DNA of 64,000 bases from a virus. Both the position numbers and the translations under genes were made by a program. Below are positions 1 to 64,000 of this stretch, piece after piece; position 1 is the first letter of the stretch; each line of letters begins with the position of its first letter. The stretch lies in IMG/VR virus record IMGVR_UViG_3300020416_000001, positions 107,757 through 171,756 of that record, one strand, 5' to 3'. The notes under the pieces are model-generated. The model saw only the letters and a program-made list of their open reading frames with translations, searched no databases and was not told the origin of the DNA.

Positions 1-726
1 GATAATATTACTGTCATAGATGAACCCACAGAAATAGAATACGGTGGTAAGAAGTTTATGTTCTTGCCGTGGATTTGTCCTGATGATAAAGAAAAATTTG
101 GCGACGCAGTTGATAAGTCTGATGCTGATGTTCTTCTCGGACATCTAGAACTAAATGGATTCGAAGCAATCCCAGGTCACGTGATGGAGCACGGAGAAGA
201 TCCTGCAAGGTATGAGAGGTTCCCTCTAGTTTGTACAGGTCACTATCATATGAAATCTAGGAGAGGTAATATCCAATACCTAGGAAACCCGTACCAACTC
301 TACTGGAATGATTACGGTCAGAGACGTGGATTCCACGTCCTAAATACTGATACGTTGAAGTTAACATTTATACAAAACAAATACGATATTTTTTGCAAAC
401 TTTACTACGACGATTCTAGGAATGATTACGATGACATTCCTGATCTCTCACAACTGAAAGGATCATTTGTTAAACTAATAGTACAGAACAGATCAAATCA
501 AAAATGGTTTGATCGAATGATCAAAGCAATTCAACAGGCAGACGTAGCAGATCTAAAGATCATTGAGGATCTGACACTGGATGCACCCGAGGTCAAAGAA
601 GATGTTAAGATGGAAGATACTATGAGTATCCTTGAAACTTACGTTATGGATCTTGAGGAAACTGTTGATAAGAAAAACGTCGTTAACATTCTGAAATCAC
701 TCTATGTCGAATCACTAAATCTTTAA
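1..726 (+). CDS. gp47: Recombination endonuclease subunit (Mre11/SbcD-like), 5'-truncated by window
   Basis: Frame open from base 1; phosphoesterase motifs LLGHLELNGF, TGHYH, YLGNPYQLYWND; upstream of gp46. Confidence 0.93.
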   Translation, partial: DNITVIDEPTEIEYGGKKFMFLPWICPDDKEKFGDAVDKSDADVLLGHLELNGFEAIPGHVMEHGEDPARYERFPLVCTGHYHMKSRRGNIQYLGNPYQLYWNDYGQRRGFHVLNTDTLKLTFIQNKYDIFCKLYYDDSRNDYDDIPDLSQLKGSFVKLIVQNRSNQKWFDRMIKAIQQADVADLKIIEDLTLDAPEVKEDVKMEDTMSILETYVMDLEETVDKKNVVNILKSLYVESLNL

Positions 727-995
727 TGTTCATTCTTACAGACGGAAAAACTGGTGGTGTCTATGCCGTAACTCCTAATGGGAAAAACGATCCCAAGGGT
801 CCTAAGGCAGTGCAAATTTTCGTTGACAAAGATGATGCGATACGCTATAATTTAATGCTAGAGGCAAACGATTATGATCGTAAACTAGACGTGCTTGAGG
901 TTGAGTTCGACCTCGTAGTACAGAACTGTCTAGCACATCGATATGACTACGTTATTGTTAAACCTGATCAAGTGGTGGTTCCTCCAACCGATTAA
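726..995 (+). CDS. Hypothetical protein between gp47 and gp46
   Basis: 89 aa ORF with TAATG coupling to gp47. Confidence 0.75.
   Translation: MFILTDGKTGGVYAVTPNGKNDPKGPKAVQIFVDKDDAIRYNLMLEANDYDRKLDVLEVEFDLVVQNCLAHRYDYVIVKPDQVVVPPTD
823..851 (+). promoter_or_regulatory. Sigma70-type promoter upstream of gp46
   Basis: TTGACA-17 nt-TATAAT, perfect consensus. Confidence 0.75.
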
Positions 996-997
996 TT

Positions 998-2716
998 ATG
1001 ATTGTATTTGAGAAACTTCGATGGAGAAATTTCTTATCAACAGGACAAAACTTCACTGAACTAGATCTCATCGACACATCCTCAACTCTTGTTGTGGGTA
1101 ATAACGGTGCAGGTAAGTCCACGATGTTGGATGCTTTGTGCTTTGGACTCTTCAATAGACCTTTCCGTAAGGTTTCCAAGTCACAACTTGTTAATACTAT
1201 TAATGAAAGAGATACGATTGTAGAAATAGATTTTAGTATTGGATCTGTATCGTACAAAGTTGTACGAGGAATGAAACCCAATGTCTTCGAAATCTGGAGG
1301 AATGGTTCCCTCGTCGATCAGGACGCAGCGAATAGAGACTATCAAAAATACTTGGAGCAGAGCATACTTAAACTTAACTTCAAGTCTTTCACTCAGGTTG
1401 TTATTCTTGGTAGTTCAACTTTTGTTCCTTTTATGCAGTTGTCTGCACCGCATAGAAGAGAGGTTATCGAAGATCTGTTGGACATCCAAATCTTCTCGCA
1501 GATGAATATGCTGCTGAAGGAGAGAGTAAAAGATAATAGAGAACAACTAAAAGAATGTGAGCATCAGTTACAACTTGCAGAACAAGCAATTACTTCTCAG
1601 AAGAGAACTGTTGATAAACTGTCTGCAGTAAATGATGAACGTATCAATAGACAGCAACAAAAATTTAAGGACAACGAAGATAGGATGTTGGTAATCAAAG
1701 AAGAGATTGCTATCATCGAACAGCGTGTCATCGGACTCAAGTCTATGCAAGAAGAGTTGATGAAGCACGAGAACCTTATGATGCAACAGAATAAGATCAA
1801 GGGCAAACTAGAAGACAAGAGTAAGAAGTTTGTCAAGGACAAAGCATTCTTTGAGACCAACTCAACCTGTCCTACTTGTTCTCAGGACATTGAAGAATCA
1901 TTTAGAAATATGAAGGTTTCTATCTATACTAAAAAGCACGATGATTTGCGTAGTGCAATTACAGAACTTGAAACACAGATTCAAGATACCCTAGAGATTA
2001 GTAGTAACATAAAGACTGAGACAGACAAGTTGTCTGAGGATCAGTTTGAGATCCGTCGTTTATATAATGAAGAAAAGAATCTGATGAAAGAGAACAGTGA
2101 GATCCTATCTCACGTACAGAAACTAAGCACACTGCCTGACATTACTAAGGAGAAAGAACAACTCAAAATATTCCAAGAAACTTATGATGAGCGAGAAGAG
2201 TCTTGTTCAAAAGTTACAAAAGAAACTTTGGATTATAAACTAGTAGGAACTCTCCTCAAGGATGGTGGTATCAAGGCAAAGATTATCTCAAAGTATATTC
2301 CTATCATCAACCAGAGAATCAATAAGTATCTGGGAGAGATGGACACCTTTGTCAATTTTACCCTTGACGAAGAATTCTCTGAGGTGATAAAATCTCGCCA
2401 TCGCGACAAGTTCTCCTATGCCTCATTCAGTGAGGGAGAGAAGCAGAAAATTGATCTGTCATTATTATTTACTTGGAGACACGTTGCGAAACTAAAAAAC
2501 TCTGTTGCTACTAATCTGCTCATCCTAGATGAGGTGTTTGATTCATCACTAGATAATCAAGCAACTGATGAACTCTTAAAAATTCTTAAGAGTTTAGGTA
2601 GCGAAACAAACTTCTTTGTTATCTCACACAAAGGTGAGGTTCTTGCAGACAAGTTTGAGAAACAAATCCGTTTCGAAAAGATCAACGGGTTCAGTAAATC
2701 CTTCACGTATGAGTAA
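998..2716 (+). CDS. gp46: Recombination ATPase subunit (Rad50/SbcC-like)
   Basis: Walker A GNNGAGKS, zinc hook CPTC, signature FSEGEK, Walker B LILDEVFD, coiled coil. Confidence 0.96.
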   Translation: MIVFEKLRWRNFLSTGQNFTELDLIDTSSTLVVGNNGAGKSTMLDALCFGLFNRPFRKVSKSQLVNTINERDTIVEIDFSIGSVSYKVVRGMKPNVFEIWRNGSLVDQDAANRDYQKYLEQSILKLNFKSFTQVVILGSSTFVPFMQLSAPHRREVIEDLLDIQIFSQMNMLLKERVKDNREQLKECEHQLQLAEQAITSQKRTVDKLSAVNDERINRQQQKFKDNEDRMLVIKEEIAIIEQRVIGLKSMQEELMKHENLMMQQNKIKGKLEDKSKKFVKDKAFFETNSTCPTCSQDIEESFRNMKVSIYTKKHDDLRSAITELETQIQDTLEISSNIKTETDKLSEDQFEIRRLYNEEKNLMKENSEILSHVQKLSTLPDITKEKEQLKIFQETYDEREESCSKVTKETLDYKLVGTLLKDGGIKAKIISKYIPIINQRINKYLGEMDTFVNFTLDEEFSEVIKSRHRDKFSYASFSEGEKQKIDLSLLFTWRHVAKLKNSVATNLLILDEVFDSSLDNQATDELLKILKSLGSETNFFVISHKGEVLADKFEKQIRFEKINGFSKSFTYE

Positions 2717-3294
2717 TGTTTAGTCATCCATTTTTTACCAATCCAGATGGGTATCCAAAGCACGCTGATTTGAAAGTAGATCTACTTGAATCACGTGACA
2801 AGATTATTCAAGACTTCAACATTTTCTATGGAACTGGGTACTCGACTGTTCATACTAACCCTAACTATCATCTGGTATATCCAGAGTTTGCAGATTGGGT
2901 TCTATCGAATATTGAACCTTTTGACCACGAACTCAAAATACACCAGATGTGGGTCAACGTTAATCCGCACGGCGGGTTTCAAATGCGTCACAACCACGCA
3001 GACGCAGATATGGCAGGCACCTACTATCTCAAGGTCCCACCAGGGGATACTGGGGATATTTTCTTCTATCATCCTAGCAACGCTGTCGATACGCTAAATA
3101 GAATTCAACCATACTGGAACTATACACACTGTCAGATTCCTAGAGAACGAGACTTGTATTTCTGGCCAGGTTATCAGGACCACGAAGTCCGACAAAATTA
3201 TGAGAATCAAGAACGATGGTCTATCAGTTTCACTCTGAAAATTCCACAGAAGATCCGAGAGATAAGATTTCCCAGTTTACCCAAGACTTCTTGA
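2716..3294 (+). CDS. Putative 2OG-Fe(II) oxygenase (HxH type)
   Basis: MWVNVN..HNH..GTYYL..FWPGYQDHEV..RWSISF pattern. Confidence 0.8.
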   Translation: MFSHPFFTNPDGYPKHADLKVDLLESRDKIIQDFNIFYGTGYSTVHTNPNYHLVYPEFADWVLSNIEPFDHELKIHQMWVNVNPHGGFQMRHNHADADMAGTYYLKVPPGDTGDIFFYHPSNAVDTLNRIQPYWNYTHCQIPRERDLYFWPGYQDHEVRQNYENQERWSISFTLKIPQKIREIRFPSLPKTS

Positions 3295-3851
3295 ATCCTC
3301 TGACAAATGTTAAAGTAGAACTATTCCCTACTACACTCTATGTTTTTTCCCACCATAACTCAGCGATTGACAAAGAGATTGAAAACATACCTGACGATCC
3401 TGAGATACTATCCCACCTATCGCCAGGGGCAAAACCAAGTATTGTCGAAGGATCACATCAGGGTATGTACAGTCTTCAACTCTTCCGACGATATGAACTA
3501 CCTGCCCTCAGTGAGTTCATACGCAACAGTATGGAGCAAGTTCTTCCAGACGCGAAAATTTTCCAGTCTTGGATAAATAGATTACCGAAGGGTGCGAAGC
3601 AAGAGGTACATACTCACGCAAATGCAGTTCTGTCTGGTATATATTATCACAACACTACACCCGAGCAAGGTGGTATAGTGTTTATGAATCCCAATCCGTT
3701 CTCCAAGATGGCAATGTGGAATACTGAGGAAGGTAGGTTCTTCCCATCCACACCAAGAACATTAGTATTGTTTCCATCGTGGTTAGAACATAAGACATCG
3801 GAAAACAGATCAGATAAACTACGAGTCTCGATTGCATTCAATGCAAAGTAG
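3291..3851 (+). CDS. Putative 2OG-Fe(II) oxygenase (HxH type)
   Basis: SWIN..HTH..LSGIYY..LFPSWLEH..RVSIAFN; TTG start overlapping the upstream TGA preferred to ATG 3216. Confidence 0.8.
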   Translation: MNPLTNVKVELFPTTLYVFSHHNSAIDKEIENIPDDPEILSHLSPGAKPSIVEGSHQGMYSLQLFRRYELPALSEFIRNSMEQVLPDAKIFQSWINRLPKGAKQEVHTHANAVLSGIYYHNTTPEQGGIVFMNPNPFSKMAMWNTEEGRFFPSTPRTLVLFPSWLEHKTSENRSDKLRVSIAFNAK

Positions 3852-3906
3852 ACAGTTGACAAAGTGGCACACTAACCCTTCCATCTCGGTGGAGGGGTTT
3901 TATAAT
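3851..3906 (+). promoter_or_regulatory. Early-type promoter with upstream GTGGCACA box
   Basis: GACAGTTGACAAAGTGGCACA, inverted repeat, then TATAAT at 3901. Confidence 0.6.
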
Positions 3907-3931
3907 ATGTACATACGACACACGGAAACAA

Positions 3932-6097
3932 ATGACAGTAAACAAAGGAGTCAAAGGTACACTCGCTAAGTTGCTCGCAACTGAAGACCTTATCATTGAG
4001 CACAAGAATTGTCAGACTGCATCATTCGATGTCAAGCGTCGTGTTCTTACTCTTCCTATCTGGGACAAAGCAAGCGAAGAAGTTTACGATCTTCTAGTTG
4101 CACACGAGGTAGGTCACGCTTTGTTTACACCTTCAGAGTGGACAACAGATCAGTTCAAGTGCCCTCAGTCCTATGTAAACGTTACTGAAGATGCACGTAT
4201 CGAGAAGTTGATGAAGCGTAAGTATGCAGGTCTTCCTAAAACATTCTACAGAGGTTACAAAGAACTCAACGACGATGACTTCTTCCAAGCAGAGAATCCT
4301 GAGAAGTGCAACCTAATCGACCGCATCAATCTTTTCTTCAAGATCGGTAACTACAGAGATATTCCTTTCACTGCTGAAGAGAAAGTATTTGTAAAAGAGA
4401 CTGGCGATGCAGAAACATTCCAAGAGTCTTGCGATGTTGCTCTCAAAGTTTTCAAGTATATGAAAGAAAAGCAGGAGCAAATGCAAGAGGTTGAGGTTCC
4501 TGCAGCACCTAAAGGTGCAGACCAAGGTGCTCCATCAGGTGACACTGTTGAGTCTGAAGACAAGTCAGAGAACACAGCAGGCGAAGGCGACAAGTTTCAA
4601 GAAGACATCAATCCTGACGCTGACCTTGATGCACCTGTAGATGAGACAAACTCTCAGCAACCTACAATCGAGGAGCAGAGTGGTAATGAAGGTTCAGATT
4701 CAAAGAATCCTCTTGAGGCAATGACTGACAAAGCATTCCAAGAGGCAGTCAAGGATCTTGTAGAGAACACATACGACTCTGAGTACATCCAGATTCCTAA
4801 GATTGACACAAAAAATATGATCGTATCTTGGGAGAAACTAGTTGAGTTGTCTGAAGAGCACTGGAATGCAGCAATCGATGAGTACGAAGTTGCAGATCTT
4901 GCCAAGTCCAAGACTGACTACAACGAGTTCATCAAAAAATCTCAAAAGGAAATCAACTTCCTTGTTAAAGAGTTTGAGTGCCGTAAAGCAGCAGACTCCT
5001 ATGCACGTCAACTTACATCTAAGACTGGTGTTCTTAACACGACTGTGTTGCACCAGTACAAGTACAACGATGACATCTTCAAGCGTGTGACTGTTGTACC
5101 TGACGGTAAGAACCACGGTATGATCTTCCTTCTCGACTGGTCAGGTTCTATGTCTAACTGCCTGTTCGATACTGCAAAGCAAGTCCTACAACTTGCACAC
5201 TTCTGCAGAAAGATCAACATCCCATTCCGTTGCTATGCTTTCAACTATGCTTGGAATGCATTCTATCCTGATAGACCACAAGATGAGCGTTTCACTCCTG
5301 CCTATGGAGACATCTCATTCTCTAACGGATTCTGTCTTGTAGAAATGCTTTCTTCTGAAGCAAAGAAAAAAGCAGACTTCGAGCGTACTTGCTTGACATT
5401 CTGGAGAAACGTTGCATCTAACTGCAGCGACAGAGGTAACTGGTATGGACGTTACTATCGTTTCAACCACTGCCCAGGTCTAGGTCTTAGTGGCACACCA
5501 CTCCTAGAGTCTATTGCAGCAATGCACTCAGTCATCCCTCAGTTCAAAAAAGAGACTGGTGCTCAGAAAGTATCTCTCTCAGTTCTATCTGATGGAGAGG
5601 CAGGACCCTGCTCATTCTTCTGTGAGCGTGCTAACCTCTTCTCAGGCAGATTGTTCGAGAACACATACGGTCGTAGGTGCCAACTTCGTGACCGTAAGAT
5701 CGGTAAGATCTATCAAAAGGAAGACAATCCTTCATACCAACTTCAGACATTCCTTGAGAACCTCAAGGACAGATTCCCTGAGGTAACTATCGTAGGTTTC
5801 CGTCTTGTAGCACCTAGAGATTCATACTCATACTTCCGTCAACTTGGTTTTATGGGTCAACTCAAGCGTGTAGATCTTGCACACAATAAGTTCAAGAAGG
5901 ACAAGTTTGTACAGATCGATACTTCTAAGTACGATGTACTCTATGTACTTCCTACAAACAACCTTGAAGAGTCCGAGTCTATCGAAGTCGAGGACGGTGC
6001 AGAGATCAAGCAGATCCGTGCTGCCTTCAAGAAACTTTACAAAGGCAAGAACAGCAACAAGAAGATGCTTTCTTCCCTCAGTAAGACAATCGCATAA
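3932..6097 (+). CDS. Metallopeptidase-like plus vWA domain protein (CobT-like partner of CobS)
   Basis: HExxH (AHEVGH), EDARIE, acidic linker, MIDAS DWSGSM, SGTPL, LSDGEA. Confidence 0.85.
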   Translation: MTVNKGVKGTLAKLLATEDLIIEHKNCQTASFDVKRRVLTLPIWDKASEEVYDLLVAHEVGHALFTPSEWTTDQFKCPQSYVNVTEDARIEKLMKRKYAGLPKTFYRGYKELNDDDFFQAENPEKCNLIDRINLFFKIGNYRDIPFTAEEKVFVKETGDAETFQESCDVALKVFKYMKEKQEQMQEVEVPAAPKGADQGAPSGDTVESEDKSENTAGEGDKFQEDINPDADLDAPVDETNSQQPTIEEQSGNEGSDSKNPLEAMTDKAFQEAVKDLVENTYDSEYIQIPKIDTKNMIVSWEKLVELSEEHWNAAIDEYEVADLAKSKTDYNEFIKKSQKEINFLVKEFECRKAADSYARQLTSKTGVLNTTVLHQYKYNDDIFKRVTVVPDGKNHGMIFLLDWSGSMSNCLFDTAKQVLQLAHFCRKINIPFRCYAFNYAWNAFYPDRPQDERFTPAYGDISFSNGFCLVEMLSSEAKKKADFERTCLTFWRNVASNCSDRGNWYGRYYRFNHCPGLGLSGTPLLESIAAMHSVIPQFKKETGAQKVSLSVLSDGEAGPCSFFCERANLFSGRLFENTYGRRCQLRDRKIGKIYQKEDNPSYQLQTFLENLKDRFPEVTIVGFRLVAPRDSYSYFRQLGFMGQLKRVDLAHNKFKKDKFVQIDTSKYDVLYVLPTNNLEESESIEVEDGAEIKQIRAAFKKLYKGKNSNKKMLSSLSKTIA

Positions 6098-6140
6098 GTG
6101 GCACACGGACCTCCCATCCGTGGTCCATCTGCTCTATACT
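6098..6140 (+). promoter_or_regulatory. Early-type promoter with GTGGCACA box
   Basis: GTGGCACA 6098, GGACC/GGTCC inverted repeat, TATACT 6135. Confidence 0.55.
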
Positions 6141-6169
6141 TAATTCATACAAACAAACACATAAAACAA

Positions 6170-7267
6170 ATGCCTTTCGATCCAATCCCACACACAACAG
6201 AAGACTTCTTCAACTATCTTACAGAGAACTTCGGTCCAGAAGTTTCTGTTCCTAATCTCCTTGCAGCATCAGATCACTTCAACTGTTCTCTTGCTACTGT
6301 AAAGAAAAGACTCAAGCAGTACAAGACAGGATACAACAAGTGGGAATTGACTGTCGCTGAGGCACGTAAGCAACTTGAGACAATCATTGCTCAACCTGAC
6401 GTATCACTTGTTCCTTCAAAAGATCCTAACTACGTTCCTTTCGGTAACTACAGCACAATCAAGAAAGTTATCAAGAGTAAAGCATTCTACCCAACATATA
6501 TCCAAGGTCTGTCAGGAAACGGTAAAACACTTGGTGTCGAACAAGTATGTGCGTCTCTAAATAGGGAGTTGATTCGCGTTAACATTACTATTGAGACCGA
6601 CGAAGATGATCTTATTGGTGGTTTTCGTCTTGTTAATGGTGATACTGTTTGGCACAACGGACCAGTCATCGATGCTCTGGAGAAAGGAACTGTGTTGCTT
6701 CTAGACGAAGTAGACCTTGCATCAAACAAGATTCTTTGTCTCCAGTCTGTCCTTGAGGGTAAAGGTGTATTCCTTAAGAAGATCGGTAAGTATGTCAAAC
6801 CTGCCCCAGGATTCAACGTCATCGCAACTGCTAACACCAAAGGTAAAGGTTCTGATGACGGTCGTTTCGTAGGAACAAATGTTCTCAACGAAGCATTCCT
6901 TGAGCGTTTTGCTATCACTCTTGAACAGGACTATCCATCTGTAGTCACAGAAACCAAAATCCTTAAAGGTATCTGTGATGACGCTGACTTCTGCAAGCGT
7001 CTTGCTGACTGGGCATCTATCATCCGCAGGACATTTGCTGAAGGTGGTATCGATGAGTTGATCTCTACTCGTCGCTTGGTTCACATTGCAAAAGCATTCA
7101 ACATCTTTGGTTCCAAGGAAGATGCTATCAAGTTCTCTATCAATCGTTTTGATGAAGAGACAAAGCAAGCATTCTTTGAACTCTATGATAAGATTGACGC
7201 GGACTTCGCTCCCGAAGGAGACAAAGTTGTACCCTTGAGTGGTAACGAGGATGTTGACTTAGGGTGA
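6170..7267 (+). CDS. cobS: MoxR-family AAA+ ATPase (cyanophage CobS)
   Basis: GLSGNGKT, LLLDEVD, TANTKGKGSDDGRF, NEAFLERF, STRRL; start moved to ATG 6170, downstream of the promoter. Confidence 0.92.
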   Translation: MPFDPIPHTTEDFFNYLTENFGPEVSVPNLLAASDHFNCSLATVKKRLKQYKTGYNKWELTVAEARKQLETIIAQPDVSLVPSKDPNYVPFGNYSTIKKVIKSKAFYPTYIQGLSGNGKTLGVEQVCASLNRELIRVNITIETDEDDLIGGFRLVNGDTVWHNGPVIDALEKGTVLLLDEVDLASNKILCLQSVLEGKGVFLKKIGKYVKPAPGFNVIATANTKGKGSDDGRFVGTNVLNEAFLERFAITLEQDYPSVVTETKILKGICDDADFCKRLADWASIIRRTFAEGGIDELISTRRLVHIAKAFNIFGSKEDAIKFSINRFDEETKQAFFELYDKIDADFAPEGDKVVPLSGNEDVDLG

Positions 7268-7293
7268 TAACTCTGGTAAACTAAAACTATCCT

Positions 7294-7458
7294 ATGGATC
7301 TACCTGTTAACGACAAAGAACTTGTCACTATCGTCGCTGCCCTTAAACTGGGTGGCGACACTGCCCTTCACAACAAACTAAAACTTGTTACTGAACTAAG
7401 AGCATTGGGTAAACCTTACAAAAAAATCTTACGAGAACAATACGGTTATGTCGTTTAA
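7294..7458 (+). CDS. Small hypothetical protein (54 aa, MDLPVNDKEL...)
   Basis: Translated by hand; preceded by TTGACT-17-TAAACT at 7254-7282. Confidence 0.65.
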   Translation: MDLPVNDKELVTIVAALKLGGDTALHNKLKLVTELRALGKPYKKILREQYGYVV

Positions 7459-7735
7459 GTATGAAGAGAGTGAAACTCTCGATCATTTGAAAGACTACAT
7501 CAGCAACACATACAAAGGTCACTATTCAGCAGGCAACGATAAAATTCAAACACTGGATTTAATTGAAGCGTGTGGTGATGCTGAGGCATTCTGTAGGAGC
7601 AACATCCTAAAGTATGCCTCTCGTTATGATAAGAAGGGTTCCGCCAAAATGGACCTTCTGAAAGTGATGCATTACGCAGTCCTTCTATACCACTTTTCAC
7701 AAAAACAATCTATCACGGAAACTTACCCTCAATGA
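7448..7735 (+). CDS. DUF3310-like protein
   Basis: HY..IQTLDLI..FCRSNILKYASRYDKKG..DLLKVMHY pattern. Confidence 0.75.
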   Translation: MSFKYEESETLDHLKDYISNTYKGHYSAGNDKIQTLDLIEACGDAEAFCRSNILKYASRYDKKGSAKMDLLKVMHYAVLLYHFSQKQSITETYPQ

Positions 7736-8415
7736 GCACAGTAAAGATCTCCAAAAAAACTCAATCAATCCTTAAGAATTTTGCTACGATCAACAAGTCT
7801 ATCGTTATCGATCCTGGTAGTAGGATCCGTACGATCTCTGTCAACCGCAACATTTATGCTAGTGTCGAGGTTGCTGAAAAGTTCCCTCAGCAGGTCCCGA
7901 TTTATGACCTCGGTCTGTTCCTCTCTGGTCTCTCACTCTTTGAGAGTCCGATTTTTGACTTCAGTGACCCTCAGAAACTTGAGATCAAAGATGAGATCCA
8001 CCAAGCGAGGACGCAGTATTACTACTCTGATCCAGACATCATCACAAAACCGCCGTCCAAAGAACTGGACATCCCTGGGGTAGATGTTGAATTTAATCTT
8101 CGTACTGATACTCTTGCTGATCTTCTCCGTGCTGCTTCCGTCTACCAAGTGCCTGATCTATGTTTGTACAACGGTGGTGGGAACATTAACTTGATGGTAT
8201 GTGACAAGAAGAATGAAACAAGCAATACATTCAGTGTCCCAGTTGGAACTCTTAACAATCCTGATGATGAGTTCTGTTACTGTTTCAAGGTAGAGAATCT
8301 TAGATTGCTCCCTGGAGATTACAAGGTTCGTATCGCTAAGAACAAGATCGGACACTTCCAATCTACAGGCACACCCCTTGAATACTACATCGCTCTAGAA
8401 CCAAAAGGCAAATGA
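7732..8415 (+). CDS. gp45: DNA polymerase sliding clamp
   Basis: ILKNFATINKSI, IYDLGLFL, YYIALEP; position before gp44. Confidence 0.93.
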   Translation: MSTVKISKKTQSILKNFATINKSIVIDPGSRIRTISVNRNIYASVEVAEKFPQQVPIYDLGLFLSGLSLFESPIFDFSDPQKLEIKDEIHQARTQYYYSDPDIITKPPSKELDIPGVDVEFNLRTDTLADLLRAASVYQVPDLCLYNGGGNINLMVCDKKNETSNTFSVPVGTLNNPDDEFCYCFKVENLRLLPGDYKVRIAKNKIGHFQSTGTPLEYYIALEPKGK

Positions 8416-8984
8416 AGCAAACTGACCTCTTCAGAGTTCCAGTCTACATCCACTCAGTCCGTGACTGGGATAAGATCAAGGAATCATTCTTGAACAAGAT
8501 TGACTGGAATGACCCTGAGTGTCAGGATCTAATGCAGGATGATTACCTCAATGGCGGTTATAGTGATTTCCACAAATACTATGCTGCAGGTCGTAATGCA
8601 GATTATTATGACGAATTGATGACCATCCTGTCTCAACCGCTTCAAGAGTTTGCTAGTATGAACCCAGGAGCGTTTGTGACTAATGCGTGGTGCCAAAGGT
8701 ATCCCGCTAACACTTGTCACTCTGCACACAATCACGGTGCAATCGGATACTCCTCTGTGTTCTATGCTCAACTGGGTAGAGCACATCAACCCACGTCATT
8801 CTTCTCACCGTTGATTGATCCGTGGTCTGGACAGATCGAATCGATCAATCCACAATGTAGAGAGGGAGACATCATCTTCTTCCCTTCATATCTTATCCAT
8901 CAATCGCAACCACATCGTGCTGCTGAGGATAAGATTATTTTTTCTTTCAATTTATATCTCTCTGGAGATACTATTTCATTATGA
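8412..8984 (+). CDS. Putative 2OG-Fe(II) oxygenase
   Basis: WCQRY..HSAHNHG..EGDIIFFPSYLIH..SFN. Confidence 0.78.
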   Translation: MKQTDLFRVPVYIHSVRDWDKIKESFLNKIDWNDPECQDLMQDDYLNGGYSDFHKYYAAGRNADYYDELMTILSQPLQEFASMNPGAFVTNAWCQRYPANTCHSAHNHGAIGYSSVFYAQLGRAHQPTSFFSPLIDPWSGQIESINPQCREGDIIFFPSYLIHQSQPHRAAEDKIIFSFNLYLSGDTISL

Positions 8985-9922
8985 GTGATTTTCTTTGGTG
9001 CGAACAATATCGTCCTCGTAAGATTGACGATTGTATTTTGCCTGAGAATATCAAGAGTGTGCTAAGTAAGTTTGTAGAGTTAGGAGAGATTCCTAATCTT
9101 TTACTGTCTGGTCCTCCTGGTATTGGCAAGACCACAGTAGCGAAAGCATTGTGTGAACAACTAGAAGCAGATTATTATGTCATCAACGGATCAGACGAAG
9201 GAAGGTTCCTTGATACAGTCAGAAACAATGCAAAGAATTTTGCATCGACCGTATCTCTTACTTCAACATCTAAACACAAAGTCATCATCATTGATGAGGC
9301 AGATAACACAACCCCTGATGTTCAACTCCTCCTCAGGGCAAGCATTGAGGAGTTCAGTGGCAACTGTAGATTCATCTTCACTTGCAACTACAAAAACAAA
9401 ATCATCGCACCCCTCCATTCTCGCTGCTCAGTTGTTGACTTCTCCATCACAGGAAAGCAAAAGCAACAACTCGCAGCAGAGTTTTTCAAGCGTGTCCAGT
9501 CCATCCTTGAAGAACAAAAGGTCACTGCAGAACCTCGCGTTCTGGCAGCGTTAGTACAAAAGTATTTCCCTGATTTCAGACGAACTCTAAATGAACTCCA
9601 ACGTTATTCTTCCATTGGTAAGATTGACACTGGTGTTCTTGCTGCTGTATCTGATACTAAACTTGACGACCTAGTTACCTTCTTGAAGGGTAAAGAGTTT
9701 ACCAAGATGAAGAAGTGGGTAGTACAGAATCTTGATAACGAACCCACACAGATTATGAGGAATGTTTATGACAGTCTCTATACATATCTGGCACCTCAGT
9801 CTATTCCTGAGGCAGTCCTTTTAATCGGTGAGTATCAATACAAGTCTGCATTTGTTGCAGATCAGGAAATCAATCTTGTTGCATTCCTTACTGAACTAAT
9901 GATGAGGTGTCAATTCAAATGA
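8981..9922 (+). CDS. gp44: Clamp loader large subunit
   Basis: YRP, GPPGIGKT, IIIDEAD, LHSRC. Confidence 0.96.
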   Translation: MSDFLWCEQYRPRKIDDCILPENIKSVLSKFVELGEIPNLLLSGPPGIGKTTVAKALCEQLEADYYVINGSDEGRFLDTVRNNAKNFASTVSLTSTSKHKVIIIDEADNTTPDVQLLLRASIEEFSGNCRFIFTCNYKNKIIAPLHSRCSVVDFSITGKQKQQLAAEFFKRVQSILEEQKVTAEPRVLAALVQKYFPDFRRTLNELQRYSSIGKIDTGVLAAVSDTKLDDLVTFLKGKEFTKMKKWVVQNLDNEPTQIMRNVYDSLYTYLAPQSIPEAVLLIGEYQYKSAFVADQEINLVAFLTELMMRCQFK

Positions 9923-10503
9923 AGACTAGACCACGAGAGTATCACTTCGTAGATGCTCTGACTGATATTAGATCAGCAGTTTTGTTAATCGGACTCCACG
10001 GACCAAACCTTGTAGGTATGGAACTTGGGGTCTTTCGTGCAGAGAGTCATCTGACTATCCTGCAGAACTGTCCTAACGTGAAGAAGTTGTACGGTGTTGA
10101 TAACTGGAGACCATATACTGACTGGATGAATCCTAACGGTGATGGTCCACTCAACTCCACAACTGAAGCACAGATGGAAACACACGAGTGGATTGCTAAA
10201 CATCACATCAAGTGGTCTGGTGTAGCAGATCGTTCCGAACTTTGGAAGGGCAACACATCAGAACTACACGAAGAGGTGGATAACAATTCATTTGATTTTA
10301 TATTCTTTGATGCTTGGTTAGACTACGAACAAGTTAAACGTGAACTGACTGACTGGTATCCCAAACTTAAGAAGGGAGGTCTATGTATCGGTCACGATTA
10401 TAACGCTGAAGCAGTGAATGTTGGTGTAGCAGAGTTCAGAGACATAAATGATATTAACAAACATATGGCAACATATGATTCTATGTTCGCTTGGAGAAAA
10501 TGA
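9919..10503 (+). CDS. Class I SAM-dependent methyltransferase
   Basis: ELGVFRA, YGVDNW, FDFIFFDA, LKKGGLCIGHDY. Confidence 0.8.
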   Translation: MKTRPREYHFVDALTDIRSAVLLIGLHGPNLVGMELGVFRAESHLTILQNCPNVKKLYGVDNWRPYTDWMNPNGDGPLNSTTEAQMETHEWIAKHHIKWSGVADRSELWKGNTSELHEEVDNNSFDFIFFDAWLDYEQVKRELTDWYPKLKKGGLCIGHDYNAEAVNVGVAEFRDINDINKHMATYDSMFAWRK

Positions 10504-10583
10504 ATCACATTGGATTAGAAGTTGTCTTCTGGACAACTATCACAGTTTACATTCTCGCTAGAGTAGGGGTCTTCAGAAAATGA
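10500..10583 (+). CDS. Small single-TM protein (27 aa)
   Basis: MNHIGLEVVFWTTITVYILARVGVFRK; ATGA coupling at both ends. Confidence 0.6.
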   Translation: MNHIGLEVVFWTTITVYILARVGVFRK

Positions 10584-11260
10584 AGAAACACCACATCTTT
10601 CCTATCGAGATCTTCACCTTTGAACGACCTGATCTCGTAGATCCTGTATTGGATGCACTTGATCCTATTGATCGTGGTATGTTTAACTTCCCACATCCTG
10701 TACAGTCAACTAAAGGTAACCTTCACAATATTCCTTCATTCAAACCACTGGTTGATTGGATCGAGGAATGTATGGAAGAACTAAAGAAAGATCAAGAGTT
10801 TGAGATGTGGGGTAAGTTCGAAGTCTCTATGATGTGGGGCAACGTATCGATGCCTCGTAGCGAGGGTATGCATCAACCACACAGACACCCTCTTTCATAC
10901 TGGTCAGGTGTCTTCAATCTTACTGAAGGACACCCTACGCAGTTCCAAGACCCCTGTTGGGTCCGCTCGTACAATCAGATGGAAATAGTCTCATCAGCAT
11001 ATAAGAACGCTTGTAGCGCCCCTGAGTGGCGTCCTGGGACATTGGTGATCTGGCCAAGTTGGTTGGTCCACTTCTCAACACCGCACGTGGGTGAAGAATA
11101 CCGTGCAAACATTGCATTCAATGCAGTGCCGACTGGTCCTATTAACTTCGGTCCTTTCGGACAAAATATGGTCAACTGGAAGTTGATCAAAGACGACCCT
11201 ATTATGCATTCCGACCCAAATGAAAATAACAATGAAGAACACCAAGAAGGAAATGTTTGA
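10580..11260 (+). CDS. Putative 2OG-Fe(II) oxygenase
   Basis: MWGN..HQPHRH..WSGV..IWPSWLVH..RANIAFN. Confidence 0.8.
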   Translation: MKKHHIFPIEIFTFERPDLVDPVLDALDPIDRGMFNFPHPVQSTKGNLHNIPSFKPLVDWIEECMEELKKDQEFEMWGKFEVSMMWGNVSMPRSEGMHQPHRHPLSYWSGVFNLTEGHPTQFQDPCWVRSYNQMEIVSSAYKNACSAPEWRPGTLVIWPSWLVHFSTPHVGEEYRANIAFNAVPTGPINFGPFGQNMVNWKLIKDDPIMHSDPNENNNEEHQEGNV

Positions 11261-11351
11261 GGAACTACAGAAAGTAGATACCTACAGACAAGAGCGTAAC
11301 ATTCTCACCTACTTGGCAATAACCTTTTTCGTAACCACCTGCTTGTTCTAA
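11232..11351 (+). CDS. Small protein with C-terminal hydrophobic segment (39 aa)
   Basis: Translated by hand: MKNTKKEMFEEL...LAITFFVTTCLF. Confidence 0.5.
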   Translation: MKNTKKEMFEELQKVDTYRQERNILTYLAITFFVTTCLF

Positions 11352-11528
11352 ATGAAAATCGACAGATACTATGATCCATACGAAGATCTTGAAAGAGAGA
11401 TCATTGCTGATCTAGAGTATGCAGCACAGAGAATTGGTGGTAAGATGGAAAGAATCACCCGAGTAGATTCTCGTGGTAGATCTTCCAAAGTGATTACTAT
11501 TGAATATGATGTTAACGAACCTGGGTGA
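11352..11528 (+). CDS. Small hypothetical protein (58 aa)
   Basis: MKIDRYYDPYEDLE...KVITIEYDVNEPG; fills the gap before dam. Confidence 0.6.
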   Translation: MKIDRYYDPYEDLEREIIADLEYAAQRIGGKMERITRVDSRGRSSKVITIEYDVNEPG

Positions 11529-11529
11529 A

Positions 11530-12369
11530 ATGAAATCTTATAAAACTCCGCTGCGCTATCCAGGTGGTAAGTCACGTGCAGCAGCGAAGTTATATCCTAA
11601 GTTTCCAAACAACATCAAAGAATACAGAGAACCATTCCTAGGGGGTGGTTCTATGGCAATCTATTTTTCAAAAGCAAATCCAGACACACCTGTATGGGTA
11701 AATGACACATACTATTACCTGTACAACTTTTGGATTCAACTCCAAGATCGTGGGTATGATCTGAGTGATACATTGATGGCACTCAAGAACGCTCACGATA
11801 CTAAGGAGAAAGCAAAAGATCTATTTCTCAAATGCAAGGCAGACATCGCCAACGTATCTGAGTTTCAACAAGCAATTTATTTCTACGTGCTTAATAAGTG
11901 TTCATTCTCTGGACTCACAGAGAACAGTTCATTTTCTAAGCAAGCATCTGTATCTAACTTCAGCAAGAAAGGAATCAAGAAACTTGCTCACTATCAACAG
12001 ATCATTGAGCATTGGGAGATTACCAATGTTGACTATAGTGAACTGATGACAGATGAAAAAGATGTATTCTCCTTCTTAGATCCTCCATACGACATTAAAG
12101 ATTTCTTGTATGGAACTAAAGGTGAAATGCACAAAGGATTTGATCATCACAGATTTGCAAAGGTATGCAAAGAAACTACACAGGACTGGATGATCACCTA
12201 TAATTCAAATGAGAACACTCGTGCTCTCTTCAGCGAGTATAATCAAGAAGAATGGGATCTCACATATACAATGAGATCTGTGGGCAACTACAACACCGAA
12301 CAATCCAAACGTAAAGAACTTCTCGTCACCAACTATGTCAAAGCACCACAAGGACTACCCTTTAACTGA
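11530..12369 (+). CDS. dam: DNA adenine methyltransferase (Dam/D12 class)
   Basis: PLRYPGGKSR, EPFLGGGS, VND, DPPY. Confidence 0.9.
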   Translation: MKSYKTPLRYPGGKSRAAAKLYPKFPNNIKEYREPFLGGGSMAIYFSKANPDTPVWVNDTYYYLYNFWIQLQDRGYDLSDTLMALKNAHDTKEKAKDLFLKCKADIANVSEFQQAIYFYVLNKCSFSGLTENSSFSKQASVSNFSKKGIKKLAHYQQIIEHWEITNVDYSELMTDEKDVFSFLDPPYDIKDFLYGTKGEMHKGFDHHRFAKVCKETTQDWMITYNSNENTRALFSEYNQEEWDLTYTMRSVGNYNTEQSKRKELLVTNYVKAPQGLPFN

Positions 12370-12745
12370 TTACTTAAACAGTATCAATCATACTAAAGAA
12401 GATCTTCGTGAACGTGGAGACGACTGGATGAAGAAGTATCCTTCTTACATCGTCAACAAATGTTTGAGTGGATTCAAAGAGACAGTGCTATATGCTAATG
12501 CTGTCAATGAGTTCCACCAACTTGATAATGACCTTCAATATTCATTTTATCTAAATAGTCTGAGAAAGAAACGCCGTTTCTCTCCCTGGCAACGTAAGGA
12601 CAAGGTAGAACATCTTGACCTCATCAAAAAATACTTTAAGTATTCAGATGAAAAAGCACGGGATGCACTTAGAATTCTGACCAACGATCAGATTGAATTG
12701 ATTAAATTAAAAATGAATACTGGAGGTAAAACCAATGGCAGGTGA
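12335..12745 (+). CDS. gp62: Clamp loader small subunit
   Basis: YLNSIN, LQYSFYLNSLRKKRRFSPW, YSDEKA; precedes regA. Confidence 0.9.
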   Translation: MSKHHKDYPLTDYLNSINHTKEDLRERGDDWMKKYPSYIVNKCLSGFKETVLYANAVNEFHQLDNDLQYSFYLNSLRKKRRFSPWQRKDKVEHLDLIKKYFKYSDEKARDALRILTNDQIELIKLKMNTGGKTNGR

Positions 12746-13157
12746 GATCGAGATTTCTTGGTCCCCCGATATGATGGTAGAGGTTAGTCTCAAGCAACCT
12801 GATGACTTTCTCAAAGTCAGAGAGACTCTTACTAGGATCGGTGTAGCATCGAGAAAAGAAAAGAAATTATTTCAGAGTTGTCATATTCTTCATAAGAAGG
12901 GCAAGTATTATATTGTCCACTTCAAGGAGTTGTTTGCGTTGGATGGAAAGCACGCGAACCTAACTTCTAATGACGTAGAACGTCGTAACAGAATTACAAA
13001 ACTCCTATCAGATTGGGGACTTGTAGGTATTGTTGATGAGGAGATCGGTGAACTTGCACCGTTGAATCAGATCAAAGTTATTTCATATAAGGATAAGGGT
13101 GAGTGGATCCTAGAATCGAAGTATAATATAGGTAAGAAACGTACAGTCTCAGAATAG
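12735..13157 (+). CDS. regA: Translational repressor RegA
   Basis: DDFLKVRETLTRIGVAS, QSCHILHKKGKYYIVHFKELFALDG. Confidence 0.96.
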   Translation: MAGEIEISWSPDMMVEVSLKQPDDFLKVRETLTRIGVASRKEKKLFQSCHILHKKGKYYIVHFKELFALDGKHANLTSNDVERRNRITKLLSDWGLVGIVDEEIGELAPLNQIKVISYKDKGEWILESKYNIGKKRTVSE

Positions 13158-13164
13158 ATAAATA
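13158..13164 (+). promoter_or_regulatory. T4-type late promoter
   Basis: ATAAATA about 22 nt before ATG 13187. Confidence 0.65.
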
Positions 13165-13186
13165 GGTCAGCAATCCATTCAGCACT

Positions 13187-13627
13187 ATGTCTGAGGAGAA
13201 GAAAACACCTCCTAAATCTGAAGAAAAACCAAAAGGTTTCTTCGGTCGTTTGAAGGAAGCATCTGAGGACAAAGAGGAACAACTGGCGATTCTCAGTACA
13301 TTCGTGAGACTCGGCATTCTCATTTGGAGCGGAGGGATCCTGACGTTAGCGTACGTTGATCTTCCCAAAGCACTAAATTTTCCCGAACAAGACCTCGATC
13401 CAACTTTCATAGCTAGCGTTTTCACGGGCGTTTTAGCTACATTTGGCGTCCAGACTGCCAAGAAGAATGGTAATGGAAATACCAATGGTAGTGTAGGTAT
13501 TACAAAGGCAGATATGGAGAGACTCATCGAAGCAGCAGCACAAAGTGCACCTGCTCAAGTCATCCGTGTTGAACAAGCACCTTTGAAAATTACTACCGAT
13601 GATAACCCTAAAAAGTATGATCTCTAA
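13187..13627 (+). CDS. Two-TM membrane protein
   Basis: Hydrophobic segments LGILIWSGGILTLAYV and FIASVFTGVLATFGV. Confidence 0.75.
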   Translation: MSEEKKTPPKSEEKPKGFFGRLKEASEDKEEQLAILSTFVRLGILIWSGGILTLAYVDLPKALNFPEQDLDPTFIASVFTGVLATFGVQTAKKNGNGNTNGSVGITKADMERLIEAAAQSAPAQVIRVEQAPLKITTDDNPKKYDL

Positions 13628-13629
13628 TT

Positions 13630-13860
13630 ATGCAAAAAATTATTAACGTTCTGGTTGTATTCAACTTCCTATTCGCAGGTACTGTTACAGGTACTTTCGT
13701 ATATACGTGGTTCAATCGTGAAACACTCGCTGAACAATCAAGAGAAAGACTTGCATCATTTGTTGCGGAAGCAGTCGGCAGTATGGTCCCAGGTCTTGTA
13801 GATAAAGGACTTCCTGATGTTACTGGTCCTGCAATTCCACCTATCGGTCTACCAAAATGA
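13630..13860 (+). CDS. Small N-anchored membrane protein
   Basis: N-terminal TM, Pro-rich tail. Confidence 0.7.
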   Translation: MQKIINVLVVFNFLFAGTVTGTFVYTWFNRETLAEQSRERLASFVAEAVGSMVPGLVDKGLPDVTGPAIPPIGLPK

Positions 13861-14393
13861 AATGGTTTTACGCTACTGCAGGTGTACTCTTAGGTGTATC
13901 ACACCTTGGGATGATCGGCATCATAGCGAATAAACAAACCTTTCCACATCTCAACCCACCTGTAGGTCCTTATAGTTCCTACAGTGCTGAGGTTGGTAGA
14001 GAAGGATATAAGATCAATTATCAAGGAAATGATCCAAAGGTAATGTCGGAAGACATTTACGTTAATAAGAGTGGTTTCTTTGGTAATAAATCTATCGTCA
14101 CAAAATCTCACGAGTACACTATGGATGGCATCAGGCATCTAGGAGGTGAAGGCGTGGGAAAGTTGACTGCCAAAAAACTAGAATGTATCAAGGCGGAAGG
14201 TGGTGGAGAACAAACGGGCGCTGTGATCGGCGCTAGTGTAGGAACCGCTGCTGCCCCTGCTCTATCAGGCATTCCATTTATAGGTCCAGTCCTAGCAGGA
14301 GGCATTGCACTCTTTGCAGGTAACAAGGGAGCAAATGTAGGTGGAGAAATCGCTGTCGCAATGGCAGACTGTGAAGAAGAATTAATTGACTGA
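13857..14393 (+). CDS. Membrane protein with C-terminal glycine zipper
   Basis: N-terminal TM; GAVIGASVG...GGIALFAGNKGANVGG. Confidence 0.72.
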   Translation: MKWFYATAGVLLGVSHLGMIGIIANKQTFPHLNPPVGPYSSYSAEVGREGYKINYQGNDPKVMSEDIYVNKSGFFGNKSIVTKSHEYTMDGIRHLGGEGVGKLTAKKLECIKAEGGGEQTGAVIGASVGTAAAPALSGIPFIGPVLAGGIALFAGNKGANVGGEIAVAMADCEEELID

Positions 14394-14396
14394 TGA

Positions 14397-15179
14397 ATGG
14401 AAATCCCAGAGATCGGAACGAACGATATTAATATTCGTTCCTTGAACATACCTGAGATCCGATCTTATAGTTGGATCGAATCTATACCAAAAGCGATACC
14501 GATCTACCCACCTGTCACTCAAGAGTTAGGTACACCGATCATCAATATCCCAGGTTGTGTAGAAGCACACGAACTTGATGATGGTAAGAATGAAAACCTA
14601 AAGTCAGATGACCCGAAGGGAGCGAAGGTGTATTGTGATGCTGCATTGCCTTCGTTCTCCCCTATCGAGTACAACAAAGAGAAATTACAGTTCCAGTTGC
14701 CTGCTGTAGAGGCACCTAAGTTTGAGAATGAATCACCAGACCTTTCTGTACCAGAGACAAAGGTACCAAAGGTTGACTCACCTGAGTGTCCTACAAGGGC
14801 ACAGGTATTAAAAAACCCCATAGGAAAGATCCTAGAGGGTAATAAAAAGATTGTTGCTTACGAGTTGGTAGGCAAAGAATGTATTGAAGTTACAGAGAAA
14901 TTAAATATCACTGATCAAATTATTCAAAACATCCCTTCCCCTGGTTTGATAGTTACTACAGGTTCTATTGCTGCTGTTGCTGCCACCTCTGCGTTGCTCG
15001 CAAAACCGCTTGCCGATCTTCTTCTGAAAATTGTGAAACCTGCTGTGAAGAAGACGATTGGGAAGATTGGATCTCTGTTTGGACGGGTTCCGAAACGCCA
15101 ATCTCAAAAGGACCGCCAAGATCTGCAGCGTTTGAGGACACGGGCACTTCGAGAGTTGAAGAGGATGAAGAAGAGATAG
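14397..15179 (+). CDS. Pro/Cys-containing protein with C-terminal TM and basic tail
   Basis: 260 aa ORF; IVTTGSIAAVAATSALLA followed by an Arg/Lys-rich end. Confidence 0.72.
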   Translation: MEIPEIGTNDINIRSLNIPEIRSYSWIESIPKAIPIYPPVTQELGTPIINIPGCVEAHELDDGKNENLKSDDPKGAKVYCDAALPSFSPIEYNKEKLQFQLPAVEAPKFENESPDLSVPETKVPKVDSPECPTRAQVLKNPIGKILEGNKKIVAYELVGKECIEVTEKLNITDQIIQNIPSPGLIVTTGSIAAVAATSALLAKPLADLLLKIVKPAVKKTIGKIGSLFGRVPKRQSQKDRQDLQRLRTRALRELKRMKKR

Positions 15180-16014
15180 GTTTAGAATTACTATGCACGT
15201 GTGGTTTGATATAGTTCACACCCTGTACCACAACGTCTGCACATACACTATAGTATGGTGACTTTGGATGGAAGGTGATTCCCGCTTTCATAAGTTCACC
15301 ACAGTTTTTTAATCTCGCGATCTCAAAGTCTAATCTCTTGTTTGCAGTCAACTGACGTTGCATATTTAGTTGGGTTTGGACTGCCTCTTTACATTGTTGT
15401 TGTGCCTTCTTATCGAGAGGTATAGACCACGTAGCAGATACACCGATGGATAGGTTATATGTATCTTTCTGTCCCGTTCTTACAGGAATTTGATATAACA
15501 CTGACCCAGGATTGTCAGGTGCACCGTCTCCTATTTGATTACCATCGTCATCTGTTGTACCTGTTAGGTCACGCATATCATATACATTATCAAACCATTC
15601 ACCTTCAAATGGTTTCTGTCCAGATGCACTACCTGTTGCATATGGTGTGATGTTAAGTGTACTACCTTGACACTGAATACCACCACCGTAAGTGTTAGTT
15701 ATATACGGACCTTGTAAAACTTGTATTGCCTGATTAGTCACGCTACCACTGGAGTTTGCGATGGGCGCTGCAGTTGCAGATACACCACCAACAGTCTCAG
15801 CATTGACTACTTGAGGGGATAAGATTGATAAGGCAAGTGCCCCTATTGTTGGAAGATTGAGGTTGTGTCTGTGACGCTTGTAACCTCTGTTACCCTCTGG
15901 ATTATTGTTTGATTTTGAAGTCCAGGTCCAGAGTAAGTTTCTGTAAATTGAAATGCGGATCCCACATTGTTCTGGGTCCAGTTTGGTTTGTTGTTGATGT
16001 TTAATCCTGTCCAT
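14965..16014 (-). CDS. Exported or outer-membrane protein; true start uncertain
   Basis: Signal-like segment ending VVNA|ETVGG; beta-strand GVSATWSIPLD followed by a long helix; four Cys. Confidence 0.7.
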   Translation of the reverse strand: MDRIKHQQQTKLDPEQCGIRISIYRNLLWTWTSKSNNNPEGNRGYKRHRHNLNLPTIGALALSILSPQVVNAETVGGVSATAAPIANSSGSVTNQAIQVLQGPYITNTYGGGIQCQGSTLNITPYATGSASGQKPFEGEWFDNVYDMRDLTGTTDDDGNQIGDGAPDNPGSVLYQIPVRTGQKDTYNLSIGVSATWSIPLDKKAQQQCKEAVQTQLNMQRQLTANKRLDFEIARLKNCGELMKAGITFHPKSPYYSVCADVVVQGVNYIKPHVHSNSKPISSSSSSTLEVPVSSNAADLGGPFEIGVSEPVQTEIQSSQSSSSQQVSQFSEEDRQAVLRATQRWQQQQQ

Positions 16015-16304
16015 TTTGAAGTCACGCCATCAATAGTTTGAGATTGTTCACTTACACCTGGTGTCATAGATGCACCATCGTGTTTTACGTTTGTACCAGA
16101 AACGGAATACACCCAACCCGTAGCATAGTCCATCGAATTTATCGTCTCAGTTACCTTGGAAGTCGTTTCCGTGTGGCTCGTCATACTTCCCTGAGTGAAA
16201 TTTGGCACCACGGGCACTGCGAGAACAGGTGCAGTAGAATTGACTACGAGTGCACCTGTTGCAATACACGTTACGATCTTTCCAAAAGGGATGTTCACGT
16301 ACAT
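15843..16304 (-). CDS. Exported Thr/Ser-rich protein
   Basis: Signal peptide ending VLA|VPVVPNF. Confidence 0.75.
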   Translation of the reverse strand: MYVNIPFGKIVTCIATGALVVNSTAPVLAVPVVPNFTQGSMTSHTETTSKVTETINSMDYATGWVYSVSGTNVKHDGASMTPGVSEQSQTIDGVTSKWTGLNINNKPNWTQNNVGSAFQFTETYSGPGLQNQTIIQRVTEVTSVTDTTSIFQQ

Positions 16305-16310
16305 TCTCCA

Positions 16311-16811
16311 CTAGTCGATTCGGATCTCGGATACAAATTGACCGACAGCACTGGTTCCTGCCCCACCTGCTGTTAAACCGATAGTAGAACTGGAATCGAT
16401 AGTTCCTGCCAAACTGCCCGCACTGCCTGCAGCAGTTGAGGTCTGGTTACTGAAGTTACTTACAGCACCGACAGTAGGAGCACTACCAGATATTGCATCC
16501 CCTTGCAAGAATGACTGAGTAAAACTCCAAGATTCGCCTGCAGTCGCTTGGGTCGCTGTCAATGCAGGGATCGATCCAACGCCTGAGGAAATGGTAAGTG
16601 CACCAATAGAAGAGGTTGCTGAACCACCACTGGGTGTATATTGTGTGGTGACATTGTTGCCACTTACACTATACGACGTACCTATGCGTTGTACATTTGT
16701 TGCTGCTGCGTCCACATTGAGTTGGACACTGCTGCTTAATTTATGTGTTACATCGGCATATGCAGGTGCCGTCATCAAAACCATACCAAAGAGCAATGCT
16801 ACTCTTTTCAT
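16311..16811 (-). CDS. Exported Ser/Gly/Thr/Ala-rich beta protein
   Basis: Classic Sec signal MKRVALLFGMVLMTAPAYA|D. Confidence 0.8.
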   Translation of the reverse strand: MKRVALLFGMVLMTAPAYADVTHKLSSSVQLNVDAAATNVQRIGTSYSVSGNNVTTQYTPSGGSATSSIGALTISSGVGSIPALTATQATAGESWSFTQSFLQGDAISGSAPTVGAVSNFSNQTSTAAGSAGSLAGTIDSSSTIGLTAGGAGTSAVGQFVSEIRID

Positions 16812-16842
16812 TCTTCTAGAAATACAAAGTTATAACTAAGCC

Positions 16843-16849
16843 TATTTAG
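16843..16849 (-). promoter_or_regulatory. Late promoter for the minus-strand three-gene operon
   Basis: CTAAATA on the minus strand about 30 nt before ATG 16811. Confidence 0.6.
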
Positions 16850-16909
16850 CGTGTTGATAACTGCACATATGATACCGTTTTAACCGAACCCGTAATCCAT
16901 TGTCACAAC

Positions 16910-16917
16910 TATAAATA
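16910..16917 (+). promoter_or_regulatory. Late promoter of hsp20
   Basis: TATAAATA. Confidence 0.7.
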
Positions 16918-16921
16918 ACTT

Positions 16922-16971
16922 TGTCGCCTTCGGGGACATTAAACCAAATCTCGCTCTTAAGGAGAATTATG
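16922..16971 (+). promoter_or_regulatory. hsp20 5' UTR, ROSE-like RNA thermometer candidate
   Basis: TTCG-capped hairpin, then TCTCGCT pairing with the SD AGGAGA with a bulged G. Confidence 0.55.
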
Positions 16972-17433
16972 AATCAATTCACTTCAAGTGATCTAGATAG
17001 AATCTTACAAGCATCTAGGTCATACTCAGTCGGACTCGACAACATCTTCCACAGACTAGAGGCACGTGCCCTAGCAGACCACGAGAAAACATCTTACCCT
17101 CCATACAACCTGATCAAAGAAACAGATCATAGATGGGTCATCGAGGTAGCATTAGCAGGATTCAAACAGGAAGAGTTCGAGGTCGCAACAGAAACTAACG
17201 TCCTATCGATCAGGACAGTCGCAGAAAAGAACGATGATGATAGAGGTTATCTGCATAAAGGTGTAGCAAAAAGATCCTTTGCTAGGACATTCACACTTTC
17301 CGATGATGTCAAGATCGGTGATGTCAACTACGAAGACGGTCTATTGACCATCGTATTGAACAAGGTGGTACCTGACAGTCACAAGAGAAAGGTGTATAAT
17401 ATTGGATGTGGTTGCAAACCTGACTCTAATTGA
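16969..17433 (+). CDS. hsp20: Small heat-shock protein (IbpA-like)
   Basis: SYPPYNL, IEVALAGF, YLHKGVAKRSF, DGLLTI; SD AGGAG before ATG 16969. Confidence 0.93.
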   Translation: MNQFTSSDLDRILQASRSYSVGLDNIFHRLEARALADHEKTSYPPYNLIKETDHRWVIEVALAGFKQEEFEVATETNVLSIRTVAEKNDDDRGYLHKGVAKRSFARTFTLSDDVKIGDVNYEDGLLTIVLNKVVPDSHKRKVYNIGCGCKPDSN

Positions 17434-17618
17434 AGAAAAAACTAGTCGCACTGTTCACCAGTACATTCACTCATCTGTTCCTGATCGTCTCAGGAACTTT
17501 GATCATTATTGAATTCGCTCATCTTCGTGCTCATAAGAGTTACGAGATAGATGTCCACGGTTATGTAAAGCAATTTTGCAGACTGAATGACTGTGAAAAA
17601 CTGAACTCTGAACTGTGA
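17430..17618 (+). CDS. Small membrane protein
   Basis: 62 aa, TTG start overlapping the hsp20 stop, one TM. Confidence 0.55.
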   Translation: MKKKLVALFTSTFTHLFLIVSGTLIIIEFAHLRAHKSYEIDVHGYVKQFCRLNDCEKLNSEL

Positions 17619-17636
17619 CTATATAATGCACAACAG

Positions 17637-17662
17637 AAGAGACCCCTTCGGGTCTCTTTTTC
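17637..17662 (+). terminator. Rho-independent terminator
   Basis: AAGAGACCC-CTTC-GGGTCTCTT followed by a T tract. Confidence 0.75.
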
Positions 17663-17677
17663 TATGGAGTCTTTTTA

Positions 17678-17917
17678 ATGAATCACTATGTGAACTGCGC
17701 TCCAAGGGGGAGCGACGATTACGAATCGATTACACTCGATGTTCCAACTAAAAATGTTGAAGAGGTTTTGCATCTAGCAAGAACCCTCGCCGATGAGCAT
17801 AACGTGGATGTTCGTAGAGCATTCTCTGATATTGTTCGTGGTGTTTACCATAACCTAACTGAAAATTATGACAGTAAAAATCGTAAGAATGATCAACGGC
17901 GAAGACGTCATCGCTGA
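17678..17917 (+). CDS. Hypothetical protein
   Basis: 79 aa, SD GGAG upstream. Confidence 0.6.
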   Translation: MNHYVNCAPRGSDDYESITLDVPTKNVEEVLHLARTLADEHNVDVRRAFSDIVRGVYHNLTENYDSKNRKNDQRRRRHR

Positions 17918-18218
17918 TGTTCAAGAAGCATATCCTGAGGAGAAAGCATACTCTCCTATTGGTTACCTGATGAAGGATCCTTATCAAGTAAATCTACACG
18001 CTGCAGCAGAAATGCTGTTTGAAGGAACCCAAGCAGAACCACAGAAAATCAATGACCTGAACTTGGAATTGTTTCCTTGGATCCCACTTTCCAAAAATAA
18101 TGCTACACTAGTAGTATTGAGCAACGTCGCTACAATCTACAATCCACACCCTGAGGTGGAATCAAAATGGAAAACTTGTATCAAAGGTAATGACACCACT
18201 GAAAATAATCCTACTTAA
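17868..18218 (+). CDS. Conserved T4-like hypothetical protein
   Basis: MTVKIVRMINGEDVIADV...FPWIPLS; typical gene upstream of gp43. Confidence 0.72.
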   Translation: MTVKIVRMINGEDVIADVQEAYPEEKAYSPIGYLMKDPYQVNLHAAAEMLFEGTQAEPQKINDLNLELFPWIPLSKNNATLVVLSNVATIYNPHPEVESKWKTCIKGNDTTENNPT

Positions 18219-18426
18219 GGATCACACACACCTGATAGGTGCAGTCACAGAACTAGATGAGGAACCTTCATACCTCATCTCAGACTGTATGAAAATTGAT
18301 GATGGTAACTACATCAAGTATCCTCTCTACACTGACCAACGTGACATCTTCTTGACTTCTGACGTGGTTTTGACTATAGTTGAACCGTCTGAAGAGACCT
18401 TGACAAACTACAAGAAGGCACTTTGA
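18190..18426 (+). CDS. Hypothetical protein
   Basis: 78 aa; contains TTGACT-17-TATAGT (18352-18380), a likely gp43 promoter. Confidence 0.68.
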   Translation: MTPLKIILLKDHTHLIGAVTELDEEPSYLISDCMKIDDGNYIKYPLYTDQRDIFLTSDVVLTIVEPSEETLTNYKKAL

Positions 18427-20900
18427 GTTCAGTTTATACAAACGTAACATTGCTAGGCGACTCCATCCTGTGTCGTGGATACGAGGATGGTGTACCTATT
18501 CAATACAAAGAAATCATCAAACCAACATTGTACGTTCCCTCACCGAAAGGTAAGTGGAGAACTCTTGAGGGCGAGAAGATGGCACCTGTCAAACAAGACG
18601 GTGCTAAGCGTGCTCGTGAATTCATTGAGAAGTACAAGGGGGTTGATGGTTTTGAAGTGCACGGTTACGAACGATTTGTATATCAGTGGATCTCTGAGAA
18701 ATACCCTCAGGATATGAGGGCGAACCTTGACCAGATGAAAATCTATACGATTGACATCGAGGTTGCTTGTGAAAATGGTTTCCCAGATACCGAAGCGTGT
18801 CAAGAAGAGATGCTTCTTATTACTATTAAAGATCTTAGTAGTGGTAAGTACATCACTTGGGGTACACGTGAGGCAAAGATAGAGACAGAGTATCGTGTCT
18901 TTTGGACCGAGCAGGAGATGTTGACTGACTTCCATAATTGGTGGGTAGAAAACACTCCTGATATAGTGACTGGTTGGAACTGTAATCTGTATGACATCCC
19001 CTATATCTGCCGTCGTATTGAACGTGTGCTAGGAGAGAAGTGGCAAAAATCACTCTCACCTTGGAACAAGGTCAATATGCGTGAGGTATTCATCAAGGGT
19101 CGTAAGAACTTGTCTTACAGCATCCTTGGAGTTAGCATTCTGGATTACCTTGATCTATACCGAAAGTTTACATATACCAACCAAGAGTCATACCGTCTTG
19201 ACCATATTGCATTCGTCGAACTAGATGAACGCAAGTTAGATCACAGCGAGTTTGAAAACTTCAAAGCATTCTATACGGATGACTGGCAGAAGTTTGTAGA
19301 GTACAACATCCACGACGTTGAACTGGTAGATCGTCTTGAGCACAAGATGAAACTACTTGAACTTGCTGTGGTTATGGCATACGATGCCAAAGTAAACTTC
19401 GAAGATGTGTACTCACAGGTTCGTATGTGGGACACTCTCATTTACAACTACCTCAAGGAGCGTAAGATCTGTGTCCCTCCCAGACAAGAGAGCAACAAGA
19501 ATGACAAGTATGCGGGAGCATATGTCAAAGAACCTAAACCAGGTCTTTATGAATGGGTGGTTTCGTTTGACCTTAACTCTCTCTATCCTCATCTCATTAT
19601 GCAATATAATATTTCACCTGAGACCCTCATCGACACCAGACACCCCTCCGCCAGTGTTGATGGACTGCTCAATAAAGAGATACGAATCAGTGGAGATTAC
19701 TGTGTGTGTGCCAACAGAGCACAATACAGGAAGGACATCCAAGGATTCCTACCAAAGATGATGCAAAAGATCTACGATGAACGTGTGATCTATAAGAAGA
19801 AGATGATCAAGGCGAAGAAAGAATATGAGAAGACTGGTAACAAAAAGTTACAGGATGATATTTCTGCCTTCAACAATATACAGATGGCGCGAAAGATTCA
19901 GTTGAACTCTGCATATGGTGCTATTGGTAACCAATACTTTAGGTATTATAACCTAGCAAATGCCGAAGCAATCACTCTTTCGGGTCAGGTTTCTATCCGT
20001 TGGATCGAAAATAAGATGAATACTTATCTAAATAATCTACTCAACACGGAAAAGGAGGATTATGTCATTGCATCTGACACTGACTCAATCTATCTTAACC
20101 TTGGACCTCTTGTTGATAAATTTTTTGGTAGTAAGTGTGGCGATAAAGACGCAGTTGTGGGGATACTTGACAAGATCTGCCAAGAGAAGATTGAACCCTA
20201 CATTGATAAGTCTTACGCGGAACTCGCGTCGTATGTATCGGCGTATGACCAAAAAATGAAGATGAAGAGGGAGACCATTGCCAACAAAGGTATATGGACT
20301 GCCAAGAAAAGATACATTCTCAATGCCTACGACATCGAAGGAGTCAGGTTTGCTGACCCTAAACTTAAAATGATGGGTATTGAGGCAGTTAAATCATCCA
20401 CACCTGCTGCCTGCAGGACAGCAATTAAGGATGCTATGAAGGTGATTATGAATGGTACCGAAGACGATACCCAAGAATTCATTTCAAACTTCAGAAACAA
20501 ATTTGAGAAACTATCAGCAGAAGAGATTGCATTCCCACGTGGATGTAATGGTCTGTCAAAGTTCTCAAATCCTGCTACAATATACTCAAAGGGAACTCCT
20601 ATCCACGTGAGAGGAGCACTCCTATACAATTTCTATATCAAGAAGAACAAACTATCTCATAAGTTCCCTCTGATTCAAGAGGGAGAGAAGGTTAAGTTCC
20701 TCTACTTGAAGACCCCTAACAAAATCCAAGAGAACGTTGTCAGTTTCTTTCAAACTCTGCCGAAAGAATTTGGTCTTGACAAGTCCATAGATTATGACCT
20801 ACAATTCCAGAAGAGTTTCCTTGACCCATTACAGGTTATTATGGATACTATCAACTGGAAAGCAGAGAAGATTGCTAACCTAGACGAATTTTTCCTATGA
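18423..20900 (+). CDS. gp43: Family B DNA polymerase
   Basis: DIEV exonuclease motif, [28 protein letters not shown]; no intein. Confidence 0.98.
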
Positions 20901-21913
20901 CATTCTTACAGACCATTATCAAAGACATCGGCAATGACTATGCTTCAGTTGTAAGCGAGGGTGTTGCTGCAGGTGATGTAACATCGTTTGTTGATACTGG
21001 TTCATATATTTTCAATGCTCTTGTAAGTGGTTCGATCTATGGAGGTTTGCCTTCAAACAGGATCACCGCTATTGCAGGAGAGAGCAGCACAGGTAAAACA
21101 TTTTTTACCTTGAGTGTTGTTCGTAGTTTTTTAGAAAAAAATCCTGACGGTATCGTCTTGTATTTTGAATCTGAATCTGCTGTATCTAAAGATCTGTTGG
21201 AGACCAGAGGCATCGATTCTAATCGTGTCGCTGTCATCCCTGTCGTAACTGTACAGGAGTTTAGAACTCAAGCACTCAAGACTCTGAAGAACTATTCCAA
21301 GATGGATCCTGCAGATCGTAAACCTATGATGTTCTGTCTGGACTCACTTGGTAACCTTTCTACTTCTAAAGAACTAGCAGACAGCGAGGAAGGTAAAGAC
21401 ACTAGAGATATGACACGTGCACAGGTTGTTAAGGCAATCTTCCGTGTTCTTACTCTGGAACTTGGTCGCTGTGATGTACCTTTGATTGTAACAAATCATA
21501 CATATGATGTAGTGGGTGCTTACATTCCAACCAAAGAAATGGGTGGAGGGTCAGGTCTTAAGTATGCAGCAAGTACAATTATCTACCTGTCCAAATCCAA
21601 GGAACGTGACTCCAAAAAGGAGATCGTTGGAAATATCATTAAGTGTATGACTCAAAAGTCACGCTTCACAAAAGAAAACACAAAAGTAGAAACGAGGTTA
21701 TTCTATGACGCAAGGGGACTGGACAAATATTATGGACTATTGGAGTTGGGTGAGAAGTATGGAGTCTTCGAGCGGAGGGGGAATAGGATTGTTGTTGGTG
21801 AATCTTCCGTTTTTCCTTCTGTTATTCTTGCCAATCCTGAGAAATATTTCACCGAAGAAATAATGTCCAAACTAGAAGAGGCAGCAAAGTCTGAGTTTGC
21901 ATATGGATCCTGA
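20897..21913 (+). CDS. uvsX: RecA-like recombinase
   Basis: [26 protein letters not shown]. Confidence 0.96.
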
Positions 21914-22460
21914 TCATTTTATCAGGGTTTATGATGACGCTCTTCCCGAAGTTGTTTGCACTAATGCAATCAGAATGTTCGAGGAAGAGTCTCTTGAAGA
22001 GTTTGATAGAGAGGGTCGCCCTACCTTCTCTCAATTTAATATCACAGATAAACTAGAGAAGACTGGTAACAAAGACTGGGATATTATTCAAACTGAAATG
22101 ATCAAATCTTCTCACGATTTTGTGCAGAAGTATATGGATGATTGTGATTGTAGGCAATACTTTCCTATGAGAACATCACTCGAACAATTCAGAATCAAAA
22201 GATACAGAGCAGAGACACAGGACCAATTCAAATGGCACGTCGATGTGGGAGACCATCAATCGGCAAAGCGTATGTTGGTTCTTTTCTGGTATCTTAATGA
22301 CGTTGAAGAGGGTGGAGAAACTGAATTCAAGACGATGAAAGTTTCTGCTAAACGTGGTAGACTATTGATGTTCCCACCCACGTGGACATATCCTCACGCA
22401 GGACTTCCTGCAATCTCTAACACAAAATACATCGCGGGAACTTACATACACTATGTCTAA
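21903..22460 (+). CDS. 2OG-Fe(II) oxygenase (prolyl-hydroxylase-like, HxD)
   Basis: [30 protein letters not shown]. Confidence 0.85.
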
Positions 22461-23835
22461 TTCTGTAGAAGATCTCGTTGTATCATCTTTATTGCACAAC
22501 GTAGACTTCACGAGGAAAACACTTCCTCACATCAAAACAGAATACTTTGAAAACTACAACAACAAAGTAATCTATGAGGAACTCAGTTCCTATTTTACTG
22601 AGTACGATAGTCTTCCATCTAAGGAAGCACTTCGTATTGAGATCGAGTCTCGTAGTGATCTAAATGAAACTACTTTCACTGAGATCAAACAGACTATTGA
22701 TCTTTCAACTGAAGAACCACACGAGATTGATTGGTTAGTACACACCTCTGAGAAATGGTGCCGTGATCGTGCCATTTATAATGCACTCCTAGAGTCTATT
22801 CAGATTGCTGATGGTAACTCTGAGACACAGGGTCGTGATGCTATCCCTTCTATCCTTTCAAATGCTCTATCTGTCTCTTTTGATAATTCTGTTGGTCACG
22901 ACTATCTTGATGATAGTGATCAACGTTACCAGTATTATCACAGGGTAGAAGAAAAGATTCCTTTTGATATTGAATTACTCAACAAGGTTACTAAGGGTGG
23001 TCTATCAAAGAAGACATTGAACGTAGCACTTGCAGGTACAGGTGTTGGTAAGAGTTTGTTTATGTGTCATTGTGCTGCTGCTAATCTTGCTGCAGGATAC
23101 AACGTGTTATACATCACGTTGGAAATGGCAGAGGAAAAGATTGCTGAGCGTATTGATGCTAACCTTCTCAATGTAAACGTACAACAATTAGAGACACTAC
23201 CTAAACCAATGTTCGATTCTAAGATCGAAAAGGTTCAAAAGAAAACACAGGGTCGTCTTCTAATTAAAGAATATCCAACTGCATCTGCACACGTAGGACA
23301 CTTCAAGTCTTTGCTACAAGAACTTTCTATCAAGAAATCATTTGTACCTGACATCATCTATGTGGACTACCTTAACATTTGTAGTTCATCAAGATATAAA
23401 GGTGCTATAGTAAACTCGTACACATTTGTAAAAGCGATTGCTGAAGAACTACGTGGACTTGCAGGTGAACATAATGTCCCAATCGTATCCGCTACTCAAA
23501 CTACTCGTAGTGGTTATGGCAATTCTGATGTTGACCTGACAGATACTTCGGAGTCATTTGGACTCCCTGCAACAGCAGACTTTATGGTTGCTCTCATCTC
23601 TACCGAAGAGATGGAAGAGTTGAATCAGATTATGGTGAAACAACTGAAGAATAGATATAATGACCCCACAGTCAACAAGAGATTTGTTGTGGGTATTGAC
23701 AGAGCGAAGATGCGTCTGTATGATTGTGAAGAGCAAAAGAAGATTGTCGATTCTGGTCAACCAGAAGAGACAGTTGATGCATCTGACATCCTATCCTTCT
23801 CTAACACCAAAAACTTTAACGATTTCAAAATTTAA
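22453..23835 (+). CDS. gp41: Replicative DNA helicase
   Basis: LAGTGVGKS, ITLEMAEE, VDYLNI, SATQTTR, QLKNRY. Confidence 0.97.
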   Translation: MSNSVEDLVVSSLLHNVDFTRKTLPHIKTEYFENYNNKVIYEELSSYFTEYDSLPSKEALRIEIESRSDLNETTFTEIKQTIDLSTEEPHEIDWLVHTSEKWCRDRAIYNALLESIQIADGNSETQGRDAIPSILSNALSVSFDNSVGHDYLDDSDQRYQYYHRVEEKIPFDIELLNKVTKGGLSKKTLNVALAGTGVGKSLFMCHCAAANLAAGYNVLYITLEMAEEKIAERIDANLLNVNVQQLETLPKPMFDSKIEKVQKKTQGRLLIKEYPTASAHVGHFKSLLQELSIKKSFVPDIIYVDYLNICSSSRYKGAIVNSYTFVKAIAEELRGLAGEHNVPIVSATQTTRSGYGNSDVDLTDTSESFGLPATADFMVALISTEEMEELNQIMVKQLKNRYNDPTVNKRFVVGIDRAKMRLYDCEEQKKIVDSGQPEETVDASDILSFSNTKNFNDFKI

Positions 23836-23837
23836 TT

Positions 23838-24416
23838 ATGGGTATTGAACAACCTACCGAAGCAGACTTCCGAGAAGAACCCGCCAAATCTAAGGTGGAA
23901 GACTTCGAAAATCCTGCCGATAGGATTCCTGACGGGTTTCGTGAACCTCAAGGGTTTCAAGCAAAGAAAGTTGACGAACGACGTAAGAAAAGTAAAAAGA
24001 AAAATGAACCCTTTGAGGTTGATTACAAACAGTATCTCAAATTTGTAGATACAACCACTAGCAAAGAGTCGAAAGACTTTGATACACTCATCGAACGTTA
24101 TGAAGCACTTAAAGAAAGTGGATGTGATATTGAACGTCTTGACACTGCTGCATCGGGTCTTGTTGCTGAGGGCGGAGAGTTTATGGAGATCGTTAAGAAA
24201 CTCAAGTTCCAAGGCAAACCCTGGAATGAGGACAACAAAGAACACCTCATCATCGAACTGGGTGATGTGATGTGGTATGTTGCTAACGCTTGTATCGCAC
24301 TCGGTGTTGATCTTGATGAAGTTTGTTTCCGTAACACAGTCAAACTTGCAACACGCTATCCTGAGGGAGAGTTCACAGTTGTTAGATCTGAAAACCGTAA
24401 GAAGGGGGACAGGTAA
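23838..24416 (+). CDS. mazG: MazG nucleotide pyrophosphohydrolase
   Basis: GLVAEGGEFMEIVKK, ELGDVMWY, KLATRYP. Confidence 0.92.
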   Translation: MGIEQPTEADFREEPAKSKVEDFENPADRIPDGFREPQGFQAKKVDERRKKSKKKNEPFEVDYKQYLKFVDTTTSKESKDFDTLIERYEALKESGCDIERLDTAASGLVAEGGEFMEIVKKLKFQGKPWNEDNKEHLIIELGDVMWYVANACIALGVDLDEVCFRNTVKLATRYPEGEFTVVRSENRKKGDR

Positions 24417-24508
24417 TGGAACTTTTAATTGGCACAGCGTGTGTTGGTGCAACAATGTACTATGGTTATCTTATGGCAAAATACTTTGATGCAAAGGAGG
24501 GCAAGTAA
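24416..24508 (+). CDS. Small hydrophobic protein (30 aa)
   Basis: TAATG-coupled on both sides; MELLIGTACVGATMYYGYLMAKYF... Confidence 0.55.
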   Translation: MELLIGTACVGATMYYGYLMAKYFDAKEGK

Positions 24509-24720
24509 TGGGTGCTGAAATGTATGCAATTCCTCTAATGCTTGGTCAAGCAGCAAATGCGTGGAACGCAATCTCTTGGGAAGAATCTATTCCATTCCTA
24601 ATTACTCTTATTGGTCTCTACTGGGTCAAGGTAAAGATTGATTCATCAGTTGGACTCAGTAAGAAGAAAGGAAGACAACTCAAGAATATTATTAAGGAGG
24701 CAATAGAAGAGACTAAATGA
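24508..24720 (+). CDS. Small membrane protein
   Basis: 70 aa, SD AGGAGG, one TM. Confidence 0.65.
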   Translation: MGAEMYAIPLMLGQAANAWNAISWEESIPFLITLIGLYWVKVKIDSSVGLSKKKGRQLKNIIKEAIEETK

Positions 24721-25004
24721 TTTTTTGGATTGGTTTCACCCTTATGGTTTTGAATGAGGGTTTTGTAATGATGCGTCACGTATCTCCTTGGTTTGGAAGA
24801 CGAAGGGATGACATCATCGCAAAGATTGGATCTAATGCTTGGTATAGATTACACGGTACATTAGATTACGCTTGGATTGCACTAGTCACTATTGGATTGA
24901 TCGTTTGTCCTAACAGACTGAATCATATAGCAGCACTAGCAGTCTTTTGGATAGGTTCTTTCTCAGTATTCTATCTACCTAGATGGAAGAGACGCAGGAG
25001 ATAA
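24717..25004 (+). CDS. Membrane protein
   Basis: 95 aa, two to three hydrophobic segments. Confidence 0.65.
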   Translation: MIFWIGFTLMVLNEGFVMMRHVSPWFGRRRDDIIAKIGSNAWYRLHGTLDYAWIALVTIGLIVCPNRLNHIAALAVFWIGSFSVFYLPRWKRRRR

Positions 25005-25030
25005 ATAAAACTGGTTCGAGATGGATCATT

Positions 25031-25067
25031 GGGGGGTGCTTGACACCCTCCTTTTTTATGCTATACT
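25031..25067 (+). terminator. Terminator overlapping a sigma70 promoter
   Basis: GGGGGGTG-CTTGA-CACCCTCC plus T6; TTGACA 25040 and TG-n-TATACT 25062 lie within or just after it. Confidence 0.7.
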
Positions 25068-25072
25068 ATATT

Positions 25073-25279
25073 TGTAAGGCAAGGACGCTTGTTTTACTGG
25101 GAGTGACTGAATAACCCTGTTGGAATTAGGCGGGGTAATGTAAACGGTCAGGGGTGGTGCCCGCTTCTTCGGAAGAACTTCTTACCAGAAGGACTGTTGT
25201 TGTTATGTACTAATTTTCGCACTAGCGATTCCCATAACTTGTAGGTATAATGTATTCCTACCTCCCACCCAACCTTACA
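25073..25279 (+). ncRNA. manA-like structured RNA
   Basis: Closing stems TGTAAGG/CCTTACA and GGGAG/CTCCC; GGGAGTGACTGAATAA..GGAATTAGGCGGGGTAATG..GGTGGTG core recalled from the cyanophage manA motif; begins at the predicted TSS. Confidence 0.7.
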
Positions 25280-25289
25280 TATCAGGTCT

Positions 25290-25817
25290 ATGAATATCTT
25301 CGTTACTGATCCTGATCCAATAGCATCTGCCAGAGTTTTACCTGACAAGCACATTGTCAAAATGCCCTTAGAAACCTGTCAGATGCTTTCTATTGTCGCA
25401 TCAGAGAAGTGGGGTCACGGTTTCGGTGACCTACCAAAACTTGACGGTACTCCTTACAAGACAGACAAGGGTGCCTTTCGTAATCATCCCTGTACAGTAT
25501 GGGCAAACAGTTTTGTACTCAACTGGCGATGGTTAATCACTCACGGTCTTGCACTTTGCAATGAATACACTCTTCGCTATGGTAAAATTCATTCGTGTCA
25601 ATCTACTATCGAACACGCACGTAAGATATTTCCTTGTGGCGATCCTACTGGCAGGAGTGGCAAGCATCCTACACCCTTCGCAAGAGCGATGTACGATGAA
25701 TTCAAACACGACCAGTCAATAGATACATTCACTGCATATAAAAGGTATATCGCTGCAAAACCTTGGGTCAAAGATAACTATCTTAGAATCCCAGAACGTA
25801 AACCAGATTGGGTTTGA
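25290..25817 (+). CDS. Pyrimidine-dimer DNA glycosylase/endonuclease V-like protein
   Basis: MNIF..DKHIVKMPLETCQML..NHPCTVW..EYTLRYGKIH. Confidence 0.75.
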   Translation: MNIFVTDPDPIASARVLPDKHIVKMPLETCQMLSIVASEKWGHGFGDLPKLDGTPYKTDKGAFRNHPCTVWANSFVLNWRWLITHGLALCNEYTLRYGKIHSCQSTIEHARKIFPCGDPTGRSGKHPTPFARAMYDEFKHDQSIDTFTAYKRYIAAKPWVKDNYLRIPERKPDWV

Positions 25818-25823
25818 TAAATA
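25817..25823 (+). promoter_or_regulatory. Late promoter
   Basis: ATAAATA 20 nt before ATG 25844. Confidence 0.6.
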
Positions 25824-25843
25824 ATTAAAAATCTGCACCCGAA

Positions 25844-26677
25844 ATGGCAAACAAAGGGTTACAATTTGAACACGCAGTGATGTACTCGGCAACGAGTAAG
25901 ATAATTAACAAGAGTGCTCAGAACCAAAAAGACTTTGAACAAGCAGCAGGACGAATCAACGCTATCTCTGGCGACATTCGTGCTGCTGCTGATCGCATTG
26001 TTGAGTCAATGGCACCATCAGGTAATAATATTGAAGCGAGGCAAACATACTACAAGTCATTTGAAAAAATGTCTGGTGGTGGAGAAGAACCTAAGACTGA
26101 CGTCAAGTTTAAGTCAGGTGGTACGACCTACCTATGCTCTATGAAATGGGGTAAATCGTATCAGTTAACATCTGCAGGTATTGATAAGTCAACTGCAGTG
26201 TTTCAAAAAGTATTAGCAAAGACTGCTAAGGATTGTGGAGGTGGTGCAACTGATGCACAGACACTTGGATACCTACAACTAATCCTTGAGAAGATCAACA
26301 ACAAATGTGAGAACGCAAAAGGAACTGTAGATCAACCTACTGCTAAAAAGATACTAAGTGATATAAAAAAGGCAGGTGGATTGAATGAACAGTTACAAGA
26401 AGTGTTAGGTTCAAAGAAGAAACCTGATGGTGCTGCTGCATATGATTGTTTCAAGTATAATTTGACACACGAATGTATGACAGGTGCTTTGTTATTCAAT
26501 GGTGATGAAAGATCAGCAACACATATACTGACAGAGACAGGTGTAAAACCTATAGATGAGAAGGCAGTCAGAGACGTGATGAAACAGGCAGGTGTCAGGA
26601 TGGCATTGAAGGGCAGAGGTAAGGACAAAGTTACAGGTGTCCGTCAGAATGCCATTGTGATTCGATACGAGGTATAA
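25844..26677 (+). CDS. Putative PD-(D/E)xK restriction-endonuclease-like protein
   Basis: GLQFE..PKTDV..CSMK spacing. Confidence 0.55.
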   Translation: MANKGLQFEHAVMYSATSKIINKSAQNQKDFEQAAGRINAISGDIRAAADRIVESMAPSGNNIEARQTYYKSFEKMSGGGEEPKTDVKFKSGGTTYLCSMKWGKSYQLTSAGIDKSTAVFQKVLAKTAKDCGGGATDAQTLGYLQLILEKINNKCENAKGTVDQPTAKKILSDIKKAGGLNEQLQEVLGSKKKPDGAAAYDCFKYNLTHECMTGALLFNGDERSATHILTETGVKPIDEKAVRDVMKQAGVRMALKGRGKDKVTGVRQNAIVIRYEV

Positions 26678-26684
26678 TATAGGT

Positions 26685-27878
26685 ATGGCAAAGCAGAATA
26701 CACACCTCGAACACCTTGAGGATGACATTCTAAACCAAGGTTCTAAAGGAGGATTCAACGCTATAGCATTCCTCAGAGAACTTGGTAAGATGCTGACTGA
26801 ACCACAGTCTGCAGTTAATATTACAACTAAGTGGGACGGTGCCCCTGCTGTCATTTGTGGTAAACATCCCTCAACTGGCAGGTTTTTTGTTGGAACCAAG
26901 GGTGTGTTTGCTAAGATGCCAAAGATTTGTGTGAGTGATGCTGATGTAGATGAGTTCTACAGTGGTGAACTAGCAAAAAAATTAAAGATGTGCTTGCGTC
27001 TCCTTCCTCAACTACCTATCAATGGTGTAGTACAGGGTGATCTATTGTTCACAAAGGGTGATGTCACTACAAAAGTTATGGGTAAGCAAAAGTGTCATAC
27101 TTTTATGCCTAATACCATCACCTATGCTGTACCTGTAGACACTCCTATGGGTAAGAAAGTATCAAGAAGTTCTCTCGGTATTGTATTCCATACATCATAT
27201 ACAGGTGGTCCTACTCTAAGAGATATGACCCCTGGTTTTGGTGTAAATGTGACCAAGATGCAGGCAGCACCTAACGTAGCAGTATTCTCTTCAGACTTTA
27301 CTGACGCGACAGGTTCATCTGTATTCAAACCTGCAGATAAAAGCAAGTATGATCTTCTAGTCAACCGTGCTGAAGGTTCTCTCAAGCAAGCATCAAGATT
27401 TCTAGACATCCTACAAGATAAAGGAGAAGGAAAGTTTATGCTCTCTGCTATGTTCAAAGTATATTTCAACTCATTCATCCGTACTGGTAAACCTATTGTC
27501 AATGCACAGGCAGTTGCTGTAGGTTTCAATAAATTCTATACCGCAGCACTAGACAAAGAGATCTCTATGAAGAAAACAGATACAACTAAGAAAAAATATG
27601 AGACTATTAAACAGAATGGTCTTAGATTCTTGAAGCAAAATGCACGTGCTGTCTATATGACTGTCGCATCTTATATGAATCTGATCGCTGCAAAGACTGT
27701 AGTCATCAAACAACTTGGAAAAGTGCAGGACATTGGTACATATATCAAGACTGATAATGGTTATAGGGTAACTGCACCAGAGGGTTTTGTTGCAATCAAA
27801 TCAGGTTCTGCACTCAAACTTGTAGACCGTTTGGAGTTCTCTAGAGCGAATTTCACAGTAGAAAAAAATTGGGGTTGA
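26685..27878 (+). CDS. Conserved cyanophage protein with ligase-type nucleotidyltransferase motifs (DUF6267-like)
   Basis: NTHLEHLED, KWDG (motif I), QGDLLF, EGFV (motif IV), LKLV. Confidence 0.7.
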   Translation: MAKQNTHLEHLEDDILNQGSKGGFNAIAFLRELGKMLTEPQSAVNITTKWDGAPAVICGKHPSTGRFFVGTKGVFAKMPKICVSDADVDEFYSGELAKKLKMCLRLLPQLPINGVVQGDLLFTKGDVTTKVMGKQKCHTFMPNTITYAVPVDTPMGKKVSRSSLGIVFHTSYTGGPTLRDMTPGFGVNVTKMQAAPNVAVFSSDFTDATGSSVFKPADKSKYDLLVNRAEGSLKQASRFLDILQDKGEGKFMLSAMFKVYFNSFIRTGKPIVNAQAVAVGFNKFYTAALDKEISMKKTDTTKKKYETIKQNGLRFLKQNARAVYMTVASYMNLIAAKTVVIKQLGKVQDIGTYIKTDNGYRVTAPEGFVAIKSGSALKLVDRLEFSRANFTVEKNWG

Positions 27879-27884
27879 TAAATA
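27878..27884 (+). promoter_or_regulatory. Late promoter
   Basis: ATAAATA 24 nt before ATG 27909. Confidence 0.62.
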
Positions 27885-27908
27885 GATATGGAAAACACCA
27901 GTATATCA

Positions 27909-29069
27909 ATGAAGTTCAGTCAGTTTATAACTGAGGCACGCACCGCTGCAGGTGAAGTTGCTGCTAAGAGAGGACTCCAACACGTCGGACACGGATACTA
28001 TGCTGACAGGCAGGGTAATATCGTTGCGAAGTCTGAAGGAGGAAATCGTTTGGTGCCTGTATCTCCTGATGAGGCAGCAAAAGCACAACAAGGTGCTGAA
28101 CAGGGTGCAGCAGAAGACGAGCATATCAATAGTGGTGAAGGTTTAGGACATATTGCTCTAACCTTTGGACGTTTCAATCCTCCTACTGTTGGTCACGAGA
28201 AACTACTGGACACTGTATCTGAACAGAACGCTGACAACTATAGAATCTATCCATCACGTACTGTGGATCCTAAAAAGAACCCACTAGAACCTGATGTTAA
28301 GATTGATTTTATGACAAAGATGTTCCCCAAACATTCTGATGCTATTGTCAACGATGGTGATATGTCTAACATCTTCAATGTACTTTCCAACCTTAACCAA
28401 GAGGGTTACTCAGGTGTAACTATGGTTGTTGGTTCTGATCGTGTATCAGAATTCAAGTCATTACTTGAGAAGTATAACGGTCAGGCATATGAGTTTGAAG
28501 AACTCAATGTTATTTCTGCAGGAGAAAGAGATCCTGATGCAGATGGTGTAGAAGGTATGAGTGCATCTAAGATGCGAGCATTCGCAGCGTCAGGTGACTT
28601 AGAAAGTTTTGCCCAAGGAGTTCCATCGTCAGCAAAGAAAATTGCTGAGCAACTAATGATGGAAGTCAGAGCGGGTATGGGTATTCAAGAACAGGAACAG
28701 GAGGAAGAGGTTGCAGAACTTTGGGACATCGCTCCTAAACTTGATGCAGAGAACCTCCGTGAAGCGTTCTTTGAAGATAAAGTCTTTTCTGTTGGTTCTA
28801 TTGTTGAACATCTGGACACAGGTGTCAGAGGAACTATCGTCAAGAAAGGAACAAATTATGTAATCTTTGAAACACCAGAAAAATATAAATTTAATGTCTG
28901 GTTAACTTCCATTATGGAAGTGAAGGAACTGCATAAGTCAGCAGACGATGGCAGTGGTAACGACTGGAAGGTCGGCACTGATACATATAGACACGCGGTT
29001 CAGGCAATGACCCCTGGACAGATGGTCAAAAAGTTCAGTGACTTCAGAAAAATAGGGTCAACTAAATAG
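27909..29069 (+). CDS. Cytidyltransferase-like (HIGH-family) nucleotidyltransferase, probably virion-packaged
   Basis: FGRFNPPTVGH, VVGSDR, SAGERDPD, MSASKMR; N-terminus MKFSQFITE. Confidence 0.85.
   Translation: MKFSQFITEARTAAGEVAAKRGLQHVGHGYYADRQGNIVAKSEGGNRLVPVSPDEAAKAQQGAEQGAAEDEHINSGEGLGHIALTFGRFNPPTVGHEKLLDTVSEQNADNYRIYPSRTVDPKKNPLEPDVKIDFMTKMFPKHSDAIVNDGDMSNIFNVLSNLNQEGYSGVTMVVGSDRVSEFKSLLEKYNGQAYEFEELNVISAGERDPDADGVEGMSASKMRAFAASGDLESFAQGVPSSAKKIAEQLMMEVRAGMGIQEQEQEEEVAELWDIAPKLDAENLREAFFEDKVFSVGSIVEHLDTGVRGTIVKKGTNYVIFETPEKYKFNVWLTSIMEVKELHKSADDGSGNDWKVGTDTYRHAVQAMTPGQMVKKFSDFRKIGSTK
29062..29068 (+). promoter_or_regulatory. Late promoter
   Basis: CTAAATA before ATG 29091. Confidence 0.6.
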
Positions 29070-29090
29070 TATTACGCAAATTTTCGACAG

Positions 29091-31046
29091 ATGGATTTAG
29101 AAATTACTTCGAAACTGCTGAAGTATTCACCTTCAGACGTACAATCAGTTACTTACGTTGTTGAGTACGCAGAACATAACTACGAGGGAGAGGCACGTGA
29201 TGCCTATCTCGCGAAGCGTCTTGTCACTCCAACAGAGAAGGCAATCGCTGAAGTTATTATCGAAGGCAAGAAAGGTCTTTGGGCAAATATTCACGCTAAG
29301 CGTAAGCGTGGAGAGGCACCTGCTAAGAAAGGTGACAAGGATTACCCCAAGACTCTTAACATTGAGCATCATCAAAAGGATGCTAATGGTAAAGTTATCG
29401 AGCACGATGACGAGGCACCTGGAACTCCTGCTAGTGTAGAGGAGCAAAAGGCACCACGTATGCAGAAAGGCGCGATGGCATATGACGGTCCTAACAAGGC
29501 AGCATCTGAAGCAAGAGATAGAATTCTTGCTAAGACAAAAGCATTGAGAGCGAAGGCGAAAGCAAAGACTCAATCTGAGGCGCTTGAGATGACCAAGAAA
29601 GAGTATGATAAAATTCACAAAGATTTTAAGTCTGACGATCCTAAGAATCCAAGAACTACTAAGTATGTCCCAGGCAAGGGTACAGTATCAATGCCTGTGA
29701 AGTTCAAGGAGCAGGTCTCTGCGAATGCAGCAACACTTAATATGAAACCAAGTGCTGCATCTCCTAAGATCGATACACCTAAAGAGAAGGAGTCAACAAC
29801 AGATCCTTGCTGCGATAACCAGAGAACAATCAAAGCAAAGGGTGTAACTCCTAAGACTCAGGTGGAAGAACAAAAAGGTAAAGGCAGTCTTAAACAAGCA
29901 CGTAAGAACGTCGGAGCATCTACCTGTTGGGACGGTTACGTTGCTAAAGGCACCAAGATGAAGAACGGAAAACAAGTTCCTAATTGTGTCAAAGAAAGCG
30001 AGGAATGGGTATGGGATGTCGTTGATGAACTCGGAGATGAGTTTGACAACCTTACCGAACAAGATCTACAAGATGTTGTAGTAGAAGCACTCTTAGATTT
30101 TGATACACAAGAAAATCTATTTGAAGCAATCGACATCATTGATGACGGATGTGAGTTGTTAACAGAGGCACCATCAAAAGACTCAGCGTTTCCTAACGTT
30201 GCAGTTCAAGCACCTAGGGGTGGATCAAAACCAACCCGTGCTTCAAGAGTAGACAGACTTAAGTCTGCTGCTAAGAAAGCAGGTGGAGTGGTTAGAAAAG
30301 GACTAGCAAAAGCAGGTTCTGCTGCTAAAGCAGGAGCAAAGGCAGGTGCTAAGGGAGCAGTTCGTGGTGCAGGTTATGCATCAGGTCTTGCACAACGTGC
30401 AGCATCTTCTGCTAAGTCTGAATTCTCCAAAGGTAGAGAGCGTGGTCTAAGAGGTTCATCATCTGGTGGATCTTCTAGTGGATCATCGTCCTCTGGTGGT
30501 GGTTCATCTTCTGGTGGATCATCATCTGGTGGTTCATCAGGTGGAGGAGGATCCTACTCAGGTGGATCATCTTCTGGATCTTCAAGTTCCTCGGGTACCT
30601 CAGGTGGTACACAGAAAAAATCTGGTCCTTCATTGCTAAGTCGTGCTGCAGGTGCAGTCGGCAGAGGTTTGAAGCGTGCTGTTAAAGGTGGCGCTAACCT
30701 AGCAAAGAAAGCAGTTGGTAAAACATCAAGAGCAATCTCTAAAGGATCTGACAAACTTGCAAGGAAACTCGGAGAATCTATGGCAGAATCAAAAACAGAC
30801 AAGGTACGTCGTATCTTGAAACTACAGCAGGAAACTCTTGAACACGATAGAGCACACGCAAAAGATGCTAGTGCTGCGGGTTGGAGAGAGAGACTTGCGT
30901 ACACAAAATTTGTTATGGAAGAACCAAGTGCAGAACAACTCAAGAAGAGAGAAGTTCTAAAACAAACTAAGGAACTTACTAACAAAGGTAAGCACAAGGA
31001 AGCGTCTGAAATGTTCAAGAAGCACTTCCCTAACTTTGGTAAATAG
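29091..31046 (+). CDS. Large modular basic protein with Ser/Gly tract; probable capsid-internal protein
   Basis: 651 aa; Lys-rich modules separated by Glu motifs; CWDGY..VPNCV module. Confidence 0.75.
30450..30610 (+). repeat. Low-complexity Ser/Gly coding repeat
   Basis: Degenerate TCT GGT GGA TCA repeats encoding (SSGGS)n. Confidence 0.7.
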
Positions 31047-31048
31047 TA

Positions 31049-31492
31049 ATGCCTAAAAAAACAAAAATCATTATCAACCCCAAGAAGGAAGAACTGATGA
31101 AGGAAACCATCCGCCAACTTCTTCAGGCAGAACTCGCTGACCTGAAAGAACAATCCAAAAAGAAACTAGATCCTGTCGGTAAAGAAGACAAGGATATTGA
31201 CAACGACGGTGACCACGATAAGTCAGATAAGTATCTGCTCAATCGTAGAAAGACTGTCGCTAAAGCAATGGGTAAGAAAACCCACATCTGTGCTAAGTAT
31301 GTTGAGCATACTGAGTATGGTCTTTGCTACACAATTCCTGAGGCACACACCTTGGTTGAGAAGGCAGACCATAGCGATGGATGCACTCACGAAGTAACTC
31401 ACTACGACATCGTGGATGAGTCAGAACAAATGCATAGCAACATTCCTGTTGAAGATCTTAACGTTCTTGTCCAAGAAATGCATAAGCACTAA
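31049..31492 (+). CDS. Hypothetical late protein with DxDxDGDxD Ca-binding-like loop
   Basis: [15 protein letters not shown]; GTAAATA upstream. Confidence 0.7.
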
Positions 31493-31896
31493 TGAAATCT
31501 TTCAAAGAGTACATTACAGAGTTGAATCGTTACGAGAAAGAGACTGGTAAATCTACTGGTCCTAGTCACGGGCGTACTGGTGTCAACACTCCTAAGGCAG
31601 GCACACCCACTAAGAAGGGTGGATCTGGTAAGGACTCTCCTATCGCTTCCGTCAAAAGGATGGTAAGGAAGATGCAAGGTGGAGAAGTTGGTCAGATGAA
31701 GAAACAGAAAGGTGCAAAGTCAACTGCAGGTACTGGCAAGTACAAGGCAATGGCAGACAGGCGCAAGAATCAAAAAGATACCACTGCTGCAGATGCTAAG
31801 AAACGCGGATTCAAATCTACTAGGGATTACGTGAACACTATGGCACGTTACGGTGGTAAAGATAACTATGATAGAGGACGCGGATTAGGATCATAA
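31492..31896 (+). CDS. Basic internal head protein candidate
   Basis: N-terminus [10 protein letters not shown] resembles the T4 IPIII capsid-targeting sequence; very Lys/Gly-rich. Confidence 0.72.
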   Translation: MKSFKEYITELNRYEKETGKSTGPSHGRTGVNTPKAGTPTKKGGSGKDSPIASVKRMVRKMQGGEVGQMKKQKGAKSTAGTGKYKAMADRRKNQKDTTAADAKKRGFKSTRDYVNTMARYGGKDNYDRGRGLGS

Positions 31897-31930
31897 GCAC
31901 CTATATAGTGATAGGTACGTTTCATTAATT

Positions 31931-32125
31931 ATGGTTAAATTCCTTCTTCCATTTGCAATTAAAATCATCGAGTCAGCAGTCGATAAGATTCCTGACAATC
32001 TAGATGAACTAATCAAGAAATTGATCGTGAGTCTAGCAAAGAAAGCAGTATCAAGAACTGACAACACAGTTGATGATCAACTCGTGGCAGCACTTGAGAA
32101 AGCATTACTCTCACCTGAGGGTTAA
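31931..32125 (+). CDS. Small hypothetical protein
   Basis: 64 aa amphipathic, TDNTVDD motif. Confidence 0.7.
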   Translation: MVKFLLPFAIKIIESAVDKIPDNLDELIKKLIVSLAKKAVSRTDNTVDDQLVAALEKALLSPEG

Positions 32126-32138
32126 TAGTCTCAGACAC

Positions 32139-32160
32139 TAGGGACCTACGGGTCCCTTTC
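32139..32160 (+). terminator. Terminator-like hairpin
   Basis: AGGGACC-TACG-GGTCCCT followed by TTC. Confidence 0.6.
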
Positions 32161-32167
32161 GTGTTTG

Positions 32168-32175
32168 TATAAATA
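32168..32175 (+). promoter_or_regulatory. Late promoter
   Basis: TATAAATA. Confidence 0.72.
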
Positions 32176-32213
32176 AAATATAGGAAACACAACGTTCACG
32201 GAGTAAAATCAAG

Positions 32214-32999
32214 ATGGCCATTCTGGGCAAAATCGACGCAGCAACGTTCTCCAATAATGTCGCGGTCACAAATGGTGACGCAACTGTTACCAAGAATGCT
32301 GCCGACACTGTTGTTGTCGGTGATGTTCTCGAATTGGCAAACGTCGCATACATCGTCAAACAAGTTACATCTACAACTGCAATCGAATTGCACAAAGCAT
32401 ATGCAGGTAGCACTAACGCTACATTGTCTGGTGCTGTAAGGAGAACTCCTCCTAAGGCAGTTGCAGAGTTTGTAGTTAAAGGTGGAGATAGTATTTCAGA
32501 CTATCAACTTATCTTTGTTGATACTACTGAAGATGGTATCGCATCTAACAAGTCACGTGGTATCGACGGACCTGGATGGTGGTTGTATAGAACATACAAC
32601 ACAGCAGCAGGAACTACACGTCACAAGGCAGAGAAACTTGCAGCACTTAGAGTTGCAGCAGCAACATCTGGTGACGACTCTGATGATACAGTGGCAGCAG
32701 ACGTGCTCGAAACAATCACAATCGGCACTCAACCTTCCAACCAGACTACATCTTCTGGTGCAGCAACCTTTACTGTTGCAGCAACTGTGGATCAGTCAGG
32801 TACTATCACTTATCAGTGGCAGAAAAGAACTTCTTCATCTGGAAGATTCAGTAATGTATCTGGTGCAACCAGTGCATCTCTTGTCCTTTCAGGTCAATTA
32901 GCAGCGAATGACGGCAACCAGTACAGAGTTAAAGTTAACTCAAGCAAGGGTGCTGCTGAAGTTGTAAGTAGCATTGCTACTCTAACCTTCGGTTCATAA
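32214..32999 (+). CDS. Virion structural protein with C-terminal Ig-like domain
   Basis: ITIGTQPS..ATFTV..TYQWQK..DGNQYRV..ATLT; late promoter. Confidence 0.78.
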   Translation: MAILGKIDAATFSNNVAVTNGDATVTKNAADTVVVGDVLELANVAYIVKQVTSTTAIELHKAYAGSTNATLSGAVRRTPPKAVAEFVVKGGDSISDYQLIFVDTTEDGIASNKSRGIDGPGWWLYRTYNTAAGTTRHKAEKLAALRVAAATSGDDSDDTVAADVLETITIGTQPSNQTTSSGAATFTVAATVDQSGTITYQWQKRTSSSGRFSNVSGATSASLVLSGQLAANDGNQYRVKVNSSKGAAEVVSSIATLTFGS

Positions 33000-33017
33000 T
33001 AACCAACCACCTTTGTT

Positions 33018-33395
33018 ATGTTTGAAAATTTGAATACACTCACAGCGGACAACTTTATGATGTTCGCTATGAAACACTACGATAATCCCCAGTCAGTTAC
33101 ATATGATGATTTCCTTGAGGATATGATGCGCTTCAAATACTTGAAGCGTCTCTTTGGGAGATACATCAAGACTGGGGTTCTTCGTAACCATCTTATACTG
33201 AATCATTTGATCGTACTATTCAATGTGTTCGGGGAAGCAACAGTACCTTTGTTAGTTTACAAAGTTGACAAACAGTATTGGGACATCCTTAAAACATATT
33301 TGGTGTACTTAAACAGATACCCTGAGACAGGATGTGGGACATTAGATTATGTAGAAATTGATCCTGTAATAAGCAAACAGTTGAGAGACCTCTGA
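33018..33395 (+). CDS. Conserved T4-like hypothetical protein
   Basis: FAMKHYDNP..RFKYLKRL..LILNHLIVLFNVFG. Confidence 0.8.
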   Translation: MFENLNTLTADNFMMFAMKHYDNPQSVTYDDFLEDMMRFKYLKRLFGRYIKTGVLRNHLILNHLIVLFNVFGEATVPLLVYKVDKQYWDILKTYLVYLNRYPETGCGTLDYVEIDPVISKQLRDL

Positions 33396-34564
33396 TGCCT
33401 GCTAAATCAAAAGCACAAAGAAAATTTATGGGGATGGTACGTGCCACCCAGAAAGGTGAGATGAAGAACCCGTCTCCCGAATTGAAACGTGCTGCAGGTG
33501 ATATGTCTGCAAAGGCAGTCAACAAGTATGCAAAAACAAAAGAAAAGAATTTACCAGACAAAGTAGAAGAGTCAGTACAGAATAATAAAGTTGATTTAGT
33601 ATTGAAGACAGGTGTTAATAACGTTCTTAAGCAAGACAACAAAGATTACGACAGAGGACTGCTCGCACAGGTCAACAAAGATGGCAGTTATGATGTAGCA
33701 TATTGGTACGATAAGTATGAGAAGTATCCTGTCGAGGTTGTAATCGATGGCAAGACTTGTGCCAAGGATGCTAAAAATATTCACATCAAGTATCATCCTG
33801 AGTTGAAGAACGATGATAAAGAGGAAGCGAAAGAAGATATGAAAGAGTACGTGGGTGGTACTATGGGTTATGGTGCTGTGATTTCAAATGGAATCCCTGG
33901 AGCACAGTCACATAGCAACACAAGACAAGGCAAGATTACTAAGAAAGATAAGAAAAAGAAATTTGCTGAAGAGATCTTACGACTACAGTATGAGGCAAGA
34001 GTAGAATACACAGGACCAAACAAAGACGAAAGGAAACAGATCAAGAAACTTGATAACAAAAAGTTTGCTGCCAAACTAGCAGACTATGAAAAGAATATGG
34101 ATCCTAAGAAACGTCAGGCACTTAGAGATAAAGCAACTAAGGGTATGAAGTTTGTGCACGAAGAAGGTGCTCCTACTATGAATACAGGTTCTACTGCAGG
34201 TGCAGCAGGATTCTCAAGTGAGTCAGAGGCAGACGGACCTACTGCAGGTTTGGATGAACCATTGGGAGGAACAAGGAAACTGAGAGGCAGGGGTGCTGTG
34301 TCAGGAAAGAAGAAAAAGTTCAAGTGTAAAAAAGCACCCGATGGTATAAATAAAGTATGTGAATCCACTGAGGCAAAATACCTATCGTTCTTGGTTCAGA
34401 TGGATGATGTTGAGTTTATATTTAATGGCAAGTCGCCCGCAGATGTCAAGATACGACTGAGAAAAATTTATCGTCCTGAGAGATTGAAAGGAATCAAGAT
34501 CACTAGAATGCTTCCTGCTCAGGTTATGCATTATTATTGGGAGAAACGTCAAGCAGCAATGTAA
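33395..34564 (+). CDS. Modular basic protein, probable capsid-internal
   Basis: MPAKSKAQRKFMGMV N-terminal module; Glu-delimited basic modules. Confidence 0.72.
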   Translation: MPAKSKAQRKFMGMVRATQKGEMKNPSPELKRAAGDMSAKAVNKYAKTKEKNLPDKVEESVQNNKVDLVLKTGVNNVLKQDNKDYDRGLLAQVNKDGSYDVAYWYDKYEKYPVEVVIDGKTCAKDAKNIHIKYHPELKNDDKEEAKEDMKEYVGGTMGYGAVISNGIPGAQSHSNTRQGKITKKDKKKKFAEEILRLQYEARVEYTGPNKDERKQIKKLDNKKFAAKLADYEKNMDPKKRQALRDKATKGMKFVHEEGAPTMNTGSTAGAAGFSSESEADGPTAGLDEPLGGTRKLRGRGAVSGKKKKFKCKKAPDGINKVCESTEAKYLSFLVQMDDVEFIFNGKSPADVKIRLRKIYRPERLKGIKITRMLPAQVMHYYWEKRQAAM

Positions 34565-34959
34565 TGTCTGATATTAACACCGCAATTATTGAACGTCTCG
34601 AACGTGTTGTGGACTCACTACAGGAGAACTCTGTAAAGATGGGTCAACTTCTTGCTGTGCATAATGAGAAACTGAGTAAGCAAGATGAGGTAGATACTAT
34701 CTTGTTTGAAAAGATAGATAGGATACACGCAGACATCAATAGAGAGACCGATGCAATCAAGAAAGGATGTGAGAGAGACATCCGTCTGGTTGATAATAGA
34801 CTGCGTGCTATTGAAAAGAAAATGTGGACCATAGCAGGTTCTCTTACAGTAATCAGTGTCCTCCTCTCACCCATAGGTCAACGAGTTTTTGGTCCTATGT
34901 TGACAGGCGGTCAGGAATCAAGTATCATTAGAAGCGTCGAGTCCGAACGCTTGGGATGA
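34564..34959 (+). CDS. Coiled-coil protein with C-terminal TM
   Basis: TAATG-coupled start; IERLERVV..KMWTIAGSLTVISVLL. Confidence 0.72.
   Translation: MSDINTAIIERLERVVDSLQENSVKMGQLLAVHNEKLSKQDEVDTILFEKIDRIHADINRETDAIKKGCERDIRLVDNRLRAIEKKMWTIAGSLTVISVLLSPIGQRVFGPMLTGGQESSIIRSVESERLG
34900..34928 (+). promoter_or_regulatory. Sigma70 promoter for the primase/nrd genes
   Basis: TTGACA-17-TATCAT. Confidence 0.65.
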
Positions 34960-35954
34960 GTTTTATTGATATTAAGTATGCTCGCATCGTTGGCAGCAGA
35001 CTTGATAAGTTCAAAGAAAAAAAATCAACCCTCTACAACTTCAGATGCCCCTACTGTGGAGACTCACAGAAGCAAGCATCTAAGGCGAGAGGGTATTTCT
35101 TTACCAAACAGAATGACATTATCTTTAAGTGTCATAACTGTGGGGTAGGGAGAACCCTTGGGAACTTCCTCAAGGACCAAGCACGCGACATATACGATGA
35201 GTATGTTATAGAAAGATACAAGGGTGGTTTGACAGGCAAAAGGACAAGGGTTGCTAACCCAAATCCTGATGTGTTCAAGTCCAAACCAGTATTTAATACA
35301 GGCAGTAACCTCCCACGTATTTCTAGTCTAAATACAGAACATCCCGCTAGGACGTACCTTGAACAAAGAGGCATTACAGGGTCGAAACTTGACCGTATTT
35401 ACTATGCCGATAAGTTCAAAGAGTACATCAACTCGCAGAAACATACATTTGACAACCTCCAGAATGATAGACCTCGTATCATCATTCCACTAATTGACAA
35501 AGAAGGAAATTGGTTTGGTGTGCAGGGTAGATCCCTAATGCCAAATGCTAGACTTCGCTACATTACTATTCTTTATGATGAATCAAAACTTAAAGTATTC
35601 GGGCAGGACAAACTCGACACTAGCAGAACCGTCTACCTCGTGGAGGGACCGTTTGATTCCCTCTTCTTGGAAAACAGTGCTGCTATGTGTGGGTCCGATC
35701 TTGATCCTCGGTCGTGTGGTTGGCGCGATTGTGTTTTTGTTTTTGATAACGAACCGCGTAACAAACAAATCACCGATAGAATCTCCACCACTATCGACAG
35801 AGGTTACAAGGTAGTGATCTTTCCATCAGAGATTCAACAAAAAGATCTCAATGATATGGTCCTTGGTGGACACGACGTACAAAAACTGGTAGAATCAAAT
35901 ACTTACCACGGTTTACAAGCAAAACTTAAACTCTCTCAATGGAAGAAAGTATGA
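34956..35954 (+). CDS. gp61: DNA primase
   Basis: NFRCPYCGDS, FKCHNCG, VEGPFDS, FDNEPRN, KDLND. Confidence 0.96.
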   Translation: MSFIDIKYARIVGSRLDKFKEKKSTLYNFRCPYCGDSQKQASKARGYFFTKQNDIIFKCHNCGVGRTLGNFLKDQARDIYDEYVIERYKGGLTGKRTRVANPNPDVFKSKPVFNTGSNLPRISSLNTEHPARTYLEQRGITGSKLDRIYYADKFKEYINSQKHTFDNLQNDRPRIIIPLIDKEGNWFGVQGRSLMPNARLRYITILYDESKLKVFGQDKLDTSRTVYLVEGPFDSLFLENSAAMCGSDLDPRSCGWRDCVFVFDNEPRNKQITDRISTTIDRGYKVVIFPSEIQQKDLNDMVLGGHDVQKLVESNTYHGLQAKLKLSQWKKV

Positions 35955-38251
35955 ACGTAATTAAAAGAGACGGCACTGCTGTCCCTCTCAACCTAGACAA
36001 AGTGCATAAAATGGTTGAGTTAGCGTGTGAAGGTCTTACAGGTGTAAGCGAATCACAAGTTGAAATGAATGCAAATATTCAATTCTTTGAAGGTATCAAG
36101 ACCTCAGAGATTCAAGAGATCCTTATCAGGTCAGCAAGTGATCTGATCAGTATGGATACACCCAACTATCAATACGTTGCTGCACGTCTTCTATTGTTTG
36201 ATGTTCGCAAGCAGGTATTCCCTGAGTGGGCAGACGAGATTGGATACCCACACCTCCACGATCACGTACAACGTTGCGCTGAGGCAGGAGTGTATGACGC
36301 TGCCATTCTAAATAAATATAGTCCGCCAGAGTGGGACCTGCTCAACAGTTTTATTGACCACGAAAGATGTATGGGGTTCACCTATGCAGGTCTGAGACAG
36401 ATTGTAGATAAGTATCTTGTACAGGATAGAAGCACTGGGATTCTCTATGAGACACCTCAGTATATGTACATTATGGTAGCAGCAACACTCTTCCAAGACT
36501 ATCCAAAAAACAGTCGTTTAGAGTATGTACAACGCTACTACACAGCAACCTCCAAAGGAAAAATCAACCTCCCAACACCAGTCTTGGCAGGAGTTCGGAC
36601 TCCGATGCGACAGTTTGCTTCTTGTGTTCTTGTTGATGTTGATGACACCCTCGATGGTATCTTTAGTAGTGATATGGCGATTGGCAAATATGTTGCACAA
36701 CGTGCGGGTATCGGCATCAACGCAGGCAGGATCCGTGGTATCAACTCTAAGATCAGAGGCGGAGAGGTACAACACACAGGTGTGGTCCCCTTCCTTAAAA
36801 AGTTTGAATCAACTGTCAGATGCTGCACTCAAAACGGCATCCGAGGTGGTTCTGCTACAGTCCACTTTCCTATCTGGCATCAGGAAATCGAAGACATCCT
36901 CGTCCTCAAAAACAACAAAGGAACCGAAGACAACAGAGTCAGGAAACTAGACTACAGTATTCAAATTAGTAAACTATTCTACGAGAGGTTTATTCAAGGT
37001 GAAACAATCTCCCTATTCTCTCCTCACGACGTTCCTGGTCTTTATGATGCCTTTGGGACTGATGATTTTGATCTACTTTACACCAAGTACGAACAGGATA
37101 AATCGATCCCTAGAAGGACTGTCTCCGCCAACGAGATTATCCTCTCCTTACTAAAAGAAAGAGCAGAGACTGGTCGTATTTACATTATGAATATCGACCA
37201 CTGTAACAGTCACAGTTCGTTCAAAGACAAGGTTAATATGTCTAACCTATGTCAAGAGATTACACTGCCCACAGACCCGATTTCACACATCGATGACGAT
37301 GGTGGAGAGATCGCATTGTGTATCCTATCTGCAATCAATGTAGGTAAACTTCGTAACCTCAATGAGATGGAGGAACTATGTGATCTTGCAGTCCGTGGAC
37401 TAGAAGAACTTATTGATTATCAAAAGTATCCTGTGAAGGCAGCAGAGCGTTCTACTCTTGCACGTCGTTCACTTGGTGTTGGTTATATTGGTCTTGCACA
37501 TTACCTTGCTAAGAATGGATTTAAGTATGATGATCAGGGTGCATATGACATCGTTCATCAACTAACTGAGTCCTTCCAATACAACCTTCTCAAGGCATCT
37601 AATGCTATTGCAATGGAGAAAGGACCGTGTGATGCATTCCAACACACAAAGTATGCAGATGGAATTTTTCCTATCGATACATATAAGAGTGAGGTAGATG
37701 AAATAACATCGGTAGAACTTGCTTATGATTGGGAAGGTCTTAGGAATTCTGTTAAAGAGCACGGTCTAAGACACAGTACACTGTCCGCTCAAATGCCAAG
37801 CGAGAGCAGTTCGGTAGTGTCAAATGCTACTAATGGAATTGAACCACCCAGAGATTATCTTTCTATTAAGAAATCAAAGAAAGGTCCACTTAAGCAAATT
37901 GTACCAGGGTTTCCATACCTAAAAAATAAATACACCCTCCTATGGGATATGCCTTCTAATGAAGGTTACATAAAAATTGTCGCCGTGATGCAAAAGTTCT
38001 TCGACCAAGCAATCTCAGGCAACTGGAGTTATAATCCAGGTAATTATGATAATAACGAAGTACCTTCTTCCGTTATGGCAATGGACCTATTGACAACCTA
38101 CAAATACGGTTGGAAGACAAGTTACTATCATAACACTTATGATAATAAGAAAGATGGTGAAGAAGAACCAACCACATCAACATCACAAGTTGATCAACTA
38201 GTAAACGAACTTTTGGAGGCAGAGGAAGACTGTGACAGTTGCAAAGTTTAA
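35951..38251 (+). CDS. nrdA: Ribonucleotide reductase class Ia alpha subunit
   Basis: ATP cone VIKRDG, PTPVLAG, SCVL, SNLCQEI, C-terminal CDSCKV. Confidence 0.98.
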   Translation: MNVIKRDGTAVPLNLDKVHKMVELACEGLTGVSESQVEMNANIQFFEGIKTSEIQEILIRSASDLISMDTPNYQYVAARLLLFDVRKQVFPEWADEIGYPHLHDHVQRCAEAGVYDAAILNKYSPPEWDLLNSFIDHERCMGFTYAGLRQIVDKYLVQDRSTGILYETPQYMYIMVAATLFQDYPKNSRLEYVQRYYTATSKGKINLPTPVLAGVRTPMRQFASCVLVDVDDTLDGIFSSDMAIGKYVAQRAGIGINAGRIRGINSKIRGGEVQHTGVVPFLKKFESTVRCCTQNGIRGGSATVHFPIWHQEIEDILVLKNNKGTEDNRVRKLDYSIQISKLFYERFIQGETISLFSPHDVPGLYDAFGTDDFDLLYTKYEQDKSIPRRTVSANEIILSLLKERAETGRIYIMNIDHCNSHSSFKDKVNMSNLCQEITLPTDPISHIDDDGGEIALCILSAINVGKLRNLNEMEELCDLAVRGLEELIDYQKYPVKAAERSTLARRSLGVGYIGLAHYLAKNGFKYDDQGAYDIVHQLTESFQYNLLKASNAIAMEKGPCDAFQHTKYADGIFPIDTYKSEVDEITSVELAYDWEGLRNSVKEHGLRHSTLSAQMPSESSSVVSNATNGIEPPRDYLSIKKSKKGPLKQIVPGFPYLKNKYTLLWDMPSNEGYIKIVAVMQKFFDQAISGNWSYNPGNYDNNEVPSSVMAMDLLTTYKYGWKTSYYHNTYDNKKDGEEEPTTSTSQVDQLVNELLEAEEDCDSCKV

Positions 38252-39431
38252 GATCTCAACTGGTGGGAACGATCCACGACAGCGCAAAGGCATTGAGAAC
38301 GTAACAGTTTTCAATCAAGCACAACACGACACAACAAAACAACCTATGTTCTTTGGACAACCCTTGGGTGTTCAGAGATACGACGGAGCAAAGTATCCAG
38401 TCTTTGATAGACTGACTAACTCCCAACTTGGTTTCTTCTGGAGACCCGAAGAGGTCTCACTTCAGAAGGACAGATCCGATTTTCAATCTTTATCTGATGC
38501 ACAAAAACACATCTTCACATCAAACCTCAGATACCAGATCCTCCTTGACTCCGTACAAGGTCGTGGTCCTGGTCTTGCTTTCATTCCTTATTGCTCTCTA
38601 CCCGAGTTAGAATCTGCTATGATTGCGTGGGAGTTTATGGAAATGATCCACTCTAGATCCTACACGTACATCATTAAAAATGTTTATGCAAACCCTGAGC
38701 AGATTTTTGATACTATTCTTGATGACGAGAAGATCATCGCTCGTGCCAAATCTGTTACTGAAGCGTATGATGAGTTCATCAACTTTGCTCAGCAATGGGG
38801 ACAAGGTAACTGGTGGAAAGAAGGTTGGAGAGATTCACCGTCTGCATCTTGGGAGAAGAAAGAACTTAAGCGCAGACTTTATAGAGCAATTATGAATGTG
38901 AATATCCTTGAGGGTATTCGTTTCTATGTTTCATTTGCTTGTTCTTTTGGGTTCGGTGAACTCAAGAAGATGGAAGGATCTGCAAAGATCATTTCTCTTA
39001 TTGCACGTGATGAGTCACAGCACCTTGTGATTACACAAAACATCATTAACAACTGGAGGAAAGGTGATGATCCTGATATGCTAGAGATCATCGACGAAGA
39101 GAAAGGTAACGTTATCGAGATGTTCGAGCGTTGCGTAAACGAAGAGAAAGACTGGGCAGAGTATCTATTCAAAGAAGGATCTATGATCGGACTCAATGCC
39201 AAACTTCTTACTCAGTATGTGAAATGGATCGCTAATAGAAGAATGAAAACTATTGGCATCGATCCAATCTATGATGTACCTGCTAGAAACAATCCTCTTC
39301 CTTGGACTAATCATTGGTTGAACTCTAAAGGTCAACAGAATGCACCACAGGAAACAGAGATTGAATCATATGTTGTTGGTGCAATCAAACAGGACATCAA
39401 GAAAGATACGTTCTCTGGATTCAAACTTTAA
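38232..39431 (+). CDS. nrdB: Ribonucleotide reductase beta subunit
   Basis: FWRPEE, LDSVQGR, EMIHSRSY, EGIRFY, RDESQH. Confidence 0.97.
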   Translation: MTVAKFKISTGGNDPRQRKGIENVTVFNQAQHDTTKQPMFFGQPLGVQRYDGAKYPVFDRLTNSQLGFFWRPEEVSLQKDRSDFQSLSDAQKHIFTSNLRYQILLDSVQGRGPGLAFIPYCSLPELESAMIAWEFMEMIHSRSYTYIIKNVYANPEQIFDTILDDEKIIARAKSVTEAYDEFINFAQQWGQGNWWKEGWRDSPSASWEKKELKRRLYRAIMNVNILEGIRFYVSFACSFGFGELKKMEGSAKIISLIARDESQHLVITQNIINNWRKGDDPDMLEIIDEEKGNVIEMFERCVNEEKDWAEYLFKEGSMIGLNAKLLTQYVKWIANRRMKTIGIDPIYDVPARNNPLPWTNHWLNSKGQQNAPQETEIESYVVGAIKQDIKKDTFSGFKL

Positions 39432-39433
39432 CT

Positions 39434-40063
39434 ATGTTTATTGGTGATGTCCCGACCTCTGTGTCGGAACCCATCAAGGCAAGACTATTGAATAGTCCTT
39501 ATTGGCCTTGGTATATGATTACTGAAACCACAGGGTATGACCCTAAGTTCAACGATTCTATCCCCGATGAAATGTCGGGGGAGGATCCCCAATTTCAACA
39601 CACAGTTGTAAACAACCACGGAGAAATCGCATCCCAACACGCTTGGGATATTGTGGTTGAACCACTGTGGAAATATATTCAAGAGAATTACGATGCTGAA
39701 CTTGGAGACTTTGAAAAGTTCAGACGTATCAAGATCAATCTATTAACAAAGAAAGAGTCTAAGCATCTATACCACACACCACACGTTGATTATGATTTCC
39801 CTCATACAACGCTGTTGTATTATGTGAATGACTCGGATGGTCCTACCTTCTTCTTCAATGAGAAGTACGATGGGTCACGAAAGAAACTGACGCTGAAAGA
39901 AAAGATCGAACCACGTCAAGGTAGGTTTATTATCTTTGACGGTCATACTTTTCACGCAAGCAGTAATCCGCAGTACAACGATTACAGATGCATAATCAAC
40001 TTAAATTACATCTCAAGTTCCTCAGGCAACTTAAGCGGGATCTTAAACGAGATAAAGGTATAG
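39434..40063 (+). CDS. Putative 2OG-Fe(II) oxygenase (HxD)
   Basis: TPHVD, LYYVNDSDGPT, FDG..HASS..RCIIN. Confidence 0.75.
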   Translation: MFIGDVPTSVSEPIKARLLNSPYWPWYMITETTGYDPKFNDSIPDEMSGEDPQFQHTVVNNHGEIASQHAWDIVVEPLWKYIQENYDAELGDFEKFRRIKINLLTKKESKHLYHTPHVDYDFPHTTLLYYVNDSDGPTFFFNEKYDGSRKKLTLKEKIEPRQGRFIIFDGHTFHASSNPQYNDYRCIINLNYISSSSGNLSGILNEIKV

Positions 40064-40084
40064 GTGTATCGAGAAGTTCATACC

Positions 40085-40140
40085 GTAACAACCGTTACAA
40101 AAAGAAAAATATTGCTAAATAGATCTGGGTATGCTAACAT
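40085..40140 (+). promoter_or_regulatory. NtcA-like box plus sigma70 promoter
   Basis: GTA-ACAACCGT-TAC (40085-40098); TTGCTA-17-TAACAT (40112-40140), with CTAAATA inside. Confidence 0.55.
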
Positions 40141-40147
40141 ACCTTTA

Positions 40148-40192
40148 CGTTCATCCTCTCATCAGAGTGGACGCAAGTAAGTCGCGGAACGG
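40148..40192 (+). ncRNA. Downstream-peptide (glutamine-II) riboswitch aptamer 1
   Basis: CGTTCA-TCC..GGACGCA..GTCGCGGAACG with P1 CGTTC/GAACG. Confidence 0.8.
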
Positions 40193-40194
40193 AG

Positions 40195-40387
40195 CGTTCA
40201 TCCCACTATGTTAATGCACTTGTTGTTATTAATGTACACGGACATTCATTGTTCGGATGCCCTTGGAATTATCCAAAGAGTCGTGGACAATGATAGACTC
40301 AGCAACGCTGAGAAAGTCGAATTGGTACAGGTTATTCAAGAGGCAACTCCTGACTGTACTTGGGACGCATACGACTGAAGGAACGGG
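40195..40387 (+). ncRNA. Downstream-peptide (glutamine-II) riboswitch aptamer 2 with an about 155 nt loop insertion
   Basis: CGTTCA-TCCCA ... TGGGA-CGCATACGACTGAAGGAACGGG. Confidence 0.72.
40208..40378 (+). CDS. 56 aa ORF nested within riboswitch aptamer 2
   Basis: MLMHLLLLMYTDIHCSDALGIIQRVVDNDRLSNAEKVELVQVIQEATPDCTWDAYD*; GGAG at 40191. Confidence 0.62.
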   Translation: MLMHLLLLMYTDIHCSDALGIIQRVVDNDRLSNAEKVELVQVIQEATPDCTWDAYD

Positions 40388-40418
40388 GCAAAAATCCCTA
40401 CTACTTTGGAGTAAACCA

Positions 40419-40562
40419 ATGACAACCATTACTTATCGTGGCGTCAAGTATGACGCTGAGCAGTACAAAGCAAAGGTACTTGCCGAGGCAGATCAAATTC
40501 GTAATCACGAAATGATGTACCGTGGAATTAAGGTCGAGCGTAAGTTCGCCTCCAAGTCCTAA
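40419..40562 (+). CDS. DUF4278 downstream peptide (47 aa)
   Basis: Two YRG motifs (TYRGVKY, MYRGIK); SD GGAG; follows the riboswitch. Confidence 0.85.
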   Translation: MTTITYRGVKYDAEQYKAKVLAEADQIRNHEMMYRGIKVERKFASKS

Positions 40563-40583
40563 GCAAGCAAATTTGTTGAGTTT

Positions 40584-40618
40584 AAGACCCTTCACAGGGT
40601 CTTTTTTTATGCTAGGAT
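40584..40618 (+). terminator. Terminator overlapping the probable talC promoter
   Basis: AAGACCCT-TCAC-AGGGTCTT plus T tract; TTCACA-16-TAGGAT. Confidence 0.7.
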
Positions 40619-40652
40619 ATATAATACAAGAAATTATGTGAGGTACTGCTGA

Positions 40653-41321
40653 ATGAAGATCTTTTTAGATTGTTCAGACCCCGAACTTATCCAACACGCG
40701 ATGGAGACTAACCTCATCGACGGTGTTACAACTAACCCTTCTCTTATGCTTAAGGCAGGGAGGAATCCAAGAGACGTTATTCAAGAGATCAGTGATCTAT
40801 TCTCTTGGGATGCTTCAATTTCAGCAGAGGTTATGGGTGATACTGCTGAGGAAATGCTCGAAGCAGCAAACGAATATTTTAGTATTGCACCCAACGTTAC
40901 TATCAAACTACCCTGCACACGTGAAGGATTGATCGCCTGTGGTGATCTGTCTGCAGATGGTATCAGTACAAACGTTACACTAATCTTCTCAGTCGCACAA
41001 GCGATCCTCGCTGCAAAGGCAGGAGCATCTATGATGTCTCCGTTTGTTGGCAGACTGAATGACAATTCTTTCTCAGGTATTGCACTGGTCCAAGCGATCT
41101 CTAGAGTCTATCGTTTGCATAACGTAGAGACTGAGATCCTCGCTGCATCTGTACGCGAAGTGAACCACGTAGCACGTTGCTTTGATGCAGGAGCAGACAT
41201 TGTGACTATGCCATATGAAGTCTTCGAGAAAATGTACAAGCACATTCTCACACAGAATGGTCTTGAGAGGTTCGAGAACGACTGGGCAAAACTTCAAGAA
41301 GAATTACACATAGACGAATGA
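40653..41321 (+). CDS. talC: Transaldolase (TalC)
   Basis: IFLD, GVTTNPSL, IKLP, NVTLIFS, SPFVGRL, LAASVR. Confidence 0.95.
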   Translation: MKIFLDCSDPELIQHAMETNLIDGVTTNPSLMLKAGRNPRDVIQEISDLFSWDASISAEVMGDTAEEMLEAANEYFSIAPNVTIKLPCTREGLIACGDLSADGISTNVTLIFSVAQAILAAKAGASMMSPFVGRLNDNSFSGIALVQAISRVYRLHNVETEILAASVREVNHVARCFDAGADIVTMPYEVFEKMYKHILTQNGLERFENDWAKLQEELHIDE

Positions 41322-41494
41322 ACATCTGGAAACAGAAAGTAAAAATTCCTGAGGTTGGCGAGGTCTTCGTGGAAGCGGAGACCAAGTTTCCTTGGGAAGT
41401 TAAGGGACATATTGAGCGTATCCTCAAATTAGACTATGGGGTTGACACATTTGATATAATAGGAGCACCAGAAAAAATTGGTACTCAAAAATGA
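41318..41494 (+). CDS. Small hypothetical protein (58 aa)
   Basis: ATGA-coupled at both ends. Confidence 0.6.
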   Translation: MNIWKQKVKIPEVGEVFVEAETKFPWEVKGHIERILKLDYGVDTFDIIGAPEKIGTQK

Positions 41495-41583
41495 TTTACG
41501 TTAAAGCACTGCTGCTTTTCGGATTCATCAGTATTTTTTGTTATTGGGGTCTGACCTCAGCATATCCAACATCTTATGCATAA
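41491..41583 (+). CDS. Small TM protein (30 aa)
   Basis: MIYVKALLLFGFISIFCYWGLTSAYPTSYA. Confidence 0.55.
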   Translation: MIYVKALLLFGFISIFCYWGLTSAYPTSYA

Positions 41584-41740
41584 AAGAAATCTCAAAGTCT
41601 TAATAGAAGACATCGAAAGAGCACTGGCAGCATTAAAATCTGAAGTGTATTCAGACACTGCTGCATACAGTATAAGTAGTGATAGTGATAAGACTACTAC
41701 TTACCTTGACATCAACGACGAAGACGGACTCTGCGATTGA
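41576..41740 (+). CDS. Small hypothetical protein (54 aa)
   Basis: MHKRNLKVLIEDIERALAALKSEVYSD.., acidic tail. Confidence 0.6.
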   Translation: MHKRNLKVLIEDIERALAALKSEVYSDTAAYSISSDSDKTTTYLDINDEDGLCD

Positions 41741-42182
41741 TTATGAAAACCCCTGGATTTTTAACGGACTCCCTTTTTTATCTGAGAGCATTGACAATAA
41801 TTTCGGTTTTGTCTATCGGATTACAAATATTGAATCGGGTCGGGAATACATTGGAAGAAAATACTTCTGGCAGAAACGAAAACCTAGAGGTAAGAGTCGG
41901 AGAGTTACAAGTGAAAGCGACTGGAAAAAATACTACGGATCGTGTCCTGAACTTACTCTTGATGTTAAGCGACTTGGTAGAGATCGATTTAGAAGAGAGA
42001 TCCTATCCCTACACCCCACCGTTGGACAGACAAACTTTGCAGAAACTAGAGAACTCTTCATTAGAGGTGTCCTTACCGAAGCAAGAGAGGATGGAACACC
42101 CCACTATTACAACTCCAACATTCTAGGACGGTACTACAGGAAAGATTATTTTCCGTACCCCTTGACAGAGGATCAAAAGTGA
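41679..42182 (+). CDS. GIY-YIG endonuclease
   Basis: GFVYRITN..EYIGRK, YYGS, FRREIL, YYNSNI; start uncertain (TTG 41706 possible). Confidence 0.85.
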   Translation: MIVIRLLLTLTSTTKTDSAIDYENPWIFNGLPFLSESIDNNFGFVYRITNIESGREYIGRKYFWQKRKPRGKSRRVTSESDWKKYYGSCPELTLDVKRLGRDRFRREILSLHPTVGQTNFAETRELFIRGVLTEAREDGTPHYYNSNILGRYYRKDYFPYPLTEDQK

Positions 42183-42190
42183 TATATAGT
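42162..42190 (+). promoter_or_regulatory. Sigma70 promoter
   Basis: TTGACA-17-TATAGT. Confidence 0.7.
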
Positions 42191-42215
42191 ATCACCTGTA
42201 GTTCACTCAAGAACA

Positions 42216-42368
42216 ATGAACGACTATCTGGACGACTTTGCTTCAGACAATCTGTTTCTCAATTCTACAATGGAGATCTTGATTGATAAGATGCACGAGT
42301 ATCTTGACAAGAATGAACTACACAAAGCAGAAATCATCGCAAGTAAGATCGCTGAACTAGACCAATAG
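42216..42368 (+). CDS. Small hypothetical protein (50 aa)
   Basis: Translated by hand; downstream of the promoter. Confidence 0.55.
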   Translation: MNDYLDDFASDNLFLNSTMEILIDKMHEYLDKNELHKAEIIASKIAELDQ

Positions 42369-42375
42369 TTTAGTT

Positions 42376-42449
42376 GGGTCAGTAGCACAGTGGATTAGTG
42401 CAACTGCCTTCTAAGCAGTCGGTCGCAGGTTCGAATCCTGCCTGACCCG
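42376..42449 (+). tRNA. tRNA-Arg(TCT), no encoded CCA
   Basis: Acceptor GGGTCAG/CTGACCC, anticodon arm ACTGC-CTTCTAA-GCAGT, T loop GTTCGAATC. Confidence 0.95.
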
Positions 42450-42488
42450 TTCCCCTTATGGGGAGTTAGTCTAGTTCGAGGTAAACAA

Positions 42489-42689
42489 ATGCCTATCAGT
42501 AAGAGTGATCTCTCATACTTGAGGGATGTTGTCAACGGAGATGTTGCGTTAGATCAGGAGAACCCCTGCCTTTTCCAACGTCTGTTCAAATATTATGAGT
42601 CAAGTGGAGTCCAGTTCTTTGGAGACCCAGATGAGGACTATGAACTATTGGTTGACAATCTTGCTCTAGACATCGGGTTCACTTACTAA
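42489..42689 (+). CDS. Hypothetical protein
   Basis: 66 aa, SD GAGG. Confidence 0.7.
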   Translation: MPISKSDLSYLRDVVNGDVALDQENPCLFQRLFKYYESSGVQFFGDPDEDYELLVDNLALDIGFTY

Positions 42690-42756
42690 AGTGGCACACA
42701 GACCTCCGCAAGGGGGTCTTTTCATATGTTACGATAAGTTCAGTTGATTTTTAATT

Positions 42757-42999
42757 ATGGATGTTGTTTTAGAACGGTTCCCATACCGTTACGTCACTTG
42801 TGGTTTACTTGAGATCAATGGTAAACCTGACTGCCGTATTCAAAAGTTTAATGAGTACACTCGTCGCTACAACGATATGTACTTCTGCGATAACCAAGAT
42901 CAGATGATGCTTGCTATCGAAGATCCTGATTACACCAAGTGGTTAGACCCTGCAGGTGTACCGTGCTACGAAAATGACACAGTTTCGGTACAGAAATAA
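42757..42999 (+). CDS. Conserved cyanophage hypothetical protein
   Basis: ERFPYRYV..NGKPDCRIQK..KWLDP; GTGGCACA promoter upstream. Confidence 0.75.
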   Translation: MDVVLERFPYRYVTCGLLEINGKPDCRIQKFNEYTRRYNDMYFCDNQDQMMLAIEDPDYTKWLDPAGVPCYENDTVSVQK

Positions 43000-43017
43000 C
43001 CGTATTTATATGGGGGG

Positions 43018-43063
43018 TTGACAGAAGTTTACAAAATGATATATAATTGTAACAGTTCTTAAT
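43018..43063 (+). promoter_or_regulatory. hli operon promoter with two HLR1-like boxes
   Basis: TTGACA-18-TATAAT; TTGACAGA-AG-TTTACAAA and, inverted, ATTAAGAA-CT-GTTACAAT. Confidence 0.6.
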
Positions 43064-43086
43064 AAACAAACAGGACGGACTTTCAA

Positions 43087-43287
43087 ATGACCACTATCAC
43101 AGAAGAAGGCGGACGCCAAAATATGTTCGCTAAAGAACCACCAATGAGGTTGGTTGACGTTTCAGTTACACACAATGAGAGAGCAGAATTGCTCAATGGA
43201 AGACTAGCAATGATTGGTCTTACAACTGGATTCATTTCCTACATTGCCACTGGTAATTTCTTCTTCTTTGGTATCCTTGGATTCTAA
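43087..43287 (+). CDS. hli: High-light inducible protein
   Basis: GGRQNMFAKEP, AELLNGRLAMIG. Confidence 0.93.
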   Translation: MTTITEEGGRQNMFAKEPPMRLVDVSVTHNERAELLNGRLAMIGLTTGFISYIATGNFFFFGILGF

Positions 43288-43291
43288 AGTT

Positions 43292-43366
43292 ATGATTTAT
43301 CAAATCACCTTCCTCTGTGTACTAGGTTACACAGCAATAAACGGACTACCTTTCGTATTTTCTTAA
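43292..43366 (+). CDS. Hydrophobic micro-ORF (24 aa)
   Basis: MIYQITFLCVLGYTAINGLPFVFS. Confidence 0.45.
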   Translation: MIYQITFLCVLGYTAINGLPFVFS

Positions 43367-43387
43367 TCACCCTATCGGAGAACTCAA

Positions 43388-43495
43388 ATGACACCAGAAG
43401 CAGAAAGATTTAATGGTTGGGCAGCAATGCTCGGTTTCGTAGCAGCAGTCGGTGCTTACGCAGCAACAGGACAAATCATCCCAGGCATTTTCTAA
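43388..43495 (+). CDS. hli: High-light inducible protein (35 aa)
   Basis: MTPEAERFNGWAAMLGFVAAVGAYAATGQIIPGIF. Confidence 0.95.
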   Translation: MTPEAERFNGWAAMLGFVAAVGAYAATGQIIPGIF

Positions 43496-43588
43496 ATGAA
43501 ACGCTACCCAGTACCCTTTAGATTTGTACCCTACATCTTTATGGTGGCACTGGGTGCAAGTACACTAACCTCTACCGTTTTAGTCTAA
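43496..43588 (+). CDS. Hydrophobic micro-ORF (30 aa)
   Basis: MKRYPVPFRFVPYIFMVALGASTLTSTVLV; abuts or overlaps both neighbours. Confidence 0.55.
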   Translation: MKRYPVPFRFVPYIFMVALGASTLTSTVLV

Positions 43589-43701
43589 TGACAAACAGAA
43601 ACATTTTCGTGAAGGCAAACGGACGTGCAGCAATGATGGGATTCATCACAATCTGCACAGTATATGCATTCACAGGTCAACTACTACCAGGAATTTACTA
43701 A
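43588..43701 (+). CDS. hli: High-light inducible protein (37 aa)
   Basis: KANGRAAMMGF..TGQLLPGIY. Confidence 0.9.
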   Translation: MTNRNIFVKANGRAAMMGFITICTVYAFTGQLLPGIY

Positions 43702-43880
43702 TGAGAACAAAATCACAATTCTCTGTTCCTCAGCAACCAGTGGCACAAGCAAAGGCAATCGCCATCGAACCACAAAAGCAATGGGCAGAAACTTGGAATG
43801 GCAGAATCGCAATGCTCGGTTTGATCGCAGCAGCGTGTTCTGATTTGTTAACAGGACATATGTTCTTCGGATTATTCTGA
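43701..43880 (+). CDS. hli: High-light inducible protein (59 aa)
   Basis: AETWNGRIAMLGL. Confidence 0.92.
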   Translation: MRTKSQFSVPQQPVAQAKAIAIEPQKQWAETWNGRIAMLGLIAAACSDLLTGHMFFGLF

Positions 43881-43914
43881 TAGAATAAATACGTTCAGTT
43901 CAAAATTTTATACT

Positions 43915-44067
43915 ATGGCACCGAACCCTGATGCGCTCTGGGAAGATATGAGTAAACTCAACTCTCTTTATGAAGAATTGTGTTGGGAACCAGAGGATGA
44001 GTTAGAGTTCGGTCTTGCTGTGGTAGACTCTAAGCAAGTCATCGTTATTCGAAACAAAGATCAATGA
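43915..44067 (+). CDS. Small acidic protein (50 aa)
   Basis: MAPNPDALWEDMSKLNSLYEELCW..; late promoter ATAAATA at 43885. Confidence 0.65.
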   Translation: MAPNPDALWEDMSKLNSLYEELCWEPEDELEFGLAVVDSKQVIVIRNKDQ

Positions 44068-44621
44068 TCGAGTTCATCTGTGCAACGTGTTCTTTCAACG
44101 AATCCAAAGCATTAGAGTACCTTCAGAAGCGTCAAAGGATTACAGATCCTCTGGCGCTTTCTGTCGTTATGGCAAACATCAAACAGGAATCTAACTTCAC
44201 CCCTAATATCTGTGAGGGAGGAGCACGAGTGCCCTATCAAGATTGTCATCGTGGTGGGTACGGTCTGATTCAATGGACAACCTTGTCACGCTACAACGGA
44301 CTCGGAAACTTTTGTAAGAAGTACGGACTTGATCCTTCTACATTCGAAGGACAGTTACGTTATATGTCTAACGAAAATCAATTTCAACAAGCACTACTGA
44401 CTTGGCAGATCCCTGGTCAGTCCTACACTGCCTACCACAACGCAGCGTACAGGTGGTTAGGATGGGGTATCGAAGGACCAAGGAAAACATATACATATAA
44501 TTACTTGGATCGACTTCAGAAAGTCTCCGTAAATGAAATCAAAGTTCAGTCTACAAGTTCAAATCAAAGACGAGTGGGTTACATTGAAACGCTACTCGGG
44601 TTTGTCGGAATTAAAGTCTAA
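44064..44621 (+). CDS. Phage tail lysozyme-like protein
   Basis: ANIKQESNF, GYGLIQWT, QLRYM. Confidence 0.82.
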   Translation: MIEFICATCSFNESKALEYLQKRQRITDPLALSVVMANIKQESNFTPNICEGGARVPYQDCHRGGYGLIQWTTLSRYNGLGNFCKKYGLDPSTFEGQLRYMSNENQFQQALLTWQIPGQSYTAYHNAAYRWLGWGIEGPRKTYTYNYLDRLQKVSVNEIKVQSTSSNQRRVGYIETLLGFVGIKV

Positions 44622-44692
44622 TTTTTATACAAAGGTTTGCGAAATGGCAGAACCTTATGTACCATATTATTGTAATGTTAGGGCAATTCCAG

Positions 44693-44974
44693 ATGGCAAT
44701 TAATGATTGGAGATACTCCGACGAAATGATGGAGTACAGAAGCAAAATGCTACAAGAGTGTATTAGATGGCGAGGAGAACTCACCAACAAACACTATGAC
44801 TTTTGCGATTGGGTTATGAGTAGTGGACTTTATAAGAGACTCTTGGAGTTAGAAGATAATGAAGAGATATTTACGTCAGAATTATCAGCACTCTATCTAG
44901 AATACTACTATGAAACAACTATCAACAAAGAAGGTAGCAAAGAATACTATTATACGAGCGATGAAACACCCTGA
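44693..44974 (+). CDS. Hypothetical protein
   Basis: Start placed after a TTGCGA-17-TACCAT promoter. Confidence 0.6.
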   Translation: MAINDWRYSDEMMEYRSKMLQECIRWRGELTNKHYDFCDWVMSSGLYKRLLELEDNEEIFTSELSALYLEYYYETTINKEGSKEYYYTSDETP

Positions 44975-45077
44975 GCAATACACTCAGGAAGAGATTAATT
45001 TTGCCTTCGCGACCCTACGTCACATCAAGGCACAAAAGGCACAAAAGAAACTGGCACAAGGGGTTGACAAATCTTGA
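44961..45077 (+). CDS. Small hypothetical protein (38 aa)
   Basis: MKHPEQYTQEEINFAF..; overlaps the psbA promoter. Confidence 0.45.
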   Translation: MKHPEQYTQEEINFAFATLRHIKAQKAQKKLAQGVDKS

Positions 45078-45122
45078 ACCTGTCAGGTATTATATATACT
45101 GTTGAATGTTACGGAATGTAAA
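45051..45122 (+). promoter_or_regulatory. psbA promoter with CTGGCACA box and HLR1-like site
   Basis: CTGGCACA 45051, TTGACA 45064, TATTAT 45088; minus-strand TTTACATT-CC-GTAACATT at 45105-45122. Confidence 0.62.
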
Positions 45123-45135
45123 CATTTACATATAC

Positions 45136-45240
45136 TTCCTCTCCGCAAACCGAGACCTATAGGGAGGTTAAACGAGTCTCTAATACCTATCCCCGAGGGT
45201 GGGATATGGAATATTACCTTCACTGTTCCCTGCAGTATTA
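45136..45240 (+). ncRNA. PhotoRC-II-like RNA in the psbA 5' UTR
   Basis: AAACCGAGACCTATAGGGAGG..GTCTCTAATACC..GAGGG..GGAATA core recalled from the cyanophage psbA leader motif; GAGAC/GTCTC and ATCCC/GGGAT stems. Confidence 0.72.
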
Positions 45241-45257
45241 CATACCCTTTATTTTCA

Positions 45258-46343
45258 ATGTCTAGTACAACTATTGTTTCAAGACAGTCGCAAGAGTCCA
45301 ACTGGGAAAGATTTTGCCAGTGGGTCACAAGCACAGACAACCGTCTTTATGTCGGTTGGTTCGGCGTCCTTATGATTCCTTGCTTGCTTGCTGCTGCTAT
45401 TTGCTTCACTATCGCTTTCATCGCTGCTCCTGCTGTGGACATCGATGGAATCAGAGAACCTGTTGCAGGTTCGTTGCTTTACGGTAACAACATCATCTCT
45501 GGTGCTGTTGTTCCTAGTTCAAACGCTATTGGTCTTCACTTCTACCCTATGTGGGAAGCAGCAAGTGTTGACGAATGGTTATACAACGGTGGTCCTTACC
45601 AACTGGTTGTATTCCACTTCCTAATTGGTATCTCTGCATATGCAGGTCGCCAGTGGGAACTTTCATACCGTCTTGGTATGCGTCCTTGGATCTTCGTTGC
45701 ATACTCTGCACCTGTGTCTGCTGCTATGGCAGTATTCCTTGTGTATCCTTTCGGTCAGGGTTCTTTCTCTGATGGTATGCCACTCGGTATCTCTGGTACA
45801 TTTAACTTTATGTTCGTGTTCCAAGCAGAGCACAACATCCTAATGCACCCATTCCATATGCTTGGAGTAGCAGGTGTGTTCGGAGGTTCACTCTTCTCTG
45901 CAATGCACGGTTCACTTGTTACTTCTTCACTCATTCGTGAAACCACTGAGCAAGAGTCTCAGAACTATGGTTACAAGTTTGGTCAAGAAGAAGAGACATA
46001 CAACATCGTTGCTGCTCACGGATACTTCGGTAGACTCATCTTCCAATACGCATCTTTCAACAACTCAAGATCGCTTCACTTCTTCCTTGCTGCCTGGCCA
46101 GTGATTGGGATTTGGTGCGCTTCAATGGGTATTTCCACAATGGCATTCAACTTGAATGGTTTCAACTTTAACCAGTCAGTTGTTGACAATGGTGGTAAGA
46201 TCGTACCTACTTGGGCAGATGTTCTTAACCGTGCCAACCTTGGTATGGAAGTTATGCACGAAAGAAATGCACACAACTTCCCACTTGATCTCGCTGCTGC
46301 CGAGACTACTTCTGTCGCTCTAGTTGCTCCTAGCATCGGTTGA
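45258..46343 (+). CDS. psbA: Photosystem II D1 protein
   Basis: [47 protein letters not shown]; no intron. Confidence 0.99.
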
Positions 46344-46368
46344 TAAGAAGTCTGTAATATGCTATTAT

Positions 46369-46395
46369 AAAGGGACCTTAATGGTCCCTTTTTTT
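46369..46395 (+). terminator. psbA terminator
   Basis: AAGGGACC-TTAAT-GGTCCCTT plus T tract. Confidence 0.8.
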
Positions 46396-46635
46396 ATGCC
46401 AAAAAAACTATGGGATGTCTGGAAGTATTCACTAGGAAGTTTTTCTGATGACAAGACAGAGAAATATGATAACTACGTGGTTGTGGTACGGACTATTCTA
46501 TTTCTCAGTTACCTTGTCACTAATTGTTTTATTGTTAGCGGAGTGATTCGACATTGGAACCCTCCCGAAGAGTCTACTAAATATATTGACGAGACTATAC
46601 TATTAGATGGCAGTAGGAAACAATCATTGGTTTGA
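46396..46635 (+). CDS. Small membrane protein
   Basis: WKYSLGSFSDDKT..RTILFLSYLVTNCFIVSGVIRHW. Confidence 0.7.
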   Translation: MPKKLWDVWKYSLGSFSDDKTEKYDNYVVVVRTILFLSYLVTNCFIVSGVIRHWNPPEESTKYIDETILLDGSRKQSLV

Positions 46636-49600
46636 ACGAAACTGTGACCCGTCAGATGTAGAGCAACAGGAAGAAGTTGTTCAGTCTGGTGGTGGAAATA
46701 CAGGTTCTCCCAGTGGTGGTTCAGCACCTAATACTCTTGCTGCTGCAGTAGAGACACTACTTGGTCAGTGTTATGGAGACCAAGGAACATTAACTAAGGA
46801 TAACTTTCCTGATCTGGAGGTGGAACCTCTACCCCCACCACAGTATATTAATTGGGGACCTATCCTTGACACTATTCTAGGTACTGGATCTGATGTACCT
46901 GACACTAGAGATATACAAGTAGATTTTGATATTGGACGAGACGAAGACGGTGGTGATGTATGTTTCTCACCTGACGGTACGACCAATGAATCTAGGGAGA
47001 CTGTAGATTGTGATAAAGGAACTCAACCTGAGATAGAAAAGTGTATCCAGAATCATTTGGACTGTTTCTTCAGACCTTATGTTGGTGGTGCTTGGAAACC
47101 TCCTCAGGCAGACTGTGAATCATTTGTGCCTGCAGCAATGTATGGTACAACAAATAAGATATGTGTCAGAAACTGTGTGACAAAGAGAGACCCCATCTAT
47201 CTGATGAAGAAGGGAATGTCTGGAACTGGTTCTGCTATATTCAATGGTCCTAATACACTGACTGTAACTGGTAACGTATCACAAACTATCAGTTTAGAAT
47301 TCCAATGGGATGATAATCCTAGGACAGCAGGTACTGCAGTAGATCAGATTACTGTAGGTGGTACTACATTTACTAGGAGTGGAGAGAAAGGAAAACAAAC
47401 AGAGGTACTTACACTTGGTGCAGGAGATTACTCTATACAGTATCAAGGTCTGTCAGGTTCTGGATACCAGATTGATAACAATGCAGGGTATGGTACAAAC
47501 AAATCCATTATGTACAAAGACAATGATGGTAACGATGCCAACGCTAGATTCTCTATCCTAGGTAACAATAATCTAGGTAGAGATCATCGCTATGGAACAA
47601 GTGATATACCTGATGCAGGATACCAACTGGCAGGTGCTGCTTGGTTTGCAAACCTCCTACCCTCTGAGACATCGCGCAGTGTGCCTGTGTACAGGACGTT
47701 CTCTGCTTCAGCACAAGACACTATGCTGACGTCAAACATCACTGGAGAGGCAGGTGACCTTGACGCAGGCGGTTACCAACCACGTGATGAGGTCTTGTTC
47801 TATGGGTATAGAGAGGCAGAAGATATGACATCCGAACTGATGGAGGGTGAGGAACCTGCACCACTCTATCGTTACTATAGTTTTGCAGGACAAGATCATA
47901 AGTATTCTATTGAACCACTTGGTAATGTAGCGAACGCACCAAATCTTCAGAACAATATCTTTAGGTTTGAAACCCAGGCAGAAAGTGCACTTAAGATTCA
48001 ACTTACTTGCCGACGTGGTAGTGCAGCATATGATAATGCTTTTGGATGGTATGTTACAGATGAAAACAATGTGCCTATTGCAGGTAGAGTTCTGTTAGCA
48101 AATGTGACTGACGCATCTGGAACATTCCATAGGAAGATTGATAAGGATCTAATCAATTCTTATATGCCTTGCAACCTTGGGTTCTTTATGATTCCTGATG
48201 GTGGTTCTAATGGTGCATCTGATAATCAAGACGTCACATTCTCAGCACACAACAATCAGTTTGGTGATGGGTACACAAACAATCAGGGCATCGGTACACA
48301 CTCTAGTCAGAAAAATTATGTGTACTTCTCAGACAGAAGATTAAACCCTCAAAAGAAGGATATGACTAAGTGGCCAGATAATATTTGGCAATATTGGGAG
48401 GACTTATTTGCAGGTGATGATGACTATAACGATGTTCGTATATCATATCGTGTAGGTTATGGTGATAGTGAATATTACTATGAAGGTATCGAGTGTTATG
48501 TGTTCTCTCGACCTGCACAACCTGTGTTCGCAAACATCGAGGTGAATGATGACTGTGAAAAGAAAGCATTCCGTAAAGGATCATTTGTTGATGCAACTCT
48601 TACACGTACAGAGTGTGGTTCATATCACGAACATCCTAAGACAGGTGCTGACACGTGGGACTGTGGTAAATGTACTGGACATTATGCGAACAGTAAGAAC
48701 AGAGTACAGAAAGTAAAGATCGCACGTGATGCAACGTTTACTATCAGATCGCACGGTGGAATGACTGCAGGGTATGGTGACTGTACTAAGTTCACTTGGA
48801 AACTCAAGGTAAATGGCAACACAATCTACACAGAGCAGTCATTGGTATCTGAATGGAGACAGATTGGTTCAGTGTTGCATACCTTTAATGTAGAGAAGGG
48901 TGACAACTTGGTGTTCAAGATCGAGAGCATCGATGCAGGACATTACAACGGTAAAGTTTCACCTGCATTTGCTATTAGAGATGAAGGCACTGGTGATTAC
49001 ATAAACACGTGGACAGTCAATCTACTCACACAATCTCACAACTATCAGACTGAGAGCAGAGATCAGGCAGAGGGTCAACCACAATCAGGTCCTGAGATTA
49101 CTGAACCTTGTGGTTTGCCTATCAGTGGTGACTTGTGGTGTTGGGAGAAATCTCCAGACGATGATGACTTCCCAGTCAAAACAGACTACACAACTGTCAT
49201 CACTAACAGAGTTGTGAATCAGTCAGCAGTCCTTCCTTTAGATGCTTACGACAAAGCAGCAGCAAGGATCAGGGTTATTAATGGTAAAGATGTATATTCT
49301 ATGTCAGATAATGACACAGGGTTCGTTGATGTCGTTGCGAAGAATGGATTCTCACTTAGACTCAAGTACACAGTGATCGAGGCAGAGAATGCTTACGTTG
49401 ACTGGTCTGTTGATAGTGTTGAAGACTGGGGTAGTGGTGGTTTTAGATTGAATGAAGAGATTGATTTGATCTTTGACGATCAAGATGAATTTTTTGACGA
49501 GCAAGATGAAGACTGGAGTGGTCCTACTCATTCCAAGTTAGGATTCAGAGTGACTGCAATCAACGAGGACCAGTGTCAAGCAGTGACTGAAACACAGGGT

Positions 49601-50257
49601 ATGGTTCAAGACCTTGCTCTTGGTAGTTACTCTGACATCACAGTCCCTAGACAACCTGAGCAACTGGTGGTTAACAACCGTAGTGTCACTGGTGCAGAGT
49701 ACATAGTTAATATGAATGAGATCTTCCAGAGTTTCTTCCTGTATGACAACGGTAATGCCACATCATTCCACCAGTATTGGTTAGAACAACAAACTCTAGG
49801 GAACGATGTTGTGTTTAATACCGACTACTATGACGACACTGACAAAGGATTGTTCTTCAGATTGAAGATCAGAGTTACACGTCAGGGTCAACATAACTCT
49901 GGAGACACATATAAGTTTGACAGATATGGATGGTTCGGTAACGTAAGCATATCAAATGTGTATAGTTACGGTAAGAGATACGAGAAGGAAGATGTTATGA
50001 ATATTCAATGGCCACCAAGGGAGTTACAATTCTCCACTGGTGATAGACCATCATCACCATACTTCCCCAGTCAAAAGAACCTACCAAAGAAAGTTCTTGT
50101 GAAGGATGCAACGACCGCTAGATATAAACGTAACGCTAGGATGGCACTGTTCCAACAAATGCACGACAAAACAAGCAACCTGTGGTATAGTAATAGGACG
50201 CTTTATCAACCCACACAGATAAGGCAATTTAACATTATAATAAAGGATACTGACTGA
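46607..50257 (+). CDS. Large virion structural protein (1216 aa)
   Basis: Late promoter CTAAATA 46577; beta-rich; WEDL..DDDYNDV (DUF4114-like) and PVYR/PLYRYY repeats. Confidence 0.8.
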   Translation: MAVGNNHWFERNCDPSDVEQQEEVVQSGGGNTGSPSGGSAPNTLAAAVETLLGQCYGDQGTLTKDNFPDLEVEPLPPPQYINWGPILDTILGTGSDVPDTRDIQVDFDIGRDEDGGDVCFSPDGTTNESRETVDCDKGTQPEIEKCIQNHLDCFFRPYVGGAWKPPQADCESFVPAAMYGTTNKICVRNCVTKRDPIYLMKKGMSGTGSAIFNGPNTLTVTGNVSQTISLEFQWDDNPRTAGTAVDQITVGGTTFTRSGEKGKQTEVLTLGAGDYSIQYQGLSGSGYQIDNNAGYGTNKSIMYKDNDGNDANARFSILGNNNLGRDHRYGTSDIPDAGYQLAGAAWFANLLPSETSRSVPVYRTFSASAQDTMLTSNITGEAGDLDAGGYQPRDEVLFYGYREAEDMTSELMEGEEPAPLYRYYSFAGQDHKYSIEPLGNVANAPNLQNNIFRFETQAESALKIQLTCRRGSAAYDNAFGWYVTDENNVPIAGRVLLANVTDASGTFHRKIDKDLINSYMPCNLGFFMIPDGGSNGASDNQDVTFSAHNNQFGDGYTNNQGIGTHSSQKNYVYFSDRRLNPQKKDMTKWPDNIWQYWEDLFAGDDDYNDVRISYRVGYGDSEYYYEGIECYVFSRPAQPVFANIEVNDDCEKKAFRKGSFVDATLTRTECGSYHEHPKTGADTWDCGKCTGHYANSKNRVQKVKIARDATFTIRSHGGMTAGYGDCTKFTWKLKVNGNTIYTEQSLVSEWRQIGSVLHTFNVEKGDNLVFKIESIDAGHYNGKVSPAFAIRDEGTGDYINTWTVNLLTQSHNYQTESRDQAEGQPQSGPEITEPCGLPISGDLWCWEKSPDDDDFPVKTDYTTVITNRVVNQSAVLPLDAYDKAAARIRVINGKDVYSMSDNDTGFVDVVAKNGFSLRLKYTVIEAENAYVDWSVDSVEDWGSGGFRLNEEIDLIFDDQDEFFDEQDEDWSGPTHSKLGFRVTAINEDQCQAVTETQGMVQDLALGSYSDITVPRQPEQLVVNNRSVTGAEYIVNMNEIFQSFFLYDNGNATSFHQYWLEQQTLGNDVVFNTDYYDDTDKGLFFRLKIRVTRQGQHNSGDTYKFDRYGWFGNVSISNVYSYGKRYEKEDVMNIQWPPRELQFSTGDRPSSPYFPSQKNLPKKVLVKDATTARYKRNARMALFQQMHDKTSNLWYSNRTLYQPTQIRQFNIIIKDTD

Positions 50258-50520
50258 TGGACTATTGGGATCGCCGTTTTCTAAAATCTAGGATGGAACT
50301 GGATGCCATTAAAGGGGCACTCAAGTCTGGAGATGGACAGAAAGCAGCGAAGAAACTTAAAAAAATCCGAAAGTTCTTCAAGTCACCTCTCGGTGAAGTT
50401 GCCAGATTAGACAACTCACTATATAATGTTAAGGAATCAACACAGGAGACATTGGATGGCGACCAAGGATCAACAACTACGGGGGATGACTCTGCTACTG
50501 GAGAGTCTGCACAAACCTGA
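50257..50520 (+). CDS. Hypothetical protein
   Basis: 87 aa, TGATG-coupled. Confidence 0.6.
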   Translation: MDYWDRRFLKSRMELDAIKGALKSGDGQKAAKKLKKIRKFFKSPLGEVARLDNSLYNVKESTQETLDGDQGSTTTGDDSATGESAQT

Positions 50521-50638
50521 CACTGCATTAAGGAACTGTGCACACAATCAACAGTGCTTCAATGAACTTATGGGTTACCGTGACGAGTTGATCGAGTATT
50601 GTGCAAACAAATTGAGGGAGATCAATGATCAACCTTGA
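50456..50638 (+). CDS. Hypothetical protein
   Basis: SD AGGAG; TTGCCA-17-TATAAT promoter at 50399-50427. Confidence 0.65.
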   Translation: MATKDQQLRGMTLLLESLHKPDTALRNCAHNQQCFNELMGYRDELIEYCANKLREINDQP

Positions 50639-50837
50639 TGAATACTACCATTCCTACCTGACAGACAGGGCAAAGAAGTTCCGTATTGATGGTGTGGAGG
50701 AATCTATCGTGTCCTATGGGTATCACTGTGATGGTTCAGATATAACAGGACATTACGTGTTGACAGATAACTATCGTTTGGTGTATGATCGCTCTGGACA
50801 TTTCAAATACAAGGAGAAGTGGTCGAGTGATCGATGA
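50625..50837 (+). CDS. Hypothetical protein
   Basis: 70 aa, SD GGAG. Confidence 0.65.
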   Translation: MINLDEYYHSYLTDRAKKFRIDGVEESIVSYGYHCDGSDITGHYVLTDNYRLVYDRSGHFKYKEKWSSDR

Positions 50838-50956
50838 GAACATATGTTCTTTCCGTTACACAATGAAATAATTTGTGTATAAATAACCATTCGTGCTCGA
50901 AGCGTATCGTAAACACGAATTGTCCACACTATTAAATTAAGGAGATTTAACTCAAA

Positions 50957-51325
50957 ATGATTAAAACTGCATTCGCTGCTCTTGCTGCAGCATCCGCTAT
51001 TGCTGCCCCATCTGCTGTCCTTGCAGGTCCATATGTCAACGTAGAAACCAACGCAGGTTGGTCAGGATCCGATTACACTGGCGCTACGACAGATCTTCAC
51101 GTAGGGTACGAAGGTGTAACAGGTGCTGCATCATACTATGTGCAAGCAGGTCCTAGTCTGATCTCAACTGACGGTGCAGATGGTAAGACTGAATTCTCTG
51201 GTAAAGGAGGACTTGGTGTTGCTGTATCTGAAGCAGTTGGAGTCTACGGCGAAGTTTCATTCTTGACTGACGACGTTAAAGACACAGCATTCGGTGGAAA
51301 ATTGGGTGTAAAATACGCTTTCTAA
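50957..51325 (+). CDS. Small outer-membrane beta-barrel protein
   Basis: Signal peptide, alternating beta strands, C-terminal GVKYAF; late promoter TATAAATA 50878. Confidence 0.82.
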   Translation: MIKTAFAALAAASAIAAPSAVLAGPYVNVETNAGWSGSDYTGATTDLHVGYEGVTGAASYYVQAGPSLISTDGADGKTEFSGKGGLGVAVSEAVGVYGEVSFLTDDVKDTAFGGKLGVKYAF

Positions 51326-51347
51326 TTCTGTCTGCTATACTAGATAC

Positions 51348-51371
51348 TAGGGAGCACTCGCTCCCTTTTTT
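51348..51371 (+). terminator. Terminator
   Basis: AGGGAGC-ACTC-GCTCCCT plus T tract. Confidence 0.78.
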
Positions 51372-51384
51372 ATTCTCTAAAATT

Positions 51385-51627
51385 ATGCCAAGTAATACTA
51401 TCATCTACACTCGTGATGGATGTCCCTTTTGCACCAAGATTAAGAAACTATATGAGATGAAGGGGTGGAAGTTTCAAGAACAGAAACTTGATGTGAACTT
51501 TACTCGTCCACAATTCTGGGATGAGTTCGGTAGATCTGCTACATTTCCTCAGTTAATTGTTGATGGAAAGAAGACGGGCGGTTGTAACGAAACAATCGGG
51601 GAGTTTAGATCCCAAGGTCTTCTATAA
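51385..51627 (+). CDS. nrdC: Glutaredoxin
   Basis: CPFC, TFPQ, GG. Confidence 0.92.
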   Translation: MPSNTIIYTRDGCPFCTKIKKLYEMKGWKFQEQKLDVNFTRPQFWDEFGRSATFPQLIVDGKKTGGCNETIGEFRSQGLL

Positions 51628-51690
51628 ATACTTTTAGCGATATAGGAGGTCTCATTTTTATCCCTTTGTACACCTTACTTGGAGAGACCA

Positions 51691-51921
51691 ATGGTCACAG
51701 CATTATATGTCTTCGCAATCATCGGAGCGTTCCTCATCGGGGGACTTGTTATGTGGGTAGCGAAAGATTATGTTGATGCTTACATTGACAACGCTGCCTA
51801 TGCCAAGGCAATCATCCATCCAGAAATGCTAGACGAGGACGGCAATATAGATCATTCCGAACTGCTGTATTTGCGTTTCACTGATAATGATGATATACTA
51901 GATGCTGAAGATGACGACTAA
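51691..51921 (+). CDS. N-anchored membrane protein
   Basis: TM then HPEMLDEDG; late promoter TATAAATA 51623. Confidence 0.72.
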   Translation: MVTALYVFAIIGAFLIGGLVMWVAKDYVDAYIDNAAYAKAIIHPEMLDEDGNIDHSELLYLRFTDNDDILDAEDDD

Positions 51922-51924
51922 GTT

Positions 51925-52794
51925 ATGATCCTGGTCGATATGAATCAGGTAATGATCGCTAACCTTATGGTTAGTTTGACACAATCTGAAGAACTACAGG
52001 AAGGACTAGTCCGCCATATGATTCTGAACTCACTGCGAAATTATCGCCACGAGTTTCGGAAAGAGTACGGCGAACTAGTCCTTTGTTATGACAGCAAACA
52101 CTACTGGAGACGTGAATACTTTCCGTACTATAAAGGTACACGAAAGAAAGATAGAGAGAAGTCTAAACACAACTGGAACAACATCTTCGAACTACTAAAC
52201 AAACTTAAAGATGAGTTTAGAGAAGCACTTCCATACAAAGTGGTTGAGGTTGATGGTGCTGAGGCAGATGACATCATTGCAGTTATTGTTAAGGACCAAG
52301 GTCTGAAGAACATAAGACTGCAAAACAATATGCAACCTGCTCAGAAGGTCTTGATTCTCTCAGGAGATAAAGACTTCATTCAACTCCAACGTTTTAGATT
52401 TGTCACTCAGTACAATCCTTGTCTGAAGAAGTGGGTCAACGGTATAGACCCTCACATCTACCTCTCTGAGCACATCCTCAAAGGCGACAGGAGCGACGGA
52501 ATCCCCAACGTCCTGTCAGACGACACTTGCCTTACAGAAGGACGCAGACAGCGCCCCCTAGCACGCAAGAAGATTGATGTATGGGTTCAAAATCTTGACT
52601 ACATCCCTGAGGAAAGCAAAAAGAACTACGAAAGGAACAAAACTCTGGTAGACTTTTCTTGTATCCCAAAAGAGGTGGAAGAAAAGATTATAGATAACTA
52701 TGAGAGTTTTAATCCTCCCGCACGAAAATATGTGTGGAAGTACCTTGTAGAAAACGAACTAAATGATTTGCTCCAATCAATAGGAGACTTTTAA
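51925..52794 (+). CDS. rnh: RNase H / 5'-3' exonuclease
   Basis: MILVD, YWRR..YK, EADDII, SGDKDFIQL, GDRSDGIPN. Confidence 0.94.
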   Translation: MILVDMNQVMIANLMVSLTQSEELQEGLVRHMILNSLRNYRHEFRKEYGELVLCYDSKHYWRREYFPYYKGTRKKDREKSKHNWNNIFELLNKLKDEFREALPYKVVEVDGAEADDIIAVIVKDQGLKNIRLQNNMQPAQKVLILSGDKDFIQLQRFRFVTQYNPCLKKWVNGIDPHIYLSEHILKGDRSDGIPNVLSDDTCLTEGRRQRPLARKKIDVWVQNLDYIPEESKKNYERNKTLVDFSCIPKEVEEKIIDNYESFNPPARKYVWKYLVENELNDLLQSIGDF

Positions 52795-52796
52795 CT

Positions 52797-53261
52797 ATGG
52801 CATTCAAACTTATGATCTCTGAAATTCTGCAGAAAGCACACAACGCTAAGACAAAAGCAGAGAAGGTGAAAATCCTTCAACAAAATAACTCACAGGCACT
52901 CAGGTCATTGTTCATCTGGAACTTTGATGATAGTGTAGAGTCTATTGTACCCGCAGGTGATGTACCTTACACACCTAACGATGCACCCCAAGGCACAGAG
53001 CATACTCTTCTAGAGAAAGAGGGACGCAAGTTCTTCTACTTCATCAAGGGTGGTGCTGAGAATGTACCACGTATGCAACGTGAGAATATGTTCATTCAAA
53101 TGTGTGAAGGGTTGTACAAAGATGAGGCAGAGGTTCTTTGTCTTGTAAAGGACAAGAAACTGCACAAGAAATACCGTATCACAAAGAACGTGGTGTCGGA
53201 AGCATTCCCTAGTATCAACTGGGGCAACCGTGGTGCTAATGCAAACCCTGTACCTCAGTAA
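52797..53261 (+). CDS. Conserved T4-like hypothetical protein
   Basis: ISEIL..WNFD..RENMFIQMCEGL. Confidence 0.78.
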   Translation: MAFKLMISEILQKAHNAKTKAEKVKILQQNNSQALRSLFIWNFDDSVESIVPAGDVPYTPNDAPQGTEHTLLEKEGRKFFYFIKGGAENVPRMQRENMFIQMCEGLYKDEAEVLCLVKDKKLHKKYRITKNVVSEAFPSINWGNRGANANPVPQ

Positions 53262-53524
53262 TGAAATTCATCAAAGAAAACGCAAAACTTGAGGACGCAC
53301 AACAGCGCGACCTTCCAAACAATTCTTACATCGTCACGTATCTTGACGAGCAAGACAACCCAAAATATGATATAGTGATGGGAGGACAAGTCGAAACCTT
53401 TGACCATTACTACGACAAATACAAGAAGAAATTCAAAGGATTTGTACAAACACAAGGAAGAATTTCACCTAAACTATGGAATCCGAATCCAACCCCACCA
53501 AACCCACCTGGAAAGAAAAAATGA
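53261..53524 (+). CDS. Hypothetical protein
   Basis: 87 aa, TAATG-coupled. Confidence 0.7.
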   Translation: MKFIKENAKLEDAQQRDLPNNSYIVTYLDEQDNPKYDIVMGGQVETFDHYYDKYKKKFKGFVQTQGRISPKLWNPNPTPPNPPGKKK

Positions 53525-53751
53525 TCTATAAAATGGATCTCGATAAGAAGATTCATAAACCAGATCAACCAGAGTATGAGGTTACCCCCGAAGACGTAGG
53601 AAAATTCATTGGAGTTTTCCTGCTCGGACCATTACTTTTGATGGTATGTTGGAATGGTTTAATGCCTTACCTATTTGGTTTGAAATCATTGAACTATCTC
53701 CACGCATTTTGTATGATTGTTTTAACGAGGTTTATTACTAGTAGTGACTAA
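53521..53751 (+). CDS. Small membrane protein
   Basis: ATGA overlap; two hydrophobic segments. Confidence 0.62.
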   Translation: MIYKMDLDKKIHKPDQPEYEVTPEDVGKFIGVFLLGPLLLMVCWNGLMPYLFGLKSLNYLHAFCMIVLTRFITSSD

Positions 53752-54454
53752 AGATTTAACTAAAGTATGCCTAGTCTCTGTCACACCTGACGCTGAAAAG
53801 ACTATTGGATACATCGCTCGCGTGAGTAATCCTAAGAACCAAGAGAACCCTAACGTAGCAGGGTTACTTAGATACTGTATCAAGCACGGACACTGGTCTG
53901 TATTTGAGCAAGCAAGTATGACTCTTGAGATTACTACATCACGTGCCATCGCTGCTCAGATTCTGAGGCATCGTTCTTTTACATTCCAAGAGTTTTCGCA
54001 ACGCTACGCGGAGGTTCAGAATAATATTCCTTTGTTTGCACTACGCAGACAGGACACTAAGAACAGACAGAACAGCATCGATGATGTTGATGATTTCACT
54101 AAACAAAAGTATGAGATCTTAATCAACAAACATTTTGATGAAGCAATGAATCTCTACAAACAAATGGTAGATGATGGTATTGCTAAGGAGTGTGCACGGT
54201 TTGTATTGCCTTTGGCAACACCAACTAAACTGTATATGACAGGCAATCTAAGAAATTGGATTCATTATATTCAGTTGCGTGAAAAGAATGGTACTCAGTT
54301 AGAGCATAAGCAAATCGCTGATACTGTTAAGCAACACTTCATTTGTAACTTCCCAGTGATCTCTAGTGCACTTGAGTGGTGTCCCGAAGATGACTGTGGT
54401 TGCCCTGATGATTCTTATGCTGCCGACCTACAACCCTGCCTTAGGATAGACTAA
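53744..54454 (+). CDS. thyX: Flavin-dependent thymidylate synthase
   Basis: HWSVFE, RHRSFTFQEFSQRY, ECARFVLP, TQLEH. Confidence 0.95.
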   Translation: MTKDLTKVCLVSVTPDAEKTIGYIARVSNPKNQENPNVAGLLRYCIKHGHWSVFEQASMTLEITTSRAIAAQILRHRSFTFQEFSQRYAEVQNNIPLFALRRQDTKNRQNSIDDVDDFTKQKYEILINKHFDEAMNLYKQMVDDGIAKECARFVLPLATPTKLYMTGNLRNWIHYIQLREKNGTQLEHKQIADTVKQHFICNFPVISSALEWCPEDDCGCPDDSYAADLQPCLRID

Positions 54455-54684
54455 TGCCAACCTACGATTGGAGAAACAAAGAGACTGGAGAGATCATCAC
54501 TAACTCGATGAAGATCGCAGATCTCGATAAATATAAAGAAGAGCATCCCGAGTTAGAAAGATACTTCGGGGACCAAAACAACGGTACTGTCTATGGTAAA
54601 CCCAAACAGTCTCAAGGTTTCAAAGAAGTGATGTCTAAAATCCAAGCAGACCATCCTACAGCGAACCTCAGTAGATTCACCTAA
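54454..54684 (+). CDS. Small conserved protein (FmdB-like N-terminus)
   Basis: MPTYDWRNKETGE..GFKEVMSKI. Confidence 0.7.
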   Translation: MPTYDWRNKETGEIITNSMKIADLDKYKEEHPELERYFGDQNNGTVYGKPKQSQGFKEVMSKIQADHPTANLSRFT

Positions 54685-54687
54685 ATT

Positions 54688-55440
54688 ATGCCACAACGCA
54701 AGAGAAAGACCCCAGTACAATCCTTTTCACGCTCAGCGAAACAGATGAGAAGAAAGAAACCAATTAATCTGGAACATCTTAAGACCATTGAACCCATCAC
54801 TCCTAATCAGGAGAGGGTTTTTAAGTCTTATGGTGAGGGTAAGAACCTATGCTTACACGGTGCTGCAGGTACTGGTAAAACATTTATCAGTTTGTATATG
54901 GCACTGAAGGAGGTTCTAGAACCATCCAATAATTATGAGAAGGTTTATATGGTTAGATCTCTTGTGCCTACTAGGGAGATTGGATTCCTCCCAGGTGACC
55001 ACGAAGACAAGTCTAACCTGTACCAGATTCCTTATAAGAATATGGTAAAGTATATGTTCGAGATGCCAGATGATGCTGCATTCGAAATGCTTTACGATAA
55101 TCTTAGAGCACAGGAGACTGTATCATTCTGGTCAACATCATTCATCCGTGGTGTCACGATGGATAATTGTATTGTCATCGTTGATGAGTTCAGTAACTTG
55201 AACTTTCACGAATTAGATAGTATAATTACAAGGGTGGGAGAGAACTGTAAGATCATCTTCGCAGGTGACTACACACAGTCTGACCTCATCAAAACAAATG
55301 AGAAGAACGGTGTCCTAGATTTTATGAAGATCATTCAGACTATGAGTTCGTTTGATTGCGTAGAATTTGGTATCGAAGACATCGTACGATCAGGTTTGGT
55401 ACGCGAGTATCTAATCAGCAAAATCAATCTTGGTTTTTAA
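54688..55440 (+). CDS. phoH: PhoH-family protein
   Basis: GAAGTGKT, IGFLPG, FIRG, IVDE, GDYTQSD, DIVRSGLV. Confidence 0.95.
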   Translation: MPQRKRKTPVQSFSRSAKQMRRKKPINLEHLKTIEPITPNQERVFKSYGEGKNLCLHGAAGTGKTFISLYMALKEVLEPSNNYEKVYMVRSLVPTREIGFLPGDHEDKSNLYQIPYKNMVKYMFEMPDDAAFEMLYDNLRAQETVSFWSTSFIRGVTMDNCIVIVDEFSNLNFHELDSIITRVGENCKIIFAGDYTQSDLIKTNEKNGVLDFMKIIQTMSSFDCVEFGIEDIVRSGLVREYLISKINLGF

Positions 55441-55442
55441 TT

Positions 55443-56114
55443 ATGTTTAATCTAGTGGGACCTCCAGTTCCACTGACTGAAATGAATGCCGTTACTAAAA
55501 CCAACGGTCTTCGTCTTTATGAAGTTGGTGAAGGCAAATGGTATCCATCTGTCACTACAGTCACTAGTCATCGTACTAAGGACAAAATTATGAAGTGGCG
55601 GAAGCGTGTCGGAGAGGCAGAAGCGAATAAGATTTCTGGTCGTGCTTCATCACGTGGCAATAAGTTTCATAGTATGGTAGAATGTTACTTGAAGAATGAA
55701 ACTGTCAAGTTTGATGACAAGAATCCTCTTGCATCTTTTTTATTTAAGACCGCCAAGGATACACTCAAGAACATTAACAACATTCATCTTCTAGAGAGTC
55801 CTCTCTTTAGTGATCATCTATGTATTGCAGGTCGAGTAGACTGTGTTGCTGAGTACAACGGTGAACTAGCAATCATCGATTTCAAAACTTCTACTAAACC
55901 TAAAAAACTAAACTGGATTGAGAACTATTTTGTTCAAGAAACTGCATACGCTGTGATGTATTACGAGCGGTGTGGTGTCAAGGTTGATAAGATTGTAACC
56001 CTTATCGCCACTGAAGAAGGAGGTATGCAGGTCATTGAGAAATATGATCTGGACTATTACTATCAATTACTTCTCGAATACATCAACGATTTTATGCAGT
56101 CTAAACTACAATGA
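55443..56114 (+). CDS. PD-(D/E)xK exonuclease
   Basis: YPSVTTV, RGNKFH, AGRVDC, IIDFKTS, QETAY. Confidence 0.88.
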   Translation: MFNLVGPPVPLTEMNAVTKTNGLRLYEVGEGKWYPSVTTVTSHRTKDKIMKWRKRVGEAEANKISGRASSRGNKFHSMVECYLKNETVKFDDKNPLASFLFKTAKDTLKNINNIHLLESPLFSDHLCIAGRVDCVAEYNGELAIIDFKTSTKPKKLNWIENYFVQETAYAVMYYERCGVKVDKIVTLIATEEGGMQVIEKYDLDYYYQLLLEYINDFMQSKLQ

Positions 56115-56356
56115 AAGAATACAAAGACAAATTTATGACCCAAGCGAAATTCTCCGCTGCCGTGGAAGACGTTGTTAAGAACAGCAACGGACTTGTTAAC
56201 TATATCGATGCTGTCATTGTTGTCTGTGATGATCTTGACATTGAAGTTGACACTGTTAACAAACTCATCAGCAAACCGCTGAAGGATAAGATTAAGTTTA
56301 ATGCCCAAGAATTAAACTATGTTAAACGAACTAGCAGAGGAGTGTTACCCATATGA
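56111..56356 (+). CDS. gp33: Late transcription coactivator
   Basis: NYIDAVI..KLISKPLKDKIKFNAQELNY. Confidence 0.88.
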   Translation: MKEYKDKFMTQAKFSAAVEDVVKNSNGLVNYIDAVIVVCDDLDIEVDTVNKLISKPLKDKIKFNAQELNYVKRTSRGVLPI

Positions 56357-56691
56357 GTAACCCATTCTACGAATCAGAAGTAGTACGACAAGAAGTACAA
56401 GAGATGGAGCAACTCTATCTCGAACTCGCAAAACTATCAGTCAAGTTTGCTGAACTAGATGACGTCAGCAAACGAGAACATCTAGAGGGTACCCTAGAAC
56501 TGATCGCCAAACAAAAGGTATTCTATGCTAGACTTGCTCTGATGTCACACACAGATGAGGAGGCAGCACAAATCAAGTACAAGATCGACACCCTCTCCGA
56601 AATGTATTCGGGTGGGAAGCACATCAACGAGGTTCTTGATGATATGGAAACGAAACTCAGGGGAATGCGTAAGCACCTTGACAATGACTAA
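56353..56691 (+). CDS. DUF1825-like protein
   Basis: FYESEVV..KQKVFYARL. Confidence 0.72.
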   Translation: MSNPFYESEVVRQEVQEMEQLYLELAKLSVKFAELDDVSKREHLEGTLELIAKQKVFYARLALMSHTDEEAAQIKYKIDTLSEMYSGGKHINEVLDDMETKLRGMRKHLDND

Positions 56692-56750
56692 ATAGTACGT
56701 TACCCTTACTGGGTAGTACAAAACACATTACACACTAAAACACTAAACAA
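56678..56750 (+). promoter_or_regulatory. gp32 promoters and A/C-rich leader
   Basis: TTGACA-17-TACCCT with nested CTAAATA; G-free ACAC/AAAC leader before the ATG. Confidence 0.6.
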
Positions 56751-57686
56751 ATGGCATTCGCAGATCTTAAGAAAAAGTCTGGTTCTTTCGCTAACCTGAC
56801 TAAAGAAATCGAAAAGATGTCCAGTGGAGGAAAGAAGGTAGATGAACGCTTCTGGAAACCACAGGTAGATAAAGCAGGCAATGGGTTCGCTGTAATCCGT
56901 TTCCTCCCAGAGTCTGAAGGAGCAGAACTTCCTTGGGCACAGGTTTGGAGTCACGCATTCCAAGGTCCTGGTGGTTGGTACATTGAGAACTCTCTCACAA
57001 CCCTTGGTCAAAAGGATCCTGTCTCTGCACTTAACTCTTCACTTTGGAACTCTGGTAACGAGTCAGACAAAGACACAGCACGTAAGCAAAAGCGTAAGTT
57101 GTCTTACTACAGCAACATCTACGTTGTCAAGGATCCATTGAATCCTGAGAACGAAGGCAAGGTATTCCTTTACAAGTATGGGAAGCGTATCTTTGACAAG
57201 ATTATGGCAAAGATGCAACCCAACGAGAACGACTACGATCCAGAACCCGCATTCAATCCTTTCGATCTTTGGAAGGGTGCTGACTTCAAGTTGAAGATCA
57301 AGCAGGTTGCAGGTTACTGGAACTATGATGATAGTTCTTTCACTACACCTAATACATTGGGTGGTTTTGATGATGCAAAACTTGAGGAAATCTATACATC
57401 TGCTCACGATCTTGCAGCATTCACTGCTCCAGATCAGTTCAAGTCCTATGAAGAACTTGACACTCGTCTGAAGTCTGTGCTTGGTCCTAAGACTGCTGCT
57501 CTTAGTATCGATGAGTCACTCGAAGATGAGACTGCAGGACGTGGTTCATTCAATGCTCCTGACATCACATCTGCATCTCCTGTTGCTGCTGCACCTAACT
57601 GGTCAGAGCAAGTGTCCGCTTCAACAAGTGGCACAACAGAGGATGACACTCTCTCATACTTTGCTAAACTAGCAGAAGAAGAGTAA
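56751..57686 (+). CDS. gp32: Single-stranded DNA-binding protein
   Basis: DERFWKP, AVIRFLP, WYIEN, NYDDS, acidic C-terminus LSYFAKLAEEE. Confidence 0.96.
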   Translation: MAFADLKKKSGSFANLTKEIEKMSSGGKKVDERFWKPQVDKAGNGFAVIRFLPESEGAELPWAQVWSHAFQGPGGWYIENSLTTLGQKDPVSALNSSLWNSGNESDKDTARKQKRKLSYYSNIYVVKDPLNPENEGKVFLYKYGKRIFDKIMAKMQPNENDYDPEPAFNPFDLWKGADFKLKIKQVAGYWNYDDSSFTTPNTLGGFDDAKLEEIYTSAHDLAAFTAPDQFKSYEELDTRLKSVLGPKTAALSIDESLEDETAGRGSFNAPDITSASPVAAAPNWSEQVSASTSGTTEDDTLSYFAKLAEEE

Positions 57687-57693
57687 AGAACCT

Positions 57694-57987
57694 ATGAAAA
57701 AGATTGCCATTGCACTCCTTGCACTAACCATTGCATCACCTGCGATGGCATCCCACAATCATAGGAGGTTGAGGAGTGGTGACTTTGAGGTAAAACCCTC
57801 ACACTGTGTCTTCGATAAAATTTTTGACACGTGGAACTGTTGGTACACACCAGTACCTAAGCGTAAGCATTACCACCATCATCATTATCACAGGGATTAT
57901 TATCGTACTCCTTGGTTCAGACCTAATGAACATAACGAACACGGTGTTCCGTGTTATTTCTACAAGAAAGACGGTTGGTGTTTCTAA
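57694..57987 (+). CDS. Exported His/Tyr-rich small protein
   Basis: Signal MKKIAIALLALTIASPAMA; HYHHHHYH; four Cys. Confidence 0.7.
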   Translation: MKKIAIALLALTIASPAMASHNHRRLRSGDFEVKPSHCVFDKIFDTWNCWYTPVPKRKHYHHHHYHRDYYRTPWFRPNEHNEHGVPCYFYKKDGWCF

Positions 57988-58229
57988 CCGTATAAAGCAT
58001 AATCTAACGCACGTTTGGCGGTCGTCTTAAGTTTAGGACGTCGCCATTCTGCGTATGGAATGGTCACTAAAAATCCTAGGAGGTCTCCGTCTGGTACGTC
58101 GGGAACTCCTACTGGTTCTACAAAAAATATACCTGCGTGTGCTACTGTCTTCCAACCTATATCAACAAAACCTAACTGCCGAAGGGCGCACTCTAACTTT
58201 AGAGATTGACAACCTTCAATGTATAACAC
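57984..58229 (-). CDS. Hypothetical protein
   Basis: 81 aa, coupled to the gp53 stop. Confidence 0.55.
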   Translation of the reverse strand: MLYIEGCQSLKLECALRQLGFVDIGWKTVAHAGIFFVEPVGVPDVPDGDLLGFLVTIPYAEWRRPKLKTTAKRALDYALYG

Positions 58230-59245
58230 TAGTATCCGCCTCCATAATATCCACCGCCACCACCATAGTATCCTCCACCTGAGGAACTAGATCCTGAGGA
58301 ACTACTTGAACCACTGCTGCTACTGCTACTGCTACTACTGCTAGAGGATGAAGAAGAAGATGTGTTATCAACATCACCACTACCAGTCTGAGTTCCAGTG
58401 TATGATGTGTCTCCACTGCTTGTTGTGCTACCTGTAGATGATTCACCAGTAGATACTGTTACAGTCTCCTCAGTTGCAGTAGAAGATGCTGATGAAGAAG
58501 TGCCACCACCAGATGCAATGAGTGCTGTAGATGATCCACCACCACGTGCTGAACCAGTTGATGCTGTGCTCTGACTTGGTTTCCTGTAGTTTGTAATACC
58601 AATGAACTCCTCTGCCAATGTGGTAGGGGTTTTTTTGTTGCCATTGACATCAACTTCATCGCTAGGTAAGTATTTGCACAATCTTCTGAACTCATTGATA
58701 AAATCATCCACGTAAGCACCACGTAGTAAATGTATGTTACGTTTATATTCATTCTCTTCGTCCATCTTCTGAAAATAACTGATGGGTGAGCGAGACATAT
58801 TCTTGGGCATTAAAGTACCGTCTGCTTTTACATACTGATAACTCTCATTGACCTCGATACCCTCAGGCATAATAATATTATCGTTCTGATCTCTAATCTC
58901 TTTGGTTTCGTAGTGACTGATTGCATCAGCAGTACCATACTTGTCAGTGCATACCTTGAACATCTCATCCCTTGTCAAGGGCCATTCGTTGTTCACATTG
59001 ATAATGTTGTTGCACAGTAAAACAATCCAGTCCAAACCAGAATCACCATACACTTTCTTGGCAATCATATCTGGACGTTCACCTTCCTTGATAGAATACT
59101 GTGTGAACCCTAGCAGTTGACCGACAACTTTATCTCTGATCTTGATACGACGAAAGATATTGACAGTCAGTTCATAAGGATGCGTTCCATTTAAGAACGT
59201 TCTATTTCTAACGAAGACGTTAGGTAGGTACTTGAAGTATGCCAT
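58229..59245 (-). CDS. gp53: Baseplate wedge protein with Ser/Gly-rich tail
   Basis: YFKYLPN, NIFRR, GERPDMIA..YGD, WIVLLCNNI..EWP, ENEYKRNI. Confidence 0.88.
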   Translation of the reverse strand: MAYFKYLPNVFVRNRTFLNGTHPYELTVNIFRRIKIRDKVVGQLLGFTQYSIKEGERPDMIAKKVYGDSGLDWIVLLCNNIINVNNEWPLTRDEMFKVCTDKYGTADAISHYETKEIRDQNDNIIMPEGIEVNESYQYVKADGTLMPKNMSRSPISYFQKMDEENEYKRNIHLLRGAYVDDFINEFRRLCKYLPSDEVDVNGNKKTPTTLAEEFIGITNYRKPSQSTASTGSARGGGSSTALIASGGGTSSSASSTATEETVTVSTGESSTGSTTSSGDTSYTGTQTGSGDVDNTSSSSSSSSSSSSSSSSGSSSSSGSSSSGGGYYGGGGGYYGGGY

Positions 59246-60333
59246 TAAAATCTACCCTCTGGGAACATATCGCTTGTAAGGAACTGAGTTTCTTTGAATG
59301 TAAGAGACATACTGTATGCAACAGGACCATAGTCCCAATTATTATCAGCAATATCTCTCAGTGTATTCATAAAGTTATCAGGTGATGTATTCAACTCAAG
59401 ATTCTCAAGCACAACCTTAGCAGGGAATGTGTGAATCTGTTTGAGGTATCCACCATCGCCAGTGATTCTAAGATCCTCACCAGTCTCAGTTTCTTCTGCC
59501 TTTACACGAACAATACCGAGTCTGTAATAGTGTGGGATGTTTAGGAACCTAGCATTGTTTAGAGTCTCACCTTCTTTTGTGCTGAGAAGATCTGACGCTC
59601 CCTCTGCTGTTGCTTTTGTATCCTCATCATTACTATTTAACGCAGTGCTAAACATATTTTTGAATGCATCCTCATTAGAACCAGATAGTGCAGGGTGCAT
59701 CGAGAAGCGAAGGACTTGGAAAATTCTTAGTGCTTCTTTTGCTTCTTTTGAATTACGAGGTGCAATCTTGAAGGTGAAGTTATGATTTCTAAACTGTACA
59801 CCTTTGAATGTTACCTCTTGATAAGGGTTGAATATTTTCTTCGTTGCGATAGCAGACAGAGCGTTACCATCAATGCTTCCTGCCGTACCTAGAGTAGAGT
59901 TAACTGTACCAATGGCAGATGATATTGAGTTCATCAAGAACTCTGGTTTCAATGCTCCTGCTGTCTTTTGTAATGTATCTACTACATTATCTTGAGTAAG
60001 ATTTGACGCACCTTGTAGAGCACCAAGACCTGCAGCACCCAAGGTTGTTTCATTGTATATTGCAGTATAACTTTCTTTCAAACCTGTAGGTAAATACAAG
60101 AACACATTACCTACCAGTCCACCTTCATTATCACCTGCTTTATTCGGTGACTGTACAGGTTTGCCTCCCGCGCCTACATAGGTGTATGGATTACCACCTT
60201 TTTGAGGATCGTGAATAGAAATTTTAAGATAGTCTACGAGTTTAGTCGCATAGGTATCTTCACTATCGATGTTTCTCCTGCTAGACAGGACATCGTTAGG
60301 CAAGGTTCTTGGATATACTAAGGGTGTTGTCAT
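59245..60333 (-). CDS. gp48: Baseplate tail-tube cap
   Basis: LYLP, FNPYQEVTFKG..RNHNFTFKIAPRN..EA, LTFKET. Confidence 0.85.
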   Translation of the reverse strand: MTTPLVYPRTLPNDVLSSRRNIDSEDTYATKLVDYLKISIHDPQKGGNPYTYVGAGGKPVQSPNKAGDNEGGLVGNVFLYLPTGLKESYTAIYNETTLGAAGLGALQGASNLTQDNVVDTLQKTAGALKPEFLMNSISSAIGTVNSTLGTAGSIDGNALSAIATKKIFNPYQEVTFKGVQFRNHNFTFKIAPRNSKEAKEALRIFQVLRFSMHPALSGSNEDAFKNMFSTALNSNDEDTKATAEGASDLLSTKEGETLNNARFLNIPHYYRLGIVRVKAEETETGEDLRITGDGGYLKQIHTFPAKVVLENLELNTSPDNFMNTLRDIADNNWDYGPVAYSMSLTFKETQFLTSDMFPEGRF

Positions 60334-60771
60334 ATGACTCAGAAAAGTTACTCGGGACGATTCAGACCTAGTTACCCAGGGAAATATAAAGGGGATCCTA
60401 CAAACATTATTTATAGAAGTTTGTGGGAACGTAAATTAATGGTGTGGTGTGACAGGAATGAGAACGTCATTGAGTGGGGTTCTGAAGAGATAATTATCCC
60501 TTACATATCACCCATTGACAATAGAATACATAGATATTTTCCAGACTTCTACATCAAAGGAAAGACTTCCTCTGGCACTACTAAATATATAGTGGAGGTA
60601 AAACCCAAGGCACAAACTCTTCCACCTAAAAAAGGTAGGAGGACGAAGAGATTATTGAATGAGATTGCTACCTACGGAGTCAATCAGGCGAAGTGGAAAG
60701 CAGCACGTGAGTATTGTGCAGATCGTAAGATGAAATTTATGATACTCACAGAAAAAGAACTCAAAGTATGA
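60334..60771 (+). CDS. gp4: Head completion nuclease
   Basis: KYKGDPTNIIYRSLWE, WGSEE, HRYFPDF, EVKP, NQAKW. Confidence 0.93.
   Translation: MTQKSYSGRFRPSYPGKYKGDPTNIIYRSLWERKLMVWCDRNENVIEWGSEEIIIPYISPIDNRIHRYFPDFYIKGKTSSGTTKYIVEVKPKAQTLPPKKGRRTKRLLNEIATYGVNQAKWKAAREYCADRKMKFMILTEKELKV
60408..60415 (-). promoter_or_regulatory. Late promoter for gp48/gp53 embedded in gp4
   Basis: TATAAATA on the minus strand. Confidence 0.55.
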
Positions 60772-61223
60772 GCGTCTATCAAGATCTACGAGACCTAGCA
60801 GACTATAAAGCACAGGCACCATCGTGGTGGAGGAGTCAGTTGTTCTTCTACCTTGCAGGTCGTGGTGTGGATAGTCCTGCACCTGGGTTAGCAGTACAGT
60901 TCCAATACACTGCAGAGTATGCAGAGAAGTATAACTTTTGGGACAGGTATCCCTTGGTCTATGTGATAGGTGAGTCACCGACACACTTTTGGGGTGCCAA
61001 CGTGCACTATCTACCACCTCAAGCACGGGTGTCAGGGTTCACACCAACACCACCTCCCGTTACATTGCATAAATATTTAAGAAGTAATGTTTTATCTCCC
61101 TATTACAACATTGAAAACTCTGAGTGGGCAGATATTGGTTTGATTCCCTCTGAGGAATTTGTTACCACTGTTAATGGTAGAAACATACCAGTACCAACGT
61201 CGGCAGTATTAAAGAGACTCTAA
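60768..61223 (+). CDS. gp2: DNA end protector protein
   Basis: WDRYPLV, FWGANVHYLPP, LHKYL. Confidence 0.78.
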   Translation: MSVYQDLRDLADYKAQAPSWWRSQLFFYLAGRGVDSPAPGLAVQFQYTAEYAEKYNFWDRYPLVYVIGESPTHFWGANVHYLPPQARVSGFTPTPPPVTLHKYLRSNVLSPYYNIENSEWADIGLIPSEEFVTTVNGRNIPVPTSAVLKRL

Positions 61224-61942
61224 TGTCATACGCAGCACCTAATTCATTTACACAGTTCAAGGACCTTGTTGCTAGAGGTGCTTGGGAACCGACACGTGGT
61301 AACCTGTACTCTGTGGAGATTGGATTCCCTGCTTGTTTAGGATCTACTGCACTTGGACCTGGGATCCCTTATGACAGAGAGTATTATGATGCTGTAAGTT
61401 ATTTCGCTGATAATATTACTGTACCTTCTAGAAATCTTACCACTGGTGACACACAAAACTTTGGTATTCAGAGATCATATGTGACAGGTCAGACACCTAA
61501 TGAGTTAGCAATATCATTCTTAGTTACCAAGAATCTATGGCACAGACGTTACTTTGAGACTTGGATGCAAAGCATCGCACCTGATAGTGAGAACAGAGTA
61601 TGCTTCTACGACGATTACATCTGTGACATCCTTGTCAGAAAGTGGGAGAGAGGATCTAATTTCCTCGTGAAGAGTAAAGTGAGAGGACAAGAATACGAAA
61701 CTCGTTTGAATAAAGCGACTGGTATCTGGAGATTTACAGGAGCATACCCATTCAATATGGGTACAATGAATCTTGGTAACCAGTCATCAGATATTCTTAG
61801 ACTAGATATTCAATTTAAGTTTGAGCGTTATAGATTTACTACCAAAGAAAAGATCGCAGGTGGGTGGACTAATGAGAAAGTTATAAACAATGTCGATAGT
61901 GTCCTAGATAGTAATGACTTTAGCACCTTTGTGGGCGTCTAA
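61223..61942 (+). CDS. gp54: Baseplate tail-tube initiator (tube fold)
   Basis: NLYSVEI, ITVPSR, FETWM, AYPFNMG, IQFKFERY. Confidence 0.75.
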   Translation: MSYAAPNSFTQFKDLVARGAWEPTRGNLYSVEIGFPACLGSTALGPGIPYDREYYDAVSYFADNITVPSRNLTTGDTQNFGIQRSYVTGQTPNELAISFLVTKNLWHRRYFETWMQSIAPDSENRVCFYDDYICDILVRKWERGSNFLVKSKVRGQEYETRLNKATGIWRFTGAYPFNMGTMNLGNQSSDILRLDIQFKFERYRFTTKEKIAGGWTNEKVINNVDSVLDSNDFSTFVGV

Positions 61943-61972
61943 ATACTTTTACTGAATTGTATATTTTACACA

Positions 61973-62677
61973 ATGCCTTTACCTAAACTGAGCATTCCAG
62001 ATTATGAATGCGTTCTTCCTCGTGGTCAGAAGGTTACTTACAGACCATTCCTAGTAAGAGAAGAGAAACTTCTTTACCTTGCTATGGAGACACAGGACAA
62101 CAAGGAAATGATCAAAGCGGTGAAAGAGATCATCAAAGCGTGTACTAACATCAAGAAACTTGATGACCTTGCTACATTTGATATTGAATATCTGTTCCTT
62201 AAAATCCGTGGTAAATCTGTAGGTGAGGTGAGTGAATTTAAGATCACTTGTCCAGACGATGAGAAGACACAGGTTGATGTCGAGGTAAATCTTGATGAAG
62301 TACAGGTACAGATCCCTAAAGATCATACCCCAATCCTCAAGGTTAGCGATGACGTCACAATCACTATGAAATATCCTTCATTGGATGTGTTTGTGAAAAA
62401 TAATCTAACTGATAACCCAGGTGTAGACGATCTATTCAAACTTGCTGCTAGTTGTACTGAAAGTATTGCTGAAGGCGAGGATGTATATGAAGGAAAAGAT
62501 CATACAACTAAGGAACTAGTTGAATTCTATGAAAATATGAACTCACAACAGTTTCAATTAGTTCAGAAGTTCTTTGAAACTATGCCTAAACTGTCACATA
62601 CGATTGAAGTTTTCAATCCTAAGACAGAAGTTACATCACCTATCGTTCTCGAAGGACTCGCATCTTTTTTCGCGTAG
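61973..62677 (+). CDS. gp26: Baseplate hub assembly protein
   Basis: MPLPKL, YRPFLVREEK, FDIEYLFLKIRGKS, FFETMPKL, EGLASFF; late promoter CTAAATA 61939. Confidence 0.9.
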   Translation: MPLPKLSIPDYECVLPRGQKVTYRPFLVREEKLLYLAMETQDNKEMIKAVKEIIKACTNIKKLDDLATFDIEYLFLKIRGKSVGEVSEFKITCPDDEKTQVDVEVNLDEVQVQIPKDHTPILKVSDDVTITMKYPSLDVFVKNNLTDNPGVDDLFKLAASCTESIAEGEDVYEGKDHTTKELVEFYENMNSQQFQLVQKFFETMPKLSHTIEVFNPKTEVTSPIVLEGLASFFA

Positions 62678-62697
62678 CCCTAGCGCACGACTCCTTG

Positions 62698-62871
62698 ATG
62701 AATATGTTTGAGACTAATTTTGCTTTGATGCAACATCATAAGTATAGTCTCACTGAACTTGAAAATATGATGCCGTGGGAACGAGATGTTTATGTGAACC
62801 TTCTTATTCGCTACTTACGTGAAGAGGAAGCAAGACAACGCCAACAGGCGGGACAACATCAATCACTTTAA
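62698..62871 (+). CDS. gp51: Baseplate hub assembly catalyst; possibly expressed by frameshift from gp26
   Basis: TNFALMQHHKYSLTELENMMPWERDVYV. Confidence 0.85.
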   Translation: MNMFETNFALMQHHKYSLTELENMMPWERDVYVNLLIRYLREEEARQRQQAGQHQSL

Positions 62872-64000
62872 TGGCAAAATCAGCACCCAAGTTAAAGATA
62901 AGAAACTTTCTTCCAGTTAGTACCGCAGGTATTGACAAGATGGATCCTGCTCACTCGTTGACTACAGCAGTCAACAGACTTGGTGATACTGTTACTGATC
63001 TAGGCAAAATAATTGTCAACACACATCAAGCGAGGTTGGATGCTGCATTTGCAGTGCAGGGAAGAAAATCCCTTGCACAAGACAGGGCGAGAGAAGCAAA
63101 GATAGAAAAGAAAACATCAGAAGAGATTGATAATGAAGGTAAGAAGAGAGGCATAGGAAGATTTGGAAGTGGACTGTTTGGTTTCCTAACACCACTACTA
63201 GAACCGTTGCTCAAGTTTGCAGCAACTATAGGTACGTTCTTCGCACTTGACTTCCTATCGAAGAAAGAAAATAGGGAGATGATAACTAAAGCATTTACTT
63301 GGATCAGTAAATGGTTAGGACTGGTGTGGAAGACGGCATCGTTTGGATTCAATCTTATATACGACGGGTTGTTTGACCCAGATGGTAATGACGGACCCAT
63401 AATCAGGGTGCTAAAAGTTATAGGGGGTATCGCTGCGCTCAAGGTCGCGAGTAGGATTTTAATGCCCTGGAAGTTAGCAGGTGATATAGGAAAACTGTCT
63501 AAACTATTCAGAGGTAACAGAAAGAGTAGTGTAAGGCAGCAGCAAGTGAAGATGGATAAAGAACGCTTCTTTAGAGGTAAGAGAGATCCCAAAGGAGTTC
63601 GTTCTGGAAGAACATCTAAGTTAGCAAGGCAGAGATATGCCAGAAGATTTGGTGGTAATGCTGCTAGAAATAGATTTGCAGGAAGGATAGCAGGAAGAGG
63701 ATCATTCAAAGGAATGACTGGTATGGGTCGTTTTATGCGATCTGGTGTTGGTGGAGGTATATTTGCAGGTGCACTTTCATTTGGATCACGACTCGCTGCA
63801 GGTGATAAGATGAATGTTGCAGCAGGTGGAGGTATTGGTGCCACTATTGGTACAGTTGCTACTACTGCACTTCTAACACCAGTTCTAGGACCTTTTGCAC
63901 CTATTGTTGGTGGTATCTTGGGTGGATTTATTGGAGATAAGATTGGAGCATTCATTGGAGAGGCAATAGAACCTGTGCTTGCTCCTCTTGGTGATTTCTT
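62871..64000 (+). CDS. Baseplate hub / tape-measure-like protein, 3'-truncated by window
   Basis: Open frame from ATG 62871 (MAKSAPKLKIRNF..) to the window end; helical, Gly/Ala-rich hydrophobic repeats; follows gp26/gp51. Confidence 0.75.
   Translation, partial: MAKSAPKLKIRNFLPVSTAGIDKMDPAHSLTTAVNRLGDTVTDLGKIIVNTHQARLDAAFAVQGRKSLAQDRAREAKIEKKTSEEIDNEGKKRGIGRFGSGLFGFLTPLLEPLLKFAATIGTFFALDFLSKKENREMITKAFTWISKWLGLVWKTASFGFNLIYDGLFDPDGNDGPIIRVLKVIGGIAALKVASRILMPWKLAGDIGKLSKLFRGNRKSSVRQQQVKMDKERFFRGKRDPKGVRSGRTSKLARQRYARRFGGNAARNRFAGRIAGRGSFKGMTGMGRFMRSGVGGGIFAGALSFGSRLAAGDKMNVAAGGGIGATIGTVATTALLTPVLGPFAPIVGGILGGFIGDKIGAFIGEAIEPVLAPLGDF

Follow-up and report, generated by a model that had tools for sequence, protein, structure and literature searches.

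How has the DNA of a marine T4-like cyanophage come to be devoid of certain short sequences that its codons should supply by the hundred, and which agents would have driven their loss? The stretch considered here, hereafter the window, makes up the final 64 kb of a virus record 171,756 bp long, i.e., a metagenome-assembled viral genome of ~172 kb. By eye, the initial annotation had found no CATG, no CCGG and about a dozen RGCY sites; these counts, together with all the GGCC, AGCT, AGCC and GGCT positions it listed, match exactly the exhaustive count of the window, namely CATG 0, CCGG 0, RGCY 13 and GATC 365. When synonymous codons are shuffled within genes, 134, 48, 421 and 315 are expected, respectively, and Markov models of zero and maximal order predict 237 and 243 CATG, 121 and 35 CCGG, 237 and 131 AGCT, 339 and 130 AGCC plus GGCT, and 121 and 32 GGCC. 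Across the whole genome, observed over expected counts from 200 synonymous shuffles are 0/295 for CATG, 0/140 for CCGG, 40/1081 for RGCY and 941/802 for GATC, where no shuffle approached the observed counts and the lowest CATG count in any of them was 264. A ratio near 1 after codon-aware shuffling, named beforehand as the refuting outcome, was not seen; the codon-aware O/E are 0.00, 0.00 and 0.037 for CATG, CCGG and RGCY, respectively, and that refutation therefore fails. The depletion of the three motifs is thus confirmed as real and far beyond chance. Their designation as the CviJI (RGCY), NlaIII (CATG) and HpaII (CCGG) specificities is correct as a description of the motifs and is no evidence that those enzymes are involved.

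The codon-context patterns pointed out from the sequence hold throughout. After a purine, Ala is encoded by GCA (948), GCG (178), GCT (10) and GCC (1), and after a pyrimidine by GCT (1039), GCA (1027), GCC (177) and GCG (131). Before a G, His is always CAC (228) and never CAT; none of the 844 codons preceding Met ends in C; after Trp, Leu is TTA (21), TTG (11) or, in a single case, CTC; and the Phe-His-Met of psbA is encoded TTC CAT ATG. At the positions where six marine relatives possessing CATG carry this motif or RGCY, both amino acids are kept here in fractions of 0.27-0.39 and 0.38-0.46, respectively, against a background of 0.32-0.34 (S-CRM01 being lower on all three). As such, the purge consists of context-dependent synonymous codon swaps, with amino acids retained at the background rate, and the survivors are sites that the protein sequence makes unavoidable. 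For instance, 17 of the 19 GGCC sites of the genome are unavoidable Trp-Pro junctions, as are, in frame, 7 of the 8 in the window, the start-codon site at 32216 being the only avoidable one. The residual RGCY sites of the window are located as follows:

3164 to 3167, plus strand: GGCC, Trp-Pro TGG-CCA, frame checked against the ORF at 2716-3294
11052 to 11055, plus strand: GGCC, Trp-Pro TGG-CCA
13157 to 16850, no strand assigned: module with AGCT at 13411 and 13435, GGCT at 16175, AGCC at 16839 and the sole GCTAGC at 13412
32216 to 32219, plus strand: GGCC at a start codon, ATG-GCC, of a head protein gene (phrog_613)
39504 to 39507, plus strand: GGCC, Trp-Pro TGG-CCT
46096 to 46099, plus strand: GGCC, Trp-Pro TGG-CCA, within psbA
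48372 to 48375, plus strand: GGCC, Trp-Pro TGG-CCA
50010 to 50013, plus strand: GGCC, Trp-Pro TGG-CCA
58980 to 58983, minus strand: GGCC, Trp-Pro TGG-CCC, in a gp53-like gene
62676 to 62679, plus strand: AGCC between two tail genes

With four of the five non-GGCC RGCY sites of the window in 5.8% of its length, the module at 13157-16850 is a patch that has undergone little purging or was imported recently. The single CCANNNNNTGG that the window contains (46098) likewise starts in the psbA site at 46096.

Beyond CATG, CCGG and RGCY, some twenty further motifs are purged, among them CCAGC, GCSGC, twelve hexamer palindromes, TCCNGGA, GACNNNGTC and CCANNNNNTGG. Genome-wide, the codon-aware O/E is 0.011 for CCAGC and 0.019 for GCSGC; eleven of the hexamer palindromes are at 0 where the codon-aware shuffle expects 10-77 of each; and observed over expected counts are 0/32 for TCCNGGA, 0/25 for GACNNNGTC and 1/32 for CCANNNNNTGG. 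With the exception of CCAGC, every avoided motif is a palindrome, whether plain or of a symmetric degenerate or interrupted kind, which is the form of Type II sites. Neither these motifs nor the relative-specific purged sets described below had been noticed in the initial annotation. The window as a whole can be described as:

1 to 64000, no strand assigned: free of CATG, CCGG, CCAGC/GCTGG, GCSGC, TCCNGGA and GACNNNGTC
1 to 64000, no strand assigned: hexamers at zero, GATATC, AGTACT, TTTAAA, GTATAC, CAATTG, TACGTA, CGATCG, CTCGAG, GTCGAC, AGCGCT and TGCGCA
1 to 64000, no strand assigned: near-absent motifs, with 13 RGCY, 1 GCTAGC and 1 CCANNNNNTGG

How fast such a repertoire turns over is visible in a sister genome, G161, which is 85.8% identical across 158 kb. 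While the near-complete purges of RGCY and CCAGC are common to the sister phages, and 32 of 43 residual RGCY sites are common to the present genome and G161, GCSGC, CGATCG and TCCNGGA are purged in the present genome only. Of the GCSGC sites of G161 in aligned DNA, 1/38 survives here, against 206/289 for the control GCWGC, and neither CGATCG (0/9) nor TCCNGGA (0/6) survives at all; all 12 CATG sites of G161 fall outside the DNA alignable with the present genome. The purge of CTCGAG and a few other hexamers is family-wide, that of CCGG is found in most marine members (with counts of 0-1 in P-HM2, Syn9, S-PM2 and P-SSM2), and that of CATG is confined to the clade of the present phage. In most marine relatives RGCY depletion is partial (O/E 0.2-0.5), and three distinct NrdA clades have each evolved a near-total RGCY purge. 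CCGG is retained by a cyanomyovirus clade with observed over expected counts of 22/23, 15/20 and 12/15 in L074, L040 and L057, respectively, and the freshwater S-CRM01 avoids neither CCGG nor GGCC. Every complete relative has its own differing set of purged sites, and these sets nest according to Dam identity. The purged sets of related cyanomyoviruses are therefore different, nested and convergent.

Could methylation encoded by the phage itself account for what is lost and what is kept? Two methyltransferase genes lie close together in the window:

9919 to 10503, plus strand: class I SAM methyltransferase (Methyltransf_24, TylF-like), between the gp44 clamp loader and Dam
11506 to 12369, plus strand: Dam-family (D12 class) N6-adenine DNA methyltransferase (PF02086, 112 bits)

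The latter is the sole recognisable DNA methyltransferase of the genome. Its product scores 93.5 bits against TIGR00571, under the cut-off of 114.85, its best solved relatives are 7m6b and DpnM (2dpm), and its slot between the clamp loader and regA is conserved. The former, for which tblastn returned no homologue in 8 complete relatives, matters here solely for its place in a variable "methyltransferase slot", which in S-CRM01 holds a C5 methylase and a second methyltransferase. Among five named cyanomyoviruses searched, S-CRM01 alone has a C5 methylase; this methylase, in a phage that does not avoid CCGG and GGCC, looks like an alternative strategy. The initial annotation had also called GATC abundant and protected by the encoded Dam. 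Abundance holds relative to base composition (O/E 1.54), but GATC is about as frequent as expected by shuffle (1.17) or Markov model (0.88); the Dam-family gene is indeed present, but protection by it is not established and its specificity is a prediction from sequence. Among viral loci with a homologue of the present Dam, GATC O/E falls below 0.5 in 21/50, and S-CRM01 has no tblastn homologue of it (E<=1e-5), yet a normal GATC count (890/971); the presence of the Dam-family gene thus does not predict GATC retention across relatives. As for a mutational or fitness cost of cytosine methylases of the phage's own, likewise put forward at first, it finds no support, since in a profile search neither PF00145 nor PF01555 matched anywhere in the 171,756 bp of the genome.

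Acting on the DNA itself by way of synonymous changes, selection has eliminated the sites recognised by at least some twenty sequence-specific nucleases. The original proposal of strong DNA-level selection against short sites of restriction type is backed by the shuffles, the codon context, the amino-acid retention and the differences between close relatives, and, as restriction-site avoidance, the purge is extreme and evolves fast. With a probability of about 0.68, we attribute it to multi-specificity avoidance in a generalist phage selected by many individually rare host nucleases. Most of these agents would be Type II restriction-modification systems, any one of them carried by a small share of the strains of marine picocyanobacteria, i.e., Synechococcus, Prochlorococcus and Cyanobium. 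T4-like cyanophages make their way into many cells that are not their hosts, and resistance to these phages acts inside the cell (PMC6708340). As generalists injecting their DNA into many strains, they would therefore meet the union of restriction systems, and, where the phage population is very large, a nuclease encountered in well under 1% of infections would suffice to select for zero sites, so that motifs may have been added successively along the lineage.

A sample of 151 host-family genomes was surveyed for such enzymes. Endonucleases of the XhoI family (CTCGAG) are present in 9/151, one of them intact and adjoining a gene with a TaqI-like C-terminal specificity domain, which is probably its methylase, and an EcoRV-family enzyme (GATATC) in 1/151; the existence in hosts of enzyme families for these two hexamers favours avoidance. 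C5 methylases were found in 15/151 and N4/N6 methylases in 31-35/151, with a few genomes having 10-18 methylase matches each. Endonucleases of the HpaII, MspI and HaeIII families were found in 0/151, a search in which the HaeIII and MspI control genomes also went without match, and therefore no agent is named for the tetramers. RGCY-specific endonucleases have, to our knowledge, been described from chloroviruses alone. Several observations sit uneasily with selection by rare host nucleases, namely the tetramer purges lacking a matching host enzyme family in the 151 genomes, the absence of CCGG, GGCC, AGCT or CATG depletion in methylase-bearing host genomes, the lack of purge in podoviruses and siphoviruses of the same hosts, and the partial RGCY depletion of most marine relatives, which is awkward for an all-or-none process such as restriction.

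Some of these same observations suggest another reading, which we consider unlikely, i.e., that the phage encodes or packages frequent-cutting nucleases of CCGG-, RGCY- and CATG-like specificity shredding the site-rich host chromosome for nucleotides. Its own DNA would be protected by the absence of sites, instead of by methylation as in chloroviruses or hydroxymethylcytosine as in T4. The purges of CCGG and RGCY are indeed a trait of the T4-like family: P-SSP7 (isolated on MED4), Syn5 (WH8109), P60 and P-SS2, which are podoviruses and siphoviruses, carry CCGG, RGCY and CATG at expected levels, and P-HM2, likewise from MED4, has no CCGG. It would also fit the lack of HpaII, MspI and HaeIII families in the 151 host-family genomes, of which only 10% have a C5 methylase, and the full site density of host DNA, with about one RGCY per 35 bp in a 59% GC Synechococcus. 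A conserved SNase-like endonuclease gene is even found in at least six of seven marine relatives and is absent from the non-purging S-CRM01, but SNase-family enzymes are not sequence-specific, and the genes common to marine relatives and absent from S-CRM01 include no candidate site-specific nuclease. Moreover, the specificities, some twenty in number, exceed what phage-encoded enzymes could account for, CCGG is retained in one cyanomyovirus clade, and the present genome is set apart from its sister by no more than 12 ORFs of 49-95 aa, none reaching 100 aa, yet has additionally purged three motifs. There is only a slim chance that marine T4-like cyanophages distinguish their own DNA from that of the host purely by sequence, with frequent-cutting nucleases of their own (CCGG- and RGCY-like, plus CATG-like in the present clade) dismantling the host chromosome while the recoding of every site leaves their genomes immune; if true, the chlorovirus restriction systems and the T4 hydroxymethylcytosine strategy would have here a counterpart free of methylation.

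Quite improbable, too, is escape from Type IV enzymes, whereby methylation of the sites in a host with the matching methylase would expose them to McrBC- or Mrr-like enzymes of the following host. Host methylases are suitably patchy (10-23% of host-family genomes), and one Dam-bearing viral clade strongly purges GATC (e.g., 6/88 and 3/45), which would fit a methyl-GATC-dependent nuclease. Such escape nonetheless requires two rare events in succession, and selection is therefore expected to be weaker than for plain restriction, while the purge of XhoI- and EcoRV-type hexamers, for which classical families are present in hosts, is left unexplained. Erosion without selection, by cytosine methylation followed by deamination, would likewise spare the constrained Trp-Pro sites, but is very hard to sustain: the genome lacks PF00145 and PF01555 genes, zero sites for 295 and 140 expected are far under any mutation equilibrium, the replacements are any available synonymous codon (e.g., GCY to GCA after a purine) and not C-to-T products, and even the AT-only TTTAAA and the AT-rich CAATTG are purged. 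The known CATG methylases, for their part, modify adenine, which does not deaminate to a mispair. Finally, a metagenome-assembled record could raise the suspicion of an artefact of assembly or sequencing chemistry, or of chance, which we practically dismiss, since a purge of this kind is also seen in independently sequenced isolates (P-HM2, Syn9, S-PM2 and P-SSM2), the purged set recurs in sister contigs of other metagenomes, reading frames are intact with amino acids conserved at recoded positions, and none of the 200 shuffles came near the observed counts.

Avoidance of restriction sites by phages has classic cases in the GATC-free Staphylococcus phage K and in Anabaena and Nostoc cyanophages lacking the sites of host enzymes. 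It has also been surveyed across phage genomes (Rusinov et al., 2018, PMC6286503), and our literature search returned no report of such purging for marine T4-like cyanophages. The principle is alike, short palindromic sites being under-represented through selection while the protein sequence is preserved. The scale, however, is larger here, with two tetramers at zero, RGCY at 4% of 1081 expected and some twenty further motifs; the purged sets are nested and turn over between genomes 86% identical, and the tetramers have no known cognate host enzyme. In the chloroviruses, also large DNA viruses of aquatic phototrophs in which host DNA is degraded during infection, R.CviJI (RGCY) and R.CviAII (CATG), with their methylases, have exactly the specificities of two of the three main avoided motifs. 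Unlike the chloroviruses, which encode both the nuclease and self-protection by methylation, the present phage has neither a cytosine methylase nor a recognisable restriction enzyme, and lacks the sites. As for anti-restriction methylation, i.e., by the Dam of T4 and T2 or the C5 methylase of S-CRM01, the present phage resembles these systems in having a Dam-family gene in a conserved slot, but its methylation covers at most one adenine motif, the rest being handled by the loss of sites.

The window constitutes the last 64 kb (positions 107,757-171,756) of a 171,756-bp viral record, 94% complete according to CheckV, which belongs to a T4-like cyanomyovirus encoding the gp43 polymerase, gp41 helicase, gp44, gp45, gp46, NrdA, psbA and baseplate genes, with a GC content of 41.7% and one strand carrying 189 of the 199 called genes. 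In the phage record collection, the closest named phages share about 75% DNA identity with it, none being nearer, and no close named relative was found there for the GATC-poor fragment L008. The initial annotation, made by eye, had claimed near-complete avoidance of CATG, CCGG and RGCY alongside abundant GATC, and its counts proved exact on exhaustive recounting of the window, i.e., 0 CATG, 0 CCGG, and 13 RGCY located where it had placed them. The expected numbers of CATG, CCGG and RGCY in the window are, respectively, 237, 121 and ~930 from base composition, 243, 35 and ~290 from a maximal-order Markov model, and 134, 48 and 421 from synonymous-codon shuffling within each gene. Genome-wide, the same codon-aware approach gave observed/expected counts of 0/295 for CATG, 0/140 for CCGG and 40/1081 for RGCY, with no shuffle coming near these values. 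As for GATC, it is indeed not avoided (941/802 genome-wide), but it is only mildly above codon-aware expectation.

The purge is far broader than initially reported. With shuffle-based, genome-wide expectations, it extends to CCAGC/GCTGG (2/184) and GCSGC (1/53), to the hexamers GATATC (0/76), CAATTG (0/71), TTTAAA (0/50), AGTACT (0/47), GTATAC (0/26), TACGTA (0/26), CTCGAG (0/21), GTCGAC (0/17), CGATCG (0/16.5), AGCGCT (0/12), TGCGCA (0/10) and GCTAGC (1/12), and to TCCNGGA (0/32), GACNNNGTC (0/25) and CCANNNNNTGG (1/32). Except for CCAGC, every purged motif has a palindromic or symmetric form, as in Type II recognition sites. Gapped motifs of the AGCNGCT type were excluded as by-products of RGCY, and AATTNAGC and CCGNAAAA, borderline after multiple testing, were dropped.

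The genome itself shows how the sites were removed. Outside Trp-Pro, codon choice depends on the adjacent base: of 1137 Ala codons following a purine, 1126 are GCA or GCG (a bias first noticed by eye), although GCT is among the top Ala codons following a pyrimidine; a His codon preceding G is CAC 228 times and never CAT; and none of the 844 codons preceding Met ends in C. Among the 19 GGCC sites of the genome, 17 are in-frame TGG-CCN, the sole context that synonymous change is unable to break. At positions where marine relatives have CATG or RGCY in aligned genes, the phage retains both amino acids at the rate of any codon pair. Neighbour-dependent codons, TGG-CCN survivors and amino-acid retention together identify the purge as synonymous recoding under protein constraint, which rules out a sequencing artefact; deamination-type decay is ruled out by this recoding in combination with counts of exactly zero and with the purging of TTTAAA (AT only) and CAATTG (AT-rich). 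Trp-Pro dipeptides are mildly scarce (16 observed vs 24.5 expected), which is too weak to claim selection against them at the amino-acid level.

Surviving forbidden sites often cluster together, and each of the two remaining CCAGC sites overlaps a remaining RGCY site:

Genome 68,722-68,730: 9-bp spot CGCGGCTGG, holding GCSGC, GGCT and GCTGG together
Genome 55,842: CCAGCT, in which CCAGC and AGCT overlap
Window 13,411-13,435: two AGCT and the sole GCTAGC of the window

Four of the five RGCY sites of the window other than GGCC fall in a membrane/secreted-protein module at window 13157-16850, which may have been recently imported or be under weaker purging. The GCTAGC site lies in the same module.

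The methyltransferase genes of interest, and one neighbour, are located as follows:

Window 9919-10503: class I SAM methyltransferase (Methyltransf_24, TylF-like), between gp44 and Dam
Window 10580-11260: TIGR02466-family protein, adjoining the Methyltransf_24 gene
Window 11,506-12,369: Dam-family gene, the one in the genome
S-CRM01 115080-116917 (viral locus L248): C5 DNA methylase and second methyltransferase, in the clamp-loader-to-regA slot, Dam's place in marine relatives

A cost of the phage's own methylases, put forward initially as one possible cause, is not supported because no cytosine methylase was found in the 171,756-bp genome. No homologue of the Methyltransf_24 gene was found in eight complete relatives. 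Protection of GATC by the Dam-family protein, a putative GATC methylase, is plausible in this clade. Among viral loci bearing Dam, the observed/expected ratio of GATC is below 0.5 in 21 of 50 and in many below 0.15. In the viral contigs L324-L350 (GC ~0.37), a 52-55% identical Dam homologue coexists with strongly purged GATC (e.g., 6/88 and 3/45), i.e., the presence of a Dam-family protein does not protect GATC in that clade, where a nuclease that depends on methylation, or a methylase of another specificity, is possible; CATG is also strongly purged there (6/69, 12/88). Compared with the marine relatives carrying Dam in the slot, S-CRM01, with its C5 methylase, alone is normal for CCGG (290/272) and GGCC (383/271), a single case which suggests that phages meet one and the same pressure either by methylating their sites or by purging them.

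Profiling covered 80 viral contigs retrieved via NrdA, 63 via Dam, 5 named cyanomyoviruses and 9 long or complete viral contigs, and the set of purged sites differs from lineage to lineage. P-HM2 and the genome G003 lack CCGG, GCGC and ATCGAT; Syn9 lacks CCGG, GCATGC and GTGCAC; and P-SSM2 lacks CCGG, GCGC, CGCG and GGTACC. A family-wide core of avoided sites, namely CTCGAG, GTCGAC, AGCGCT, TGCGCA and GACNNNGTC, is at zero or nearly so in 12 of 12 Kyanoviridae genomes, the freshwater S-CRM01 included. CCGG occurs 0-1 times in all named marine isolates; among 39 testable sequences, 23 have an observed/expected ratio below 0.1 for CCGG, but one cyanomyovirus clade retains it. Purging of CATG is limited to the clade defined by a Dam sharing at least 64% identity with that of this phage, near-total loss of RGCY has separate origins in three NrdA clades, and loss of CCAGC is limited to this phage and its sisters. 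Turnover is visible against the sister genome G161 (187 kb; 158 kb aligned at 85.8% identity), since only 1 of its 38 aligned GCSGC sites survives in this phage, against 71% of the control GCWGC, and none of its aligned CGATCG (0/9) or TCCNGGA (0/6) sites does. Of the residual RGCY sites, 32 of 43 are common to both phages. The 12 CATG and 3 GTATAC of G161 all lie in segments unalignable to this phage, and forbidden sites may as such serve as markers of recently acquired DNA. Nesting, convergence and rapid turnover of the purges are as expected from an arms race against nucleases that change over time.

In host-type DNA (Synechococcus, Cyanobium and Prochlorococcus), all purged motifs occur at about expected density. 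P-SSP7 was isolated on Prochlorococcus MED4, also the host of P-HM2, and Syn5, P60, P-SS2 and S-CBS2 come from the same or similar hosts; in these five phages, CCGG, RGCY and CATG are as frequent as expected. Small avoidance sets do exist in podoviruses, P-SSP7 (L272-L274) keeping CCGG and AGCT but having GGCC at 6/41 and CGACG at 0/18. The contrast between T4-like phages and these podo- and siphoviruses fits published evidence (PMC6708340) that T4-like cyanophages get into many cells other than their hosts and are blocked inside them, specialists being blocked at the cell surface. The same contrast would also be compatible with a cause lying in the T4-like family itself, e.g., phage nucleases degrading host DNA. 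Screening for genes that marine relatives share and S-CRM01 lacks gave Dam, an SNase-like nuclease, a 2OG-Fe oxygenase, YHYH, DUF3310, DUF1825, a tail fibre, a head protein and unknowns, among which no site-specific nuclease candidate was found. The SNase-like gene, with a mean identity of 79% across the marine relatives that have it (at least 6 of 7 in the comparison), encodes a candidate enzyme for degrading host DNA:

Genome 91006-91467 (L247): SNase-like endonuclease (PF00565, phrog_452)

The lack of a site-specific nuclease candidate in this set argues against a phage nuclease, as do the retention of CCGG by one cyanomyovirus clade and the three extra motifs purged relative to the sister, from which the gene difference amounts to only twelve ORFs of less than 100 aa.

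Regarding nucleases of the hosts, 151 genomes were sampled evenly from the host family; 15 of them contain C5 methylases and 31-35 contain N4/N6 methylases (10-23%), a few genomes having 10-18 matches each to the N4/N6 family. XhoI-family endonucleases are present in 9 of the 151 genomes and an EcoRV-family enzyme in 1, so for two or more of the purged hexamers the host pan-genome holds a sparsely distributed enzyme family of corresponding specificity; we infer nuclease identity for two hexamers only. No enzyme of the HpaII, MspI or HaeIII families was found in the 151 genomes, and no methylase-bearing host genome showed depletion of its own CCGG, GGCC, AGCT or CATG. In one host genome, an intact XhoI-family enzyme adjoins its probable methylase gene, which has a TaqI-like C-terminal specificity domain, and elsewhere a decaying restriction system occurs in a picocyanobacterial genome:

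L266 (host genome G087) 15646-17859: XhoI-family gene truncated by a DDE transposase insertion

On rough estimates, a nuclease frequency below ~2% would still be ample for the purge, and holding a tetramer at zero would require a per-site cost of only ~1e-4.

The avoidance is real and a striking case of a known phenomenon, i.e., restriction-site avoidance, unusual in its depth (two tetramers at zero and a degenerate tetramer at 4%), its breadth (about twenty specificities) and its visible evolutionary dynamics. A literature search, outside the coverage of which fall old subscription papers, found no report of site avoidance in marine cyanomyoviruses (CCGG, HpaII, GGCC, restriction-modification) and nothing relevant on CviJI/RGCY in bacteria. 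A purge of such size and speed implies that sequence-specific nucleases weigh heavily on the most abundant phages of the ocean, which is surprising because known intracellular defences are reported from no more than about a quarter of the strains of marine picocyanobacteria (PMC6708340) and methylases occurred in 10-23% of the sampled genomes. The set of missing sites of each phage would be a record of the nucleases met by its lineage, which could tie uncultured cyanophages to host populations; it predicts CCGG, CATG and CCAGC specificities in picocyanobacteria, as well as an RGCY activity resembling that of CviJI but not confined to chloroviruses, and tells which restriction enzymes leave these phage DNAs uncut. 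The contrast with podoviruses and siphoviruses of the same hosts, and with the methylase-bearing S-CRM01, outlines in testable form how phages may differ in their strategies against restriction.

Follow-up and report, generated by a model that had tools for sequence, protein, structure and literature searches.

Riboswitch aptamers are usually viewed as compact, non-coding and self-contained, and family scans assume as much; the cyanophage RNA described here breaks all three expectations. The glycine riboswitch is a tandem with two cores of the same class in one leader, arranged side by side and each with its own P1. Group I introns tolerate a whole protein gene in a peripheral hairpin loop, and in phage MS2 the replicase start is masked by a pairing that opens when the coat gene is translated. 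Among glutamine-binding RNAs, the pocket nucleotides are C1, G2:C39, G18, C19:G41, and G40 (PMC6698751), and glutamine riboswitches that lie before DUF4278 genes are ON switches (PMC6212724). In crystals the glutamine-II RNA is a dimer with exchanged strands, and it is also functional in two pieces (PMC6698751), so strand exchange is sterically possible. Our literature search found no paper on an interlocked sensor with a nested gene.

The window examined here comprises 64,000 nt of the IMG/VR virus record IMGVR_UViG_3300020416_000001, and its positions 40148-40411 form the 5' region of the mRNA of a small phage operon, with a glutamine-sensor-like RNA. The full explanation that we favour, and regard as fairly probable, is an interlocked double sensor that contains a nested gene, binds glutamine, and acts as a reciprocal switch. 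The features of the locus are listed below with the basis of each call.

40085-40098, strand not assigned: GTA-N8-TAC palindrome GTAACAACCGTTAC, NtcA-box-like (sequence reading)
40112-40140, + strand: sigma-70-like promoter, TTGCTA-17 nt-TAACAT (sequence reading)
40148-40153, + strand: a1, CGUUC, the 5' strand of P1o, plus an unpaired A (CGTTCA in the DNA) (covariation)
40154-40171, + strand: P2o hairpin (covarying)
40172-40185, + strand: c1 linker, CGCAAGTAAGTCGC (match to the glnA consensus CGgAAGUA and covariation of P3)
40180-40184 with 40372-40376, + strand: P3 helix, AGUCG:CGACU (covariation)
40186-40192, + strand: a1', GGAACGG, a strand of P1i (covariation)
40191-40194, + strand: GGAG, the sole SD-like motif for the nested ORF (sequence)
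40195-40200, + strand: a2, CGUUC, the other strand of P1i, plus an unpaired A (CGTTCA in the DNA) (covariation)
40201-40205, + strand: UCCCA, the 5' strand of P2i (covariation, four pairs)
40208-40378, + strand: nested ORF, 56 aa, ATG at 40208 and TGA at 40376-40378 (cyanophage T4-like gene cluster 430, phrog_504)
40361-40365, + strand: UGGGA, the 3' strand of P2i, also a Trp codon and the first bases of an Asp codon (covariation)
40366-40380, + strand: c2 linker, within the last codons of the nested ORF (covariation; bases kept without the ORF)
40375-40411, + strand: alternative "mask" hairpin (RNAalifold, 75 loci)
40380-40386, + strand: a2', GGAACGG, the 3' strand of P1o (covariation)
40419-40562, + strand: YRG-motif peptide gene, 47 aa, DUF4278/IF17-like, phrog_5049 (profile matches)
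40584-40610, + strand: intrinsic terminator, an 8-bp stem at 40584-40603 followed by a T-run (terminator scan)

A sequence-only reading of this DNA had listed the half-sites, the ORF, its GGAG, the YRG gene, and the terminator that follows it, and all of these were confirmed where it had placed them.

The arrangement recurs widely. The order of parts is kept in >250 IMG/VR cyanophage contigs, and the layout is present in 9 named phages, with isolates that include Syn9, S-SM1, S-SSM5, and P-RSM4; Syn9, S-SM1, S-SM2, and S-BM1 also share it. All relatives encode a YRG-motif peptide in the corresponding slot. Since this order recurs in so many contigs and the long-range stems covary, the pattern is far beyond chance. 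A search of 185,579 species genomes for an exact 18-mer gave 20 matches, 16 of them chance-like and 4 carrying the module; all 4 of the latter are on MAG contigs, a result that does not imply cellular absence. In some contigs, a GIY-YIG homing-endonuclease gene or its remnant sits between the middle strands. We had considered that the first unit might be missing from some loci and rejected this, as the endonuclease gene or remnant separates the middle strands there.

Upstream of the sensor, the palindrome lies ~55 nt 5' of the predicted transcript start, and P-RSM4-like loci have similar GTA-N8-TAC palindromes immediately 5' of the first CGTTCA; we regard the 40085-40098 element as a candidate NtcA-box-like site. 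The promoter predicts an RNA start at ~40147, i.e., the first base of the sensor. A promoter scanner run on the window did not call TTGCTA-17 nt-TAACAT; relatives carry TTGAC-N17-TATAAT at the equivalent position relative to CGTTCA. Metatranscriptome contigs contain exact pieces of the locus (40127-40204, 40175-40322, and 40411-40570), in which transcript ends are not resolvable and DNA carry-over is possible.

The four P1 strands of the window are all of the common type, so that two pairing schemes are possible. The sequence-only reading had proposed self-contained tandem aptamers in series: the nested ORF would be controlled by aptamer 1 (40148-40192) and the DUF4278-like gene by the long aptamer 2 (40195-40385), which ribosomes would melt. 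In the window each local pairing is free of mismatches, the minimum-free-energy (MFE) fold uses the compact first aptamer, cmscan aligns each unit as a local aptamer, and tandem glnA RNAs are known (PMC2864571). We nevertheless consider this arrangement unlikely, because the covarying partner of the first CGUUC is the last GAACG, and that of the middle GAACG is the CGUUC next to it. Independent-tandem pairing is mismatched at position 5:36 in 62/148 and 65/148 loci, whereas the exchanged pairing is intact. At position 5 of P1o, the pair with the far GGAACGG is C:G (n = 139 sequences) or U:A (n = 5), and each locus with a far GAAACGG (16/16) has CGUUUA in the first 5' strand. At position 36 of P1i, the pair is G:C in 83/148 sequences, C:G in 65/148, and unpaired in 0; a search for A or U at this position of the middle strand found no instance. 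The four combinations that occur (C:G/G:C, C:G/C:G, U:A/C:G, and U:A/G:C) are all Watson-Crick only with the interlocked pairing. In addition, P3, which joins both linkers, cannot nest with two separate aptamers.

Scored on 148 distinct loci, the interlocked structure has 99.5% pairing and 9 pairs in which both sides changed, with the provisos that the loci were retrieved with patterns fixing some segments and that C:G to U:A and G:C to C:G may each have arisen once and spread via recombination. The cores in these loci do not each close with their own P1, as the aptamers of an independent tandem would. Comparison shows all five helices and indicates that 40148-40411 is one interlocked double sensor with exchanged strands and one helix common to both cores. 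Of the two tandem Downstream-peptide-type aptamers proposed earlier, both sets of half-sites are present; the covariation interlocks them, and the outer core is glnA-like. Two other arrangements, the middle GAACG:CGUUC hairpin as an anti-aptamer "off" helix and a circularly permuted aptamer closed by two P2 strands, were dropped, as the far strands and P3 covary.

In the outer core, P1o pairs 40148-52 with 40381-85 (99.6% of cells paired) and is followed by the single unpaired A40153 and the P2o hairpin, whose stem base covaries (UA/AU/GC). The P2o loop of Syn9 and P-RSM4-type phages carries another ORF (GC429 family, phrog_6471), whose stop codon covaries with that stem (UCUU/UAA, UCUC/UGA, UCCU/UAG). 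The junction strand CGCAAGUA (40172-79) consists of CGC at 40172-74, the counterparts of pocket C17 G18 C19, and the E-loop-like AAGUA at 40175-79; its partner is the junction UGAAG at 40376-80. P3 is paired in 99.9% of cells, with 20/20 variants compensated, and it encloses ~185 nt, unlike the P3 of known glnA RNA members. The outer core is, on these sequence features, a glnA-type three-way junction (P1o, P2o, CGC-AAGUA, P3, GAAG) and looks more like the glnA type, with its AAGUA...GAAG and P3, than the Downstream-peptide type.

The inner core sits inside P3 and is without an AAGUA/GAAG junction. P1i (40187-91 with 40195-99) is a hairpin with a 3-nt loop, and P2i closes around the nested ORF. 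All four tested P2i pairs (40201-40204 with 40362-40365) covary (UA/CG/GC; CG/UG/AU; CG/UG/UA; CG/UA/UG), with 99.7% of cells paired; the fifth pair, A40205:U40361, is a sequence reading only. The linker that follows, CGCATACGACTGAA (40366-40379), holds CGC at 40366-68 for the inner-core pocket and CGACU at 40372-76 as the 3' strand of P3, and c2 ends in UGAAG at 40376-80, which comprises the E-loop-like GAAG and includes the stop codon of the nested ORF.

Searches with family models gave a partial view of this RNA. At the gathering threshold, Rfam returned no match in the window; below it, the Downstream-peptide search proposed earlier did find the compact first unit (Glutamine-II, 23.9 bits vs 33), as did the glnA model (22.0 vs 35), while the split unit was unmatched. 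In relatives, RF01739 (glnA) scores 25-31 bits and RF01704 (Glutamine-II) 22-29 bits (gathering 33). ORF-free natural relatives stood in for a loop-deleted window in this covariance-model scan, and the second unit of one of them reached 32.8 vs 35. The Rfam models cannot see the split unit. The RF01739 features that we found are the CGUUC/GAACG P1, a P2 after an unpaired A, and CG-N-AAGUA/GAAG flanking P3. As for the P2 of RF01704, no stem is contiguous with both GGAACGG sides, and the mask helix resembles it on the 5' side only. The pocket counterparts are invariant in both cores across 148 loci, except for the last-strand G41 (145/148). From these kept nucleotides we infer that each core is a putative L-glutamine binder.

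The codon pattern of the nested ORF shows coding selection and marks it as a real gene. Codon-position diversity is 0.38/0.17/0.52 in the ORF body and drops to 0.08/0.01/0.02 in the last five codons, which shows RNA-level constraint on the latter; the sequence of this tail persists in ORF-free relatives. The protein ends in W-D-A-Y-D, and an AlphaFold2 model (pLDDT 80.8) predicts a two-helix mini-protein with two conserved Cys, a fold that indicated no function. A Pfam search with the protein gave nothing significant, and a word-based homologue search gave only 2 matches. Its GGAG overlaps the end of P1i and the 3-nt loop and stands 13 nt from the ATG in the window and 10 nt in most relatives. 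Several earlier proposals about this gene held up when relatives were compared: a conserved ORF is enclosed in full by a stem of the glutamine-aptamer-like RNA, with TCCCA/TGGGA covarying across cyanophages and the frame conserved in a coding pattern; its last codons are aptamer sequence (TGGGA at 40361-40365 and the linker at 40366-40379); and its SD overlaps the GGAACGG strand (40191-40194 vs 40186-40192).

Downstream, the YRG protein has two YRG motifs and scores 24.8 bits against a Pfam DUF4278 (PF14105) cut-off of 25.3, with E = 2.8e-24 for phrog_5049; its relatives are annotated DUF4278. The mask hairpin, which also appears in the MFE fold of the window, pairs CUGAAG at 40375-80 with CUUUGG at 40404-09 and GGGG at 40385-88 with CCCU at 40396-99. 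By using the 3' strands of P3 and P1o, it buries the SD of the YRG gene, GGAG at 40408-11. The middle base of the nested stop codon takes part in the mask (A:U 24, G:C 23, G:U 27, A:C 0).

Because the 3' strand can alternatively pair with the downstream SD, these structures suggest a reciprocal switch in which the folded sensor would turn the nested gene off and the YRG gene on; the sign of this regulation is read solely from the mutually exclusive pairings. Glutamine would stabilise the folded state, burying the nested SD (in P1i) and start (by P2i) and leaving the YRG SD free; unfolding would allow translation of the nested gene and mask the YRG gene. Since P2i closes around a real gene, sensor folding and nested-gene translation would have to compete. 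Ribosomes on the nested gene would occupy P2i, P3, and P1o together with the stop codon, and the sensor would thereby be held unfolded. The earlier proposal that these ribosomes must melt the sensor is supported. The accompanying scheme, in which aptamer 1 gates the ORF and aptamer 2 the DUF4278 gene, did not survive: the ORF SD and start lie in the inner core, and it is the outer core, built from the first 5' and last 3' strands, that would compete with the anti-SD helix of the DUF4278-like gene.

Terminating ribosomes would transiently open the mask; the YRG gene would then be exposed as well, and the reciprocal switch would be less clean.

The position of the stop codon within a covarying mask helix, together with the sub-threshold Rfam scores, would also suit translational coupling only, with helices that keep the YRG SD masked until translation of the nested ORF is complete and aptamers that are non-sensing relics. 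We judge this improbable. In ORF-free versions both cores and the mask are retained in full, which means that coupling cannot be the only purpose; moreover, the pocket counterparts are all invariant across hundreds of diverged loci, and five helices far exceed what a mask needs. That the blocks are instead recombination or homing cassette borders, akin to the promoter-stem-loop cassettes of T4-type phages, or protein-binding sites, with no RNA sensor, is very improbable: the same slots do hold different ORF families, the GIY-YIG endonuclease gene is inserted precisely between two blocks in some contigs, and stem-loop promoters lie 5' of the unit, but DNA-level roles leave unexplained both the compensatory same-strand changes 230-800 nt apart and the match to the glutamine-aptamer core sequence.

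Returning to the interlocked double sensor, we tentatively propose that glutamine selects between the two genes. The bound fold would silence the nested gene and turn on the IF17-like YRG gene, and nested translation would block sensor folding, giving a ribosome-coupled, possibly hysteretic two-output riboswitch with which a cyanophage may read host nitrogen status in infection. The phrog_504, phrog_6471, and YRG peptides are probably linked to host nitrogen status in phages infecting the ocean's main phototrophs. In this RNA, covariation-backed helices span 230 to 800 nt, cores swap strands, and whole genes lie in loops. As standard scans miss a split sensor, more may exist in phage, and perhaps cellular, genomes. 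The locus also offers a natural setting in which to test how ribosomes compete directly with RNA folding that depends on a ligand.

Among known systems, MS2 is alike in that a start site is masked by base pairing that spans a coding region upstream, and ribosomes on the upstream gene melt this pairing; MS2 is without a ligand-sensing core, whereas the phage masking strand doubles as part of the sensor. Group I introns are ribozymes with a mobility-gene ORF, whereas the phage ORF sits in a riboswitch-like sensor whose stems incorporate the start and stop of that ORF. Tandem glnA RNAs (PMC2864571) likewise have two ligand-binding cores of the same class per leader; known tandems are side-by-side aptamers, each with its own P1, whereas the phage RNA has exchanged P1 strands, a shared helix, and internal coding sequence.

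Glutamine-II RNA (Downstream-peptide, RF01704; PMC6698751) shares the pocket nucleotides, and its crystal dimer exchanges strands as the phage RNA does within one chain; its two-piece form still binds, and it precedes YRG peptides in marine picocyanobacteria. The phage RNA differs in having no P2 stem hugging the GGAACGG loop, in the P3 and E-loop-like junction of its outer core, and in cores that are covalently joined and nested. The type 1 glnA RNA of the Synechocystis gifB/IF17 leader (PMC6212724) resembles it in the CGUUC/GAACG P1, the unpaired A, the P2 hairpin, CG-N-AAGUA, P3, GAAG, a DUF4278-type gene downstream, and a ribosome-binding site hidden by alternative pairing. Unlike this RNA, the phage version, which scores below Rfam gathering and whose binding is putative, has a P1 that spans 230 to 800 nt, a P2 that houses another gene in some phages, and a P3 that holds a complete second core and a protein gene.

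The window derives from a T4-like cyanomyovirus (record length 171,756 bases), and its sensor locus occupies the nrdB–talC gap, which carries small genes in many cyanophages. Every part named in the sequence-only reading, including the YRG-motif peptide gene and terminator that follow the nested ORF, was recovered at the position it had been assigned.

Parts of the sensor locus and its neighbors (window coordinates)
38232-39431: nrdB, upstream neighbor
39434-40063: 2OG-Fe(II) oxygenase-like gene, upstream neighbor
40148-53: first CGTTCA (strand a1)
40154-71: hairpin after the first CGTTCA
40172-85: CGCAAGTAAGTCGC, between the hairpin and the first GGAACGG
40186-92: first GGAACGG (strand a1')
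40191-94: GGAG, Shine-Dalgarno-like for the nested ORF
40195-205: second CGTTCA-TCCCA (strand a2 and stem)
ATG 40208, stop 40376-78: nested ORF, 56 codons ending W-D-A-Y-D-stop
40361-65: TGGGA
40366-79: CGCATACGACTGAA, between TGGGA and the last GGAACGG
40380-86: last GGAACGG (strand a2')
40419-40562: YRG-motif gene, 47 codons
40584-40603: terminator, downstream of the YRG-motif gene
40653-41321: transaldolase talC, downstream neighbor

The product of 40419-40562 reaches 24.8 bits for DUF4278, where the cut-off is 25.3, and matches phrog_5049 with E 2.8e-24. Of the proposed pair of glutamine aptamers, Rfam picked up only the compact first unit, at sub-threshold scores (Glutamine-II, 23.9 bits versus 33; glnA type, 22 versus 35), and the second, split unit was not detected. 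Elsewhere, the window carries two known cyanophage RNA motifs, manA (25078-25271, 127.6 bits) and PhotoRC-II (45126-45222, 64.8 bits), and a 167-codon ORF (41679-42182; GFVYRITN...REYIGRK) resembling a GIY-YIG homing endonuclease, shortly followed by a tRNA (42376-42449). A perfect GTA-N8-TAC palindrome (40085-98) precedes TTGCTA-17-TAACAT (window 40085-40140), its center about 55 nt before the predicted transcript start; activators usually sit at -41.5, and this palindrome is placed elsewhere. In six loci resembling that of phage P-RSM4 (L006, L004, L074, L087, L025, and L266), such a palindrome lies immediately 5' of the first CGTTCA, often preceded by a TATAAATA late-promoter motif.

Three IMG/VR pattern scans, each with at least 120 matches, provided 213 unique loci for analysis. 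The patterns fixed some segments; each test leaned on segments left free. The common letters occupy all four P1 strands in 82 of the 213 loci. Another 64 combine a1' GCAACGG with a2 CGUUGA, a1 and a2' being unchanged, and 8 add a1 CGUUUA and a2' GAAACGG to that exchange. A dedicated scan found 17 contigs with a non-G at this a2' position, all reading GAAACGG; a1 is CGUUUA in all 16 that include the upstream part, one of which retains the common a1' and a2. Only by matching a1 with a2' and a1' with a2 do all four strand combinations come out Watson-Crick, indicating from sequence comparison that the two aptamers are interlocked. Aligning 148 distinct loci gives, for a1':a2, G:C in 83 and C:G in 65 with no locus unpaired; for a1:a2' it gives C:G in 139 and U:A in 5, the three other cases being loci in which a1 was mis-anchored by our script. 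The independent tandem pairing originally proposed fails here, as the tested P1 pair (position 5:36) would be mismatched in 62 and 65 of the 148 loci. Because the window itself has the common letters, its own pairing is read from its relatives. Each compensatory state may have arisen in one event and spread by recombination.

Both pairs are kept, across ~600 and ~800 nt, in five contigs carrying a 192-codon GIY-YIG-like gene between a1' and a2. This homing endonuclease-like ORF (start MIYYTYYS...GYIGS; L144:2256-2834, also L163, L212, L222, and L225) is an insertion bounded exactly by the middle GGAACGG on one side and CGTTCA on the other, and two further loci (L081 and L117) hold endonuclease remnants consisting of the first and last codons only. 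The last strand is GGAACGA in L026, L160, and L173; behind it come first a terminator-like hairpin and then another ACGTTCATCCC, suggesting that one more sensor unit lies in series.

The remaining helices also covary. In the ORF-enclosing stem (40201-04 with 40362-65), where a check for TCCCA/TGGGA covariation had been suggested, all four pairs tested covary and 99.7% are paired. For P3, AGUCG (40180-84) with CGACU (40372-76), loci gathered by scanning for variants at the second base of the 5' strand show compensation in 20 of 20 analyzable unique cases: AAUCG with CGAUU in 16 and AUUCG with CGAAU in 4, among them P-RSM4. Over the 148 loci the full nested five-helix structure is 99.5% paired with 9 pairs changed on both sides, a score approached by none of 500 column shuffles and no ±3 slide. 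The minimum free energy (MFE) fold pairs GCGUUC (40194-40199) with GGACGC (40363-40368; the stem 3' strand and CGC), possibly one more alternative, in which the inner core would be blocked.

The nested ORF belongs to phrog_504, in which two Cys, one Arg, and one Glu persist even where identity falls to 23%. Across codon positions 1/2/3 of the ORF body, nucleotide diversity averages 0.38/0.17/0.52, a pattern pointing to purifying selection on a protein. Its last five codons, described previously as aptamer sequence, show 0.08/0.01/0.02, with the residual variation non-synonymous (N/H/Y); this low diversity recurs in a subset retrieved without fixing the tail. ORF-free relatives, whose stem is a plain tetraloop hairpin, retain GGGA-CGCAAACGACU(A/G)AA-GGAACGG. 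The near-invariant codons and their persistence in these relatives argue that the C-terminal WDAND-stop is dictated by RNA; the ORF is a real gene with an RNA-constrained tail. AlphaFold2 (62 homologues, pLDDT 80.8) predicts helices 15-26 and 33-46, with Cys15 near Cys50.

Syn9, P-RSM4, and 30 other loci have a further gene (GC429 family, phrog_6471, 65-68 aa) enclosed by the outer P2, whose stem there covaries with that gene's stop codon (UCUU/UAA, UCUC/UGA, UCCU/UAG). The GC429-family CDS as deposited for S-8S55 (L009:1067-1201) takes an ATG inside the frame as its start; a PHROG profile of 66 positions and the RNA layout both favor an upstream ATG after CGTTCATCC. In seven loci (L040, L099, L103, L072, L134, L025, and L050) the inner stem holds other small ORF families, all with a hydrophobic N-terminus, two Cys, and a (R/W/K)DAND ending, some resembling signal peptides (MKFLLPLLLLTSPTYAGEY...); phrog_504 and phrog_6471 may be their distant paralogues.

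Downstream, RNAalifold (75 loci) predicts a masking hairpin between CGACU(A/G)AAG and CUU(U/C)AGGAG, the latter being the next gene's Shine-Dalgarno. Its first strand runs from the 3' strand of P3 through the stop codon to the first G of a2'; the GG(G) that comes next in a2' forms a second part of the hairpin with a (Y)CC lying downstream. At the stop codon's middle base, the pair is A:U in 24 sequences, G:C in 23, G:U in 27, and A:C in none. In the window this mask (40375-80 with 40404-09 and 40385-88 with 40396-99) is part of the MFE fold. The mask and the folded sensor exclude each other, because P3 and the outer P1 draw on the bases of this hairpin; these comparisons demonstrate both the helices and this exclusivity. 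In every locus the mask is followed by a gene for a YRG-motif peptide (phrog_5049 or phrog_545).

The same part order is found in nine named phages of different genera (S-SSM4, ACG-2014b, S-SSM5, P-RSM1, P-TIM40, P-RSM4, S-SKS1, S-P4, and S-8S55), where the nested ORF is annotated 'T4-like GC 430', and in Syn9 (gp196, gp197, gp198), S-SM1, S-SM2, and S-BM1. The window's phage genome has one copy. Searching 185,579 species genomes with an exact 18-mer across the middle junction located the module in only 4 contigs, all from MAGs. Exact pieces of the region in metatranscriptome contigs offer a weak hint of transcription only; in one relative, a different insert, 160 nt long, occupies the same stem.

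Glutamine binding and the direction of control we infer; where glutamine riboswitches precede DUF4278 genes, they act as ON switches (PMC6212724). With glutamine, the interlocked fold would form and the mask open, so that the YRG peptide is produced, and the nested gene's GGAG would be buried in the a1':a2 helix end together with its start, which lies 3 nt from the stem in the window and within the stem in most relatives. When glutamine is lacking, the nested gene would be open to ribosomes and the mask closed over the YRG gene. While reading the nested gene, ribosomes would sit over the stem, P3, the stop codon, and a2', so translation would hold the sensor open; termination could open the mask for a moment, allowing some coupling to the YRG gene. 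The net effect may be a clean reciprocal switch.

Earlier work describes tandem glnA RNAs as well as glutamine riboswitches of T4-like cyanophages (PMC9964418, PMC2864571); our literature search found no paper describing nested genes, exchanged P1 strands, or a shared P3. The outer core has the same order as the type 1 (glnA) glutamine aptamer, namely P1, A, P2, CGCAAGUA, P3, UGAAG, P1, and agrees with the glnA model consensus CGgAAGUA...GAAGGAACG. Within P3 lies the second core, built from the a1':a2 hairpin (3-nt loop), the stem that bears the ORF, and a CGC of its own. In the crystal structure glutamine is contacted by C1, G2:C39 with G18, G40, and the long-range C19:G41 pair (PMC6698751), and the counterparts of these nucleotides are invariant in both cores of our alignment. 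Glutamine-II RNA crystallized as a strand-exchanged dimer and retains binding when split in two (PMC6698751), a structural precedent for intrachain strand exchange in the phage RNA.
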